Of a stretch of DNA of 64,000 bases, positions 1 to 64,000 are shown in pieces. Positions within the stretch are counted from its first letter, which is position 1. The number at the start of each line of letters is the position of its first letter. The DNA comes from Torpedo marmorata (Eukaryota). The translations under genes and the position numbers were made by a program. The notes under the pieces are model-generated. The model had not been told where the DNA came from, did no database searches, and saw nothing but the letters and a program-made list of their open reading frames with translations. The stretch is taken from the NCBI GenBank assembly GCA_977017645.1, contig OZ360239.1, forward strand, positions 33,852,001 through 33,916,000, read 5' to 3'.

Positions 1-780
1 AGTGAGTGACGAGTTTGACGTTCAAGGGTTTAGATCAGTGAGTCGTTGCCTTGTTTTACTCATTGATAAAAACAAAATGGATGAATTTGAAAGTATGTTG
101 AATTAGTTTTACTAACTAGATTCTTTTTTTCAAATATCCACAGAATTCGCTATTACAAAAGGTAATGAAAATATTTCTAATTTAAAGCATATTCAGTATT
201 TATGAGACTATCAGGTGTAACAAAAAGTTTAAAATAGAAAATGTAAGTAGTTGAGTCATTTTTTTATTAAATAGTAGGTATTAGTCCTTATGCTTCTCAT
301 TGGAAGGCATTGATGCCCTTTTAGTTACTTTTACAGTTCAGCATTTTGGCCATTGGCATTCTGCTTCTTGCATATCTGTTTTTTCTGCATTGCCTCTGTT
401 TGGCAGTAACCTTGTTTATTTACACAAGTGCAAAGTGCTATCAGTTTCTACTGAATGCAAGATGACAAACAAATGTAGGAGGGTTGAACTCCTTTTGGGT
501 GTTCTGTGATGCTATGAGATGAGGGGAGTAATTCATGGAAGAGCGAGATTTTCCCGTCCAATGATACTTCAAGCTTTGGAGTTAAACAGAAAAGTCTGCA
601 GACGCTGTGATTGTAGTGCAATTCACAAAAGTGCCTTTGTCAGGTAAACGTTGGTTACCCTTTGCTTCCTAGAGATGCTGCAAGACCTGCTGAGTTTCTC
701 CAGCACTTTTGTGTATTATATTTCAAGCTATAACTTTAATTCCATCAATTCCCAAGTACCTGATCTTACATTGTAAATAA

Positions 781-1585
781 CACTTGTCAACAGTTTTTTT
801 CAAAAGGTTTGCTTCCTGAAAAAAAATCGGGATTATGATAGAAAACTTCAAGCTGAACACAAAGATAATTTCAGATTTGCTGTATCATGTAGGACGATGG
901 AGAAACATTAAATTAACTTTTATTGAATTTAGCATGTTTAATCGCATAATGATGCTAACACATTACGTTAGTTCAAATGACCTAAAAATGTTTTACCGCT
1001 GATTTTCATTTTTACTCAGCATCTGATACCTCTTGTGTCAGTGTCCAACAATAGTCGACCAGCATTGATGGATTTCAGTTGCCCTGATACCGCTTTTTCA
1101 TGGTCCCATTGTCCTGGTGAAACCTTTCACCATGTTCATCACTGACTGCACCAAGATCAGCAGGGAAGAAGTCCAAGTGCGAATGCAGAAAATGAATTTT
1201 CAATGACATGTTGGACTTAATGGTTTTGTATGCTTGAAGCATGTTATCAATCAGCTGGATGTAGTTTGGTGCTCTGCAGTTGCCAAGAAAATTCTCAGCA
1301 CTGTAACATCTTTACATGCCTTCCAAGCATGGCCAGGCCTAAGACAACATTTGCATAGCACCTGCACTGAGTGCATGCCCAGGCATGCTTGGACTGACCA
1401 AAACAGCTTGAGTTATTGGTAATATACTAGTACTTAAAATATGACAGGAAATCACAAAAATAGGTTATATCGAAAAAAAACGATACATGAAAAGACATTT
1501 ATAAGATAATTTTCGTGATCAGCAGCCCAAAATCCATAAAATACACCCAAAAGTGTTCAGGAAGCAAAATCTTTGTTTTCCAGTG
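781..1585 (-). mobile_element. Internally deleted Chapaev3-like (CMC) DNA transposon
   Basis: CAC...GTG termini with imperfect TIRs (cacttgtcaaca / tgttttccagtg) and a TAA duplication on both sides; homologous to the transposase fragment at 9108-9443. Confidence 0.75.
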
Positions 1586-3265
1586 TAATCATCTGCTATT
1601 GAGATATATACCGGTAAATGAAAATTACTATTCATTGATTGCACTTCAGTGCAGATGTTGTACTAATTTGTAAATCTGGTGAGTGTTGGAGGGGGTAGAA
1701 GAATGGCTGTACAAACTGCTATAAATACCATTTTATAAACAAGCTTCCATGCAAGCTGATTCTTTCAGTTAACTGATAAAGAAATCTGTTTGCAGTGCAT
1801 GCCTGCAAAGAGTTCATCATTAAAGTCATGATTGTGAGAGTGATCACATCTTTTGGAAAGGACATGGTATTTTTGGAACCAGGCAGGACAGTGCCAATAA
1901 TGATGTACTCACTGCGTATTCTAACTCTGGTTCTGTGCATATTGCCTATATTTCCCCTGATGTTTATCTAGACCAAGATTTCTAGAGTGGGAAGAAAAAC
2001 TGCAGTAGAAGTTTCTTCTAGGTTGGTGGAATGGTTCAGCATCTTTGTGGCCTTAAACCTCTGCATCCAGCATCATAGATCTTGAGAGGGATTCATTTCA
2101 TCAGTTACTTAATTGGCCCAGATTTTCCTCAATTGTTCTTGTGGACAATGAACCAAAGTGACTTACTTATCTTGGGGCACTCAGTTAACAGGAATATAGC
2201 CTTGACTATTTGAAAGGGCACTGTCCTTCTTATACTTTCTGCAACAGTATCATCATCATCAGATTATAGGTAAATAAGATGGTTTTTGTAGACAGCCGCT
2301 CCCATCGGCTGCTCTGCACTCACTGCAATCGCGTTGCAGCCACCGTATTCGCAACAGCGCATTGCGCATGTGCGAGCTCGGTGAGGGCGGGTTAGTTTTA
2401 AATCGAGTACTTGCAGAGAGCAGACGCCCACCTGCTGGGCTCTCTCTCTCTCTCTCTCCCCCCCCTCTCTGGCTATGTTCAGTAAACTGTTTGGTTAACA
2501 TCACCTGCCGACTCGTCTCGTTGCTCAGCACGTACAAGGACAAACAGTTTTGTTATGGTTGCAATTTTGCATATTTTAGCCAAGCGCATTTTGCAGTTCC
2601 ACGCAGGCAGTGCAGAACTGCTGAGACAATGACTGGCAGTTCACCAATCAAAGGAAAGTCAGACCCAAAGAAAGAATGAAAAGACTTGCAGTACAAGAGC
2701 ACCTTCCAAATTCCAGCATAGCCCAATTGTGCTTCACAACACTGAAATACAGGAGCCATTTGCACCTTACAAATCTCAAAAATAGCAATTTAATAAATTA
2801 GTAAATCATCTGTTTATGTTGAGGGTATACTGTATTGAGGAACAATTTCCTTGTGCTTTATGGAAATGTAAAATGGAGTATTTTCCTTCAGCATCTTGGT
2901 TCAGTTTCTCAATTCTTAGGGTTAGATTGTCCGAACCAATGATACTACAAGTTAATTTTAATCCATCAATTGCCATGTATCTGATTTTTCATTAAAAGTT
3001 CTCATCTGCTAACTATATGTTTAAGAGGAAATCACTATTTAAGTTTACTTTTCTCTTTCAACCCAATACTTGTATTCCCCTCAACAACTCTTTACACTCT
3101 GCTTAATCATGAACGTATGTAATATTCCAAAAGTGAACAGGTTCCTCAGAATTTTATCAGATTCCAGGATGGAATAAAAGAAGAAAATGGCCGTCTCTTT
3201 GATATTGTTGGCCTTGCTAAACTTTTTCTCTTCACCTCAAGTCGTCTCTCTTTTTCTGATTCAAT

Positions 3266-3396
3266 AGCCCCTTTCACACTGCCAACCCGCTAAATAGGCA
3301 TGTGAATGACCTGTGTTGAAATACCAGGTAGGCCGTTCACACTGGACCAAGAAATCTCGGGTCCGTGCGCCCTTTACCCGCTATCGCGAATCTAAG
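3266..3396. mobile_element. PIF/Harbinger-like terminal fragment between ~70 bp direct repeats
   Basis: gcccctttcacactg and ggccgttcacactg motifs; flanked by near-identical 3196-3265 and 3397-3467. Confidence 0.4.
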
Positions 3397-3938
3397 TCTT
3401 TGATATTGTTGGCCTTGCTAAACTTTTTTCTCTTCACCTCGACTTGCCTCTCTTTCTCTGATTCAATGTTATAATAGTCCCTAACCCGAACCCTTCTGAA
3501 CTTTGTGAATCAAAATCTGGAGCTACTGAAAATCTGAAATAAAACCAGAAAAAGCTGGAAATACTCTGCAAATCAAGCAGCATTTGTGGAAATAGAAACA
3601 GCTGACATTTCAGTTCTGGAACCCTCCACCGGAAGTTCACCAAAGGTCAATTGAAGTTAAATTTGTAGTATCAGTAGAAAAATATGGCGAAAGATCAGCA
3701 TTAGATTTAGCTCCAACAAAGTTTACTCTTTGCTTTCCCCATTATCAAGAAGTAGACTTTAGATTCTAACGACACAATAGAATGTGTGGTAAACTGAGTA
3801 AAATACTGTTCATCACGATCAAATGTCAAGGTAATGCATTCAAAATTCTGCAGCTTTGCTAACAATATAAAATAATTTAACAATATAAGTAATTTAACAA
3901 TATAAGTAATTTAACATGCTAACAATTGCTGTAAACAG

Positions 3939-4061
3939 GGTATGGATCCTGCAGATACAACTGTGGGGGACACTCGTCAGATTGTTCCTGTGATTACAAC
4001 TGTGGTTATCATAGAAACTGTTGCACTGACTTCTGTGACTACTGTTTTGATATAAATTACG
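3939..4061 (+). CDS. SMB-like exon 1
   Basis: aacag|GG...TACG|gtaag, 123 nt; YGSCRYNCGGHSSDCSCDYNCGYHRNCCTDFCDYCFDINY. Confidence 0.9.
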
Positions 4062-7000
4062 GTAAGAGAGCATTCAACAAAAAGAAAATTTAAATGTGTA
4101 TTGCAGTTTTCAAAAATAATTTTAAAAAATGGGTGGCACGATTAGCGTAATGCTATTAAAGCGCCAGCGACCCGGGTTAGAATACGGTGCTGTCTGTAAG
4201 GTTATGTGTCTGCATGGGTTTCCTCCGGGTGCTCCAGTTTCCTCCCACCCTTCAAAACATACCTGGGTCATAGGTTAATTAGGGTATTTGGGCAGCACGG
4301 GCTCGTGGGCCAGAAGGCACTGTTACTGTGCAGTATGTATGTCTAAATTAAATTTACCAAAGAAACATCACTGGAGATTTATCCCCATAATATGAATCAG
4401 CATAGTTAGCAACTGTGATAGTCTACTGCAGTGTATGAGATTTTTAAGAAAGATCTGAACTGAGCTCCTTAAAAAGTTAATGATAGAACAATCTGAAGTG
4501 TAGATACTCACCTTAATTCCTGATTTAATTGCTGGACGTTCAGAGAGTAGTGGACCCATGCAATAAACTGCTAATACAGACAATGAAATTTCTATGACTC
4601 TAATATTCCTGCATATGACGAGAAGTTAATTGACAAAAATCAAATAATAAAAAAGCAAACTACTGGAGGAATACAACAGGTGCTTCTTTTGGGGAAAAAT
4701 AAATGTCATAGTTTCAGATTGAGACCTTGTATCAAACCACCAACATCTCTGTTCCCCCACAGATATTGTTCAATTCATTAAGTTCTTCAATGGTTAGATA
4801 TATTTTTTGCATCCAGATTTGAGCAATGCAATCTCTTATTTCTCCAAGCAAATAACTCTGGTCTTTGACTTTATCTATAGAATCCTGTGGTTATGACACA
4901 ACCACAGCAGGTTAGTGATGTTTATGTCAATCTTCTATTAAATCCACTCATAGATTAAATTATTAAAAAACCAATTAATATTCATTAATGTTGTCTACAA
5001 ATATTCAATTAATTTGATAAAAAATTAGAATACAGTATGAGGATTGAACAGGATTAAACAGTTCTAACATTATTACTTTGACAGGCACAACTGAAACAAC
5101 AGAGACAACAGGTAATCAAAATATATTTTGAACATATAGATTCACTTTGACAAGGTTAAACTTTATTATATTAATTTCAAAGTTGTAAGTTGCAAACTAT
5201 TTAATTTTAACCTGATATATACTTCACAACAGGGTACAGTTCCTGCATGTACAATTGTGGTAGATCTTCCTCTGGATGTTCCTGTGATTACAGCTGTCGC
5301 TACTATGGCAACTGCTGTCGTGATTTCTGTGACTACTGTTCCCACATTGATTATGGTAAGGAGCCAGATATAAGGCAAACCAATATTTAAATATCTGTCA
5401 AATTTAAAATATTCACAGCACAAATGGATCTCCAAATTCTGAAGAGAATCTTTTAGAAGATTTTTGCAGAAAATCAATCTAGAGTGCAATGTTTAATATT
5501 CCTTAGGATAAACTTCTCTCCTGCACATTAACACATGTTAACATGGTGTCATTCAAAAATATGGTAACCCTCCAGTTACTGTTCTTAAGGTATATTCTCC
5601 AAAATTTTGATTAAAAACACAAAGAAACGCTGGAGGAACACAGCCGGTCTCGCAGCGTCCTTAGGAGGTAAAGATATATTACTGACGTTTCTGAGTACAG
5701 GCCCGAAATGTCGGTAATATATATTAACCACCGAAAGAAGCTGCAAGACCGGTTGATTTCGTCCAGCATTTTTGTGTGTTTTTACTTCCAAAATGTTGAT
5801 GTTGTTCTCAGCATCATTCTTTTGGACTGTATTCTGATAAGGATGATTCTGCTCAGTTTGGCTTTTGGCTCTAGATTCTAGCCTCTACAGTCTCTTGAGT
5901 TTCCAAGCAATTAACTCATATCTTTGTATTTACAATAGAATACTGTGGCGTTGACACAACAACAGCAGGTCAGCAGTGTTTACAATCAATCTTCTTATCC
6001 TTTGTTGTTTTGTTCATAGGTAGAACTTTTTTCTAAATTAATTATCAAAAACATTTTTGAACACAGTCTGATGATTGAACAGAATAAAACAGTTCTAACA
6101 TTATTACTTCGACAGGCACAACTGAAACAACAGAGAGAACAGGTATCAAAATATATTTTGAACATATAGATTCACTTTGACAAGGTTAAACTTTATTATA
6201 TTAATGTCAAAATTGTAAGTTGCAAACTATTTAATTTTAACCTGATATATACTTCACAACAGGGTACGGTTCCTGCATGTACAATTGTGGTAGATCTTCC
6301 TCTGGATGTTCCTGTGATTACAGCTGTCGTTACTATGGCAACTGCTGTCGTGATTTCTGTGACTACTGTTCCCACATTGATTATGGTAAGGAACCAATAT
6401 AAGGCTATCCAATATTTAAATATCTGTCAAATTTAAAATATTCAGAACACAAATGGATCTCCAAATTCTGAAGAGAATCTTTTAGAAGATTATTGCAGAA
6501 AATCAGTCTAGAGTGCAATGTTTAGTATTCTTTAGGATTAACTTCACTCCTGCACAATAACACATGTTAATATGGTGTCATTCAAAAATATGGTAACTCT
6601 CCAGTTACTGTTCTTAAGGTATATTCTCCAAAATTTTGATTAAAAACACAAAGAAATGCTGGAGGAACTCAGCCGGTCTCGCAGCATCCTTAGGAGGTAA
6701 AGATATATTACCGACGTTTCTGAGCTCAGGCCCGAAACGTCGGTAATATATATTAACCTTAGAAAGAAGCTGCAAGACCGGTTGATTTCGTCCAGCATTT
6801 CTGTTTGTTTTTACTTCCAAAATGTTGATGTTGTTCTCAGTATCATTCTTTTGGACTGTATTCTGATAAGGATGATTCTGCTCAGTTTAACTTTTGGCTC
6901 TAGATTCTAGCCTCTACAGTCTTTTGAGTTTCCAAGCAATTAACTCATGTTTTTGTATTTACAATAGAATACTGTGGCGTTGACACAACAACAGCAGGTC

Positions 7001-10000
7001 AGCAGTGTTTACAATCAATCTTCTTATCCTTTGTTGTTTTGTTCATAGGTAGAATTTTTTTCTAAATTAATTATCAAAAACATTTTTGAACACAGTCTGA
7101 TGATTGAACAGTATAAAACAGTTCTAACATTATTACTTTGACAGGCACAACTGAAACAACAGAGACAACAGGTAATCAAAATATATTTTGAACATATAGA
7201 TTCACTTTGACAAGGTTAAACTTTATTATATTAATGTCAAAATTGTAAGTTGCAAACTATTTAATTTTAACCTGATATATACTTCACAACAGGGTACGGT
7301 TCCTGCATGTACAATTGTGGTAGATCTTCCTCTGGATGTTCCTGTGATTACAGCTGTCGTTACTATGGCAACTGCTGTCGCGATTTCTGTGACTACTGTT
7401 CCCACATTGATTATGGTAAGGAACCAATATAAGGCTATCCAATATTTAAATATCTGTCAAATTTAAAATATTCAGAACACAAATGGATCTCCAAATTCTG
7501 AAGAGAATCTTTTAGAAGATTATTGCAGAAAATCAGTCTAGAGTGCAATGTTTAGTATTCTTTAGGATAAACTTCTCTCCTGCACAATAACGCATGTTAT
7601 TATGGTGTCATTCAAAAATATGGTAACTCTCCAGTTACTGTTCTTAAGGTATATTCTCCAAAATTTTGATTAAAAACACAAAGAAATGCTGGAGGAACTC
7701 AGCCGGTCTCACAGCATCCTTAGGAGGTAAAGATATATTACCGACGTTTCTGAGCTCAGGCCCGAAATGTCGGTAATATATATTAACCTCCGAAAGAAGC
7801 TGCAAGACCGGTTGATTTCGTCCAGCATTTCTGTGTGTTTTTACTTCCAAAATGTTGATGTTGTTCTCAGTATCATTCTTTTGGACTGTATTCTGATAAG
7901 GATGATTCTGCTCAGTTTGGCTTTTGGCTCTAGATTCTAGCCTCTACAGTCTTTTGAGTTTCCAAGCAATTAACTCATGTCTTTGTATTTACAATAGAAT
8001 ACTGTGGCGTTGACACAACAACAGCAGGTCAGCAGTGTTTACAATCAATTTTCTTATCCTTTGTTGTGTTGTTCATAGGTAGAATTTTTTTCTAAATTAA
8101 TTATCAAAAACATTTTTGAACACAGTCTGATGATTGAACAGAATAAAACAGTTCTAACATTATTACTTTGACAGGCACAACTGAAACAACAGAGAGAACA
8201 GGTATCAAAATATCTTTTAGAACATATAGATCCACTTTGACAAGATTAAACTGTATTATATTTATTTCAAAATTGTAAGTTGTTAAGTTTATTTAACTGT
8301 AATTTGATATATACTTGACAACAGGATATGGTTCCTGCATGCAAAATTGTGGTGGATCCTCATCTGGATGTTCCTGTGATTACACCTGTCATTACTATGG
8401 CAACTGCTGCAGTGATTTCTGTGACTACTGTTCCCACATTGATAATGGTGAGGAACCACTTATAAGGCAAACTAATATTTAAATAAATGCTAATAATAAA
8501 ATATATAGAACACAAAGGACCATTTACATCCCAATTATTTGCTTTGTTTTTTCTCAGTAGGATTTTGTGGAAATGACCCTACTGGAGTAGGTTAGTATTG
8601 TTTAAGGTCAATATTTCTCATAAAGTTGTTAATCTGTATTTTGATACATTCTGAATAAGCAGCTTTTCTCTGGGAACTATTTTGTTAATTTGATAAAATA
8701 TTTGAATTCTTTTGTCTAAAGTCTCTACATCTCATATAGAATGAGTGTGTTCTTCTCTGTGCTGATTTATTGCACTTTATTTGAACATCACTGACATGCT
8801 GGTCTGGTTGCTCTGGTTATCGTTATTGTTCATCAGTGATTAGGTGTTACATTAAAAATGTTAAATTTGTTGCTGACTTACAATTCCAATTTGTTCCTTG
8901 CATGAAACATGTATTATTTTAATGCCACTCGAGCGATATGTTTTGCAAGAGAATATTTTTGTGGCCTTCAATACACAAAATATAAAAAAACATTTCAGCA
9001 ACTACACTGGACACAATTTTGTCAAAAGGTTTACTTCCTGAACAAAAATTGGGGATAATGATCGACAACCTCAAGGTGAACACAATGATAATTTCAGATT
9101 TGCTGTATCACGTAGGTATTTGGAGAAACATTAAATTAACTTTTATTGAATTTAGCATGTTTAATCGCATAATGATGCTAACACATTGCGTTAGTTCAAC
9201 TGACCTAAAAATGTTTTGCCGCTGTTTTTCGTTTGTAATCAGCATCTGATGCTCTTGTGTCATTGTCCAACAATAGTCAGCCAGCATTGATTGATTCCAG
9301 TTGCCCTGATACCACTTTTCCATGGTCGCAATGTCCTGGTGAAACTTTTCACCATGTTCGTCATTGACTGCACCAAGACCAGCAGGGAAGAAGTCCAAGT
9401 GCAGATACAGAAAATGACTTTTCAATGACATGTGGCACTTCATGGTTTTGTATGCTTGAAGTAGACTAAAATATGACAGGAAATCACCAAAAATAGGTTA
9501 TATCAAAAAAACGGTACGTGGTAAGTAAATTTTAAGGTGACCACTGGCCCAAAATCCATAAAACATACCCAAAAGTGTTCAGGAAGCAAAATCTTCATTG
9601 TGCAGTTTTATGATTGCTGTGGTCTAGCTTTGATTTTGAAAATATGTAATTGTTCAACTCATTAAACAAGAAAGCTACATCTTTGTGATAACTGAGCTGC
9701 AATGCCATTTTCTAACTTTACATTGAGTTGAATGATTATAAAATGTTCCCTGTAATTAGTAACGATGCAGAGATAACCACCACTGTAGCAGAGCATGTCT
9801 GAGAGTCATAGAGGAATGAAAGAGGAATGTTAAAGGATGTGTGATGCTCACTTTGGACATTTTCACTTCAGTTTCTTTCTTTAATATTTCTTTGAAAGTT
9901 TGAATAATTTTTGATTTAAAAAAAAATAGTTCAACATTTAAAAAATATTTTGTCAGGCACAAGAGCATCAAGAACTTACTGGACAACAGCAAGCTATGGA

Positions 10001-13000
10001 TCTTGCAGACACAACTGTGGTGGATCTTCCTTTGGCTGTTCCTGTGATTATAGCTGTCGTTACTATGGCCGCTGCTGTGCCGATTTTTGTGACTACTGTG
10101 CCTACATGGATAATGGTGAGTGAATATTTATAAAATTACATTTAAATATAAGCTAAAATAATCAGATTATACAAATTGTCAGGACTTCCTTGTTGAAGAT
10201 TATTGTGGTGAAACAATGCCTCTGGATCCTGATAAAAGGAACTTCTCTGCAATGTGCAATGTGATCCATTGGATAGTGGTTATTATTACTTCCAGTGTGA
10301 ACACATTGAGAAATATGATCATTGTCCATTTGTAGTGCTGGTGGCAGTTTCTTCAATATTTTGTGGTTGCTCTAGGCAGGAGCTGGAGTGATATTCTGAA
10401 AGGATCCGAACATAGAATGGGAAGGGATTTGGGAAATTCTTGTTCCTGGGAAGAGCAGACATGTAAGACAAGCTTTTATGTCGGGCAGTGAATAATGATT
10501 TACTCGCTTCCTTCAGACAAAAGCTGAAACTGTTTATGTGTTTGATGGGGATAACCCTGGAAAAAGGATGGTTTTCCAAAAACAGTATTCGGACTATTGC
10601 TGGGCCCTGGACGAGTTTCCACTCGCTGGTTGCATCACTGCCTGGTATGGAGGCGCCAACTCCCAGGGCAAGAGTAAACTCCAGAGGGTTGTTAACTCGG
10701 CCTGTGACATCACATGCACGAAACTTCACTCCATCGAGGACATCTACATGAGGCACTGTCTTAAAAAAGCACCCTCTATCCTCAAAGACCCCCACCACCC
10801 AGGCCATGCCCTCTTCACTCTGCTTCCATCGGGAAAAAGGTACAGGAGCCTAAAGATGAGCACTCAACGGCACAAGGACAGCTTCTTCCCCGCTGCCATC
10901 AGATTCCTGAATAATCAATGAACCAAAGACACTACCTTACTTTTCGTGCACTATTGTTTATAATTTTTTTTAGTAATGTCGTAAGATGGTTAATATGAAT
11001 GTTAATTGCACTATGATGCTGCCGCAAAACACCGAATTTCATGACTTGTTCATGACAATAAATTCTGATTCTGATTCTTTCTTCTTCAAACTTCCCTGAG
11101 ATTATAACTGCCTTATCCAAGAAGTCACTAGGTCTACAGGTGGGGTGGGGAAAGAAGGTTTGTATGTATTATATGTTGCTTATATGTCTGTTCTTAAGGG
11201 CAAAAAGTGATGGACTATAATTGTTGGCTTTGTCAGCAGTGCCCTTACCCAAGAAATAAAATGAATAAATACCTCAATAATATCTGTTCATTACTTTGAA
11301 TCATTGCTGATGTTGATAGTTTCATTTCTATTATATGTCCTATCATTATTTCTATGATTAAGACTGGAAGAAGATTGATCAAATATGCTTTACAATGCAA
11401 ATAAATTGTGTGTATTTGTCTTTAGGATACTGTGGAGGTTACACAACAGGTCAGTAATATTTCCATTCCAACTTTTTAATATGTTTCTCGATTTGTTCAT
11501 TGATGCACTATTTACAAATTCTTATTCTTAGTAGCTGTTTCTAAGGAGTCATTTTGCTGAGCAGGTGATTCTATTGCTGTGTAAAATCTGCATTATTCCT
11601 ATATCAATGTAATGTGTTCTTCATGATGATAACTTTGCAACTCTTTATTGGAGTATTCTATGTTCATATGTGAGAGGTCATGGGACAGACGCAGAGAAAG
11701 AAATTGTGGAAGTTCACTTCAGTTTGTGTTTGTGGCCACTGTCATTTCCGGGGAACTGCAGCAACAACTGCCAAACCACTGCCCCCTTCGCCCAGGGTAT
11801 TTTTGTGAGCTGAGAGAGGAATCCAGTTCTCCCTTGTCCTGCAACCTGTAGGAAACAACATCAGTTCATTGATAATTATGTAATTATCCAGCCACACTCA
11901 GTAGTTTTAGGTAATTATTGCAGAGACAAAATATTCAGCAGTATACATTGGCACTTTTGGGGCAGCAAAAGAATTTCCCTGTCACATGTGACCATCAACT
12001 CACCTTGAATTCATTTTGTTGCCACTTACTTCTGTTGAGGGGACATTTCAGATTCAGGTTTCAGATTTATTGTCAGAGTACATACATGACATCACATACA
12101 ACCCTGAGATTCCTTTTTCCTGTGGGTGCGGCAGAATTACCACTAATTGGTAGTGCAAAAAAATAAACTGTACACAGCGTAAACAAATAAAAGAACTGTA
12201 AACAGATAATGAATGTAAACAAACTGACTGTGCAATACAGAGAGAACAAAAGAAAATCAATAAAGTGCACAAGTAAGAGTCCTTAAATGAGTCTCTGATT
12301 GAGTTTATCGTTGATAGTGGAGGGTAGCAGCTGTTCCTGAACCTGGTGGTGCAAGTCTTGTGGCACCTATACCTCTTTCCTGATGGCAGCAGCGAGAACA
12401 GAGCATGTGCTGGGTGGTGTGGGTCTTTGATGAATTCTGCTGCCCTCCGACGGCAGCGTTCCCTGTAGATGTACTCAACAGTGGGGAGGGTTTTTGCCTG
12501 TGATGTCCTTGGCTATGTCCACTACCTTTTGGAGGGCATTACACTCAGGGGTATTGGTTTTCCCATGCCAGACCGCGATGCAGCTGGTCAGCACACTTTC
12601 CACCACACCTCTGTAGAAATTTTCCAGGGTTTCTGGTGTCATACCAAACCTCCGCAAACTTCTGAGGAAGTAGAGGCGCTGATGTGCTTTCTTCATGATG
12701 CCATTGTTGTGTTGGGTCCAGGAAAGATCCTCCGAGATAGTGACTCTCAAGAACTTAAATTTGCTCACCCTCTCCACCTCTGATCCCCCAATAATCACTG
12801 GATTGTATACCTCTGGCTTTCCTTTCCTGAAGTCAACAATCAGCTCCTTAGTTTTGGTGACATTGAGTGCAAGGTTGTTGTTGGTGCACCATTCAGTCAA
12901 GTTTTCAATCTCCATCCTGTATGCTGGCCAATTAATTTACCAACACATTTTAGGGACTTGGAAGGAAATCAGATCTCCTAGTGCAACCCTATTCTGACCT

Positions 13001-16000
13001 GGCAAACTTCGCACAGAGAATACTAAAGGTCCGGATTGAACCCAGGCCCCTGAAATTGTGATATGGTAGCATTAAATGTTGCATCATGTGTACCATCGAA
13101 TAGAAGCTTTGACCACTTGAAAGGGTTGTATGTCAAAAGGTGCTGCTGGATCCATCTGCTCACCCACTCCAGTCTCATTTGTTCTGCCAGTCTCTAGCAG
13201 CTTGGAAAGTAAAATCAGAGATCTGGTCGGGTTTCTGGAGAAGGATTGTTCAGTAAACCTACTCTCCTTCCCTGCAACTCCCCAGGGGAGTCTGCAGATG
13301 AACATGGTAATGGTTAGTTTTCAAGTTTATCAAATGAATCTCACCTCACCACGAAATTTCCTGGGAACTATTTTTCCTAAATTATTCACATAAGGATTGA
13401 ATGAAGTTTTAAACTTGTACATACTTTGAAAAGTGTTGTTTAATTATGGATTTCTATTTTTATTTCTTAGAAGGCCCTACATTCCTGCCAACAGGTATGG
13501 AAAATGTTCTGAAGAGAAAATAATGATCCAGCTTTGAATGATTAAAGTTAATTATGCTTATTTCAAAATTGTACACTTGTTTTCAGCAAAATCATTTTAT
13601 TTCTAACATATATTTTATTGCATAACAGAAAATAACTCCTGCAGATACAGGTGTGGGGGTAACTCATCAAGTTGTTCGTGTGATCATGACTGCTATTATC
13701 ATGGCAACTGTTGCTTTGACTTCTGCAACCACTGTGCTTACATCAATAATGGTAAGAGCATTTGTAGGATTGATAGTGGTATTTTAGTGTTTGTTCAATT
13801 TAAAACATGACATTCTAAACAATCAGCAAGACAAGGTAGAATGCACATGCATTCTTTACTGAGTGGAAGGGTTTCTGAGACTGATGTCAGGAACGAAGAG
13901 ATGTCAATAACCAAGAGGATAAATGGCCTGAAGCACTGAGAAAGGTGTCGCTGGAAGTGAAAGTGTGAACATTCCTGGGATCCAGACTGGGGCGGCGCTG
14001 CCGGAGCCGCTGTAGCAGCAGCGGTGCCGCTGGTGTGGTCCCGCGGGGTGCGTGGGAGCGGAGATACAGCACTCCCGCGGGGTCCAACCGCCCAGTCGAC
14101 TGCCGTCGGTTCCGCATGGGCTTTGAACGGCCCGTTGAGGGATCCGACGGTGGTTTTATTTATGTTCCCGTGACCGCAGGGTCTGCGCCCAAGATGGCAG
14201 CGCCTTTTAACCGGCAGCAGCCACGAGGGGCTGCAGACTCCGGGGAAGCGGAGGACTGGAGCAGGGCACCAGAGGACGGGAAGGTCACCCCCGTCTGAGA
14301 AGGAGAATCGGAGGAGACGACCCACGGGACGGTGACCAGTGCATGAGGTGGGCTGCTGGCGACTCGAGGCGAGGAACCCGCGGAGGCTGTGGGCTGCTGG
14401 AGACTGCTGTCGGGGGACTCACGCCGGGCTGCGGACTGCTGGAGGCTGGCTCAAACTGGCTGGAGGAGTACCAGGTATTGGAACCGGGATGCGAGGCGGT
14501 GCCGAGGGCGCCCTGACCGTGTCGGAGGTTCGGATCTGGAGCTCGGGTTGCCATGGTTTGGACTGGACTCTGTGTGGCTGCGGAGGCTGCGGAAGCGCTG
14601 GATGTGAATCTATGGACACTCGGTGACTCTGGGTGGACTCTCTTTTGCTTCTCTTTCTCTGACTGTAAGGAATGTTAGAGGCGCTTAGGCAATTTCTGCC
14701 AGTGGCGAATCTGTCTGCCTTGCAGCAGGCAAAAAGAAATTTCATGGAATATGACACTGTCTTATTACTATGACAATAAATTGAATCTTGAATCTTGAAT
14801 CTTGAATCCAGGAATCAAAGGCCGGAGCAAATGTAATTTGGAAATAAAGGACTATTCTTTCATTGCTCCTAAAACCAATTTGGGAACACCCTACCCAATA
14901 GCATTGTGGGATTATCTTTGTCAAAGGAAGGCAGTGATTGAAGAATGTGGCTCACTAATTCAAGGGCAAAAAATGGAATGGGCTATAAATGCTGACTTTG
15001 TCATGTCCCAAAATGATTAAAAATAATTGAAAAACTATGATTCATTCATTTGAATCACAGGTTGATGTTGATAATTTCATTTCATGTCATTATTATTGTT
15101 TCTTTTTTTTAAAATATTTTATTTAAAATTTTAAATCACAAAATACATAAGGTAAAATATAAAATTATCAAAATACTTGTGATACATTTTCACCCCCCCA
15201 CCCTCCCTCCCCTCCCTAACCCTCCCATCCCTACTAATCTACTAAAATAAAAATAAAAAAGAAAGAAAAAGATAGAATAAGGAGAATGTCAATCTAAAAA
15301 ATACATCTATAAACTAATTTTATTATGGAGGATAGGTTCGCCAGTCAGATCCGATGTCCAGAGATCTTCAAATCCTTAAACCAACAGCCTTCATATATGG
15401 GCTCCACATTTTCAAAAAGAAATAATATTTATTACGTAAATTATAAGTAATTTTTTCAAGTGGTATACATGAACGAAGTTCTGCATGCCATCTTTCTAAC
15501 CCTAAATCTACATCAGATTTCCAAGTAATAGCAATACATTTCTTAGAAACAGCTAAAGCAATTCGCAAAAATTCTATTTGATACATATTTAATTTCATTT
15601 TAATACTAACTCTTTTAATATCTCCAAATAAAAATATCATAGGGTCCATTGGGAATGTAATTTTTAATACTTTATCTAAAAACTTTTTAACTTTTAACCA
15701 AAAATCATAAACTTTTGGACAAAACCATGTAGAATGTGCAAAAGAACCTTCCTCTCTATTACATCTAAAACATAAGCCTGATAATGTCGCGTTAAATTTC
15801 TTTAATTTTTTTTAGGTGTTAAATATAATTGATGAACAAAATTATATTGAACTAATCTATATCTAACATTAATAATCTTCGTCATACTTAGTTTACATAA
15901 TTCTTTCCAATGATCTTCATCTATTGTTACATTCAAATCTGATTCCCATTTTAAACTTGATTTATGAATTCCTACTTTAGGGATTTTTCTCTGAAACAAT

Positions 16001-19000
16001 CTATACATTTGAGAAATAAATTTATTTACACCTCCGTTTCAATAACAATATTATTGTTTCTCTGAATATGACTGGAAGATTGACCAAATATACTTATCAA
16101 TGCAAATAAATTACATGTGTTTTTTTCTATAGGATACTGTGGTAGTTATGATACATCAGGTCAGTTAAATTTTTTTTATACATTTGTTGACTTGTTCATT
16201 GGGGTACAGCTACAAGAGCTGGGCAAAAACGGAAGATGTGTTTCATCTAATTCAATAATAGTTCTTCAAAAATGTACCATCATCTCCTTATGACAGGCAA
16301 AAAGCAAGACTCCTACCTGTATGAGAGAAGCTCCAATTATGTTCAGGAAGCTTGACTCTATTCTTGAAAAAGCTGCCCGCTTCAACAGCAGCCAAATACC
16401 ATCTGAAACATCTTTTCCTCCATGACTTTTGTACTACGGGGGCACTGTGTACAATGTAACAAATTACTTCCTCAACAATATCTACATATTACACCTTAAT
16501 GTAATAAATATTTCTGCTGAGAGCAGGTCACGGGTTGGGTAATCAGTGGTGACTTACACATCTCCTCCTGATTCTCCAAAAGCTTTTTCATCATCTGAAG
16601 GGCATAAATCAGCAATGCAGAGGAATAGTCACCATGTTCCAATTTGGTATTAACCCTTCAATACGCCAGACATTCAGCACCATTCAGAACAAGACTGTCT
16701 GCTTCAGTGACCATCATCTTAGACATCCATCTCTTTGGCGATTGACTGCCATGTGTACATTTCACAAGACCAGCATTTCCAACTCTTGCCCAAACCCCAT
16801 GATGTCCTGATTTGCAAATATATTATAATTCTTCATCATTACTGGGCCAAATTCCTATAATTCCTTATTTAAAGTTGCTATGGAGAGCCCTAGAAGGGTT
16901 GTAGCTACTCAAGAGGGCTGCCATCAGTATATCTCAGGAATATTTAGGGATGAGCAATAAGTTTTGGCCTTGCTGAAGACACTATTGTTCTGAGAATGAA
17001 TCCAGATAAATGAATATATTTTACTCAATTTATATTTTTATATTATTGGTCAGCACCATTAGCGTAATGCTATTACAATACTAGCGGCTTGGGTTCGAAT
17101 CCCGTGCTGTCTGTACCGAGTTTGTATGTTGTCCCCGTGTCTGTGTGGGTTTTCCCCAGGTGCTCCAGTTTCCTCCCTCCCTTCAAAACGTATGGGGCTG
17201 TAGGTTAACTTGGGTGTTATTGTGCAGCACGGGTTTAAATAGATAGAATTGGCTTCTACCATGCTGTAAATAACATTAAAAAATTTAAATTTAAATAATG
17301 GGCTACAAAGTTAGTGGGAAGAGATCAGGTTCAATGGAATACTGCCTGGTTTAATAAGCAATGAAAGAATAGTTAAATAATTTGATTCTTTGTTATTGGA
17401 ATAATTGAAAACACAGAGTGACCTGAAAGGAGTTTTTAAACATGAGACGATGATGTGGGGTTGACATAACCAGATTATTCCCAATAATTGACAGCTCAGA
17501 ATGAAGAACAAGTGAAACAATAGAAGAGTGAGACTTAGATTTCATTGGTGGGGAAGTAGAGAATAGCACAGGCACGGCAGATGCTGGAATATTGAGTGAA
17601 CAAAGAGAAGCTAGAGTGACATGGTGGATCAGGCAGCATCCATGGAGAGAAATGATCAGTGAACGTTTTGGGTTGAGACCCTTTATCAAAACTGCTTCGA
17701 TACAAGTTCCCAACCCAAAACATTGTCTGACCATTTCTCTCCATGGATGCTGCATGACCTGCTGAGTTTCCCTGATTATCTTTGTTCTGTGTGTGGATGT
17801 ACAATTCATTTCTCCTTTGAGTGATTGAAACAAAAGTTGTATCAGTATTCAAGATTAGATGGAATATGTGGACGATGAATTGAAGGGATGAGGAAACAGG
17901 GTAAATGTGACTGGAGTTATTGAACTCTGTAGTAGATAAGTCTTGACATTGAACTGTTGGGGCCAAATTAACCATTGTTATGTTAAAACTTTAATGGTTT
18001 GCTCCTATTAAATTATACTCAGTCAAGGATATTATTTGTTCATGGGAAACTGAAATCCTTTACTAATATTACTCTTTTTCCTTCTTTTCAGCACCAATAT
18101 CAGGTAACCCACTTTAAATGCTACCTATTTTACCTAAAGTTATAGCCTGAGAAACTTGCACACAAAAAAAATTAAAAGGAAGCTGTAATTTATGAATGAG
18201 TCCAGTTACAGTTACAAAGGAGCAATGTGTGTTCTCCTCCTTCAAAAAACACGGCTTCCCCTCTACCAACATCAACTCGGCCCTCACCCGCATATCCTCT
18301 ATTACCTGCACATCTGCCCTGGCACTCTCCACCCCCGTGCACAACAAAGACAGGATTCCCCTTGTCCTTACCTACCACCCAACCAGCTTCAGCAACCAAC
18401 ATATCATCATCAGCCATTTCCAACACCTACTACATGATCCCTTCACCAGACACATCTTCTACTCTCTACCTTCCACAGTGACTACTCTCTCCGTGACTCC
18501 TTCATCCACTCCTCCCTTCCCACCAATCGTCCCCTTGGCACCTACCCCTGTGACCACAGGAGTTGCTCTACTTGCGCCCACACCTCCTCCCTCACCACCA
18601 TTCAGGGTCCTAAACAGTCCTTCCAAGTGAAGCAACACATGAATTGTGAATCTGCAGGGGTCACCAGTGCTCCTGTTATGGTCTCCTCTACATCGGAGAG
18701 AATGGACGCAGATTGAAGATCACTTCTTTGAGCACCTTTGCTCTGTCCGCCACAATATTGGGGATCTCCCAGTGGCCACCCATTTCAATTCTCCGCCCCA
18801 TTCCCTTGCTGACATATTGTGTCCATGGTCTCATGCACTGCCAGACTGAGACCACTGCAAATTGGAGGAAAAACACCTTGTATTCTGTCTGGGCACTCTC
18901 AAACTGGATTGCATTAGCATCAACTTCTCCGGTTTCCGTCAGCCCCCTCCCCCCCCCCTCCCCCATATATCCCTATGTCTCCTTTCCTCCAGCTCTATCT

Positions 19001-22000
19001 CTCTCTTCCTTTTTCCCTCTGTCTCCTTTCCCCCAGCTCTTCGTTCACAGAGTTAAATCCCCTCCTCCCACTATCATTTCTCACCTTTCCTCTCCTGTCC
19101 TCCTATCCATATCCAATTAACACCTTTTGTCTGTTGGTCTGTACACCTCCCCAGCTTTTCAATTCAGGTGCCTAAATTCTTTTTACTCATACCTTGAGGA
19201 AGGGCTCAGGCCCAAAATGTCGGTTATATATCTTTACCTCTTATGGACGCTTTGAGACCTGCTGATTTTCTCCAGCATTGTCTTTTAACTGAAGAGAGGA
19301 AAGCAGGCAACAAATATTAAAGGAGAGACAAAAATAAATAATTGTTAATTTTTATCATATTATGTTTCACCTAGACCATTTCCTTATTGTTCACAGGTGG
19401 ATCATGTGGAGGTTATCTTGATGGTGCCTATGGATCTGTCATCAGTCCAGGTTATCCATACAACTATCCAAATAATGCAGCCTGCATTTGGTACATCAGA
19501 GTGAACAGCAACCAAACAATAAATCTGCAGTTTACTGAAATGGAGTAAGTGAAAATAATTCCATCTTTATTTTATGGCATAAGTAGAGTCAGTATATTTG
19601 CCGTCAATTGACTATTGCTGATAGATTGATTTACATTACCTTAGTATGTTTGTGGGATTATTTACACAAACAATGTAAGGCGTAGTTTTGGTTTGAGTCT
19701 TTATGATAAGAGTTCAATATCAAAATCTTAGCTGCAGCTTTTTGTGATGTAAAATTACACTGGACAACAACTTTTTTCAAAAGGTTTGCTTCCTGAAAAA
19801 AAATTGGGGATTATGATAGACAACTTCAAGATGATCACAAAGATAACTTCAGATTTGCTGTATCACGTAGGTATTTGGAGAAACATTAAATTAACTTTTA
19901 TTGAATTTAGCACGTTTAATCGCATAATGTTGCTGACACATTGCATTGGTTCAACTGACCTAAAAATGTTTTGCCGCTGATTTTCATTTGTACTCAGCAT
20001 CTGATGCCTCTCATGTCCGTGTCTAACAATAGTCGGCCTGCATTGATGAATTTCAGTTGCCATAATACCACTTTTCCATGGTCACAATGTCCTGGTGAAA
20101 CCTTCCATCATGTTTGTACCAAGATCAGCAGGGAAGAAGTCCAAGTGCGAATGCAGAAAATGAATTTTCAATGACATGTTGCATTTCATGGTTTTGTATG
20201 CTTGAAGTAGACTTAATATATGACAGGAAAACACAAAAACAGGATATATCTAAAAAAAAACGTTACGTGATAGGAAAATTTTAAGGTGATTTTCGTGATT
20301 AGCAGTCCAAAATCCATAAGATACACCCAAAAATATTCAGGAAGCAAAATCTTTGTTGTCCAATGATATCTGATGTTTTGTGCAAATAGAATTATTTTGA
20401 ATCAAGTAGTTAGTCCTTTTTATAAAACCATATTAGCTTTGCTTGAATTCATTAAATGTTTTCCGTGCCTTGCCAGAACATCTGTAATAATAGAGCTAAT
20501 TTTTTTTTCCCATTTCAATGTTAATTTAACGTGAATTTAATTACACATGTCTTTCTTCGTCCCCTTTTGAAAACAAATTGGTCTTAATGTGATAATCAAA
20601 AATAGTTATGTTATTTTACATGCAAAAAATTATATCATCATAGAGTCGTGCAGCACAGGAGTGGGTTATTGGCGCACCAAGTCCGTGCCAGCCAGAATTG
20701 CCCATCTGCACTAATCCCACTGGCTCACACCAGGACGATATCCTTCGATGACTTTCCTTTTTAAGTTTCTGTCTGGATGCCTCTTCTACATAGAAATTGG
20801 ATATAATTCCATCACCTCTTCTGGCAGTCTGTTTTAGATATCAAGCTCTCTCTCAGTTAAAAATAAACTTAACTCACAGATCTCCCTCCAAGCACCTTAA
20901 ACATATGCCCTCTTATTTTTAATACCACTGTTATGAGCAAAAGATTTTGACAATCTAACCTGTCTCCGTCTCTTATATACTTCCATCAGGTCATCTTTCA
21001 GCCTCCTTCACACCAGGAAAGCAAGTTCAGCCTAATCAAAGTCCTCCAGAACATCCTAGGTGTATCTATTATATCTTACCTGTTGGCTTGTGGTCCTCCC
21101 TCTTCCCTTTCCTTCCTCCCTCCTCTCCTCTCCTCCTGCCCCCTTCCCCCACATTTTTATTCAGGCATCTACCTGTTTTTACATGATCCTCCTGAAGAAC
21201 CCAGGCCCAAAATATTGATTGCCTTTAGTTCCTATGGATGCTGCGTGACCTGTTGAATTTCTCCAGCACTGTCAATCTGGTCAGACAAGACAAGGGGGTG
21301 TAGGTCAATTGGGTGTAATTGGGCAGCACGGGCTCGTGGGCCGAATGGGCCTGTTACCATGCTGTATGTCTAAATTGGAAAAAAAAAAATTCCCCACACA
21401 AAGTCATGCTGACAATCTCTAATCAGTTCCCTGTATAGCTGGCATTAACCTAAAGCTCCACACAAGCTTCTCTGTGCCTTCACAATTCTATGTTTTTGTA
21501 AGTGCCAGAATATATCTCAAAGGAATTTTATTTAAAGTCAAAACAACTTTAAATTTAACCAGCTAATGAGCACATCCTATGGTTTTAGAATTGCAGAGGA
21601 AAGGCTATGAATGTCGTGTGGGTCTCCAATTACTAAGATGTAAATTTGATTGAAAAATTATGCTTCCCACCTGAAATTCCCACACTTACAGAACATACAG
21701 AAATTTCTGGCATTAAATTTATGAAGAGGAATCAGTTAAAATTTACTGGAGCAAATGCCAACAGAGCATATTCAGTGCGTAAGGTTGCTATTTAAGATGA
21801 ATTTAGAGCAGTAAGATGATTAAAATATATGCAACATGATTATGTGTTGAAAGAATTGTTAAACAATGAAAATTAAAAGCAGATTGCGATTTGAGTGTAT
21901 GGTCAATGCATGTGAGAAGTCAGTCAAGCGATTTTATGAATAAAAATTTGATTTTGTGTTAGGGTGAATTAAACTGAGACAAAGTTGAAGAAGGTCTGGA

Positions 22001-25000
22001 TGGACTGGTTATCCAAGACTGGCCCAATATTTTCATATGATCTTTCTTTGGTCTCTAATGGTTTCCACCAGTGATAATTCATGTAGTTAAATTTATCATT
22101 GTCTGACTTATTAAGTAAATTAATAATATAAAAAGTGATTGCAACGAAACTCATTTTCAAGCTGTGATCTTTCTCTTGACAGCCTGGAAGTTTCATCAAG
22201 TTGTTCATTTGATTACGTTGCTGTATACAATGGCCCATCAATAAATTCTACTATACTTGCAAGATTTTGCCGTGAACCAAATGAAACCTTTACATCATCA
22301 TCCAACAGTATGACAGTTTACTTTCGATCAGATTCTAGTGTAACCAGACGTGGTTTCACTGCAAACTACCGCACCCTGCCCATCAATGATGGTAAGCTTT
22401 GTGAAATTATTTGTCAAGGAATGGCATGAGTAACTGAACGTGTAGCATTGATTCAAAGAGCATTTTGATAATGTGCATCTAAAAATTTAATAAGTATCTT
22501 GTTGCACCAGGAAGCTGTGGTATGGTTTACTGTGCATACGAGGCTGAAATTATTGGAGGATACCAGTCATATGCAGCGATGCCTGTTGTCATACTATACA
22601 AAGCCAACAATATTTATGGATGAGCAAACAATGAAATGCTGGAGGAACTCAGTGGGTCAGGCAGAATCCATAGGTAGAAATGGTCAATCAACGTTTCAGG
22701 TCGGGACCATTTATTGAAACCCGAAACATTGATAGATCATTACTACCCACTGATGCTGCTTGACATGTTGATTTGCTCTCATTGTGTCAAGATTCAAGAT
22801 TTCTTTATTGTCATGTAATAGTACAGAAAACCTAATATGACACAAAATTGCCTTCTGCCTGCCGTAAGGCAGACAACGAATCACCATTAGCGTAGCCCCT
22901 TACAGTAAGAGAGTTTAATCAAGTTTCCAGCATCTGCAGTGTTTCCTCTAACATTTGTGCCTTCTTTCCCCACTTGTAAGTTCCTAATAATGTGAAACAT
23001 TTGTCCTGTCCTGCCATTAGCAGAGGTTTTAAAAAATAGAATCCCAGTTTAGATTATCTTGTCAATCCATTCAACTGCAGGAGGGCAAATGTATTGGTTT
23101 TAGAATTGGTCACAGCGCCCAGATTAAATACAGAGGTAAATGATATATAATCTGGGCACTGTGACCAATTCTAAAAAGCAGTAAGATCAGGAAATGCCAT
23201 TGGAAGGTCATGAACATTCAATGCAAAGACTCTGTAAAATCAACAGTTCCATCAGGCAGTGAGGAGAGATAGACTGGCAGCTGTAGAAGCTCATTGCAAT
23301 GAAGAATTCTGAAATAAGGAAAGCTGGCAATGAATACTGTGAGAGGGACAAAATAAATAGTGTTTCTTTTTCCTTTTATTGTCCCAGCCAGACTTATCAA
23401 TTTCCTTATTGTTCACAGGTGGATCATGTGGAGGATTCCTTGATGGTGCCTCTGGGTCTGTCATCAGTCCTGGTTATCCATACACCTATACAAATAATGC
23501 AGCCTGCATTTGGTACATCAGAGTGAACAGCAGCAAAATAATAGATCTGCGGTTTATTGACCTTGAGTAAGTGAAGATGATTTGACCTTCATTTTATGAT
23601 ACAACTAATCTCAGGGTCGATACCGTTAACTAACTGTTTTAATCGATAATTTCAAATTCACTCAATACATTCAAGGCATTAATTATTTGAAGATGAATCG
23701 TATGCTTGGTCCTTTCACAAAGCTTTGTTGACTTTGCTCAATTTCCATGAATCTAAATACTCTATGAACACATGATTAATAATGTATTTTAGCATTTTCT
23801 CATGACAGCTGTTGTGAACCTGCCTGTAATTTTCATTTGTAATTTCCTACCATCTTGCCTTTTTGAATGTGACAAATAACCCCTGATTATGGCTGTTCCT
23901 TGAATATGAACCTGCTGGATATGAGGACAATCACATTAATTGTTATGATGGCATGATAGTCAAGATACTGGACTACTCTGGAGTAATGTGGTGCAGACAT
24001 ATGTTTGAAACGTATGGTGACAGCTGAGAAATTCATGGAATAAAATAAATCTGGAATAATGATTATGATAGGTGATACAGTCTGATCACATAGAGGATGA
24101 ATTCAGGGACATCCATTTAACTTGATAAGTACTATTTATCGTAATATGTGTGATAAAAGGTTTTTAAGCGGTGTAGCAGCATGGGATTTCATAAGGGACT
24201 GTCCAATGTAGAAAAAAATTATTTCACGGACAGGGGGAAAGGGCAGAAGAGTGGAATCTACTGACGCAAACCTGACAATCGCAATGGGCCAAACAATTTA
24301 ATGCTTTGATAGCTGCCAGAACACATTACAAGATGAAATAAATACAGTATCAAGAGGCATGTTCAGTGTGTAAGGAATTTACTTGATTTGAATTAAGAGC
24401 AAAATCTGGAGAAATATTCATGCAAAATTATTATTTGTAGGAATAAAGCAGCAGTGTTAAATAATGAGAGTTGAAACCAGGTAGATATTTTGGTGCAATG
24501 CAAAAAAGTGCTGGAGAAAATCAGCAGGTCACGCAGCATCTATAGGAAGTAAAGGATAACCAATGTTTCGGGTCTGAGCCCTTTGTCAAGGTATGAGGAA
24601 AATACAGGCAGCTGCCTGAATAAAAAGGTGAGAGGGTTGGTGGAGAAGAAAGGAGGGAGGAAGGGGCAGGGGGAGGAGTACAGGTGGATAGAGGTGGGAG
24701 GACAGAAGAGAAAAAAAATCTGAGGTGATGGGGGAGGGAGTATCTGTGAATACAGAGATAAGGAAAGGGGGTGAGGGCTGGAGGAAAGGAGACAGATAGG
24801 GAAAGGGAGAGACTCAGGGGAGGGGTTTAACGAAAACTGGAGGTCGATGTTAATGCCGTCTGCTTGGAGAGTGCCCAGATGGAATATTAGGTGTTGTTCC
24901 TCCAATTTGCAGGTGGCCTTGGTTTGCAAGTTCATGACGCCATGATCTGCCAACCTGTTGGTATGGGAATGGTGTGTGGAATTTAAATTGTTGGCTACAA

Positions 25001-28000
25001 GGAGGTCCCAATTTTTGCAGTGGACAGAAGGAAGGTGCTCAACGAAACAGTCTTCCATTCTGCGTCCAGTCTCTCCGATGTAGAGGAGGCCACAACGGGA
25101 GCATCGGCTGCAGTAGATGTCACCTGCAAATTCACAATAGAAGAATTACTTCACTTGGAAGGACTGTTTGGGGCCCTGATTGGTGGTGAGGGAGGAGGTG
25201 TGGGCACAAGTGTAGCATTTCTTGAGATCACAGGGGTAGGTACCAAGGGGTGATTTGTGGGAAGGGATGAGTGATTGAGGGAGTCCTTGTGAGAGCGGTT
25301 CCTGAAGAAAGCGGAAAAGAGTGGAGATGGGAAGATGTTTCTGATGGTGCGATCACATTGTGGATGGCAGAAATTGCAGAGGATAGTATGTTGTGAGGTG
25401 AGGACAAGATGAATCCTGCCCTTTTTGCATCTCGGGGCGGAAGGGTCCAGGGCAGATTTGAGGGAAATAGAGAAGATTTAGATAACTGCTGAGATGATGG
25501 CAGAAATGTGGAAGCCACGATTTTGAAGAAGGAGGACATCTCGGATGTTCTGAAATGGAAGACATCATCCTGGGAGCAGTCATGACGGAGACAGAGGAAT
25601 TTAGAGAAAGGAATAAGATGCTTACCGGGGACAGTGGGTGAAGAGGTTGAGTTAAGGTAACTGTAGGAATTGGTATGTTTTATAGGTGTATGTGAGTTTA
25701 GCGTTTTGTATTATGTGTGAAGGAAAATGTTGTTATGCATGTCTTGGAAGGTCTGATTATAAAAGTGTGGCACAATGTTTCTTTTGTTCTTTGAATTGCT
25801 CAAATGATTTCCACAAAGTTTCATCATTGTGTTATTTATATAAATGTTAATTAATAAATAAATACATTTAATTGATTTTCAAAATGCGATCATTCTATTA
25901 ACAGCCTGGAAGTGTCATCGAGTTGCTCCTATGATTCCGTTGCAATATATGATGGACCTTCAACAAATTCCGCTTTGCTGGCAAAACTCTGCCATGATTC
26001 AAATGAAACTTTTACATCATCATCCAACAGCATGACTATTTATTTTCGATCAGATTCCAGTGTAACCAGACGTGGTTTTGTAGCAAACTATCGCTCTCTA
26101 TACGACAACAATGGTGAGCTTTGTTAAAATACTTGTTCAAGGAAGTGGAGCAAGTTAAAAAATGAAATTACCTGCAAAACATTTCATCATAATAAAAGTG
26201 AAATAGTAAAAAAAAATATGATAACTGTGTAGAAATTCTAATTGCAATTGAGAATCTTTGTGAATGCATGTGACACTACAAAGTTTTAGTTAGTTTCCCT
26301 GTGTATGTGAGGCAGAAATAATTGAAGTACACAGGAACATTTAGAGTAATGTCTATGATCGTACAATAAAGGGCCAACAACTTGGAGCCCATATATGAGA
26401 GCTATGGGTATGAATTAATTCTCTGGAAGTCGGCTCCGCTGGCGAAATCAACCTCCAATATATAAATAGAATTAGTTTGTAGTTTGTTTTCTCCTCACTT
26501 TAATTCTTTATAATTCAACTTTTTTCTTTTTATTCTTTTTTTTTCTTTTGTTTTTATTATTATTATTTTTTCTTTAGAATAGTGGTAGGGGGGGTTGGGG
26601 AGGGGAGGGTGGGAGGGAGGGAGGAAATATATCACATGTATTTGGAATGATATATTATTTTTGATTTATGTATTTTGAGATTTTAAAATTTAAATAAAAT
26701 TTTAAAAAAAGGGCCAACATTTAATTTAAAAAAATAATTGAGAGATACAACAGAGTAACATGCCCTTCCGGCTCACGTGCCCATGCCACCCAATTATATC
26801 CATGTTATCTGACTAACCCCGTACGTCTTTGAGCACCCGGAGGAAACCCACATGGAGACGTACAAACTCCTCACAGACAGTATCAGATTTGAACCCGGGT
26901 CGCTGGTACTGTAATAGCGGTGCACTAACTATTACGCTAATCATGTTATTTCAGCACTAATGAGTGGCTTACAATGTGGCAAGTAGGTCTGTGCAGTCAC
27001 AAGGTTTAATAAAATAATAGTAAATTCCGAGTGTTTCTTCTGTTTTGAATCTGCCCCACTTTGGCACGGCACGGGACGGGGTGGTAGAATGGGCTGCAGT
27101 ACCCAGGTTAGAAAGGGAGGTAACATAAAGATTTATTGAGGCCAGAAACTGTCACTGGAAGGGCATGAACATTCATTGTTAAGATTTGTCATTTCAAAAG
27201 TAGGACATATTAATTAACATCTGTAGAATCTTAACGCAATGGAGATTATTTGAATGAACAAGTGTGAAAGTAACATATTGATAATTAGGAACTGAAACAC
27301 ATTGCACATTTAAATTGCATTAAAAGGCCTTTTCATAATGAACATCTCGAGGTTTGACAATGATCTTGTGAGAGCAGATTGATCTTCAGAAAGTTTATGT
27401 TTGGTTCACTGGGTAGATGAGGCAGAAACTATCAGAAAATCCAGGGTCAATTGCAATGATGGTAGTTGAAGTACATCAGGAGGCAACAATATTTGTGTAT
27501 TCTTTCACCACTTGTACTTCGCTTACAATGTGATAATTTTGTCCTGCCCTGGCAGTGGTTGAGGTTTAAGGAAAATAGAATTCCCAGATTTGATTATCTT
27601 GTCAATCATTAAACTGCAGCAGGGCAAACGTATGGGTTTTATAATTGGTCACAGCACCCAGATTAAATACAGAGGTAATTTATATTTAATCTGGGCACTG
27701 TGACCAATTCTAAAAAGCATTTAGATCAGGAAATGCCATTGGAAGGTCATGTACATTCAATGCAAAGACTCTGTAAGATCAACAGTTCCATAAGAGAGGG
27801 AGGAGAGATAGACTGGCAGCTGTAGAAGCTCATTGCAATGAAGAATTCTGAAATAAGGAAAGCTGGCAACAAATACTGTGAGAGGGACAAAAAGAAATAG
27901 TGTTTCTTTTTCCTTTTATTGTCCCAGCCAGACTTATCAATTTCCTTATTGTTCACAGGTGGATCATGTGGAGGATTCCTTGATGGTGCCTCTGGGTCTG

Positions 28001-31000
28001 TCATCAGTCCTGGTTATCCAAACACCTATACAAATAATGCAGCCTGCATTTGGTACATCAGAGTGAACAGCAGCAAAATAATAGATCTGCGGTTTATTGA
28101 CCTTGAGTAAGTGAAGATGATTTGACCTTCATTTTATGATACAACTAATCTCAGGGTCGATACCGTTAACTAACAGATTTAATCGATAATTTCAAATTCA
28201 CGCAATACATTCAAGGCATTAATTATTTGAAGCTGAATCCGATGTTTGGTCCCTTTCACAAAACTTTGTTGTCTGCTTGATTTCCATTAATCTAAGGACT
28301 CTATGAACACATGATTAATAATGTATTTTAGCATTTTCTCATGACAGCTGTTGTGAACCTGCCTGTAATTTTCATTTGTAATTTCCTACCATCTTGCATT
28401 TTTGAATGTGAAAAATAATCCCTGATTATGGCTGCTCCTTGAATGTGAACCTGCTGGATATGAGGACAATCACATTAATTGTTATGATGGCATGATAGTC
28501 AAGATACTGGACTAGTTTGGAGTAATGTGGTGGAGACATATGTTTGAAACGTATGGTGACAGATGAGAAATTCATAGAATAAAATAAATCTGGAATAATG
28601 ATCATGATAGGTTATAAAGTCTGATCACATAGAGGATGAATTCAAGGATATACATTTAATATGATAAGTAATATATATCATAAGTATGTGTGATAAAAGG
28701 TTTTTAAGCAGTGTAGCAGCATGGGATTTCATAAGGGACTGTCCAATATAGAAAAAATTAATATAGGGGGAAAGGGCAGAATAGTGGATTCTGCTGACGT
28801 GAACCCTACCATCGCAATCGGCCAAACAATTTAATGCTTTGATAGCTGCCGGAACACATAACAAGATGAAATAAATTTCAAGAGGCATGTTCAGTGTGTA
28901 AGGAATTTACTTGATTTGAATTAAGAGCAAAATCTGGAGAAACATTCATGCAAAATTATTATTTATAGGAATAAAGCAGCCAGTGTTAAATAATGAGAGT
29001 TGAAACCAGGTAGATATTTTGGTACAATACACAAAAGTGCTGGAGAAAATCAGCAGGTCAAGCAGCATCTATAGGAAGTAAAGGATAACCAAAGTTTCGG
29101 GTCAGAGCCCTTTGTCAAGGTATGAGGAAAATACAGGCAGCTGCCTGAATAAAATGGTGAGAGGGTTGGTGGAGAAGAAAGGAGGGAGGAAGGGGCAGGG
29201 GGAGGAGTTCAGGTCATAGGTGGATAGAGGTGGGAGGACAGAAGAGAAAAAAAATCTGAGGTGATGGGGGAGGGAGTATCTGTGAATACAGAGATAAGGA
29301 AAGGGGGTGAGGGCTGGAGGAAAGGAGACAGATAGGGAAAGGGAGAGACTCAGGGGAGGGGTTTAATGAAAACTGGAGGTCGATGTTAATGCCGTCTGCT
29401 TGGAGAGTGCCCAGATGGAATATTAGGTGTTGTTCCTCCAATTTGCGGGTGGCCTTGGTTTGCAAGTTCATGACGCCATGATCTGCCAACCTGTTGGTAT
29501 GGGAATGGTGTATGGAATTTAAATGGTTTGATACTGGGAGGTCCCAATTTTTGCAGTGGACAGAGGGAAAATGCTCAACGAAACAGTCTTCCATTCTGCG
29601 TCCAGTCTCTCCGATGCAGAGGAGGCCACAACAGGAGCATCGGCCGCAGTAGATGTTGCCTGCAAATTCTCAATGGAAATGGTACTTAACTTGGAAGGAC
29701 TGTTTGGGGCCCCGATTGGTGGTGAGGAAGGAGGTGTGGGCACAGTGTAGCATTTCTTGAGATCATAGGGGTAGGTACCAAGGGGGGATTAGTGGGAAGG
29801 GATGAGTGATTGAGGGAGTCATTGTGGGAGTGGTCCCTGAAGAAAGTGGAGGAGGGTGGAGATGGGAAGATGTTTCTGATGGTGCGATCACATTGTGGAT
29901 TGCAGAAATTGCAGAGGATAATATGTTGTGAGGTGAGGACAAGGTGAATCCCGTCCTCTTTGCATCTCGGGGTGGAAGCGTCCAGGGCAGATTGGAGGGA
30001 AATAGAGAAGATTTAGATAACTGCTGAGATGATGGCAGAAGTGTGGAAGCCACGATTTTGAAGAAGGAGGACATCTCGGATGTTCTGAAATGGAAGACAT
30101 CATCCTGGGAGCAGTCATGGCTGAGACAGAGGAATTTAGATAAAGGAATAAGATGCTTACCGGGGACAGTGGGTGAAGAGGTTGAGTTAAGGTAACTGTA
30201 GGAATTGGTATGTTTTATAGGTGTATGTGAGTTTAGCGTTTTGTATTATGTGTGAAGGAAAATGTTGTTATGCATGTCTTGGAAGGTCTGATTATAAAAG
30301 TGTGGCACAATGTTTCTTTTGTTCTTTGAATTGCTCAAATGATTTCCACAAAGTTTCATCATTGTGTTATTTATATAAATGTTAATTAATAAATAAATAC
30401 ATTTAATTGATTTTCAAAATGTGATCATTCTATTAACAGCCTGGAAGTGTCATCGAGTTGCTCCTATGATTCCGTTGCAATATATGATGGACCTTCAACA
30501 AATTCCGCTTTGCTGGCAAAACTCTGCCAAGATTCAAATGAAACTTTTACATCATCATCCAACAGCATGACTATTTATTTTCGATCAGATGCCAGTGTAA
30601 CCAGGCGTGGTTTTGTAGCAAACTATCGCTCTCTAAATGGTGAGCTTTGTTAAAATACTTGTTGAAGGAAGTGGAGCAAGTTTAAAAAATGAAATTACCT
30701 ACAATACACTTCATCACAATAAAAGTGAAAAAGTAAAAAAAATATGATAACTGTGTAGAAATTCTAATTGCAATTGAGAATCTTTGTGAATGCATGTGAC
30801 ACTACAAAGTTTTAGTTAGTTTCCCTGTGTATGTGAGGCAGAAATAATTGAAGTACACAGGAACATTTAGAGAAATGTCTATAATCGTACAATAAAGGGC
30901 CAACATTTAATTTAAAAAAATAATTGAGAGATACAACAGAGTAACATGCCCTTCTGGCTCACGTGCCCATGCCACCCAATTATATCCATGTTATCTGACT

Positions 31001-34000
31001 AACCCCGTACGTCTTTGAGCACCCGGAGGAAACCCACATGGTGACGTACAAACTCCTCACAGACAGTATCAGATTTGAACCCGGGTCACTGGTACTGTAA
31101 TAGCGGTGCACTAACTATTACGCTAATCATGTTATTTCAGCACTAATGAGTGGCTTACAATGTGGCAAGTAGGTCTGTGCAGTCACAAGGTTTAATAAAA
31201 TAATAGTAAATTCCGAGTGTTTCTTCTGTTTTGAATCTGCCCCACTTTGGCACGGCACGGGACGGGGTGTTAGAATGAGCTGCAGTACCCAGGTAAGAAA
31301 GGGAGCTAACATAAAGATTCATTGAGGCCAGAAACTGTCAGTGGAAGGGCATGAACATTCATTGTTAAGATTTGTCATTTCAAAAGTAGGACATATTAAT
31401 TAACATCTTTAGAATCTTAACGCAATGGAGATTATTTGAATGAACAAGTGTGAAAGTAACATATTGATTATTAGGAACTGAAACACATTGCACATTTAAA
31501 TTGCATTAAAAGGCCTTTTCATAATGAACATCTCGAGGTTTGACAATGATCTTGTGAGAGCAGATTGATCTTCAGAAAGTTTATGTTTGGTTCACTGGGT
31601 AGATGAGGCAGAAACTATCAGAAAATCCAGGGTCAATTGCAATGATGGTAGTTGAAGTACATCAGGAGGCACCAATATTTGTGTATTCTCTCACCACTTG
31701 TACTTCATTTAGAATGTGATAATTTTGTCCTGCCCTGGCAGTGGTTGAGGTTTAAAGAAAATAGAATTCCCAGATTTGATTATTTTGTCAATCCATTCAA
31801 CTGCAGGAGGGCAAATGTATGGGTTTTAGAATTGGTCACAGTGCCCAGATTAAATACAGAGGTAAATGATATATAATCTGGGCACTGTGACCAATTCTAA
31901 AAAGCAGTAAGATCAGGAAATGCCATTGGAAGGTCATGAACATTCAATGCAAAGACTCTGTAAAATCAACAGTTCCATCAGGCAGTGAGGAGAGATAGAC
32001 TGGCAGCTGTAGAAGCTCATTGCAATGAAGAATTCTGAAATAAGGAAAGCTGGCAACAAATACTGTGAGAGGGACAAAATAAATAGTGTTTCTTTTTCCT
32101 TTTATTGTCCCAGCCAGACTTATCAATTTCCTTATTGTTCACAGGTGGATCATGTGGAGGATTCCTTGATGGTGCCTCTGGGTCTGTCATCAGTCCTGGT
32201 TATCCAAACACCTATACAAATAATGCAGCCTGCATTTGGTACATCAGAGTGAACAGCAGCAAAATAATAGATCTGCGGTTTATTGACCTTGAGTAAGTGA
32301 AGATGATTTGACCTTCATTTTATGATACAACTAATGTCAGGGTCGATAACGTTAACTAACTGTTTTAATCGATAATTTCAAATTCACTCAATACATTCAA
32401 GGCATTAATTATTTGAAGCTGAATCGTATGCTTTGTCCTTTCACAAAGCTTTGTTGACTTTGCTCAATTTCCATGAATCTAAATACTCTATGAACACATG
32501 ATTAATAATGTATTTTAGCATTTTCTCATGACAGCTGTTGTGAACCTGCCTGTAATTTTCATTTGTAATTTCCTACCATCTTGCATTTTTGAATGTGAAA
32601 AATAATCCCTGATTATGGCTGCTCCTTGAATGTGAACCTGCTGGATATGAGGACAATCACATTAATTGTTATGATGGCATGATAGTCAAGATACTGGACT
32701 ACTCTGGAGTAATGTGGTGGAGACATATGTTTGAAACGTATGGTGACAGCTGAGAAATTCATAGAATAAAATAAATCTGGAATAATGATCATGATAGGTT
32801 ATAAAGTCTGATCACATAGAGGATGAATTCAGGGACATACATTTAATATGATAAGTAATATTTATCATAAGTATGTGTGATTAAAGGTTTTTTAAGCAGT
32901 GTAGCAGCATGGGATTTCATAAGGGACTGTCCAATGTAGAAAAAATTAATATAGGGGGAAAGGGCAGAATAGTGGAATCTGCTGACGTGAACCCTACCAT
33001 CGCAATCGGCCAAACAATTTAATGCTTTGATAGCTGCCGGAACACATAACAAGATGAAATAAATTTCAAGAGGCATGTTCAGTGTGTAAGGAATTTACTT
33101 GATTTGAATTAAGAGCAAAATCTGGAGAAACATTCATGCAAAATTATTATTTATAGGAATAAAGCAGCCAGTGTTAAATAATGAGAGTTGAAACCAGGTA
33201 GATATTTTGGTACAATACACAAAAGTGCTGGAGAAAATCAGCAGGTCACGCAGCATGTATAGGAAGTAAAGGATAACCAATGTTTCGGGTCAGAGCCCTT
33301 TGTCAAGCTATGAGGAAAATACAGGCAGCTGCCTGAATAAAAAGGTGAGAGGGTTGGTGGAGAAGAAAGGAGGGAGGAAGGGGCAGGGGGAGGAGTACAG
33401 GTCATAGGTGGATAGAGGTGGGAGGACAGAAGAGAAAAAAAATCTGAGGTGATGGGGGAGGGAGTATCTGTGAATACAGAGATAAGGAAAGGGGGTGAGG
33501 GCTGGAGGAAAGGAGACAGATAGGGAAAGGGAGAGACTCAGGGGAGGGGTTTAACGAAAACTGGAGGTCGATGTTAATGCCGTCTGCTTGGAGAGTGCCC
33601 AGATGGAATATTAGGTGTTGTTCCTCCAATTTGCGGGTGGCCTTGGTTTGCAAGTTCATGACGCCATGATCTGCCAACCTGTTGGTATGGGAATGGTGTG
33701 TGGAATTTAAATGGTTGGCTACTGGGAGGTCCCAATTTTTGCAGTGGACAGAGGGAAGATGCTCAACGAAACAGTCTTCCATTCTGCGTCCAGTCTCTCC
33801 GATGTAGAGGAGGCCACAACGGGAGCATCGGCCGCAGTAGATGTCGCCTGAAAATTCACAATGGAAATGGTACTTCACTTGGAAGGACTGTTTGGGGCCC
33901 CGATTGGTGGTGAGGAAGGAGATGTGGGCACAGTGTAGCATTTCTTGAGATCACAGGGGTAGGTACCAAGGGGGGATTAGTGGGAAGGGATGAGTGATTG

Positions 34001-37000
34001 AGGGAGTCCTTGTGGGAGCGGTCCCTGAAGAAAGCGGAGAAGGGTGGAGATGGGAAGATGTTTCTGATGGTGCGATCACATTGTGGATTGCAGAAATTGC
34101 AGAGGATAGTATGTTGTGAGGTGAGGACAAGGTGAATCCCGTCCTTTTTGCATCTCGGGGTGGAAGGGTCCAGGGCAGATTTGAGGGAAATAGAGAAGAT
34201 TTAGATAACTGCTGAGATGATGGCAGAAATGTGGAAGCCACGATTTTGAAGAAGGAGGACATCTCGGATGTTCTGAAATGGAAGACATCATCCTGGGAGC
34301 AGTCATGACGGAGACAGAGGAATTTAGATAAAGGAATAAGATGCTTATCGGGGACAGTGGGTGAAGAGGTTGAGTTAAGGTAACTGTAGGAATTGGTATG
34401 TTTTATAGGTGTATGTGAGTTTAGCGTGTTGTATTATGTGTGAAGGAAAATGTTGTTATGCATGTCTTGGAAGGTCTGATTATAAAAGTGTGGCACAATG
34501 TTTCTTTTGTTCTTTGAATTGCTCAAATGATTTCCACATAGTTTCATCATTGTGTTATTTTTATAAATGTTAATTAATAAATAAATACAATTAATTGATT
34601 TTCAAAATGTGATCATTCTATTAACAGCCTGGAAGTGTCATCGAGTTGCTCCTATGATTCCGTTGCAATATATGATGGACCTTCAACAAATTCCGCTTTG
34701 CTGGCAAAACTCTGCCAAGATTCAAATGAAACTTTTACATCATCATCCAACAGCATGACTATTTATTTTCGATCAGATGCCAGTGTAACCAGGCGTGGTT
34801 TTGTAGCAAACTATCGCTCTCTATATGACAACAATGGTGAGCTTTGTTAAAATACTTGTTGAAGGAAGTGGAACAAGTTAAAAAATGAAATTACCTACAA
34901 AACACTTCATCACAATAAAAGTGAAAAAGTAAAAAAAATATGATAACTGTGTAGAAATTCTAATTGCAATTGAGAATCTTTGTGAATGCATGTGACACTA
35001 CAATGTTTTAGTTTGTTTCCCTGTGTATGTGAGGCAGAAATAATTGAAGTACACAGGAACATTTAGAGTAATGTCTATGATCGTACAATAAAGGGCCAAC
35101 ATTTAATTTAAAAAAATAATTGAGAGATACAACAGAGTAACATGCCCTTCTGGCTCACGTGCCCATGCCACCCAATTATATCCATGTTATCTGACCAACC
35201 CCGTACGTCTTTGAGTACCCGGAGGAAACCCACAAGGAGACGTACAAACTCCTCACAGACAGCATCAGATTTGAACCCGGGTCGCTGGTACTGTAATAGC
35301 GGTGCACTAACCACTACGCTAATCATGTTATTTCAGCACTAATGAGTGGCTTATAATGTGGCATGTTGGTCTGTGCAGTCACAAGGTTTAATAAAATAAT
35401 AGTAAATTCCGAGTGTTTCTTCTGTTTTGAATCTGCCCCACTTTGGCACGGCACAGGACGGGGTGTTAGAATGAGCTGCAGTACCCAGGTTAGAAAGGGA
35501 GGTAACATAAAGATTCATTGAGGCCAGAAACTGTCACTGGAAGGGAATGAACATTCATTGTTAAGATTTGTCATTTCAAAAGTAGGACATATTGATTAAC
35601 ATCTTTAGAATCTTAACGCAATGGAGATTATTTGAATGAGCAAGTGTGAAAATAACATATTGATAATTAGGAACTGAAACACATTGCACATTTAAATTGC
35701 ATTAAAAAGCCTTTTCATAATGAACATCTCGAGGTTTGACAATGATCTTGTGAGAGCAGATTGATCTTCAGAAAATTTTTGTTTGGTTCACTGGGTAGAT
35801 GAGGCAGAAACTATCAGAAAATCCAGGGTCAATTGCAATGATGGTAGTTGAAGTACATCAGGAGGCACCAATATTTGTGTATTCTTTCACCACTTGTACT
35901 TCGCTTACAATGTGATAATTTTGTCCTGCCCTGGCAGTGGTTGAGGTTTAAAGAAAATAGAATTCCCAGATTTGATTATCTTGTCAATCATTAAACTGCA
36001 GCAGGGCAAACGTATGGGTCTTAGAATTGGTCACAGCGCCCAGATTAAATACAGAGGTAATTTATATTTAATCTGGGCACTGTGACCAATTCTAAAAAGC
36101 ATTTAGATCAGGAAATGCCATTGGAAGGTCATGTACATTCAATGCAAAGACTCTGTAAGATCAACAGTTCCATAAGAGAGGGAGGAGAGATAGTCTGGCA
36201 GATGTAAAAGCTCATTGCAATGAAGAATTCTGAAATAAGGAAAGCTGGCAACAAATACTGTGAGAGGGACAAAAAGAAATAGTGTTTCTTTTTCCTTTTA
36301 TTGTCCCAGCCAGACTTATCAATTTCCTTATTGTTCACAGGTGGATCATGTGGAGGATTCCTTGATGGTGCCTCTGGGTCTGTCATCAGTCCTGGTTATC
36401 CAAACACCTATACAAATAATGCAGCCTGCATTTGGTACATCAGAGTGAACAGCAGCAAAATAATAGATCTGCGGTTTATTGACCTTGAGTAAGTGAAGAT
36501 GATTTGACCTTCATTTTATGATACAACTAATCTCAGGGTCGATACCATTAACTAACAGTTTTAATCGATAATTTCAAATTCACGCAATACATTCAAGGCA
36601 TTAATTATTTGAAGCTGAATCCGATGTTTGGTCCCTTTCACAAAACTTTGTTGACTGCTTCATTTCCATTAGTCTAAGGACTCTATGAACACATGATTAA
36701 TAATGTATTTTAGCATTTTCTCATGACAGCTGTTGTGAACCTGCCTGTAATTTTCATTTGTAATTTCCTACCATCTTGCATTTTTGAATGTGAAAAATAA
36801 TCCCTGATTATGGCTGCTCCTTGAATATGAACCTGCTGGATATGAGGACAATCACATTAATTGTTATGATGGCATGATAGTCAAGATACTGGACTACTCT
36901 GGAGTAATGTGGTGGAGACATATGTTTGAAACGTATGGTGACAGCTGAGAAATTCATAGAATAAAATAAATCTGGAATAATGATCATGATAGGTTATAAA

Positions 37001-40000
37001 GTCTTAACACATAGAGGATGAATTCAGGGACATACATTTAATATGATAAGTAATATTTATCATAAGTATGTGTGATTAAAGGTTTTTAAGCAGTGTAGCA
37101 GCATGGGATTTCATAAGGGACTGTCCAATGTAGAAAAAATTAATATAGGGGGAAAGGGCAGAAGAGTGGAATCTGCTGACGTGAACCCTACCATCGCAAT
37201 CGGCCAAACAATTTAATGCTTTGATAGCTGCCGGAACACATAACAAGATGAAATAAATTTCAAGAGGCATGTTCAGTGTGTAAGGAATTTACTTGATTTG
37301 AATTAAGAGCAAAATCTGGAGAAACATTCATGCAAAATTATTATTTATAGGAATAAAGCAGCCAGTGTTAAATAATGAGAGTTGAAACCAGGTAGATATT
37401 TTGGTACAATACACAAAAGTGCTGGAGAAAATCAGCAGGTCACGCAGCATGTATAGGAAGTAAAGGATAACCAAAGTTCCGGGTCAGAGCCCTTTGTCAA
37501 GCTATGAGGAAAATACAGGCAGCTGCCTGAATAAAAAGGTGAGAGGGTTGGTGGAGAAGAAAGGAGGGAGGAAGGGGCAGGGGGAGGAGTACAGGTCATA
37601 GGTGGATAGAGGTGGGAGGACAGAAGAGAAAATAAATCTGAGGTGATGGGGGAGGGAGTATCTGTGAATACAGAGATAAGGAAAGGGGGTGAGGGCTGGA
37701 GGAAAGGAGACAGATAGGGAAAGGGAGAGACTCAGGGGAGGGGTTTAACGAAAACTGGAGTTCGATGTTAATGCCGTCTGCTTGGAGAGTGCCCAGATGG
37801 AATATTAGGTGTTGTTTCTCCAATTTGCGGGTGGCCTTGGTTTGCAAGTTCATGACGCCATGATCTGCCAACCTGTTGGTATGGGAATGGTGTGTGGAAT
37901 TTAAATGGTTGGCTACTGGGAGGTCCCAATTTTTGCAGTGGACAGAGGGAAGATGCTCAACGAAACAGTCTTCCATTCTGCGTCCAGTCTCTCCGATGTA
38001 GAGGAGGCCACAACGGGAGCATCGGCCGCAGTAGATGTTGCCTGAAAATTCACAATGGAAATGGTACTTCACTTGGAAGGACTGTTGGGGCCCCGTTTGG
38101 TGGTGAGGAAGGAGGTGTGGGCACAGTGTAGCATTTCTTGAGATCACAGTGGTAGGTACCAAGGGGGGATTAGTGGGAAGGGATGAGTGATTGAGGGAGT
38201 CCTTGTGGGAGCGGTCCCTGAAGAAAGCGGAGAAGGGTGGAGATGGGAAGATGTTTCTGATGGTGCGATCACATTGTGGATTGCAGAAATTGCAGAGGAT
38301 AGTATGTTGTGAGGTGAGGACAAGGTGAATCCCGTCCTTTTTGCATCTCGGGGTGGAAGGGTCCAGGGCAGATTTGAGAGAAATAGAGAAGATTTAGATA
38401 TCTGCTGAGATGATGGCAGAAGAGTGGAAGCCACGATTTTGAAGAAGGAGGACATCTCGGATGTTCTGAAATGGAAGACGTCATCCTGGGAGCAGTCATG
38501 ACGGAGACAGAGGAATTTAGATAAAGGAATAAGATGCTTACCGGGGACAGTGGGTGAAGAGGTTGAGTTAAGGGAACTGTAGGAATTGGTATGTTTTATA
38601 GGTGTATGTGAGTTTAGCGTTTTGTATTATGTGTGAAGAAAAATGTTGTTATGCATGTCTTGGAAGGTCTGATTATAAAAGTGTGGCACAATGTTTCTTT
38701 TGTTCTTTGAATTGCTCAAATGATTTCCACATAGTTTCATCATTGTTATTTTTATAAATGTTAATTAATAAATAAATACAATTAATTGATTTTCAAAATG
38801 TGATCATTCTATTAACAGCCTGGAAGTGTCATCGAGTTGCTCCTATGATTCCGTTGCAATATATGATGGACCTTCAACAAATTCTGCTTTGCTGGCAAAA
38901 CTCTGCCAAGATTCAAATGAAACTTTTACATCATCATCCAACAGCATGACTATTTATTTTCGATCAGATGCCAGTGTAACCAGGCGTGGTTTTGTAGCAA
39001 ACTATCGCTCTCTATATGGTGAGCTTTGTTAAAATACTTGTTGAATGAAGTGGAGCAAGTTAAAAAATGAAATTACCTACAAAACACTTCATCACAATAA
39101 AAGTAAAAAAGTAAAAAAAAATGATAACTGTGTAGAAATTCTAATTGCAATTGAGAATCTTTGTGAATGCATGTGACACTACAAAGTTTTAGTTAGTTTC
39201 CCTGTGTATGTGAGGCAGAAATAATTGAAGTACACAGGAACATTTAGAGTAATGTCTATGATCGTACAATAAAGGGCCAACATTTAATTAAAAAAATAAT
39301 TGAGAGATACAACAGAGTAACATGCCCTTCCGGCTCACGTGCCCATGCCACCCAATTATATCCATGTTTTCTGACTAACCCCGTACGTCTTTGAGTACCC
39401 GGAGGAAACCCACATGGAGACGTACAAACTCCTCACAGACAGTATCAGATTTGAACCCGGGTCGCTGGTACTGTAATAGCATTGCACTAACCACAACGCT
39501 AATCTTGTTATTTCAGCACTAATGAGTGGCTTACAATGTGGCAAGTTGCTCTGTCCAGTCACAAGTTTTAATAAAATAATAGTAAATTCCGAGTGTTTCT
39601 TCTGTTTTGAATCTGCCCCACTTTGGCACGGCACGGGACGGTGTGTTAGAATGGGCTGCAGTACCCAGGTTAGAAAGGGAGGTAACATAAAGATTCATTG
39701 AGGCCAGAAACTGTCACTGGAAGGGCATGAACATTCATTGTTAAGATTTGTCATTTCAAAACGAGGACATATTGATTAACATCTTTAGAATCTTAACGCA
39801 ATGGAGATTATTTGAATGAACAAGTGTGAAAATAACATATTGATAATTAGGAACTGAAACTCATTGCACATTTAAATTGCATTAAAAGGCCTTTTCATAA
39901 TGAACATCTCGAGGTTTGACAATGATCTTGTGAGAGCAGATTGATCTTCAGAAAGTTTATGTTTGGTTCACTGGGTAGATGAGGCAGAAACTAGCGGAAA

Positions 40001-43000
40001 ATCCAGGGTCAATTGCAATGATGGTAGTTGAAGTACATCAGGAGGCAACAATATTTGTGTATTCTTTCACCACTTGTACTTCGCTTACAATGTGATAATT
40101 TTGTCCTGCCCTGGCAGTGGTTGAGGTTTAAGGAAAATAGAATTCCCAGATTTGATTATCTTGTCAATCATTAAACTGCAGCAGGGCAAACGTATGGGTT
40201 TTAGAATTGGTCACAGCACCCAGATTAAATACAGAGGTAATTTATATTTAATCTGGGCACTGTGACCAATTCTAAAAAGCATTTAGATCAGGAAATGCCA
40301 TTGGAAGGCCATGTACATTCAATGCAAAGACTCTGTAAGATCAACAGTTCCATAAGAGAGGGAGGAGAGATAGACTGGCAGCTGTAGAAGTTCATTGCAA
40401 TGAAGAATTCTGAAATAAGGAAAGCTGGCAACAAATACTGTGAGAGGGACAAAAATAAATAGTGTTTCTTTTTCCTTTTATTGTCCCAGCCAGACTTATC
40501 AATTTCCTTATTGTTCACAGGTGGATCATGTGGAGGATTCCTTGATGGTGCCTCTGGGTCTGTCATCAGTCCTGGTTATCCATACACCTATACAAATAAT
40601 GCAGCCTGCATTTGGTACATCAGAGTGAACAGCAGCAAAATAATAGATCTGCGGTTTATTGACCTTGAGTAAGTGAAGATGATTTGACCTTCATTTTATG
40701 ATACAACTCATGTCAGGGTCGATAACGTTAACTAACTGTTTTAATAGATACTTTCAAATTCATGCAATACATTCAAGGCATTAATTATTTGAAGCTGAAT
40801 CCGATGTTTGGTCCCTTTCACAAAACTTTGTTGTCTGCTTGATTTCCATTAATCTAAGGACTCTATGAACACATGATTAATAATGTATTTTAGCATTTTC
40901 TCATGACAGCTGTTGTGAACCTGCCTGTAATTTTCATTTGTAATTTCCTACCATCTTGCATTTTTGAATGTGAAAAATAATCCCTGATTATGGCCGCTCC
41001 TTGAATGTGAACCTGCTGGATATGAGGACAATCACATTAATTGTTATGATGGCATGATAGTCAAGATACTGGACTACTCTGGAGTAATGTGGTGGAGACA
41101 TATGTTTGAAACGTATGGTGACAGCTGAGAAATTCATAGAATAAAATAAATCTGGAATAATGATCATGATAGGTTATAAAGTCTGATCACATAGAGGATG
41201 AATTCAGGGACAAACATTTAATATGATAAGTAATATTTATCATAAGTATGTGTGATTAAAGAATTTTAAGCAGTGTAGCAGCATGGGATTTCATAAGGGA
41301 CTGTCCAATGTAGAAAAAATTAATATAGGGGGAAAGGGCAGAAGAGTGGAATCTGCTGACGTGAACCCTACCATCGCAATCGGCCAAACAATTTAATGCT
41401 TTGATAACTGCCGGAACACATAACAAGATGAAATAAATTTCAAGAGGCATGTTCAGTGTGTAAGGAATTTACTTGATTTGAATTAAGAGCAAAATCTGGA
41501 GAAACATTCATGCAAAATTATTATTTATAGGAATAAAGCAGCCAGTGTTAAATAATGAGAGTTGAAACCAGGTAGATATTTTGGTACAATACACAAAAGT
41601 GCTGGAGAAAATCAGCAGGTCACGCAGCATCTATAGGAAGTAAAGGATAACCAATGTTTCGGGCCTGAGCCCTTTGTCAAGGTATGAGGAAAATACAGGC
41701 AGCTGCCTGAATAAAAAGGTGAGAGGGTTGGTGGAGAAGAAAGGAGGGAGGAAGGGGCAGGGGGAGGAGTACAGGTCATAGGTGGATAGAGGTGGGAGGA
41801 CAGAAGAGAAAAAAAAGCTGAGGTGATGGGGGAGGGAGTATCTGTGAATACAGAGATAAGGAAAGGCGGTGAGGGCTGGAGGAAAGGAGACAGATAGGGA
41901 AAGGGAGAGACTCAGGGGAGGGGTTTAACGAAAACTGGAGTTCGATGTTAATGCCGTCTGCTTGGAGAGTGCCCAGATGGAATATTAGGTGTTGTTCCTC
42001 CAATTTGCGGGTGGCCTTGGTTTGCAAGTTCATGACGCCATGATCTGCCAACCTGTTGGTATGGGAATGGTGTGTGGAATTTAAATGGTTGGCTACTGGG
42101 AGGTCCCAATTTTTGCAGTGGACAGAGGGAAGATGCTCAACGAAACAGTCTTCCATTCTGCGTCCAGTCTCTCCGATGTAGAGGAGGCCACAACGGGAGC
42201 ATCGGCCGCAGTAGATGTCGCCTGAAAATTCACAATGGAAATGGTACTTCACTTGGAAGGACTGTTTGGGGCCCTGATTGGTGGTGAGGAAGGAGGTGTG
42301 GGCACAGTGTAGCATTTCTTGAGATCACAGGGGTAGGTACCAAGGGGGGATTAGTGGGAAGGGATGAGTGATTGAGGGAGTCCTTGTGGGAGCGGTCCCT
42401 GAAGAAAGCAGAGAAGGGTGGAGATGGGAAGATGTTTCTGATGGTGCGATCACATTGTGGATTGCAGAAATTGCAGAGGATAGTATGTTGTGAGGTGAGG
42501 ACAAGGTGAATCCCATCCTTTTTGCATCTCGGGGTGGAAGGGTCCAGGGCAGATTTGAGGGAAATAGAGAAGATTTAGATAACTGCTGAGATGATGGCAG
42601 AAATGTGGAAGCCACGATTTTGAAGAAGGAGGACATCTCGGACGTTCTGAAATGGAAGACATCATCCTGGGAGCAGTCATGACGGAGACAGAGGAATTTA
42701 GATAAAGGAATAAGATGCTTACCGGGGACAGTGGGTGAAGAGGTTGAGTTAAGGTAACTGTAGGAATTGGTATGTTTTATAGGTGTATGTGAGTTTAGCG
42801 TTTTGTATTATGTGTGAAGGAAAATGTTGTTATGCATGTCTTGGAAGGTCTGATTATAAAAGTGTGGCACAATGTTTCTTTTATTCTTTGAATTGCTCAA
42901 ATGATTTCCACATAGTTTCATCATTGTGTTATTTTTATAAATGTTAATTAATAAATAAATACAATTAATTGATTTTCAAAATGTGATAATTCTATTAACA

Positions 43001-46000
43001 GCCTGGAAGTGTCATCGAGTTGCTCCTATGATTCCGTTGCAATATATGATGGACCTTCAACAAATTCTGCTTTGCTGGCAAAACTCTGCCAAGATTCAAA
43101 TGAAACTTTTACATCATCATCCAACAGCATGACTATTTATTTTCGATCAGATGCCAGTGTAACCAGGCGTGGTTTTGTAGCAAACTATCGCTCTCTATAT
43201 GGTGAGCTTTGTTAAAATACTTGTTGAATGAAGTGGAGCAAGTTAAAAAATGAAATTACCTACAAAACACTTCATCACAATAAAAGTAAAAAAGTAAAAA
43301 AAATATGATAACTGTGTAGAAATTCTAATTGCAATTGAGAATCTTTGTGAATGCATGTGACACTACAAAGTTTTAGTTTGTTTCCCTGTGTATGTGAGGC
43401 ATAAATAATTGAAGTACACAGGAACATTTAGAGTAATGTCTATGATCGTACAATAAAGGGCCAACATTTAATTTTAAAAAATAATTGAGAGATACAACAG
43501 AGTAACATGCCCTTCCGGCTCACGTGCCCATGCCACCCAATTATATCCATGTTATCTGACTAACCCCGTACGTCTTTGAGTACCAGGAGGAAACCCACAT
43601 GGAGACGTACAAACTCCTCACAGACAGTATCAGATTTGAACCCGGGTCACTGGTACTGTAATAGCGGTGCACTAACCACTACGCTAATCATGTTATTTCA
43701 GCACTAATGAGTGGCTTACAATGTGGCAAGTTGGTCTGTCCAGTCACAAGGTTTAATAAAATAATAGTAAATTCCGAGTGTTTCTTCTGTTTTGAATCTG
43801 CCCCACTTTGGCACGGCACGGGACGGGGTGTTAGAATGAGCTGCAGTACCCAGGTAAGAAAGGGAGCTAACATAAAGATTCATTGAGGCCAGAAACGGTC
43901 ACTGGAAGGGCATGAACATTCATTGTTAAGATTTGTCATTTCAAAAGTAGGGCATATTGATTAACATCTTTAGAATCTTAACGCAATGGAGATTATTTGA
44001 ATGAACAAGTGTGAAAGTAACATATTGATTATTAGGAACTGAAACACATTGCACATTTAAATTGCATTAAAAGGCCTTTTCATAATGAACATCTCGAGGT
44101 TTGACAATGATCTTGTGAGAGCAGATTGATCTTCAGAAAGTTTTTGTTTGGTTCACTGGGTAGATGAGGCAGAAACTATCAGAAAATCCAGGTTCAATTG
44201 CAATGATGGTAGTTGAAGTACATCAGGAGGCACCAATATTTGTGTATTCTTTCACCACTTGTACTTCGCTTACAATGTGATAATTTTGTCCTGCCCTGGC
44301 AGTGGTTGAGGTTTAAAGAAAATAGAATTCCCAGATTTGATTATCTTATCAATCATTAAACTGCAGCAGGGCAAACGTATGGGTTTTAGAATTGGTCACA
44401 GCGCCCAGATTAAATACAGAGGTAATTTATATTTAATCTGGGCACTGTGACCAATTCTAAAAAGCATTTAGATCAGGAAATGCCATTGGAAGGTCATGTA
44501 CATTCAATGCAAAGACTCTGTAAGATCAACAGTTCCATAAGAGAGGGAGGAGAGATAGACTGGCAGCTGTAGAAACTCATTGCAATGAAGAATTCTGAAA
44601 TAAGGAAAGCTGGCAACAAATACTGTGAGAGGGACAAAAAGAAATAGTGTTTCTTTTTCCTTTTATTGTCCCAGCCAGACTTATCAATTTCCTTATTGTT
44701 CACAGGTGGATCATGTGGAGGATTCCTTGATGGTGCCTCTGGGTCTGTCATCAGTCCTGGTTATCCATACACCTATACAAATAATGCAGCCTGCATTTGG
44801 TACATCAGAGTGAACAGCAGCAAAATAATAGATCTGCGGTTTATTGACCTTGAGTAAGTGAAGATGATTTGACCTTCATTTTATGATACAACTAATGTCA
44901 GGGTCGATACTGTTAACTAACAGTTTTAATCGATAATTTCAAATTCACGCAATACACTCAAGGCATTAATTATTTGAAGCTGAATCCGATGTTTGGTCCC
45001 TTTCACAAAACTTTGTTGTCTGCTTGATTTCCATGAATCTAAGGACTCTATGAACACATGATTAATAATGTATTTTAGCATTTTCTCATGACAGCTGTTG
45101 TGAACCTGCCTGTAATTTTCATTTGTAATTTCCTACCATCTTGCATTTTTGAATGTGAAAAATAATCCCTGATTATGGCTGCTCCTTGAATGTGAACCTG
45201 CTGGATATGAGGACAATCACATTAATTGTTATGATGGCATGATAGTCAAGATACTGGACTACTCTGGAGTAATGTGGTGGAGACATATGTTTGAAACGTA
45301 TGGTGACAGCTGAGAAATTCATAGAATAAAATAAATCTGGAATAATGATCATGATAGGTTATAAAGTCTGATCACATAGAGGATGAATTCAGGGACAAAC
45401 ATTTAATATGATAAGTAATATTTATCATAAGTATGTGTGATTAAAGGTTTTTTAAGCAGTGTAGCAGCATGGGATTTCATAAGGGACTGTCCAATATAGA
45501 AAAAATTAATATAGGGGGAAAGGGCAGAATAGTGGAATCTGCTGACGTGAACCCTACCATCGCAATCGGCCAAACAATTTAATGCTTTGATAGCTGCCGG
45601 AACACATAACAAGATGAAATAAATTTCAAGAGGCATGTTCAGTGTGTAAGGAATTTACTTGATTTGAATTAAGAGCAAAATCTGGAGAAACATTCATGCA
45701 AAATTATTATTTATAGGAATAAAGCAGCCAGTGTTAAATAATGAGAGTTGAAACCAGGTAGATATTTTGGTACAATACACAAAAGTGCTGGAGAAAATCA
45801 GCAGGTCACGCAGCATCTATAGGAAGTAAAGGATAACCAATGTTTCGGGCCTGAGCCCTTTGTCAAGGTATGAGGAAAATACAGGCAGCTGCCTGAATAA
45901 AAAGGTGAGAGGGTTGGTGGAGAAGAAAGGAGAGAGGAAGGGGCAGGGGGAGGAGTACAGGTCATAGGTGGATAGAGGTGGGAGGACAGAAGAGAAAAAA

Positions 46001-49000
46001 AAGCTGAGGTGATGGGGGAGGGAGTATCTGTGAATACAGAGATAAGGAAAGGGGGTGAGGGCTGGAGGAAAGGAGACAGATAGGGAAAGGGAGAGACTCA
46101 GGGGAGGGGTTTAACGAAAACTGGAGGTCGATGTTAATGCCGTCTGCTTGGAGAGTGCCCAGATGGAATATTAGGTGTTGTTCCTCCAATTTGCGGGTGG
46201 CCTTGGTTTGCAAGTTCATGATGCCATGATCTGCCAACCTGTTGGTATGGGAATGGTGTGTGGAATTTAAATGGTTGGCTACTGGGAGGTCCCAATTTTT
46301 GCAGTGGACAGAGGGAAGATGCTCAACGAAACAGTCTTCCATTCTGCGTCCAGTCTCTCCGATGTAGAGGAGGCCACAACGGGAGCACCGGCCGCAGTAG
46401 ATATCGCCTGAAAATTCACAATGGAAATGGTACTTCACTTGGAAGGACTGTTTGGGGCCCCGTTTGGTGGTGAGGAAGGAGGTGTGGGCACAGTGTAGCA
46501 TTTCTTGAGATCACAGGGGTAGGTACCAAGGGGGGATTAGTGGGAAGGGATGAGTTATTGAGGGAGTCCTTGTGGGAGTGGTCCCTGAAGAAAGCGTAGA
46601 AGGGTGGAGATGGGAAGATGTTTCTGATGGTGCGATCGCATTGTGGATTGCAGAAATTGCAGAGGATAGTATGTTGTGAGGTGAGGACAAGGTGAATCCC
46701 GTCCTTTTTGCATCTCGGGGTGGAAGGGTCCAGGGCATATTTGAGAGAAATAGAGAAGATTTAGATAACTGCTGAGATGATGGCAGAAATGTGGAAGCCA
46801 CGATTTTGAAGAAGGAGGACATCTCGGATGTTCTGAAATGGAAGACGTCATCCTGGGAGCAGTCATGACGGAGACAGAGGAATTTAGATAAAGGAATAAG
46901 ATGCTTACCGGGGACAGTGGGTGAAGAGGTTGAGTTAAGGTAACTGTAGGAATTGGTATGTTTTATAGGTGTATGTGAGTTTAGCGTTTTGTATTATGTG
47001 TGAAGGAAAATGTTGTTATGCATGTCTTGGAAGGTCTGATAATAAAATTGTGGCACAATGTTTCTTTTGTTCTTTGAATTGCTCAAATGATTTCCACATA
47101 GTTTCATCATTGTGTTATTTTTATAAATGTTAATTAATAAATAAATACAATTAATTGATTTTCAAAATGTGATAATTCTATTAACAGCCTGGAAGTGTCA
47201 TCGAGTTGCTCCTATGATTCCGTTGCAATATATGATGGACCTTCAACAAATTCTGCTTTGCTGGCAAAACTCTGCCAAGATTCAAATGAAACTTTTACAT
47301 CATCATCCAACAGCATGACTATTTATTTTCGATCAGATGCCAGTGTAACCAGGCGTGGTTTTGTAGCAAACTATCGCTCTCTATATGGTGAGCTTTGTTA
47401 AAATACTTGTTGAAGGAAGTGGAGCAAGTTAAAAAATGAAATTACCTACAAAACACTTCATCACAATAAAAGTAAAAAAGTAAAAAAAAATGATAACTGT
47501 GTAGAAATTCTAATTGCAATTGAGAATCTTTGTGAATGCATGTGACACTACAATGTTTTAGTTTGTTTCCCCGTGTATGTGAGGCATAAATAATTGAAGT
47601 ACACAGGAACATTTAGAGTAATGTCTATGATCGTACAATAAAGGGCCAACATTTAATTTTTAAAAAAAATTGAGAGATACAACAGAGTAACATGCTCTTC
47701 TGGCTCACGTGCCCATGTCACCCAATTATATCCATGTTATCTGACTAACCCCGTACGTCTTTGAGTACCCGGAGGAAACCCACATGGAGACGTACAAACT
47801 CCTCACAGACAGTATCAGATTTGAACCCGGGTCACTGGTACTGTAATAGCGGTGCACTAACCACTACGCTAATCATGTTATTTCAGCACTAATGAGTGGC
47901 TTACAATGTGGCAAGTTGGTCTGTCCAGTCACAAGGTTTAATAAAATAATAGTAAATTCCGAGTGTTTCTTCTGTTTTGAATCTGCCCCACTTTGGCACG
48001 GCACGGGACGGGGTGTTAGAATGAGCTGCAGTACCCACGTAAGAAAGGGAGCTAACATAAAGATTCATTGAGGCCAGAAACGGTCACTGGAAGGGCATGA
48101 ACATTCATTGTTAAGATTTGTCATTTCAAAAGTAGGGCATATTGATTAACATCTTTAGAATCTTAACGCAATGGAGATTATTTGAATGAACAAGTGTGAA
48201 AGTAACATATTGATTATTAGGAACTGAAACTCATTGCACATTTAAATTGCATTAAAAGGCCTTTTCATAATGAACATCTCGAGGTTTGACAATGATCTTG
48301 TGAGAGCAGATTGATCTTCAGAAAGTTTTTGTTTGGTTCACTGGGTAGATGAGGCGGAAACTATCAGAAAATCCAGGTTCAATTGCAATGATGGTAGTTG
48401 AAGCACATCAGGAGGCACCAATATTTGTGTATTCTTTCACCACTTGTACTTCGCTTACAATGTGATAATTTTGTCCTGCCCTGGCAGTGGTTGATGTTTA
48501 AAGAAAATAGAATTCCCAGATTTGATTATCTTGTCAATCAATTAAACTGCAGCAGGGCAAACGTATGGGTCTTAGAATTGGTCACAGCGCCCAGATTAAA
48601 TACAGAGGTAATTTATATTTAATCTGGGCACTGTGACCAATTCTAAAAAGCATTTAGATCAGGAAATGCCATTGGAAGGTCATGTACATTCAATGCAAAG
48701 ACTCTGTAAGATCAACAGTTCCATAAGAGAGGGAGGAGAGATAGACTGGCAGCTGTAGAAACTCATTGCAATGAAGAATTCTGAAATAAGGAAAGCTGGC
48801 AACAAATACTGTGAGAGGGACAAAAAGAAATAGTGTTTCTTTTTCCTTTTATTGTCCCAGCCAGACTTATCAATTTCCTTATTGTTCACAGGTGGATCAT
48901 GTGGAGGATTCCTTGATGGTGCCTCTGGGTCTGTCATCAGTCCTGGTTATCCATACACCTATACAAATAATGCAGACTGCATTTGGTACATCAGAGTGAA

Positions 49001-52000
49001 CAGCAGCAAAATAATAGATCTGCGGTTTATTGACCTTGAGTAAGTGAAGATGATTTGACCTTCATTTTATGATACAACTAATCTCAGGGTCGATACCGTT
49101 AACTAACAGTTTTAATCGATAATTTCAAATTCATGCAATACATTCAAGGCATTAATTATTTGAAGCTGAATCCGATGTTTGGTCCCTTTCACAAAACTTT
49201 GTTGACTGCTTCATTTCCATTAATCTAAGGACTCTATGAACACATGATTAATAATGTATTTTAGCATTTTCTCATGACAGCTGTTGTGAACCTGCCTGTA
49301 ATTTTCATTTGTAATTTCCTACCATCTTGCATTTTTGAATGTGAAAAATAATCCCTGATTATGGCTGTTCCTTGAATGTGAACCTGCTGGATATGAGGAC
49401 AATCACATTAATTGTTATGATGGCATGATAGTCAAGATACTGGACTACTCTGGAGTAATGTGGTGGAGACATATGTTTGAAACGTATGGTGACAGCTGAG
49501 AAATTCATAGAATAAAATAAATCTGGAATAATGATCATGATAGGTTATAAAGTCTGAACACATAGAGGATGAATTCAGGGACATACATTTAATATGATAA
49601 GTAATATTTATCATAAGTATGTGTGATTAAAGGTTTTTTAAGCAGTGTAGCAGCATGGGATTTCATAAGGGACTGTCCAATGTAGAAAAAATTAATATGG
49701 GGGAAAGGGCAGAAGAGTGGAATCTGCTGACGTGAACCCTACCATCGCAATCGGCCAAACAATTTAATGCTTTGATAGCTGCCGGAACACATAACAAGAT
49801 GAAATAAATTTCAAGAGGCATGTTCAGTGTGTAAGGAATTTACTTGATTTGAATTAAGAGCAAAATCTGGAGAAACATTCATGCAAAATTATTATTTATA
49901 GGAATAAAGCAGCCAGTGTTAAATAATGAGAGTTGAAACCAGGTAGATATTTTGGTACAATACACAAAAGTGCTGGGGAAAATCAGCAGGTCACGCAGCA
50001 TCTATAGGAAGTAAAGGATAACCAATGTTTCGGGCCTGAGCCCTTTGTCAAGGTATGAGGAAAATACACGCAGCTGCCTGAATAAAAAGGTGAGAGGGTT
50101 GGTGGAGAAGAAAGGAGGGAGGAAGGGGCAGGGGGAGGAGTACAGGTCATAGGTGGATAGACGTGGGAGGACAGAAGAGAAAAAAAATCTGAGGTGATGG
50201 GGGAGGGAGTATCTGTGAATACAGAGATAAGGAAAGGGGGTGAGGGCTGGAGGAAAGGAGACAGATAGTGAAAGGGAGAGACTCAGGGGAGGGGTTTAAC
50301 GAAAACTGGAGTTCGATGTTAATGCCGTCTGCTTGGAGAGTGCCCAGATGGAATATTAGGTGTTGTTTCTCCAATTTGCGGGTGGCCTTGGTTTGCAAGT
50401 TCATGACGCCATGATCTGCCAACCTGTTGGTATGGGAATGGTGTGTGGAATTTAAATGGTTGGCTACTGGGAGGTCCCAATTTTTGCAGTGGACAGAGGG
50501 AAGATGCTCAACGAAACAGTCTTCCATTCTGCGTCCAGTCTCTCCGATGTAGAGGAGGCCACAACGGGAGCATCGGCCGCAGTAGATGTTGCCTGAAAAT
50601 TCACAATGGAAATGGTACTTCACTTGGAAGGACTGTTGGGGCCCCGTTTGGTGGTGAGGAAGGAGGTGTGGGCACAGTGTAGCATTTCTTGAGATCACAG
50701 GGGTAGGTACCAAGGGGGGATTAGTGGGAAGGGATGAGTGATTGAGGGAGTCCTTGTGGGAGCAGTCCCTGAAGAAAGCGGAGAAGGGTGGAGATGGGAA
50801 GATGTTTCTGATGGTGCGATCTCATTGTGGATTGCAGAAATTGCAGAGGATAGTATGTTGTGAGGTGAGGACAAGGTGAATCCCTTCCTTTTTGCATCTC
50901 GGGGTGGAAGGGTCCAGGGCAGATTTGAGAGAAATAGAGAAGATTTAGATAACTGCTGAGATGATGGCAGAAGAGTGGAAGCCACGATTTTGAAGAAGGA
51001 GGACATCTCGGATGTTCTGAAATGGAAGACATCATCCTGGGAGCAGTCATGACGGAGACAGAGGAATTTAGATAAAGGAATAAGATGCTTACCGGGGACA
51101 GTGGGTGAAGAGGTTGAGTTAAGGTAACTGTAGGAATTGGTATGTTTTATAGGTGTATGTGAGTTTAGCGTTTTGTATTATGTGTGAAGGAAAATGTTGT
51201 TATGCATGTCTTGGAAGGTCTGATTATAAAAGTGTGGCACAATGTTTCTTTTGTTCTTTGAATTGCTCAAATGATTTCCACATAGTTTCAGCATTGTGTT
51301 ATTTTTATAAATGTTAATTAATAAATAAATACAATTAATTGATTTTCAAAATGTGATAATTCTATTAACAGCCTGGAAGTGTCATCGAGTTGCTCCTATG
51401 ATTCCGTTGCAATATATGATGGACCTTCAACAAATTCTGCTTTGCTGGCAAAACTCTGCCAAGATTCAAATGAAACTTTTACATCATCATCCAACAGCAT
51501 GACTATTTATTTTCGATCAGATGCCAGTGTAACCAGGCGTGGTTTTGTAGCAAACTATCGCTCTCTATATGGTGAGCTTTGTTAAAATACTTGTTGAATG
51601 AAGTGGAGCAAGTTAAAAAATGAAATTACCTACAAAACACTTCATCACAATAAAAGTGAAAAAGTAAAAAAAATATGATAACTGTGTAGAAATTCTAATT
51701 GCAATTGAGAATCTTTGTGAATGCATGTGACACTACAAAGTTTTAGTTAGTTTCCCTGTGTATGTGAGGCAGAAATAATTGAAGTACACAGGAACATTTA
51801 GAGTAATGTCTATGATCGTACAATAAAGGGCCAACATTTAATTAAAAAAATAATTGAGAGATACAACAGAGTAACATGCCCTTCTGGCTCTCGTGCCCAT
51901 GCCACACAATTATATCCATGTTATCTGACTAACCCCGTACGTCTTTGAGTACCCGGAGGAAACCCACATGGAGACGTACAAACTCCTCACAGACAGTATC

Positions 52001-55000
52001 AGATTTGAACCCGGGTCACTGGTACTGTAATAGCATTGCACTAACCACAACGCTAATCTTGTTATTTCAGCACTAATGAGTGGCTTACAATGTGGCAAGT
52101 TGGTCTGTCCAGTCACAAGTTTTAATAAAATAATAGTAAATTCCGAGTGTTTCTTCTGTTTTGAATCTGCCCCACTTTGGCACGGCACGGGACGGTGTGT
52201 TAGAATGGGCTGCAGTACCCAGGTTAGAAAGGGAGGTAACATAAAGATTCATTGAGGCCAGAAACTGTCACTGGAAGGGCATGAACATTCATTGTTAAGA
52301 TTTGTCATTTCAAAACGAGGACATATTGATTAACATCTTTAGAATCTTAACGCAATGGAGATTATTTGAATGAACAAGTGTGAAAATAACATATTGATAA
52401 TTAGGAACTGAAACTCATTGCACATTTAAATTCCATTAAAAGGCCTTTTCATAATGAACATCTCGAGGTTTGACAATGATCTTGTGAGAGCAGATTGATC
52501 TTCAGAAAGTTTATGTTTGGTTCACTGGGTAGATGAGGCAGAAACTAGCGGAAAATCCAGGGTCAATTGCAATGATGGTAGTTGAAGTACATCAGGAGGC
52601 AACAATATTTGTGTATTCTTTCACCACTTGTACTTCGCTTACAATGTGATAATTTTGTCCTGCCCTGGCAGTGGTTGAGGTTTAAGGAAAATAGAATTCC
52701 CAGATTTGATTATCTTGTCAATCATTAAACTGCAGCAGGGCAAACGTATGGGTTTTAGAATTGGTCACAGCACCCAGATTAAATACAGAGGTAATTTATA
52801 TTTAATCTGGGCACTGTGACCAATTCTAAAAAGCATTTAGATCAGGAAATGCCATTGGAAGGCCATGTACATTCAATGCAAAGACTCTGTAAGATCAACA
52901 GTTCCATAAGAGAGGGAGGAGAGATAGACTGGCAGCTGTAGAAGTTCATTGCAATGAAGAATTCTGAAATAAGGAAAGCTGGCAACAAATACTGTGAGAG
53001 GGACAAAAAGAAATAGTGTTTCTTTTTCCTTTTATTGTCCCAGCCAGACTTATCAATTTCCTTATTGTTCACAGGTGGATCATGTGGAGGATTCCTTGAT
53101 GGTGCCTCTGGATCTGTCATCAGTCCTGGTTATCCATACACCTATACAAATAATGCAGCCTGCATTTGGTACATCAGAGTGAACAGCAGCAAAATAATAG
53201 ATCTGCGGTTTATTGACCTTGAGTAAGTGAAGATGATTTGACCTTCATTTTATGATACAACTAATCTCAGGGTCGATACCGTTAACTAACAGATTTAATC
53301 GATAATTTCAAATTCATGCAATACATTCAAGGCATTAATTATTTGAAGCTGAATCCGATGTTTGGTCCCTTTCACAAAACTTTGTTGACTGCTTCATTTC
53401 CATTAATCTAAGGACTCTATGAACACATGATTAATAATGTATTTTAGCATTTTCTCATGACAGCTGTTGTGAACCTGCCTGTAATTTTCATTTGTAATTT
53501 CCTACCATCTTGCATTTTTGAATGTGAAAAATAATCCCTGATTATGGCTGCTCCTTGAATGTGAACCTGCTGGATATGAGGACAATCACATTAATTGTTA
53601 TGATGGCATGATAGTCAAGATACTGGACTACTCTGGAGTAATGCGGTGGAGACATATGTTTGAAACGTATGGTGACAGCTGAGAAATTCATAGAATAAAA
53701 TAAATCTGGAATAATGATCATGATAGGTTATAAAGTCTGAACACATAGAGGATGAATTCAGGGACATACATTTAATATGATAAGTAATATTTATCATAAG
53801 TATGTGTGATTAAAGGTTTTTTAAGCAGTGTAGCAGCATGGGATTTCATAAGGGACTGTCCAATATAGAAAAAATTAATATAGGGGGAAAGGGCAGAAGA
53901 GTGGAATCTGCTGACGTGAACCCTACCATCGCAATCGGCCAAACAATTTAATGCTTTGATAGCTGCCGGAACACATAACAAGATGAAATAAATTTCAAGA
54001 GGCATGTTCAGTGTGTAAGGAATTTACTTGATTTGAATTAAGAGCAAAATCTGGAGAAACATTCATGCAAAATTATTATTTATAGGAATAAAGCAGCCAG
54101 TGTTAAATAATGAGAGTTGAAACCAGGTAGATATTTTGGTACAATACACAAAAGTGCTGGAGAAAATCAGCAGGTCACGCAGCATCTATAGGAAGTAAAG
54201 GATAACCAATGTTTCGGGCCTGAGCCCTTTGTCAAGGTATGAGGAAAATACACGCAGCTGCCTGAATAAAAAGGTGAGAGGGTTGGTGGAGAAGAAAGGA
54301 GGGAGGAAGGGGCAGGGGGAGGAGTACAGGTCATAGGTGGATAGAGGTGGGAGGACAGAAGAGAAAAAAAATCTGAGGTGATGGGGGAGGGAGTATCTGT
54401 GAATACAGAGATAAGGAAAGGGGGTGAGGGCTGGAGGAAAGGAGACAGATAGGGAAAGGGAGAGACTCAGGGGAGGGGTTTAACGAAAACTGGAGTTCGA
54501 TGTTAATGCCGTCTGCTTGGAGAGTGCCCAGATGGAATATTAGGTGTTGTTTCTCCAATTTGCGGGTGGCCTTGGTTTGCAAGTTCATGATGCCATGATC
54601 TGCCAACCTGTTGGTATGGGAATGGTGTATGGAATTTAAATGGTTGGCTACTGGGAGGTCCCAATTTTTGCAGTGGACAGAGGGAAGATGCTCAACGAAA
54701 CAGTCTTCCATTCTGCGTCCAGTCTCTCCGATGTAGAGGAGGCCACAACGGGAGCATTGGCCGCAGTAAATGTCGCCTGAAAATTCACAATGGAAATGGT
54801 ACTTCACTTGGAAGGACTGTTTGGGGCCCCGTTTGGTGGTGAGGAAGGAGGTGTGGGCACAGTGTAGCATTTCTTGAGATCACAGGGGTAGGTACCAAGG
54901 GGGGATTAGTGGGAAGGGATGAGTGATTGAGGGAGTCCTTGTGGGAGCGGTCCCTGAAGAAAGCGGAGAAGGGTGGAGATGGGAAGATGTTTCTGATGGT

Positions 55001-58000
55001 GCGATCACATTGTGGATTGCAGAAATTGCAGAGGATAGTATGTTGTGAGGTGAGGACAAGGTGAATCCCGTCCTTTTTGCATCTCGGGGTGGAAGGGTCC
55101 AGGGCAGATTTGAGGGAAATAGAGAAGATTTAGATAACTGCTGAGATGATGGCAGAAATGTGGAAGCCACGATTTTGAAGAAGGAGGACATCTCGGATGT
55201 TCTGAAATGGAAGACATCATCCTGGGAGCAGTCATGACGGAGACAGAGGAATTTAGATAAAGGAATAAGATGCTTATCGGGGACAGTGGGTGAAGAGGTT
55301 GAGTTAAGGTAACTGTAGGAATTGGTATGTTTTATAGGTGTATGTGAGTTTAGCGTGTTGTATTATGTGTGAAGGAAAATGTTGTTATGCATGTCTTGGA
55401 AGGTCTGATTATAAAAGTGTGGCACAATGTTTCTTTTGTTCTTTGAATTGCTCAAATGATTTCCACATAGTTTCATCATTGTGTTATTTTTATAAATGTT
55501 AATTAATAAATAAATACAATTAATTGATTTTCAAAATGTGATCATTCTATTAACAGCCTGGAAGTGTCATCGAGTTGCTCCTATGATTCCGTTGCAATAT
55601 ATGATGGACCTTCAACAAATTCCGCTTTGCTGGCAAAACTCTGCCAAGATTCAAATGAAACTTTTACATCATCATCCAACAGCATGACTATTTATTTTCG
55701 ATCAGATGCCAGTGTAACCAGGCGTGGTTTTGTAGCAAACTATCGCTCTCTATATGACAACAATGGTGAGCTTTGTTAAAATACTTGTTGAAGGAAGTGG
55801 AACAAGTTAAAAAATGAAATTACCTACAAAACACTTCATCACAATAAAAGTGAAAAAGTAAAAAAAATATGATAACTGTGTAGAAATTCTAATTGCAATT
55901 GAGAATCTTTGTGAATGCATGTGACACTACAATGTTTTAGTTTGTTTCCCTGTGTATGTGAGGCAGAAATAATTGAAGTACACAGGAACATTTAGAGTAA
56001 TGTCTATGATCGTACAATAAAGGGCCAACATTTAATTTAAAAAAATAATTGAGAGATACAACAGAGTAACATGCCCTTCTGGCTCACGTGCCCATGCCAC
56101 CCAATTATATCCATGTTATCTGACCAACCCCGTACGTCTTTGAGTACCCGGAGGAAACCCACAAGGAGACGTACAAACTCCTCACAGACAGCATCAGATT
56201 TGAACCCGGGTCGCTGGTACTGTAATAGCGGTGCACTAACCACTACGCTAATCATGTTATTTCAGCACTAATGAGTGGCTTATAATGTGGCATGTTGGTC
56301 TGTGCAGTCACAAGGTTTAATAAAATAATAGTAAATTCCGAGTGTTTCTTCTGTTTTGAATCTGCCCCACTTTGGCACGGCACAGGACGGGGTGTTAGAA
56401 TGAGCTGCAGTACCCAGGTTAGAAAGGGAGCTAACATAAAGATTCATTGAGGCCAGAAACTGTCACTGGAAGGGCATGAACATTCATTGTTAAGATTTGT
56501 CATTTCAAAAGTAGGACATATTGATTAACATCTTTAGAATCTTAACGCAATGGAGATTATTTGAATGAGCAAGTGTGAAAATAACATATTGATAATTAGG
56601 AACTGAAACACATTGCACATTTAAATTGCATTAAAAAGCCTTTTCATAATGAACATCTCGAGGTTTGACAATGATCTTGTGAGAGCAGATTGATCTTCAG
56701 AAAATTTTTGTTTGGTTCACTGGGTAGATGAGGCAGAAACTATCAGAAAATCCAGGGTCAATTGCAATGATGGTAGTTGAAGTACATCAGGAGGCACCAA
56801 TATTTGTGTATTCTTTCACCACTTGTACTTCGCTTACAATGTGATAATTTTGTCTTGCCCTGGCAGTGGTTGAGGTTTAAAGAAAATAGAATTCCCAGAT
56901 TTGATTATCTTGTCAATCATTAAACTGCAGCAGGGCAAACGTATGGGTCTTAGAATTGGTCACAGCGCCCAGATTAAATACAGAGGTAATTTATATTTAA
57001 TCTGGGCACTGTGACCAATTCTAAAAAGCATTTAGATCAGGAAATGCCATTGGAAGGTCATGTACATTCAATGCAAAGACTCTGTAAGATCAACAGTTCC
57101 ATAAGAGAGGGAGGAGAGATAGTCTGGCAGATGTAAAAGCTCATTGCAATGAAGAATTCTGAAATAAGGAAAGCTGGCAACAAATACTGTGAGAGGGACA
57201 AAAAGAAATAGTGTTTCTTTTTCCTTTTATTGTCCCAGCCAGACTTATCAATTTCCTTATTGTTCACAGGTGGATCATGTGGAGGATTCCTTGATGGTGC
57301 CTCTGGGTCTGTCATCAGTCCTGGTTATCCAAACACCTATACAAATAATGCAGCCTGCATTTGGTACATCAGAGTGAACAGCAGCAAAATAATAGATCTG
57401 CGGTTTATTGACCTTGAGTAAGTGAAGATGATTTGACCTTCATTTTATGATACAACTAATCTCAGGGTCGATACCGTTAACTAACAGATTTAATCGATAA
57501 TTTCAAATTCATGCAATACATTCAAGGCATTAATTATTTGAAGCTGAATCCGATGTTTGGTCCCTTTCACAAAACTTTGTTGACTGCTTCATTTCCATTA
57601 ATCTAAGGACTCTATGAACACATGATTAATAATGTATTTTAGCATTTTCTCATGACAGCTGTTGTGAACCTGCCTGTAATTTTCATTTGTAATTTCCTAC
57701 CATCTAACATTTTTGAATGTGAAAAATAATCCCTGATTATGGCTGCTCCTTGAATGTGAACCTGCTGGATATGAGGACAATCACATTAATTGTTATGATG
57801 GCATGATAGTCAAGATACTGGACTACTCTGGAGTAATGTGGTGGAGACATATGTTTGAAACGTATGGTGACAGCTGAGAAATTCATAGAATAAAATAAAT
57901 CTGGAATAATGATCATGATAGGTTATAAAGTCTGATCACATAGAGGATGAATTCAGGGACAAACATTTAATATGATAAGTAATATTTATCATAAGTATGT

Positions 58001-61000
58001 GTGATTAAAGGTTTTTTAAGCAGTGTAGCAGCATGGGATTTCATAAGGGACTGTCCAATATAGAAAAAATTAATATAGGGGGAAAGGGCAGAAGAGTGGA
58101 ATCTGCTGACGTGAACCCTACCATCGCAATCGGCCAAACAATTTAATGCTTTGATAGCTGCCGGAACACATAACAAGATGAAATAAATTTCAAGAGGCAT
58201 GTTCAGTGTGTAAGGAATTTACTTGATTTGAATTAAGAGCAAAATCTGGAGAAACATTCATGCAAAATTATTATTTATAGGAATAAAGCAGCCAGTGTTA
58301 AATAATGAGAGTTGAAACCAGGTAGATATTTTGGTACAATACACAAAAGTGCTGGAGAAAATCAGCAGGTCACGCAGCATCTATAGGAAGTAAAGGATAA
58401 CCAATGTTTCGGGCCTGAGCCCTTTGTCAAGGTATGAGGAAAATACACGCAGCTGCCTGAATAAAAAGGTGAGAGGGTTGGTGGAGAAGAAAGGAGGGAG
58501 GAAGGGGCAGGGGGAGGAGTACAGGTCATAGGTGGATAGAGGTGGGAGGACAGAAGAGAAAAAAAATCTGAGGTGATTGGGAAGGGAGTATCTGTGAATA
58601 CAGAGATAAGGAAAGGGGGTGAGGGCTGGAGGAAAGGAGACAGATAGGGAAAGGGAGAGACTCAGGGGAGGGGTTTAACGAAAACTGGAGGTCGATGTTA
58701 ATGCCGTCTGCTTGGAGAGTGCCCAGATGGAATATTAGGTGTTGTTCCTCCAATTTGCGGGTGGCCTTGGTTTGCAAGTTCATGATGCCATGATCTGCCA
58801 ACCTGTTGGTATGGGAATGGTGTGTGGAATTTAAATGGTTGGCTACTGGGAGGTCCCAATTTTTGCAGTGGACAGAGGGAAGATGCTCAACGAAACAGTC
58901 TTCCATTCTGCGTCCAGTCTCTCCGATGTAGAGGAGGCCACAACGGGAGCATTGGCCGCAGTAAATGTCGCCTGAAAATTCACAATGGAAATGGTACTTC
59001 ACTTGGAAGGACTGTTTGGGGCCCCGTTTGGTGGTGAGGAAGGAGGTGTGGGCACAGTGTAGCATTTCTTGAGATCACAGGGGTAGGTACCAAGGGGGGA
59101 TTAGTGGGAAGGGATGAGTTATTGAGGGAGTCCTTGTGGGAGTGGTCCCTGAAGAAAGCGGAGAAGGGTGGAGATGGGAAGATGTTTCTGATGGTGCGAT
59201 CGCATTGTGGATTGCAGAAATTGCAGAGGATAGTATGTTGTGAGGTGAGGACAAGGTGAATCCCGTCCTTTTTGCATCTCGGGGTGGAAGGGTCCAGGGC
59301 AGATTTGAGAGAAATAGAGAAGATTTAGATAACTGCTGAGATGATGGCAGAAATGTGGAAGCCACGATTTTGAAGAAGGAGGACATCTCGGATGTTCTGA
59401 AATGGAAGACATCATCCTGGGAGCAGTCATGACGGAGACAGAGGAATTTAGATAAAGGAATAAGATGCTTACCGGGGACAGTGGGTGAAGAGGTTGAGTT
59501 AAGGTAACTGTAGGAATTGGTATGTTTTATAGGTGTATGTGAGTTTAGCGTTTTGTATTATGTGTGAAGGAAAATGTTGTTATGCATGTCTTGGAAGGTC
59601 TGATAATAAAATTGTGGCACAATGTTTCTTTTGTTCTTTGAATTGCTCAAATAATTTCCACATAGTTTCATCATTGTGTTATTTTTATAAATGTTAATTA
59701 ATAAATAAATACAATTAATTGATTTTCAAAATGTGATCATTCTATTAACAGCCTGGAAGTGTCATCGAGTTGCTCCTATGATTCCGTTGCAATATATGAT
59801 GGACCTTCAACAAATTCTGCTTTGCTGGCAAAACTCTGCCAAGATTCAAATGAAACTTTTACATCATCATCCAACAGCATGACTATTTATTTTCGATCAG
59901 ATGCCAGTGTAACCAGGCGTGGTTTTGTAGCAAACTATCGCTCTCTATATGGTGAGCTTTGTTAAAATACTTGTTGAAGGAAGTGGAGCAAGTTAAAAAA
60001 TGAAATTACCTACAAAACACTTCATCACAATAAAAGTGAAAAAGTAAAAAAAATATGATAACTGTGTAGAAATTCTAATTGCAATTGAGAATCTTTGTGA
60101 ATGCATGTGACACTACAATGTTTTAGTTTGTTTCCCTGTGTATGTGAGGCAGAAATAATTGAAGTACACAGGAACATTTAGAGTAATGTCTATGATCGTA
60201 CAATAAAGGGCCAACATTTAATTTAAAAAAATAATTGAGAGATACAACAGAGTAACATGCCCTTCTGGCTCACGTACCCATGCCACCCAATTATATCCAT
60301 GTTATCTGACTAACCCCGTACGTCTTTGAGTACGCGGAGGAAACCCACATGAAGACGTACAAACTCCTCACAGACAGTATCAGATTTGAACCCGTGTCGC
60401 TGGTACTGTAATAGCGGTGCACTAACCACTACGCTAATCATGTTATTTCAGCACTAATGAGTGGCTTACAATGTGGCAAGTTGGTCTGTCCAGTCACACG
60501 GTTTAATAAAATAATAGTAAATTCCGAGTGTTTCTTCTGTTTTGAATCTGCCCCACTTTTGCACGGCACAGGACGGGGTGTTAGAATGAGCTGCAGTACC
60601 CAGGTTAGAAAGGGAGCTAACATAAAGATTCATTGAGGCCAGAAACTGTCACTGGAAGGGCATGAACATTCATTGTTAAGATTTGTCATTTCAAAAGTAG
60701 GACATATTAATTAACATCTTTAGAATCTTAACGCAATGGAGATTATTGGAATGAAAAAGTGTGAAAGTAACATATTGATTATTAGGAACTGAAACACATT
60801 GCACATTTAAATTGCATTAAAAGGCCTTTTCATAATGAACATCTCGAGGTTTGACAATGATCTTGTGAGAGCAGATTGATCTTCAGAAAGTTTTTGTTTG
60901 GTTCACTGGGTAGATGAGGCAGAAACTATCAGAAAATCCAGGGTCAATTGCAATGATGGTAGTTGAAGTACATCAGGAGGCAACAATATTTGTGTATTCT

Positions 61001-61604
61001 TTCACCACTTGTACTTCGCTTACAATGTGATAATTTTGTCCTGCCCTGGCAGTGGTTGAGGTTTAAAGAAAATAGAATTCACAGATTTGATTATCTTGTC
61101 AATCAATTAAACTGCAGCAGTGAAAACATTTGGGTTTTAGAACTGGTCACAGCACCCAGATTAAATACAGAGGTAATTTATATTTAATCTGGGCACTGTG
61201 ACCAATTCTAAAAAGCATTTAGATCAGGAAATGCCATTGGAAGGTCATGTACATTCAATGCAAAGACTCTGTAAGATCAACAGTTCCATAAGAGAGGGAG
61301 GAGAGATAGACTGGCAGCTGTAGAAGCTCATTGCAATGAAGAATTCTGAAATAAGGAAAGCTGGCAACAAATACTGTGAGAGGGACAAAAAGAAATAGTG
61401 TCTATTTTTCCTTTTATTGTCCCAGCCAGACTTATCAATTTCCTTATTGTTCACAGGTGGATCATGTGGAGGATTCCTTGATGGTGCCTCTGGATCTGTC
61501 ATCAGTCCTGGTTATCCATACACCTATACAAATAATGCAGCCTGCATTTGGTACATCAGAGTGAACAGCAGCAAAATAATAGATCTGCGGTTTATTGACC
61601 TTGA
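3939..61604 (+). CDS. Partial multi-exon gene: SMB-like x7 + Thr-rich linkers + CUB x>=11 extracellular protein (DMBT1/CUZD1/uromodulin-like); 5' and 3' ends not resolved
   Basis: 41 exons with canonical AG/GT ends and compatible phases (modules are phase 1-1; CUB halves join in phase 2). They splice into one open frame of ~4906 nt. Confidence 0.85.
4130..4355 (+). mobile_element. tRNA-derived V-SINE
   Basis: ggtggcacg..ttagcgtaatgctatt head, core gggtttcctccgggtgctccagtttcctcccac, (aaatt)n tail. Confidence 0.75.
4881..4910 (+). CDS. Micro-exon A1 (Cys + Thr linker)
   Basis: tatag|AA...GCAG|gttagt, 30 nt; (E)SCGYDTTTA. Confidence 0.8.
5085..5111 (+). CDS. Micro-exon B1 (Thr-rich)
   Basis: gacag|GC...ACAG|gtaat, 27 nt; (G)TTETTETT. 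Confidence 0.8.
5233..5355 (+). CDS. SMB-like exon 2
   Basis: aacag|GG...TATG|gtaag, 123 nt; YSSCMYNCGRSSSGCSCDYSCRYYGNCCRDFCDYCSHIDY. Confidence 0.9.
5614..5785. repeat. Fold-back element made of two inverted Penelope-type termini (copies at 6643-6815 and 7672-7845)
   Basis: aaaacacaaag..gctggaggaa..cagccggtctcgcagc ... gctgcaagaccggttga..tccagc..tgtgttttt; the right arm matches the 19.2 kb Penelope tail. Confidence 0.7.
5939..5968 (+). CDS. Micro-exon A2
   Basis: aatag|...|gtcag, 30 nt; (E)YCGVDTTTA. Confidence 0.8.
6116..6142 (+). CDS. Micro-exon B2
   Basis: gacag|...|gtatc, 27 nt; (G)TTETTERT. Confidence 0.75.
6263..6385 (+). CDS. SMB-like exon 3
   Basis: 123 nt, near-identical to exon 2, AG/GT intact. 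Confidence 0.9.
6968..6997 (+). CDS. Micro-exon A3
   Basis: 30 nt; (E)YCGVDTTTA. Confidence 0.8.
7145..7171 (+). CDS. Micro-exon B3
   Basis: 27 nt; (G)TTETTETT. Confidence 0.8.
7293..7415 (+). CDS. SMB-like exon 4
   Basis: 123 nt, near-identical to exon 3, AG/GT intact. Confidence 0.9.
7998..8027 (+). CDS. Micro-exon A4
   Basis: 30 nt; (E)YCGVDTTTA. Confidence 0.8.
8175..8201 (+). CDS. Micro-exon B4
   Basis: 27 nt; (G)TTETTERT. Confidence 0.75.
8325..8447 (+). CDS. SMB-like exon 5
   Basis: aacag|GA...AATG|gtgag, 123 nt; YGSCMQNCGGSSSGCSCDYTCHYYGNCCSDFCDYCSHIDN. Confidence 0.9.
8561..8590 (+). CDS. Micro-exon A5
   Basis: Pyrimidine tract, then cagtag|GA...GTAG|gttagt, 30 nt; (G)FCGNDPTGV. 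Confidence 0.75.
   Translation, partial: DFVEMTLLE
9005..9607 (-). mobile_element. Internally deleted Chapaev3-like DNA transposon
   Basis: cactggacac... terminus; minus ORF SLKSHFLYLHLDFFPAGLGAVNDEHGEKFHQDIATMEKWYQG (transposase C-terminal region); cta/tta flanks. Confidence 0.75.
9957..10115 (+). CDS. SMB-like exon 6 with fused linker (alternative in-frame acceptor at 9990)
   Basis: tgtcag|GC...AATG|gtgag, 159 nt; TRASRTYWTTASYGSCRHNCGGSSFGCSCDYSCRYYGRCCADFCDYCAYMDN. Confidence 0.85.
10622..11078 (+). mobile_element. 5'-truncated Rex1/Babar-type LINE
   Basis: ORF end ITAWYG...LQRVVNSA...ILKDPHHPGHALFTLLPSGKRYRSL; aataaa followed by (ttctga)n tail. Confidence 0.85.
11426..11449 (+). CDS. 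Micro-exon A6
   Basis: ctttag|GA...ACAG|gtcagt, 24 nt; (G)YCGGYTT. Confidence 0.75.
12047..12925 (-). mobile_element. 5'-truncated Rex1/Babar-type LINE
   Basis: Minus ORF WCTNNNLALNVTKTKELIVDFRK...KAHQRLYFLRSLRRFGM; tail ttcagattcagg..tttattg. Confidence 0.85.
13471..13494 (+). CDS. Linker micro-exon
   Basis: tttcttag|AA...ACAG|gtatgg, 24 nt; (E)GPTFLPT, 134 nt upstream of SMB exon 7. Confidence 0.7.
13629..13751 (+). CDS. SMB-like exon 7
   Basis: aacag|AA...AATG|gtaag, 123 nt; NNSCRYRCGGNSSSCSCDHDCYYHGNCCFDFCNHCAYINN. Confidence 0.9.
13985..14808 (+). mobile_element. GC/CpG-rich non-autonomous retroelement with (cttgaat)n tail
   Basis: Abrupt GC island ending aataaattgaatcttgaatcttgaatcttgaatc; a related 3' end occurs antisense at 22788-22915. 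Confidence 0.6.
15104..16048 (-). mobile_element. 5'-truncated L1/Tx1-type LINE with TSD
   Basis: Minus ORFs ...KWESDL...QYNFVHQLYLTP and ...IPLEKITYNLR...KMWSPY (ORF2 C-terminus); poly-T; 13 bp TSD tattattgtttct at 15091-15103 and 16049-16061. Confidence 0.85.
16133..16159 (+). CDS. Micro-exon A7
   Basis: ctatag|GA...TCAG|gtcagt, 27 nt; (G)YCGSYDTS. Confidence 0.75.
16290..17010 (+). mobile_element. Old degenerate L2/Deu-type LINE or SINE remnants
   Basis: 3' end resembles the ...tttagggatgagcaataa...ggccttgc tail; heavily decayed, boundaries approximate. Confidence 0.35.
17050..17296 (+). mobile_element. tRNA-derived V-SINE
   Basis: B-box-like gggttcgaatccc, V-core gggttttccccaggtgctccagtttcctccc, aaatttaaattt tail. 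Confidence 0.75.
17565..17800. repeat. Fold-back Penelope-terminus-derived element
   Basis: gcagcatccatggagagaaatgatcag ... ctgaccatttctctccatggatgctgc inverted arms; related elements at 584-720, 4650-4850 and 22625-22790. Confidence 0.65.
18092..18103 (+). CDS. Candidate 12-nt micro-exon
   Basis: Long pyrimidine tract ctctttttccttcttttcag|CACCAATATCAG|gtaacc; (A)PIS, phase 1-1. Confidence 0.55.
18220..19290 (+). mobile_element. Penelope-like element remnant (GIY-YIG end plus terminal repeat)
   Basis: SFFxxxGFP...DRIPLVLTYHPT- and LPVATHFNS...EEKHLVFCLGTL-type frames; tail ttgaggaagggctcaggcccaaaatgtc. Confidence 0.8.
19397..19544 (+). CDS. CUB1 N-half exon (diverged unit 0)
   Basis: cacag|GT...GA|gtaagt, 148 nt; GSCGGYLDGAYGSVISPGYPYNYPNNAACIWYIRVNSNQTINLQFTEM. 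Confidence 0.9.
19758..20365 (-). mobile_element. Internally deleted Chapaev3-like DNA transposon
   Basis: cactggacaacaa ... ttgttgtccaatg TIRs, tta/ata flanks; same deletion structure as 9005-9607. Confidence 0.75.
20636..21060 (-). mobile_element. Degenerate CR1-like LINE 3' fragment
   Basis: atcatagagtcgtgcagcacagg tail, then ...tccatcacctcttctggcag... typical of antisense CR1 3' ends; decayed. Confidence 0.45.
21295..21390 (+). mobile_element. 3' fragment of the same V-SINE
   Basis: taggtcaattgggtgtaattgggcagcacgggctcgtgggccga... matches 4270-4345. Confidence 0.6.
22183..22391 (+). CDS. CUB1 C-half exon
   Basis: gacag|C...GATG|gtaag, 209 nt; LEVSSSCSFDYVAVYNGPS...FRSDSSVTRRGFTANYRTLPIND. 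Confidence 0.9.
23098..23176. repeat. ~79 bp near-perfect inverted repeat, one per CUB unit, ending ~243 nt upstream of each N-half exon
   Basis: ttttagaattggtcacagcgcccagatta / taatctgggcactgtgaccaattctaaaa: 29 bp arms with 1 mismatch. Confidence 0.9.
23419..23566 (+). CDS. CUB2 N-half exon (unit 1)
   Basis: 148 nt; GSCGGFLDGASGSVISPGYPYTYTNNAACIWYIRVNSSKIIDLRFIDL. Confidence 0.9.
24494..25698 (-). mobile_element. Penelope-like remnant in unit 1
   Basis: Minus frames ...EDCFVEHL...KLEEQHLIFHLGTLQADGINI; homologous to 18220-19290. Confidence 0.85.
25905..26113 (+). CDS. CUB2 C-half exon (unit 1)
   Basis: aacag|C...AATG|gtgag, 209 nt; ends RSLYDNN. Confidence 0.9.
26380..26707 (+). mobile_element. 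Short 5'-truncated L1/Tx1 insertion private to unit 1
   Basis: Starts tggagcccatatatgaga (WSPYMR, compare 15368 ORF end), ends aataaa...poly-A; TSD aaagggccaaca at 26368-26379 and 26708-26719; units 2-9 show the empty site. Confidence 0.88.
26720..26944 (-). mobile_element. V-SINE, antisense, co-amplified in CUB units 1-9
   Basis: Reverse complement of head and core (cccggaggaaaccca; gaacccgggtcgctgg; tacgctaa). Other copies near 30.9, 35.1, 39.3, 43.5, 47.65, 51.85, 56.05 and 60.2 kb. Confidence 0.75.
27959..28106 (+). CDS. CUB3 N-half exon (unit 2)
   Basis: 148 nt, AG/GT intact, PGYPNTY variant. Confidence 0.9.
29023..30233 (-). mobile_element. Penelope-like remnant in unit 2
   Basis: Same insertion, co-amplified. 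Confidence 0.85.
30440..30639 (+). CDS. CUB3 C-half exon (unit 2)
   Basis: 200 nt; ends RSLN. Confidence 0.9.
32145..32292 (+). CDS. CUB4 N-half exon (unit 3)
   Basis: 148 nt, PGYPNTY variant. Confidence 0.9.
33211..34421 (-). mobile_element. Penelope-like remnant in unit 3
   Basis: GIY-YIG-type IYCGRCSRCGLLYIGETGRR in ORF 33402-33941. Confidence 0.85.
34628..34836 (+). CDS. CUB4 C-half exon (unit 3)
   Basis: 209 nt; ends RSLYDNN. Confidence 0.9.
36341..36488 (+). CDS. CUB5 N-half exon (unit 4)
   Basis: 148 nt, PGYPNTY variant. Confidence 0.9.
37405..38614 (-). mobile_element. Penelope-like remnant in unit 4
   Basis: GIY-YIG-type motif in ORF 37596-38162. Confidence 0.85.
38819..39018 (+). 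CDS. CUB5 C-half exon (unit 4)
   Basis: 200 nt; ends RSLY. Confidence 0.9.
40521..40668 (+). CDS. CUB6 N-half exon (unit 5)
   Basis: 148 nt, PGYPYTY variant. Confidence 0.9.
41585..42795 (-). mobile_element. Penelope-like remnant in unit 5
   Basis: GIY-YIG-type motif in ORF 41776-42315. Confidence 0.85.
43002..43201 (+). CDS. CUB6 C-half exon (unit 5)
   Basis: 200 nt; ends RSLY. Confidence 0.9.
44706..44853 (+). CDS. CUB7 N-half exon (unit 6)
   Basis: 148 nt, PGYPYTY variant. Confidence 0.9.
45771..46981 (-). mobile_element. Penelope-like remnant in unit 6
   Basis: GIY-YIG-type motif in ORF 45962-46501. Confidence 0.85.
47188..47387 (+). CDS. CUB7 C-half exon (unit 6)
   Basis: 200 nt; ends RSLY. 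Confidence 0.9.
48892..49039 (+). CDS. CUB8 N-half exon (unit 7)
   Basis: 148 nt; private A>D change (NNADCIW). Confidence 0.9.
49956..51165 (-). mobile_element. Penelope-like remnant in unit 7
   Basis: GIY-YIG-type motif in ORF 50147-50713. Confidence 0.85.
51372..51571 (+). CDS. CUB8 C-half exon (unit 7)
   Basis: 200 nt; ends RSLY. Confidence 0.9.
53075..53222 (+). CDS. CUB9 N-half exon (unit 8)
   Basis: 148 nt, PGYPYTY variant. Confidence 0.9.
54140..55350 (-). mobile_element. Penelope-like remnant in unit 8
   Basis: GIY-YIG-type motif in ORF 54331-54870. Confidence 0.85.
55557..55765 (+). CDS. CUB9 C-half exon (unit 8)
   Basis: 209 nt; ends RSLYDNN. Confidence 0.9.
57270..57417 (+). 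CDS. CUB10 N-half exon (unit 9)
   Basis: 148 nt, PGYPNTY variant. Confidence 0.9.
58335..59545 (-). mobile_element. Penelope-like remnant in unit 9
   Basis: GIY-YIG-type motif in ORF 58526-59065. Confidence 0.85.
59752..59951 (+). CDS. CUB10 C-half exon (unit 9)
   Basis: 200 nt; ends RSLY. Confidence 0.9.
61457..61604 (+). CDS. CUB11 N-half exon (unit 10); C-half not in window
   Basis: 148 nt, AG/GT intact. Confidence 0.88.
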
Positions 61605-62521
61605 GTAAGTGAAGATGATTTGACCTTCATTTTATGATACAACTAATGTCAGGTTCGATACCGTTAACTAACAGTTTTAATCGATAATTTCAAATTCACA
61701 CAATACATTCAAGGCATTAATTATTTGAAGCTGAATCCGATGTTTGGTCCCTTTCACAAAACTTTGTTGTCTGCTTCATTTCCATTAATCTAAGGACTCT
61801 ATGAACACATGATTAATAATGTATTTTAGCATTTTCTCATGACAGCTGTTGTGAACCTGCCTGTAATTTTCATTTGTAATTTCCTACCATCTTGCATTTT
61901 TGAATGTGAAAAATAATCCCTGATTATGGCTGCTCCTTGAATGTGAACCTGCTGGATATGAGGACAATCACATTAATTGTTATGATGGCATGATAGTCAA
62001 GATACTGGACTACTCTGGAGTAATGTGGTGCAGACATATGTTTGAAACGTATGGTGACAGCTGAGAAATTCATAGAATAAAATAAATCTGGAATAATGAT
62101 CATGATAGGTTATAAAGTCTGATCACATAGAGGATGAATTCAGGGACAAACATTTAATATGATAAGTAATATTTATCATAAGTATGTGTGATTAAAGGTT
62201 TTTTTAGCAGTGTAGCAGCATGGGATTTCATAAGGGACTGTCCAATGTAGAAAAAATTAATATAGGGGGAAAGGGCAGAAGAGTGGAATCTGCTGACGTG
62301 AACCCTACCATCGCAATCGGCCAAACAATTTAATGCTTTGATAGCTGCCGGAACACATAACAAGATGAAATAAATTTCAAGAGGCATGTTCAGTGTGTAA
62401 GGAATTTACTTGATTTGAATTTAGAGCAAAATCTGGAGAAACATTCATGCAAAATTATTATTTATAGGAATAAAGCAGCCAGTGTTAAATAATGAGAGTT
62501 GAAACCAGGTAGATATTTTGG

Positions 62522-63722
62522 TACAATACACAAAAGTGCTGGAGAAAATCAGCAGGTCAAGCAGCATCTATAGGAAGTAAAGGATAACCAATGTTTCGGG
62601 TCTGAGCCCTTTGTCAAGGTATGAGGAAAATACAGGCAGCTGCCTGAATAAAAAGGTGAGAGGGTTGGTGGAGAAGAAAGGAGGGAGGAAGGGGCAGGGG
62701 GAGGAGTACAGGTCATAGGTGGATAGAGGTGGGAGGACAGAAGAGAAAAAAAATCTGAGGTGATGGGAAGGGAGTATCTGTGAATACAGAGATATGGAAA
62801 GGGGGTGAGGGCTGGAGGAAAGGAGACAGATAGGGAAAGGGAGAGACTCAGGGGAGGGGTTTAACGAAAATTGGAGGTCGATGTTAATGCCGTCTGCTTG
62901 GAGAGTGCCCAGATGGAATATTAGGTGTTGTTCCTCCAATTTGCGGGTGGCCTTGGTTTGCAAGTTCATGACGCCATGATCTGCCAACCTGTTGGTATGG
63001 GAATGGTGTGTGGAATTTAAATGGTTGGCTACTGGGAGGTCCCAATTTTTGCAGTGGACAGAGGGAAGGTGCTCAACGAAACAGTCTTCCATTCTGCGTC
63101 CAGTCTCTCCGATGTAGAGGAGGCCACAACGGGAGCATCGGCTGCAGTAGGTGGCGCCTGCAAATTCACAATGGAAGGGTTACTTCACTTGGAAGGATTG
63201 TTTGGGGCCTCGATTGGTGGTGAGGAATGAGGTGTGGGCACAGTGTAGCATTTCTTGAGATCACAGGGGTAGGTACCAAGGGGGGATTAGTGGGAAGGGA
63301 TGAGTAATTGAGGGAGTCTTTGTGGGAGTGGTCCCTGAAGAAAGAGGAGAAGGGTGGAGATGGGAAGATGTTTCTGATGGTGCGATCACATTGTGGATGG
63401 CAGAAATTGCAGAGGATAGTATGTTGTAAGGTGAGGAAAAGGTGAATCCCGTCCTTTTTGCATCTCGGGGCGGAAGGATCCAGAGCAGATTTGAGGGAAA
63501 TAGAGAAGATTTAGATAACTGCTGATATGATGGCAGAAGAGTGGAAGCAACATTTTTGATGAAGGAGGACACCTCGGATGTTCTGAAATGGAAGATATCA
63601 TCCTGGGAGCATTCATGACGGAGACAGATAAAAGAATAAGATGCTTACCGGAGACAGTGTGTGAAGTGGTTGACTTGAGGTAACTGTAGGAATTGGTCGG
63701 TTTTATAGGTGTATGTGAGTTT
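62522..63722 (-). mobile_element. Penelope-like remnant in unit 10 (more diverged)
   Basis: ORF 62568-63092; many private substitutions after ~63100. Confidence 0.85.
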
Positions 63723-63738
63723 ATTTTTTTGTATTATG

Positions 63739-64000
63739 TGTTATGGACCATGACTGACCATTTGGACTGCGGACGGTCAGCAGGAAGGATGAAGTCTTTT
63801 GGAGTACACACTGGGGCCAGGTACTGAAAAAGTTAACTTCCCCAGGACTTGGTGTACCCAGAGAGAGAGAGAGAGAGAGAGCAGAGGGAGACAGACTGTG
63901 GAAAAGATACATTGTTGCACTTTTTCAAAAAGCAGGGGCAGATCTCTGCAAAGCAAACAGTTGTGAGTTGCAAAGGCTACAGGACACAGCCAAATCCAGG
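63739..64000. mobile_element. Candidate LTR-type insertion interrupting unit 10
   Basis: Homology to the unit stops after gtattatg and new sequence begins TGTTATGG, with an internal (GA)n tract; the other end is not visible. Confidence 0.4.

Follow-up and report, generated by a model that had tools for sequence, protein, structure and literature searches.

The 64,000-nt stretch of DNA analysed here (the window) is AT-rich and of vertebrate-type composition. It appears to hold the central part of one gene which, judged by sequence, very probably falls within the SMB-CUB-ZP branch that fishes have of the DMBT1/CUZD1 family. As the original prediction had proposed, 41 exons on the forward strand (3939–61604), each with an AG acceptor and a GT donor, join in frame into 1635 codons with no stop (Table 1). 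The spliced model consists of seven SMB modules, then ten complete CUBs plus half of an eleventh, namely its first exon. The seven SMB-linker units predicted at the outset were thus all found, while the predicted eleven CUBs became ten and that first exon. All SMB and linker exons are phase 1-1, and each CUB is encoded by two exons of phases 1-2 and 2-1 (148 nt, followed by 200 or 209 nt). Because these phases are compatible, adding or losing a whole unit leaves the reading frame intact.

Table 1 Exons, tandem arrays and other features mapped in the window.
Feature	Position	Strand	Remarks
SMB1 exon	3939..4061	+	123 nt, 9 Cys, phase 1-1; has the model's weakest acceptor
Micro-exon A1, linker	4881..4910	+	holds the module's 10th Cys
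Micro-exon B1, linker	5085..5111	+	Thr-rich
SMB2 exon	5233..5355	+	Pfam
Micro-exon A2	5939..5968	+	10th Cys
Micro-exon B2	6116..6142	+	exon model
SMB3 exon	6263..6385	+	Pfam
Micro-exon A3	6968..6997	+	10th Cys
Micro-exon B3	7145..7171	+	exon model
SMB4 exon	7293..7415	+	Pfam
Micro-exon A4	7998..8027	+	10th Cys
Micro-exon B4	8175..8201	+	exon model
SMB5 exon	8325..8447	+	Pfam; partner of Narcine SMB1
Micro-exon A5	8561..8590	+	30 nt, 10th Cys; kept in Narcine
SMB6 exon	9957..10115	+	159 nt, linker built in; Pfam; partner of Narcine SMB2
Micro-exon A6	11426..11449	+	10th Cys
Micro-exon B6	13471..13494	+	kept in Narcine
SMB7 exon	13629..13751	+	Pfam; partner of Narcine SMB3
Micro-exon A7	16133..16159	+	10th Cys
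Micro-exon B7	18092..18103	+	12 nt; bridges SMB block to CUB block; kept in Narcine
CUB1 exon a	19397..19544	+	divergent, non-amplified type
CUB1 exon b	22183..22391	+	exon model, Pfam
CUB2 exon a	23419..23566	+	exon model, Pfam
CUB2 exon b	25905..26113	+	209 nt; Pfam
CUB3 exon a	27959..28106	+	exon model
CUB3 exon b	30440..30639	+	200 nt
CUB4 exon a	32145..32292	+	exon model
CUB4 exon b	34628..34836	+	209 nt
CUB5 exon a	36341..36488	+	exon model
CUB5 exon b	38819..39018	+	200 nt
CUB6 exon a	40521..40668	+	exon model
CUB6 exon b	43002..43201	+	200 nt
CUB7 exon a	44706..44853	+	exon model
CUB7 exon b	47188..47387	+	200 nt
CUB8 exon a	48892..49039	+	exon model
CUB8 exon b	51372..51571	+	200 nt
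CUB9 exon a	53075..53222	+	exon model
CUB9 exon b	55557..55765	+	209 nt
CUB10 exon a	57270..57417	+	exon model
CUB10 exon b	59752..59951	+	200 nt
CUB11 exon a	61457..61604	+	partner exon absent from window
SMB tandem array	4805..8516	+	~1030-bp exon-intron unit: SMB exon and two micro-exons
CUB tandem array	22950..63747	+	~4186-bp exon-intron unit
LINE-like insertion	26380..26705	-	CUB unit 2 only; 12-bp target-site duplication
Array-unrelated sequence	63748..64000	.	cuts unit 11 ~190 bp ahead of expected CUB11b

Domain searches agreed with this model. Pfam recognised PF01033 in all seven SMB exons (E 8.7e-6 to 1.1e-3, 5/7 above the gathering score) and PF00431 in all four CUB exons submitted out of 21 (E 1e-13 to 4.7e-9). 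A scan of the six frames of the window (1582 stop-free segments of at least 25 residues, compared with HMMs built from the retrieved proteins) returned seven SMB and 21 CUB segments at E<1e-3, and no ZP or SRCR match. The claim that SRCR and EGF exons are missing held at the level of these searches, which for SRCR was the HMM scan and for EGF a regular expression only, with no pattern found in the window. A splice scan of symmetric phase-1 exons of up to 400 nt (positions 1–27900 and beyond 61600) gave no candidate protease exon, and Rfam had no match in the window.

The search for a signal-peptide exon within positions 1–3938 yielded only chance matches to the N-termini of relatives, and the second exon of CUB11 is absent; the model therefore reaches neither end of the gene. 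The window ends within the intron of CUB11, whose second exon would be expected to start at about 63939. Beyond 63747 unit 11 no longer matches the other units: its divergence from their consensus rises from 0.8% to 7.9% towards its 3′ end, and it breaks at 63748. The sequence from 63748 to 64000, which opens with TG and contains a GA repeat, is possibly a mobile-element insertion, perhaps an LTR. By analogy with its relatives, the gene is predicted to encode a signal peptide upstream of the window and, beyond its end, a terminal CUB, a ZP domain and a furin-type site. Upstream of SMB1 there is also a candidate 18-nt micro-exon (144–161, forward strand, symmetric phase 1, fair splice scores), which could be a further linker exon; it had no match among the N-termini of relatives. 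A 17-bp tandem repeat of 3.3 copies (3860–3916) adjoins the weak SMB1 acceptor on its upstream side.

In each SMB module nine Cys are encoded by the SMB exon and a tenth by the next micro-exon, giving ten per module in 7/7. An eight-Cys core aligns with the SMB domains of SUSD2, ENDOU, ENPP and vitronectin, and two extra Cys lie beyond this core in all seven modules. Every complete chondrichthyan or sturgeon module that was matched has both extra Cys, as do three of five gar modules; the first alone occurs in Polypterus (2/2) and in three truncated shark models, and neither is present in the 36 matched teleost modules. This co-occurrence suggests that the two residues form a fifth disulphide. 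An AlphaFold prediction from a 13-row alignment led by a 128-residue shark relative (P0009) had a mean pLDDT of 44.7, too low to bear on this bond. The vitronectin residues Asp22 and Tyr28 are kept in 7/7 and 5/7 modules, respectively, in an alignment to vitronectin that is weak (E 0.53). In vitronectin, according to one account, the SMB pocket containing these residues buries an Arg of uPAR or PAI-1 (PMC8417595); in the window modules they may instead be structural. The RGD that follows the SMB domain in vitronectin-type proteins occurs nowhere in the spliced model, and the SMB linkers are Thr-rich. When the SMB block is spliced (exons from 5233 to 8590), its +1 frame stays open for about 250 codons and encodes a Thr/Val-rich repeat; the N-terminal SMB exons of a Heterodontus model (P0002) appear to have been translated in such a frame, probably a misannotation.

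The best match of the second CUB2 exon to a solved structure was cubilin (3kq4, E 1.3e-23). Aligned to CUB2 of PCPE-1, the second CUB exons match the positions of Glu183, Tyr190, Asp191 and Asp233. These Ca2+-site motifs are kept in all ten complete CUBs; in CUB1, Phe takes the place of Tyr190. The Tyr-Glu-Asp-Asp signature of Ca2+-binding CUBs (cbCUB) is thus found in the window, with motif counts of 11, 10, 10 and 10; we took its Tyr to be that of a YPxxY motif. In PCPE-1 CUB2, Glu183 and Asp233 are described as coordinating Ca2+ and forming the salt bridge with a ligand Lys, with Tyr190 stabilising the site (PMC6372009). The amplified CUB copies differ at few residues only, carry about two N-glycan sequons each and are joined by very short links.

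Self-comparison of the window resolved two tandem arrays, with units of ~1.03 kb (SMB) and ~4.19 kb (CUB), which bears out the proposal of two separate exon-intron amplifications. SMB units measure 1030–1032 bp, and in units 2–4 exons differ by 1–2% and introns by 3–5%. CUB units measure 4180–4196 bp, except unit 2, which an insertion has lengthened to 4540 bp. Any two of the nine full CUB units differ by 0.9–3.9%; they are near-identical, as had been described, and show a mosaic of variants with the edge units most divergent. Singletons number 72 in unit 2 and 54 in unit 3, compared with 3–21 in the other units, and 2354 of 5995 pairs of informative sites fail the four-gamete test. Taken together, the private variants, the edge singletons, the four-gamete failures and the unit-2 insertion fit unequal exchange and not copying during assembly; with all units distinct, we rejected an assembly collapse or duplication. 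Unequal crossing-over between phase-compatible exon-intron units would alter the repeat number, as in human DMBT1.

Exons of the CUB array are more conserved than its introns. The p-distance is 0.72% in exons versus 2.42% in introns (3.4-fold lower in exons), and segregating ungapped columns number 8/348 in exons versus 307/3820 in introns (p=1.8e-5). All 19 gap blocks in introns are non-triplet; the sole exon gap is 9 nt. In the scored codons we counted four replacement changes where 21.8 would be expected at intron density (p=4e-6), and three silent changes where 6.7 would be expected; a fifth replacement change lies at the end of the second CUB3 exon, outside the scored codons. Between replacement (4/271) and silent (3/83) changes there is no significant difference (Fisher p=0.36), and as no more than 1.6 exon frameshifts would be expected, finding none says little (P=0.2). 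For these two reasons exon-biased gene conversion may account for part of the exon conservation.

To find relatives, we searched with a profile of six SMB exons of the window, which retrieved 22 proteins from sharks, rays and teleosts, named DMBT1-like or CUZD1; 15 of them have precomputed SMB, CUB and ZP Pfam domains. From a second search, with the CUB-ZP end of a Narcine protein as query, the best 120 of 175 matches were taken. The relatives compared here are the resulting 138 retrieved proteins, isoforms included, of up to 2000 residues. Among them at least 32 combine SMB, CUB and ZP, all of them fish by source name (sharks, rays, sturgeon, gar and teleosts have annotated models of this kind), and runs of at least four consecutive CUBs occur in eight or more; the majority of the SMB-CUB-ZP relatives carry one or two CUBs. 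The second CUB2 exon had 19 matches, 17 of them vertebrate (DMBT1-like, CUZD1, hypothetical or uncharacterised) and two invertebrate. These matches and the SMB-CUB-ZP relatives support the kinship with DMBT1 and CUZD1 that had been suggested.

Among the matches listed, only one joins an SMB block to a run of at least four CUBs: a Narcine bancroftii protein of 1036 residues annotated as 'SRCR domain-containing protein DMBT1-like' (P0004), with three SMBs, five CUBs and a ZP domain. From SMB5 into CUB1, linkers included, 141 of 171 aligned residues are identical (82%), and the alignment spans micro-exons A5, A6, B6, A7 and the 12-nt B7. SMB5, SMB6 and SMB7 pair one-to-one with Narcine SMB1, SMB2 and SMB3 (support 96/81, 99/93 and 100/99). 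The second CUB2 exon is 90% identical to Narcine and 78–79% to Mobula and P0001, which makes an electric ray related to Narcine the probable source of the DNA, and the window CUBs group with batoid members in a CUB tree. The colinearity with P0004 lends support to the micro-exons and to the junction of the SMB and CUB blocks, although P0004 too is a gene model, and it upholds the view of one modular gene; with the junction kept in Narcine, we rejected a division into two genes. By these comparisons the gene would count as orthologous to P0004, an uncharacterised model that has SRCR in its name but no SRCR domain. P0004 differs from the window in having fewer SMBs (its N-terminus is apparently incomplete), five annotated CUBs, no divergent CUB ahead of the amplified ones, and a ZP domain.

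We placed the relatives using a tree of their ZP domains, built by a quick method from 35 hand-picked rows. In it the seven chondrichthyan rows cluster together (SH-aLRT 100), next to the clades of tetrapod CUZD1 and DMBT1 but nested inside neither. The simplest reading of these sequences is that the chondrichthyan genes are a pro-orthologue of both DMBT1 and CUZD1. All six relatives checked have an R-x-[KR]-R site after ZP, and a hydrophobic tail resembling a membrane anchor was seen in three of six inspected; the Narcine and Mobula models stop right after the ZP domain without such a tail. Sharks also have multi-CUB paralogues without ZP (six, four and three CUBs). The ZP branch of P0004 is 0.53 long, compared with 0.01–0.12 for the other chondrichthyan end branches, hinting that the gene may evolve faster in electric rays. 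One whale-shark model (P0032) carries a fused fragment of BTBD16, a gene that in human lies near HTRA1-DMBT1. In marsupials HTRA1, DMBT1 and CUZD1 are described as adjoining (10.1101/2025.03.27.645633), and the fusion is a hint only that the locus is that of DMBT1-CUZD1. Models P0017–P0019 of Heptranchias perlo have SRCR directly before an SMB of the window type, which suggests that some sharks combine the two domains in a single gene; because of these models, SRCR exons upstream of the window are possible.

The original prediction had regarded the architecture as lineage-specific and unrecognised, and the comparison did not support this. SMB, CUB and ZP are annotated together across fishes, Narcine has the three-SMB, five-CUB form and a basking shark (Cetorhinus maximus, P0023) has a separate array of nine CUBs before ZP. 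The architecture is already in the databases, and high copy number alone is unusual; compared with its annotated relatives, the window gene appears to differ by copy number only. No retrieved protein has seven SMBs and eleven CUBs, and we found no experimental study of such an orthologue. Likewise, searches of the open-access literature returned no paper describing the fish SMB-CUB-ZP architecture or an elasmobranch member, and brought up no transcript, expression, ligand or protein data on this gene or on a chondrichthyan relative.

The trees also bear on the history of the arrays. CUB2–10 of the window and CUB1–4 of Narcine form one clade in two trees (100/98 and 98/93), within which they split by species as sister groups (96/83 and 92/95). 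The amplified CUB type is therefore older than the split between the two, and was homogenised or re-expanded in each. The Cetorhinus array, which is likewise long and near-identical (CUB2–8, 97.5–100%) and sits beside a ZP domain of the same chondrichthyan clade as Narcine, groups apart from these CUBs; it is a separate amplification, ends in a hydrophobic tail and has no SMB in the annotated isoform. An AU test rejected one shared origin for the arrays of the electric rays and the basking shark (p=0.0003), with a grouping picked after the earlier trees had been seen. The tree behind it excluded five of the window CUBs, four identical copies from Cetorhinus, the CUB of Channa, CUB1 of Huso and any CUB piece shorter than 96 residues. 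Near-identical CUB arrays thus appear to have arisen at least twice, in the electric-ray lineage and in the basking shark, and look homogenised within each. CUB expansion recurs in Narcine, Cetorhinus and some frogs. SMB arrays expand separately in P0001, Heterodontus and Scyliorhinus, in a rough tree of 40 columns.

Several known proteins resemble the window gene in part. The fish SMB-CUB-ZP proteins (teleost, gar and sturgeon cuzd1 or 'DMBT1-like', and P0001, P0002 and P0003) share tandem SMBs on Ser/Thr-rich linkers followed by CUB, and P0001 has an amplified SMB array too, with up to 12 in a row, nine of them identical. They differ in usually having one CUB before ZP, or CUBs among the SMBs, and teleost SMBs have eight Cys rather than ten. 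Mammalian DMBT1 (SALSA/gp340) also repeats a binding module on Ser/Thr-rich spacers, through intragenic tandem units that change in copy number, and its CUB-ZP end is matched in the relatives of the window gene. There, however, it is the SRCR that is repeated, with two CUBs, whereas the window amplifies SMB and CUB and no SRCR was found; the tandem SRCRs that define DMBT1 proper as a group B SRCR protein are therefore lacking from the window. Tetrapod CUZD1 shares the SRCR-free CUB-ZP architecture and a ZP domain related to that of the relatives, but has two CUBs, no SMB and no tandem array, compared with seven SMBs and more than ten CUBs here. Cubilin, too, has a long run of CUBs (27), but these are diverged, come with an EGF block and lack SMB and ZP, whereas the window CUBs are closest to DMBT1-like proteins. 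We rejected a cubilin fragment, given no EGF pattern and CUBs of another type.

What might such a protein do? By analogy with these systems, we lean, with modest confidence, towards a secreted, ZP-polymerised, Ca2+-dependent multivalent binder at epithelia, and the secreted multivalent binder first proposed is supported as the best guess. The protein would be secreted at an epithelial surface, cleaved after its ZP domain and polymerised through ZP, with no membrane anchor, as in Narcine and Mobula. The polymer would carry long arms of weak binding sites. Each CUB Ca2+ site would grip a ligand Lys, as in solved CUBs, and each SMB pocket (Asp22, with Tyr28 in five of seven) would grip an Arg, as in vitronectin; the SMBs would stand where DMBT1 has its SRCRs. 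Such arms could capture by avidity repetitive targets presenting Lys or Arg, whether microbial surface proteins or host mucus proteins. Multipoint low-affinity contacts and avidity are described for arrays of Ca2+-binding CUBs (PMC10850435). For DMBT1, one report suggests ZP-driven oligomerisation (PMC3100851), another gives ~20–45% fewer bacteria bound with 8 than with 13 SRCRs (PMC5435793), and a third describes SRCR copy number as variable and repeat number as fast-mutating (PMC4851238).

Reports on teleost cuzd1 expression are sparse and mixed. They include induction in non-differentiated gill cells of smolting salmon (PMC8129531), an expression report from zebrafish gut mutants (PMC8959185) and, from cod larvae, a microbe-linked induction of a cuzd1-like gene, which may however encode another ZP protein (PMC5938384). 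The salmon report would also suit a role like that of CUZD1, as a protein of zymogen granules or of the apical membrane in pancreas, gut or gill, acting in secretory sorting or epithelial differentiation. CUZD1 is described as expressed in pancreatic acinar cells (10.1101/2025.03.27.645633), the ZP tree places the chondrichthyan clade no closer to DMBT1 than to CUZD1, and half of the six relatives inspected have the anchor-like tail. However, the two ray models end at ZP without that tail, the tetrapod CUZD1 rows retrieved have just two CUBs before ZP, and repeat turnover of this kind is presented as typical of DMBT1 (PMC4851238); we regard this role as doubtful.

The CUB array might also serve mainly as a glycosylated spacer rod that lifts the SMB tips off the ZP filament, so that a change in repeat number would alter length and not binding. 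Copies that are near-identical rather than diversified, sequons on each CUB and very short links would all fit a rod. Conservation of the ligand-gripping residues in 10/10 complete CUBs speaks for binding instead, although the Ca2+ could be structural, and we consider a mainly spacing role unlikely. It is more improbable still that unequal crossing-over enlarged the array as a mere neutral side effect, with one or two CUBs sufficient for function and copy number left to drift. Most SMB-CUB-ZP relatives do have one to two CUBs, in-phase units expand with the frame intact, and the replacement/silent ratio by itself is not significant; against this, exon changes are depleted relative to introns and expansion recurs in Narcine, Cetorhinus and some frogs, though both observations are compatible with drift in copy number. 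Although the window lacks a start, a signal peptide and a stop, unit 11 is cut at 63748 and sharks have CUB-only paralogues, an assembly artefact, a pseudogene or two adjoining genes (one SMB-only, one CUB-only) is very improbable, given nine full units that each carry private variants, one private insertion with a target-site duplication, the stop-free codons and the junction colinear with Narcine.

Returning to the multivalent binder, a broader proposal can be put forward tentatively: the elasmobranch CUB beside ZP may have been amplified repeatedly and independently, under selection for avidity, into homogenised arrays of variable copy number, and a ten-Cys SMB whose tenth Cys has its own micro-exon may replace SRCR as the mucosal capture module in a fish pro-orthologue of DMBT1 and CUZD1. 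The window has the highest combined SMB and CUB count among the retrieved proteins (up to 2000 residues), and if selection for avidity is the right reading it would be the largest such case among them. It would also offer a natural test of domain swapping (SRCR versus SMB versus CUB) on one ZP scaffold. As the gene shows, three different modules can be amplified on the DMBT1/CUZD1 scaffold through phase-compatible exon-intron units: SRCR in tetrapods, SMB in fishes, and CUB in electric rays, the basking shark and some frogs. The window gives a clear view of this mechanism, within what is a modest question in fish mucosal biology and not a new kind of protein. Database names can mislead here, since relatives called 'SRCR-domain-containing DMBT1-like' lack SRCR and one model apparently has its SMB exons in the wrong frame.

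The introns contain several repeats. Pfam searches of seven reading frames from them gave nothing but weak or LINE-associated matches. Fragments of LINE-type reading frames lie at 10499–10918 (+) and 12478–12900 (-); the latter matches ALKBH8_N (PF09004), a domain associated with LINEs. A LINE-like 3′ fragment with a weak zf-RVT match lies at 15104–16030 (-), and the insertion in CUB unit 2 is a short related copy. A ~1-kb repeat at 18230–19277 (+) recurs, inverted, in intron 1 of every amplified CUB unit (for example 24509–25538); the lone copy upstream shares 68–70% identity with those in the array. The translation of this repeat resembles a Penelope-like/GIY-YIG element, a resemblance with no counterpart among the Pfam matches. 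Finally, a ~600-bp repeat is present in three same-strand copies that are 79–90% identical (775–1597, 9000–9618 and 19752–20365), all within or just upstream of the gene, and is either a dispersed element or a relic of an older local duplication.

Follow-up and report, generated by a model that had tools for sequence, protein, structure and literature searches.

An intragenic tandem array of CUB-coding units in a probable SMB-CUB-ZP gene of the electric ray Torpedo marmorata

Described arrays and the nearest relatives

Intragenic arrays that determine how many copies of a domain a protein carries are known from LPA and DMBT1. In LPA, kringle IV type 2 (KIV-2) is encoded by a two-exon, two-intron kilobase unit, with one domain per unit, repeated in tandem within a single gene; the unit measures 5.5 kb and is present in 1 to >40 copies (PMC4378929, in part). 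In human DMBT1, an SRCR-coding array (CNV1/CNV2) sets the domain number, and a range of 7-21 SRCR domains alters protein size and bacterial binding (PMC9038570, in part).

A window of 64,000 nucleotides of the Torpedo marmorata genome, i.e. the whole stretch of DNA analysed here, contains an array that belongs by structure to the LPA KIV-2/DMBT1 class, so that the mechanism is already known and the instance is new. The likeness to both systems drawn in the preliminary description is apt. The units are of kilobase size, encode one in-frame domain each and exchange sequence. The array nevertheless differs from LPA in its domain (CUB instead of kringle) and unit length (4.19 instead of 5.5 kb), and LPA polymorphism is proven whereas the present array is known from one haplotype. 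It shares with DMBT1 the gene family (CUB-ZP end), but repeats CUB and somatomedin-B (SMB) domains without SRCR, and its turnover appears to be far slower. Cubilin also has a long run of CUBs, which serves multipoint binding, and a cubilin structure (3kq4) is the best solved-structure match for both CUB exons of the window; however, CUBs of the cubilin type are ancient and have diverged from one another instead of being homogenised, and cubilin is not known to have SMB or ZP.

The closest proteins found are predicted models, namely XP_069755899.1 and XP_069755660.1 from Narcine bancroftii and XP_078420927.1, annotated as DMBT1-like, from Cetorhinus maximus. Like the window, they encode near-identical tandem CUBs (5, 8 and 10), followed in their case by a ZP domain, and XP_069755899.1 also has SMBs and the same linkers; unlike them, the window combines an SMB array with at least 10 complete CUBs. 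Related elasmobranch proteins have 1 to 10 CUBs. The cuzd1.1-type proteins of ray-finned fishes likewise contain tandem SMBs with Thr-rich linkers, CUB and ZP, but they usually have no more than 1-2 CUBs, with as many as 5, interspersed, in Sparus, and lack a long pure CUB run. For zebrafish cuzd1.1, larval expression is given as intestine-specific (PMC9600436). No literature on this gene in sharks or rays was found in a search covering few subscription papers.

Structure of the array and of its host gene

The array lies on the plus strand at 22950..63741 and consists of nine complete units and a truncated tenth, with a period of about 4.19 kb. In self-BLAST, diagonals appear at a spacing of about 4.19 kb and at multiples of this distance; they run between 22950 and 63741, extend for as much as 32.9 kb and have 96-98% identity. 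The preliminary description had placed about ten 4.19-kb units at 23020..63738; the array is real, but similarity starts near 22950 and the tenth unit is partial. It had also described whole units, including introns and dead transposable elements, as nearly identical. Pairwise substitution differences amount to 0.91-3.86% between the complete units 1-9 and to 2.9-4.9% when partial unit 10 is compared. The unit is a head-to-tail kilobase block, introns included, that is >95% identical between copies. Successive copies of exon A are 4540, 4186, 4196, 4180, 4185, 4186, 4183, 4195 and 4187 bp apart; complete units measure 4180-4196 bp, apart from unit 1, which a private LINE-like insertion lengthens to 4540 bp.

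Each of the nine complete units has two exons: A, which is 148 nt long and runs from phase 1 to 2, and B, which runs from phase 2 to 1 and occurs in two length forms of 209 and 200 nt. Together they encode in frame a CUB of 119 or 116 codons with 4 Cys and no stop. Both halves of the CUB match the Pfam CUB family above the curated cut-off. A symmetric phase-1 two-exon cassette has been multiplied about ten times together with its introns and dead transposons, with one CUB per complete copy; the earlier claim of one in-frame CUB per unit stands for the nine complete units. Of the tenth, the window contains exon A only: unrelated sequence breaks this unit off at 63742, some 200 bp ahead of the expected exon B.

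Several elements are found in the introns. The insertion private to unit 1 is related to an element at 15104-15406, the ORF of which matches zf-RVT weakly (E 0.004, below the cut-off). The relic shared by all units, which we take to be Penelope-type, is linked to GIY-YIG clusters in the ESM Atlas at 0.96 (a lead only), and a Pfam search of the intronic retroelement ORFs gave no matches. The sequence interrupting unit 10 is possibly an LTR-type insertion, as suggested by its TGT start. Coordinates are given in the table.

Table. Features of the window (positions in the window; exons A and B of each CUB in order)
Feature	Position	Strand	Details
Seven SMB exons	3939..13751	+	3939-4061, 5233-5355, 6263-6385, 7293-7415, 8325-8447, 9957-10115, 13629-13751; with Thr/Cys-containing linker micro-exons; all phase 1 to 1
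SMB array	5007..8519	+	period 1029 bp, about 3.4 copies; unit of one SMB exon and two micro-exons
Linker micro-exons, SMB region to first CUB	16133-16159, 18092-18103	+	match Narcine linker
CUB0	19397..22391	+	19397-19544, 22183-22391; older, diverged, outside homogenised array
CUB1	23419..26113	+	23419-23566, 25905-26113; 209-nt form
Unit-1-only insertion	26380..26719	+	340 bp; LINE-like 3' end, A-rich tail, 12-bp target-site duplication
CUB2	27959..30639	+	27959-28106, 30440-30639; 200-nt form
CUB3	32145..34836	+	32145-32292, 34628-34836; 209-nt form
CUB4	36341..39018	+	36341-36488, 38819-39018; 200-nt form
CUB5	40521..43201	+	40521-40668, 43002-43201; 200-nt form
Decayed GIY-YIG-like retroelement relic	41600..42635 (unit 5 coordinates)	-	intron 1 of every unit; 68% identical over 1098 bp to element 18230-19277
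CUB6	44706..47387	+	44706-44853, 47188-47387; 200-nt form
CUB7	48892..51571	+	48892-49039, 51372-51571; 200-nt form
CUB8	53075..55765	+	53075-53222, 55557-55765; 209-nt form
CUB9	57270..59951	+	57270-57417, 59752-59951; 200-nt form
CUB10 exon A	61457..61604	+	exon B not within window
Sequence unrelated to array	63742..64000		inside unit 10 intron 1; no match elsewhere in window

Upstream of the array, all three SMB exons tested match Pfam PF01033, two of them above the curated cut-off, and the window shares with fish SMB-CUB-ZP (cuzd1.1-like) proteins a tandem series of SMB domains that has Thr-rich linkers and leads into CUB. The junction region aligns with Narcine P0002 at 73%, and CUB0 shares 75-76% amino-acid identity with the array CUBs. 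A 41-exon model has AG/GT boundaries at all 41 exons and 1634 codons without a stop; the reading frame is known up to the interrupted unit 10. No SRCR motif occurs in the six frames of the 64-kb window, in which the upstream exons are SMB, and SRCR is also absent from the elasmobranch homologues examined. Neither ZP exons nor a convincing signal-peptide exon were found within the window. The gene extends past the end of the window, its closest homologues have a ZP, and by comparison with these the complete gene would include a ZP domain beyond the window; the product is probably secreted. Sequence comparison places the host among elasmobranch SMB(n)-CUB(m)-[ZP] genes of the DMBT1/CUZD1 family, closest to the electric ray (Narcine) proteins, and within this family it would be a batoid representative, probably from an electric ray, of the SMB-CUB-ZP branch found in fishes. 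In a ZP tree for which homologues stood in, chondrichthyan, DMBT1 and CUZD1 sequences each formed a clade at 99, and the shark and ray genes were not grouped with DMBT1 in preference to CUZD1.

Uniformity of the exons and exchange between units

Among units 1-9, 8 of 348 exon columns are variable against 305 of 3771 intron columns (p=1.8e-5), the exons being 3.5-fold more uniform. The difference is also found outside CpG (7/334 against 248/3620, p=2.5e-4), and none of 20,000 intron block draws was as uniform as the exons. All 21 intron gaps have lengths that are not multiples of three, whereas the sole exon gap is 9 nt long. The uniformity of the exons and the confinement of such indels to introns therefore show that purifying selection keeps the CUB copies coding, although conversion biased towards exons could be responsible for part of the uniformity. 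By our reading, the exon substitutions comprise 5 amino-acid-changing and 3 silent changes, on 273 and 84 sites, and a dN/dS test is not feasible because there are only eight. The complete units of the SMB array are 1.65-3.89% apart, and their exon and intron variability (4/180 against 42/853) did not differ significantly (p=0.16).

Calcium-binding CUBs are characterised by a Tyr-Glu-Asp-Asp signature (PMC10850435, in part). Tyr, Glu, Asp and Asp positions that align with the cubilin and PCPE-1 CUBs are kept in 10 of the 10 complete CUBs of the window. These residues suggest that the CUBs are of the calcium type, with calcium-dependent binding as a prediction; which Tyr represents the signature Tyr is our assumption.

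Exchange between units is recorded in the distribution of their differences. The 110 informative sites give a neighbour incompatibility of 0.243, compared with 0.393+/-0.018 after permutation (0/2000), and incompatibility climbs with distance from 0.16 to 0.56. Identical tracts of 576-1579 bp occur between units, the longest being common to units 3 and 8. Units 1 and 2 carry 65 and 53 private substitutions, units 3-9 between 2 and 20. Recombination has made mosaics of the units, the edges have diverged, and the copies exchange sequence; the recombination mechanism put forward in the preliminary description is supported by the mosaic units, the low incompatibility of neighbouring sites, the identical tracts and the edge effect. 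Core CUBs are 98.9% identical to one another within the window, the corresponding values being 97-98% for Narcine and 99.2% for Cetorhinus, but those of the window are only 83-84% identical to the core CUBs of Narcine and 64% to those of Cetorhinus. At fourteen columns all 9 repeats of the window differ from all 7 core repeats of Narcine, and in a tree of CUB repeats the nine of the window group together with support of 90/90, which does not reach the starred threshold. Mosaic units, diverged edges and lineage-specific fixed residues together amount to concerted evolution, and the basking-shark (Cetorhinus) array arose separately.

Three near-sister pairs of units (3/8, 4/7 and 5/6) stand at offsets 5, 3 and 1, with divergences of 0.2, 0.8 and 1.3%. 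Their mirror order was considered as a trace of mechanism and rejected, the order being expected by chance 1 time in 15 and the pairs differing in age. The transition/transversion ratio is low (0.88); it was rejected as a sign of error, being similar for shared sites, private sites and other local paralogue pairs.

Turnover of the array and alternative explanations

On the six diagonals tested, no unit-long window is less than 0.57% divergent, adjacent units differ by at least 1.17%, and no fresh whole-unit duplicate was seen among the units compared. Core units carry on average 11 private substitutions, which corresponds to about 3.7 million generations at the epaulette-shark mutation rate of 7e-10 (PMC10587355), sharks having among the lowest measured vertebrate point-mutation rates. 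If this rate applies, the overwrite rate is estimated at about 2e-6 per generation, roughly 3,700-14,500 times below that of DMBT1 CNV1 (0.7-2.7%; PMC4851238). As no two whole units are near-identical, turnover therefore looks thousands-fold slower per generation than in human DMBT1. The most recent exchange that can be seen, between units 3 and 8 at offset 5, spans about 2.4 kb, less than one unit, and looks like conversion. Heterozygosity modelled from the one haplotype is 0.04-0.30 if 3-10% of exchanges alter copy number and 0.25-0.71 if 30-100% of exchanges are crossovers. Nine public sequencing runs from three studies, none of them listed with RNA, share words with the window; the best, possibly from the source sample, contains 0.36 of the words and the other eight 0.06-0.07, and they speak neither for nor against copy-number variation. 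The preliminary description had proposed a probable copy-number polymorphism of the multi-allelic kind. The rough model leaves room for polymorphism, and we consider it somewhat more likely than not that copy number varies between haplotypes, at a far lower per-generation rate than in human DMBT1.

An array of the same origin could now be effectively fixed, as an old expansion kept by gene conversion and selection without common copy-number alleles, and this is a real, if lesser, possibility. The floor on unit-long divergence, the number of private substitutions in the core units, the sub-unit size of the youngest exchange and the lower heterozygosity range all favour it, but deletions leave no trace in one haplotype, the upper range points the other way, and two Narcine paralogues carry 5 and 8 CUBs although their cores are 97% identical. 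A hypermutable multi-allelic array on the pattern of human DMBT1 or LPA, with a new length arising roughly every hundred generations, is unlikely: most units would be expected to have an identical sibling and none has one, and the overwrite rate, if the shark rate applies, falls far short of that of CNV1, even though the identical tracts permit mispairing, an assembly could have collapsed long blocks of perfectly identical units, and unit size and two-exon design match KIV-2 (PMC4378929, in part).

That the extra CUBs are tolerated passengers in a selectively neutral array or decaying gene copy seems improbable. Two paralogues in Narcine make redundancy plausible and unit 10 is interrupted, but this interruption is intronic, the 41 exons are free of stops, frameshifts and broken splice sites, and exons are significantly depleted of changes. 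An assembly artefact, in the form of stacked haplotypes or duplicated error-laden reads, is very improbable indeed: the near-sister pairs and the low transition/transversion ratio could be read in its favour, yet stacked haplotypes predict the same order and one offset, which is not what the three pairs display, differences avoid exons, 110 sites are common to several units, one unit has a private insertion with target-site duplication, and similar arrays exist in the independent Narcine and Cetorhinus assemblies.

The explanation that we consider likely as a whole is a genuine intragenic domain-coding array in a batoid SMB-CUB-ZP gene, multiplied by recombination and kept coding. In brief, unequal crossing-over would have generated the unit copies, and crossover together with gene conversion would homogenise the middle of the array while the edges lag. 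The product could be a secreted or membrane-shed, ZP-polymerising epithelial glycoprotein, in which 10 or more calcium-type CUBs may give avidity for a repetitive ligand. The array extends the LPA/DMBT1 type to CUB in place of SRCR, and selection on its repeated exons can be measured. Relatives show repeated independent expansions in one gene family, which permits a comparative test of domain-number selection. If the array is polymorphic, one could test directly, given the low point-mutation rates of sharks, whether variation generated by recombination contributes diversity at a locus that is a candidate for mucosal defence.

A broader, speculative and rather doubtful view is that the fish DMBT1/CUZD1 counterpart behaves as a two-dial accordion. 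Shark and ray lineages would expand SMB or CUB independently, this ray both; selection would keep the CUBs alike, with one adaptive change sweeping the array; the SMB array would be a forerunner or stand-in of the lobe-finned SRCR array; and copy number would provide a slowly mutating lineage with a fast polymorphic handle on mucosal binding avidity. Among 150 proteins retrieved, none has both SMB and SRCR. Tandem Repeats Finder reports neither the CUB nor the SMB array, because its longest period is 500, and the locus is also a practical caution for assembly and annotation.

Anatomy and coding of the CUB array

Comparison of the window with itself bore out the tandem array of about ten 4.19-kb units reported in the preliminary description, with two corrections, namely an earlier start (22950) and a tenth unit that holds exon A alone before being broken off by unrelated sequence. 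Distances from exon A to exon A are, in order, 4540, 4186, 4196, 4180, 4185, 4186, 4183, 4195 and 4187 bp, and divergence is 0.91-3.86% among units 1-9 and 2.9-4.9% for the partial unit 10 (7-10% over the 700 bp ahead of 63742). The proposal that each unit adds one in-frame CUB domain also holds for the complete units. Indeed, each of them encodes (i) an exon A of 148 nt (phase 1 to 2) and (ii) an exon B of 209 or 200 nt (phase 2 to 1), together giving 119 or 116 codons with four Cys and no stop, and both halves of the domain match Pfam CUB. The inverted repeat preceding exon A would fold in the pre-mRNA.

Coordinates of the features in the window
Feature	Position	Details
Possible further micro-exon	144-161	
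Dispersed intronic element	772-1239; 9000-9595; 19748-20353	three copies, 86-90% identical
Hydrophobic ATG-started stretches or exon-like pieces	1892-1970; 2248-2269; 3188-3240	could form part of the gene's 5' end
Second intragenic (SMB) array	5007-8519	period 1029 bp, ~3.4 copies; unit of one SMB exon and two micro-exons
Decayed LINE-type reverse-transcriptase-end fragments	10467-10921; 12054-12936	both orientations; one ORF matches Pfam ALKBH8_N (E 1e-13)
CUB array	22950-63741	diagonals at ~4.19 kb and multiples
LINE-like 3' fragment, 340 bp	26380-26719	12-bp target-site duplication; unit 1 only; related to element at 15104-15406
Inverted repeat (example)	40199-40384	just upstream of exon A in every unit; arms ~80 bp, 84-85% identical
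Unrelated sequence	63742-64000	begins with TGT and includes a short GA repeat; breaks into unit 10; may be an LTR

Coding capacity is maintained in the copies. In units 1-9, variable columns number 8 of 348 in exons versus 305 of 3771 in introns (p=1.8e-5), or 7 of 334 versus 248 of 3620 outside CpG (p=2.5e-4), these counts omitting 66 columns that flank splice sites and any column with bases from fewer than five units; none of 20,000 randomly drawn pairs of intron blocks was as uniform as the exons. Furthermore, all 21 intron gaps have lengths that are not multiples of three, and the only exon gap (9 nt) does nothing other than shorten the inter-CUB linker. The exon uniformity may come in part from exon-biased conversion, the eight exon substitutions being too few for dN/dS. 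The same exon-versus-intron test gave no significant difference in the SMB array.

Host gene, relatives and likely product

Upstream of the CUB array, on the same strand, are seven somatomedin-B (SMB) exons joined by short linkers with Thr and Cys; some of these exons belong to the second array, whose complete units are 1.65-3.89% apart. One older upstream CUB (CUB0) is 75-76% identical to the array CUBs. A 41-exon gene model has canonical boundaries throughout (41/41) and 1634 codons with no stop, and its SMB-to-CUB junction, micro-exons included, aligns at 73% to a Narcine bancroftii protein. The exon-B search retained 16 of 46 candidate proteins, and sharks and rays account for 14 of the 16 (top identity 87%, Narcine). 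These similarities point to a batoid, probably an electric ray, as the source animal. The closest homologous proteins end C-terminally in a ZP domain; neither a ZP domain nor an SRCR motif was found within the 64-kb window, and no signal-peptide exon was assignable among the four stretches between 144 and 3240 listed in the table.

The SMB-CUB-ZP layout also occurs in ray-finned fish, under the name cuzd1.1. A ZP tree of 40 proteins, chosen by hand out of 150 retrieved, gives a support of 99 to each of three groups (shark/ray, DMBT1 and CUZD1) and no supported branching order among them. The gene is a member of the DMBT1/CUZD1 family; with no SRCR motif in the window, it differs from DMBT1 proper, and the name DMBT1 cannot be applied. 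Among the 150 proteins, a biased sample (main search 569-1813 aa, best 120 of 175 matches), 36 have SMB without SRCR, 70 SRCR without SMB, 44 neither and none both; all 36 SMB-bearing proteins are from sharks, rays or ray-finned fish, and the SRCR proteins are from coelacanth and tetrapods, plus two further records.

In predicted models, some of them partial, CUB counts are one in Scyliorhinus canicula and in a Heterodontus SMB-CUB-ZP protein, two in Mobula and Stegostoma, five and eight in two Narcine paralogues (XP_069755899.1; XP_069755660.1) and ten in Cetorhinus (XP_078420927.1), and SMB counts range from 0 to 14. A single clade for the ray and basking-shark arrays was rejected (p-AU 3.9e-55) in a constrained tree of 30 rows with near-identical repeats thinned, the tested group having been defined with the first tree already in view. 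Near-identical sets of two to three CUBs are present in rodent, frog, rhea, turtle and seabream relatives, and the tendency to expand is therefore family-wide.

The Tyr-Glu-Asp-Asp positions of calcium-binding CUBs, which are reported to bind by multipoint attachment (PMC10850435), are kept in all ten complete CUBs, each of which has two to three N-glycosylation sequons. The isoform size and bacterial binding of human DMBT1 are set by its number of domains (PMC9038570). Zebrafish cuzd1.1 is catalogued as intestine-specific (PMC9600436) and is up in a mutant that has extra goblet cells (PMC8959185). The likeliest product would be a ZP-polymerising epithelial or mucosal glycoprotein, its avidity raised by the CUB run.

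Exchange between units and copy number

At 110 informative sites, incompatibility between neighbours is 0.243 versus 0.393 when permuted (0 of 2000 permutations as low) and climbs with distance from 0.16 to 0.56. Units 3 and 8 have 1579 identical bases in common, yet are 5.2% apart over the first 350 bp, so the units are mosaics. Sequence is exchanged between the copies. The edge units are the most private, with 65 and 53 private substitutions in units 1-2 versus 2-20 in units 3-9, and unit 1 alone carries the 340-bp insertion. Core CUBs within one protein are 97-99% identical across the species compared; identity to the window is 83-84% for Narcine and 64% for Cetorhinus, and 14 columns are fixed differently in 9/9 window repeats versus 7/7 Narcine core repeats. 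The CUB array combines the high purity and recombination signal by which concerted evolution is recognised (PMC5100051).

In the 3' 2.45 kb of the unit, the sisters form nested pairs arranged as mirror images, namely 3/8, 4/7 and 5/6 (32145-57269; bootstrap 100, 100, 85), an order with a chance of 1 in 15, the pairs differing in age. Across the two Narcine paralogues, core CUBs are 97% identical and ZP regions 94%; the closer core CUBs suggest that the paralogues exchange sequence with each other.

An assembly artefact, for instance stacked haplotypes, is an unlikely source of the array: the sister pairs vary in offset and in age (0.2, 0.8 and 1.3% in the same 3' 2.45 kb), a pattern that stacked haplotypes would not produce, and unit differences avoid exons. 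The transition/transversion ratio between units, 0.88, is near the value of 1.10 pooled over seven other local pairs, and shared (49/61) and private (98/106) sites have similar ratios. Hypermutability of the DMBT1 kind is argued against, since no unit-long window on six diagonals is less than 0.57% apart (adjacent units, 1.17%). Furthermore, a mean of 11 private substitutions per core unit and the mutation rate borrowed from the epaulette shark (7e-10 per generation; PMC10587355) give an overwriting rate of ~2e-6 per generation, which is lower by a factor of thousands than the 0.7-2.7% published for DMBT1 CNV1 (PMC4851238); this turnover estimate rests on one haplotype, where deletions leave no trace, and could be affected by long identical blocks collapsed in assembly.

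A copy-number polymorphism, as had been proposed, is on balance slightly more likely than not. Under an approximate stepwise model at nucleotide diversities of 0.0005-0.002 (lower values assumed, upper value and mutation rate from another species), the predicted heterozygosity is 0.25-0.71 where 30-100% of events alter array length, and 0.04-0.30 where 3-10% do so. In its mechanism the array resembles LPA KIV-2, which has a 5.5-kb unit with two exons in 1 to >40 copies (PMC4378929); three of the five defining features of that class are present, the other two being a possible polymorphism and a possible protein-length effect. A search of titles and abstract openings found no publication that describes the arrays of this gene in sharks or rays.
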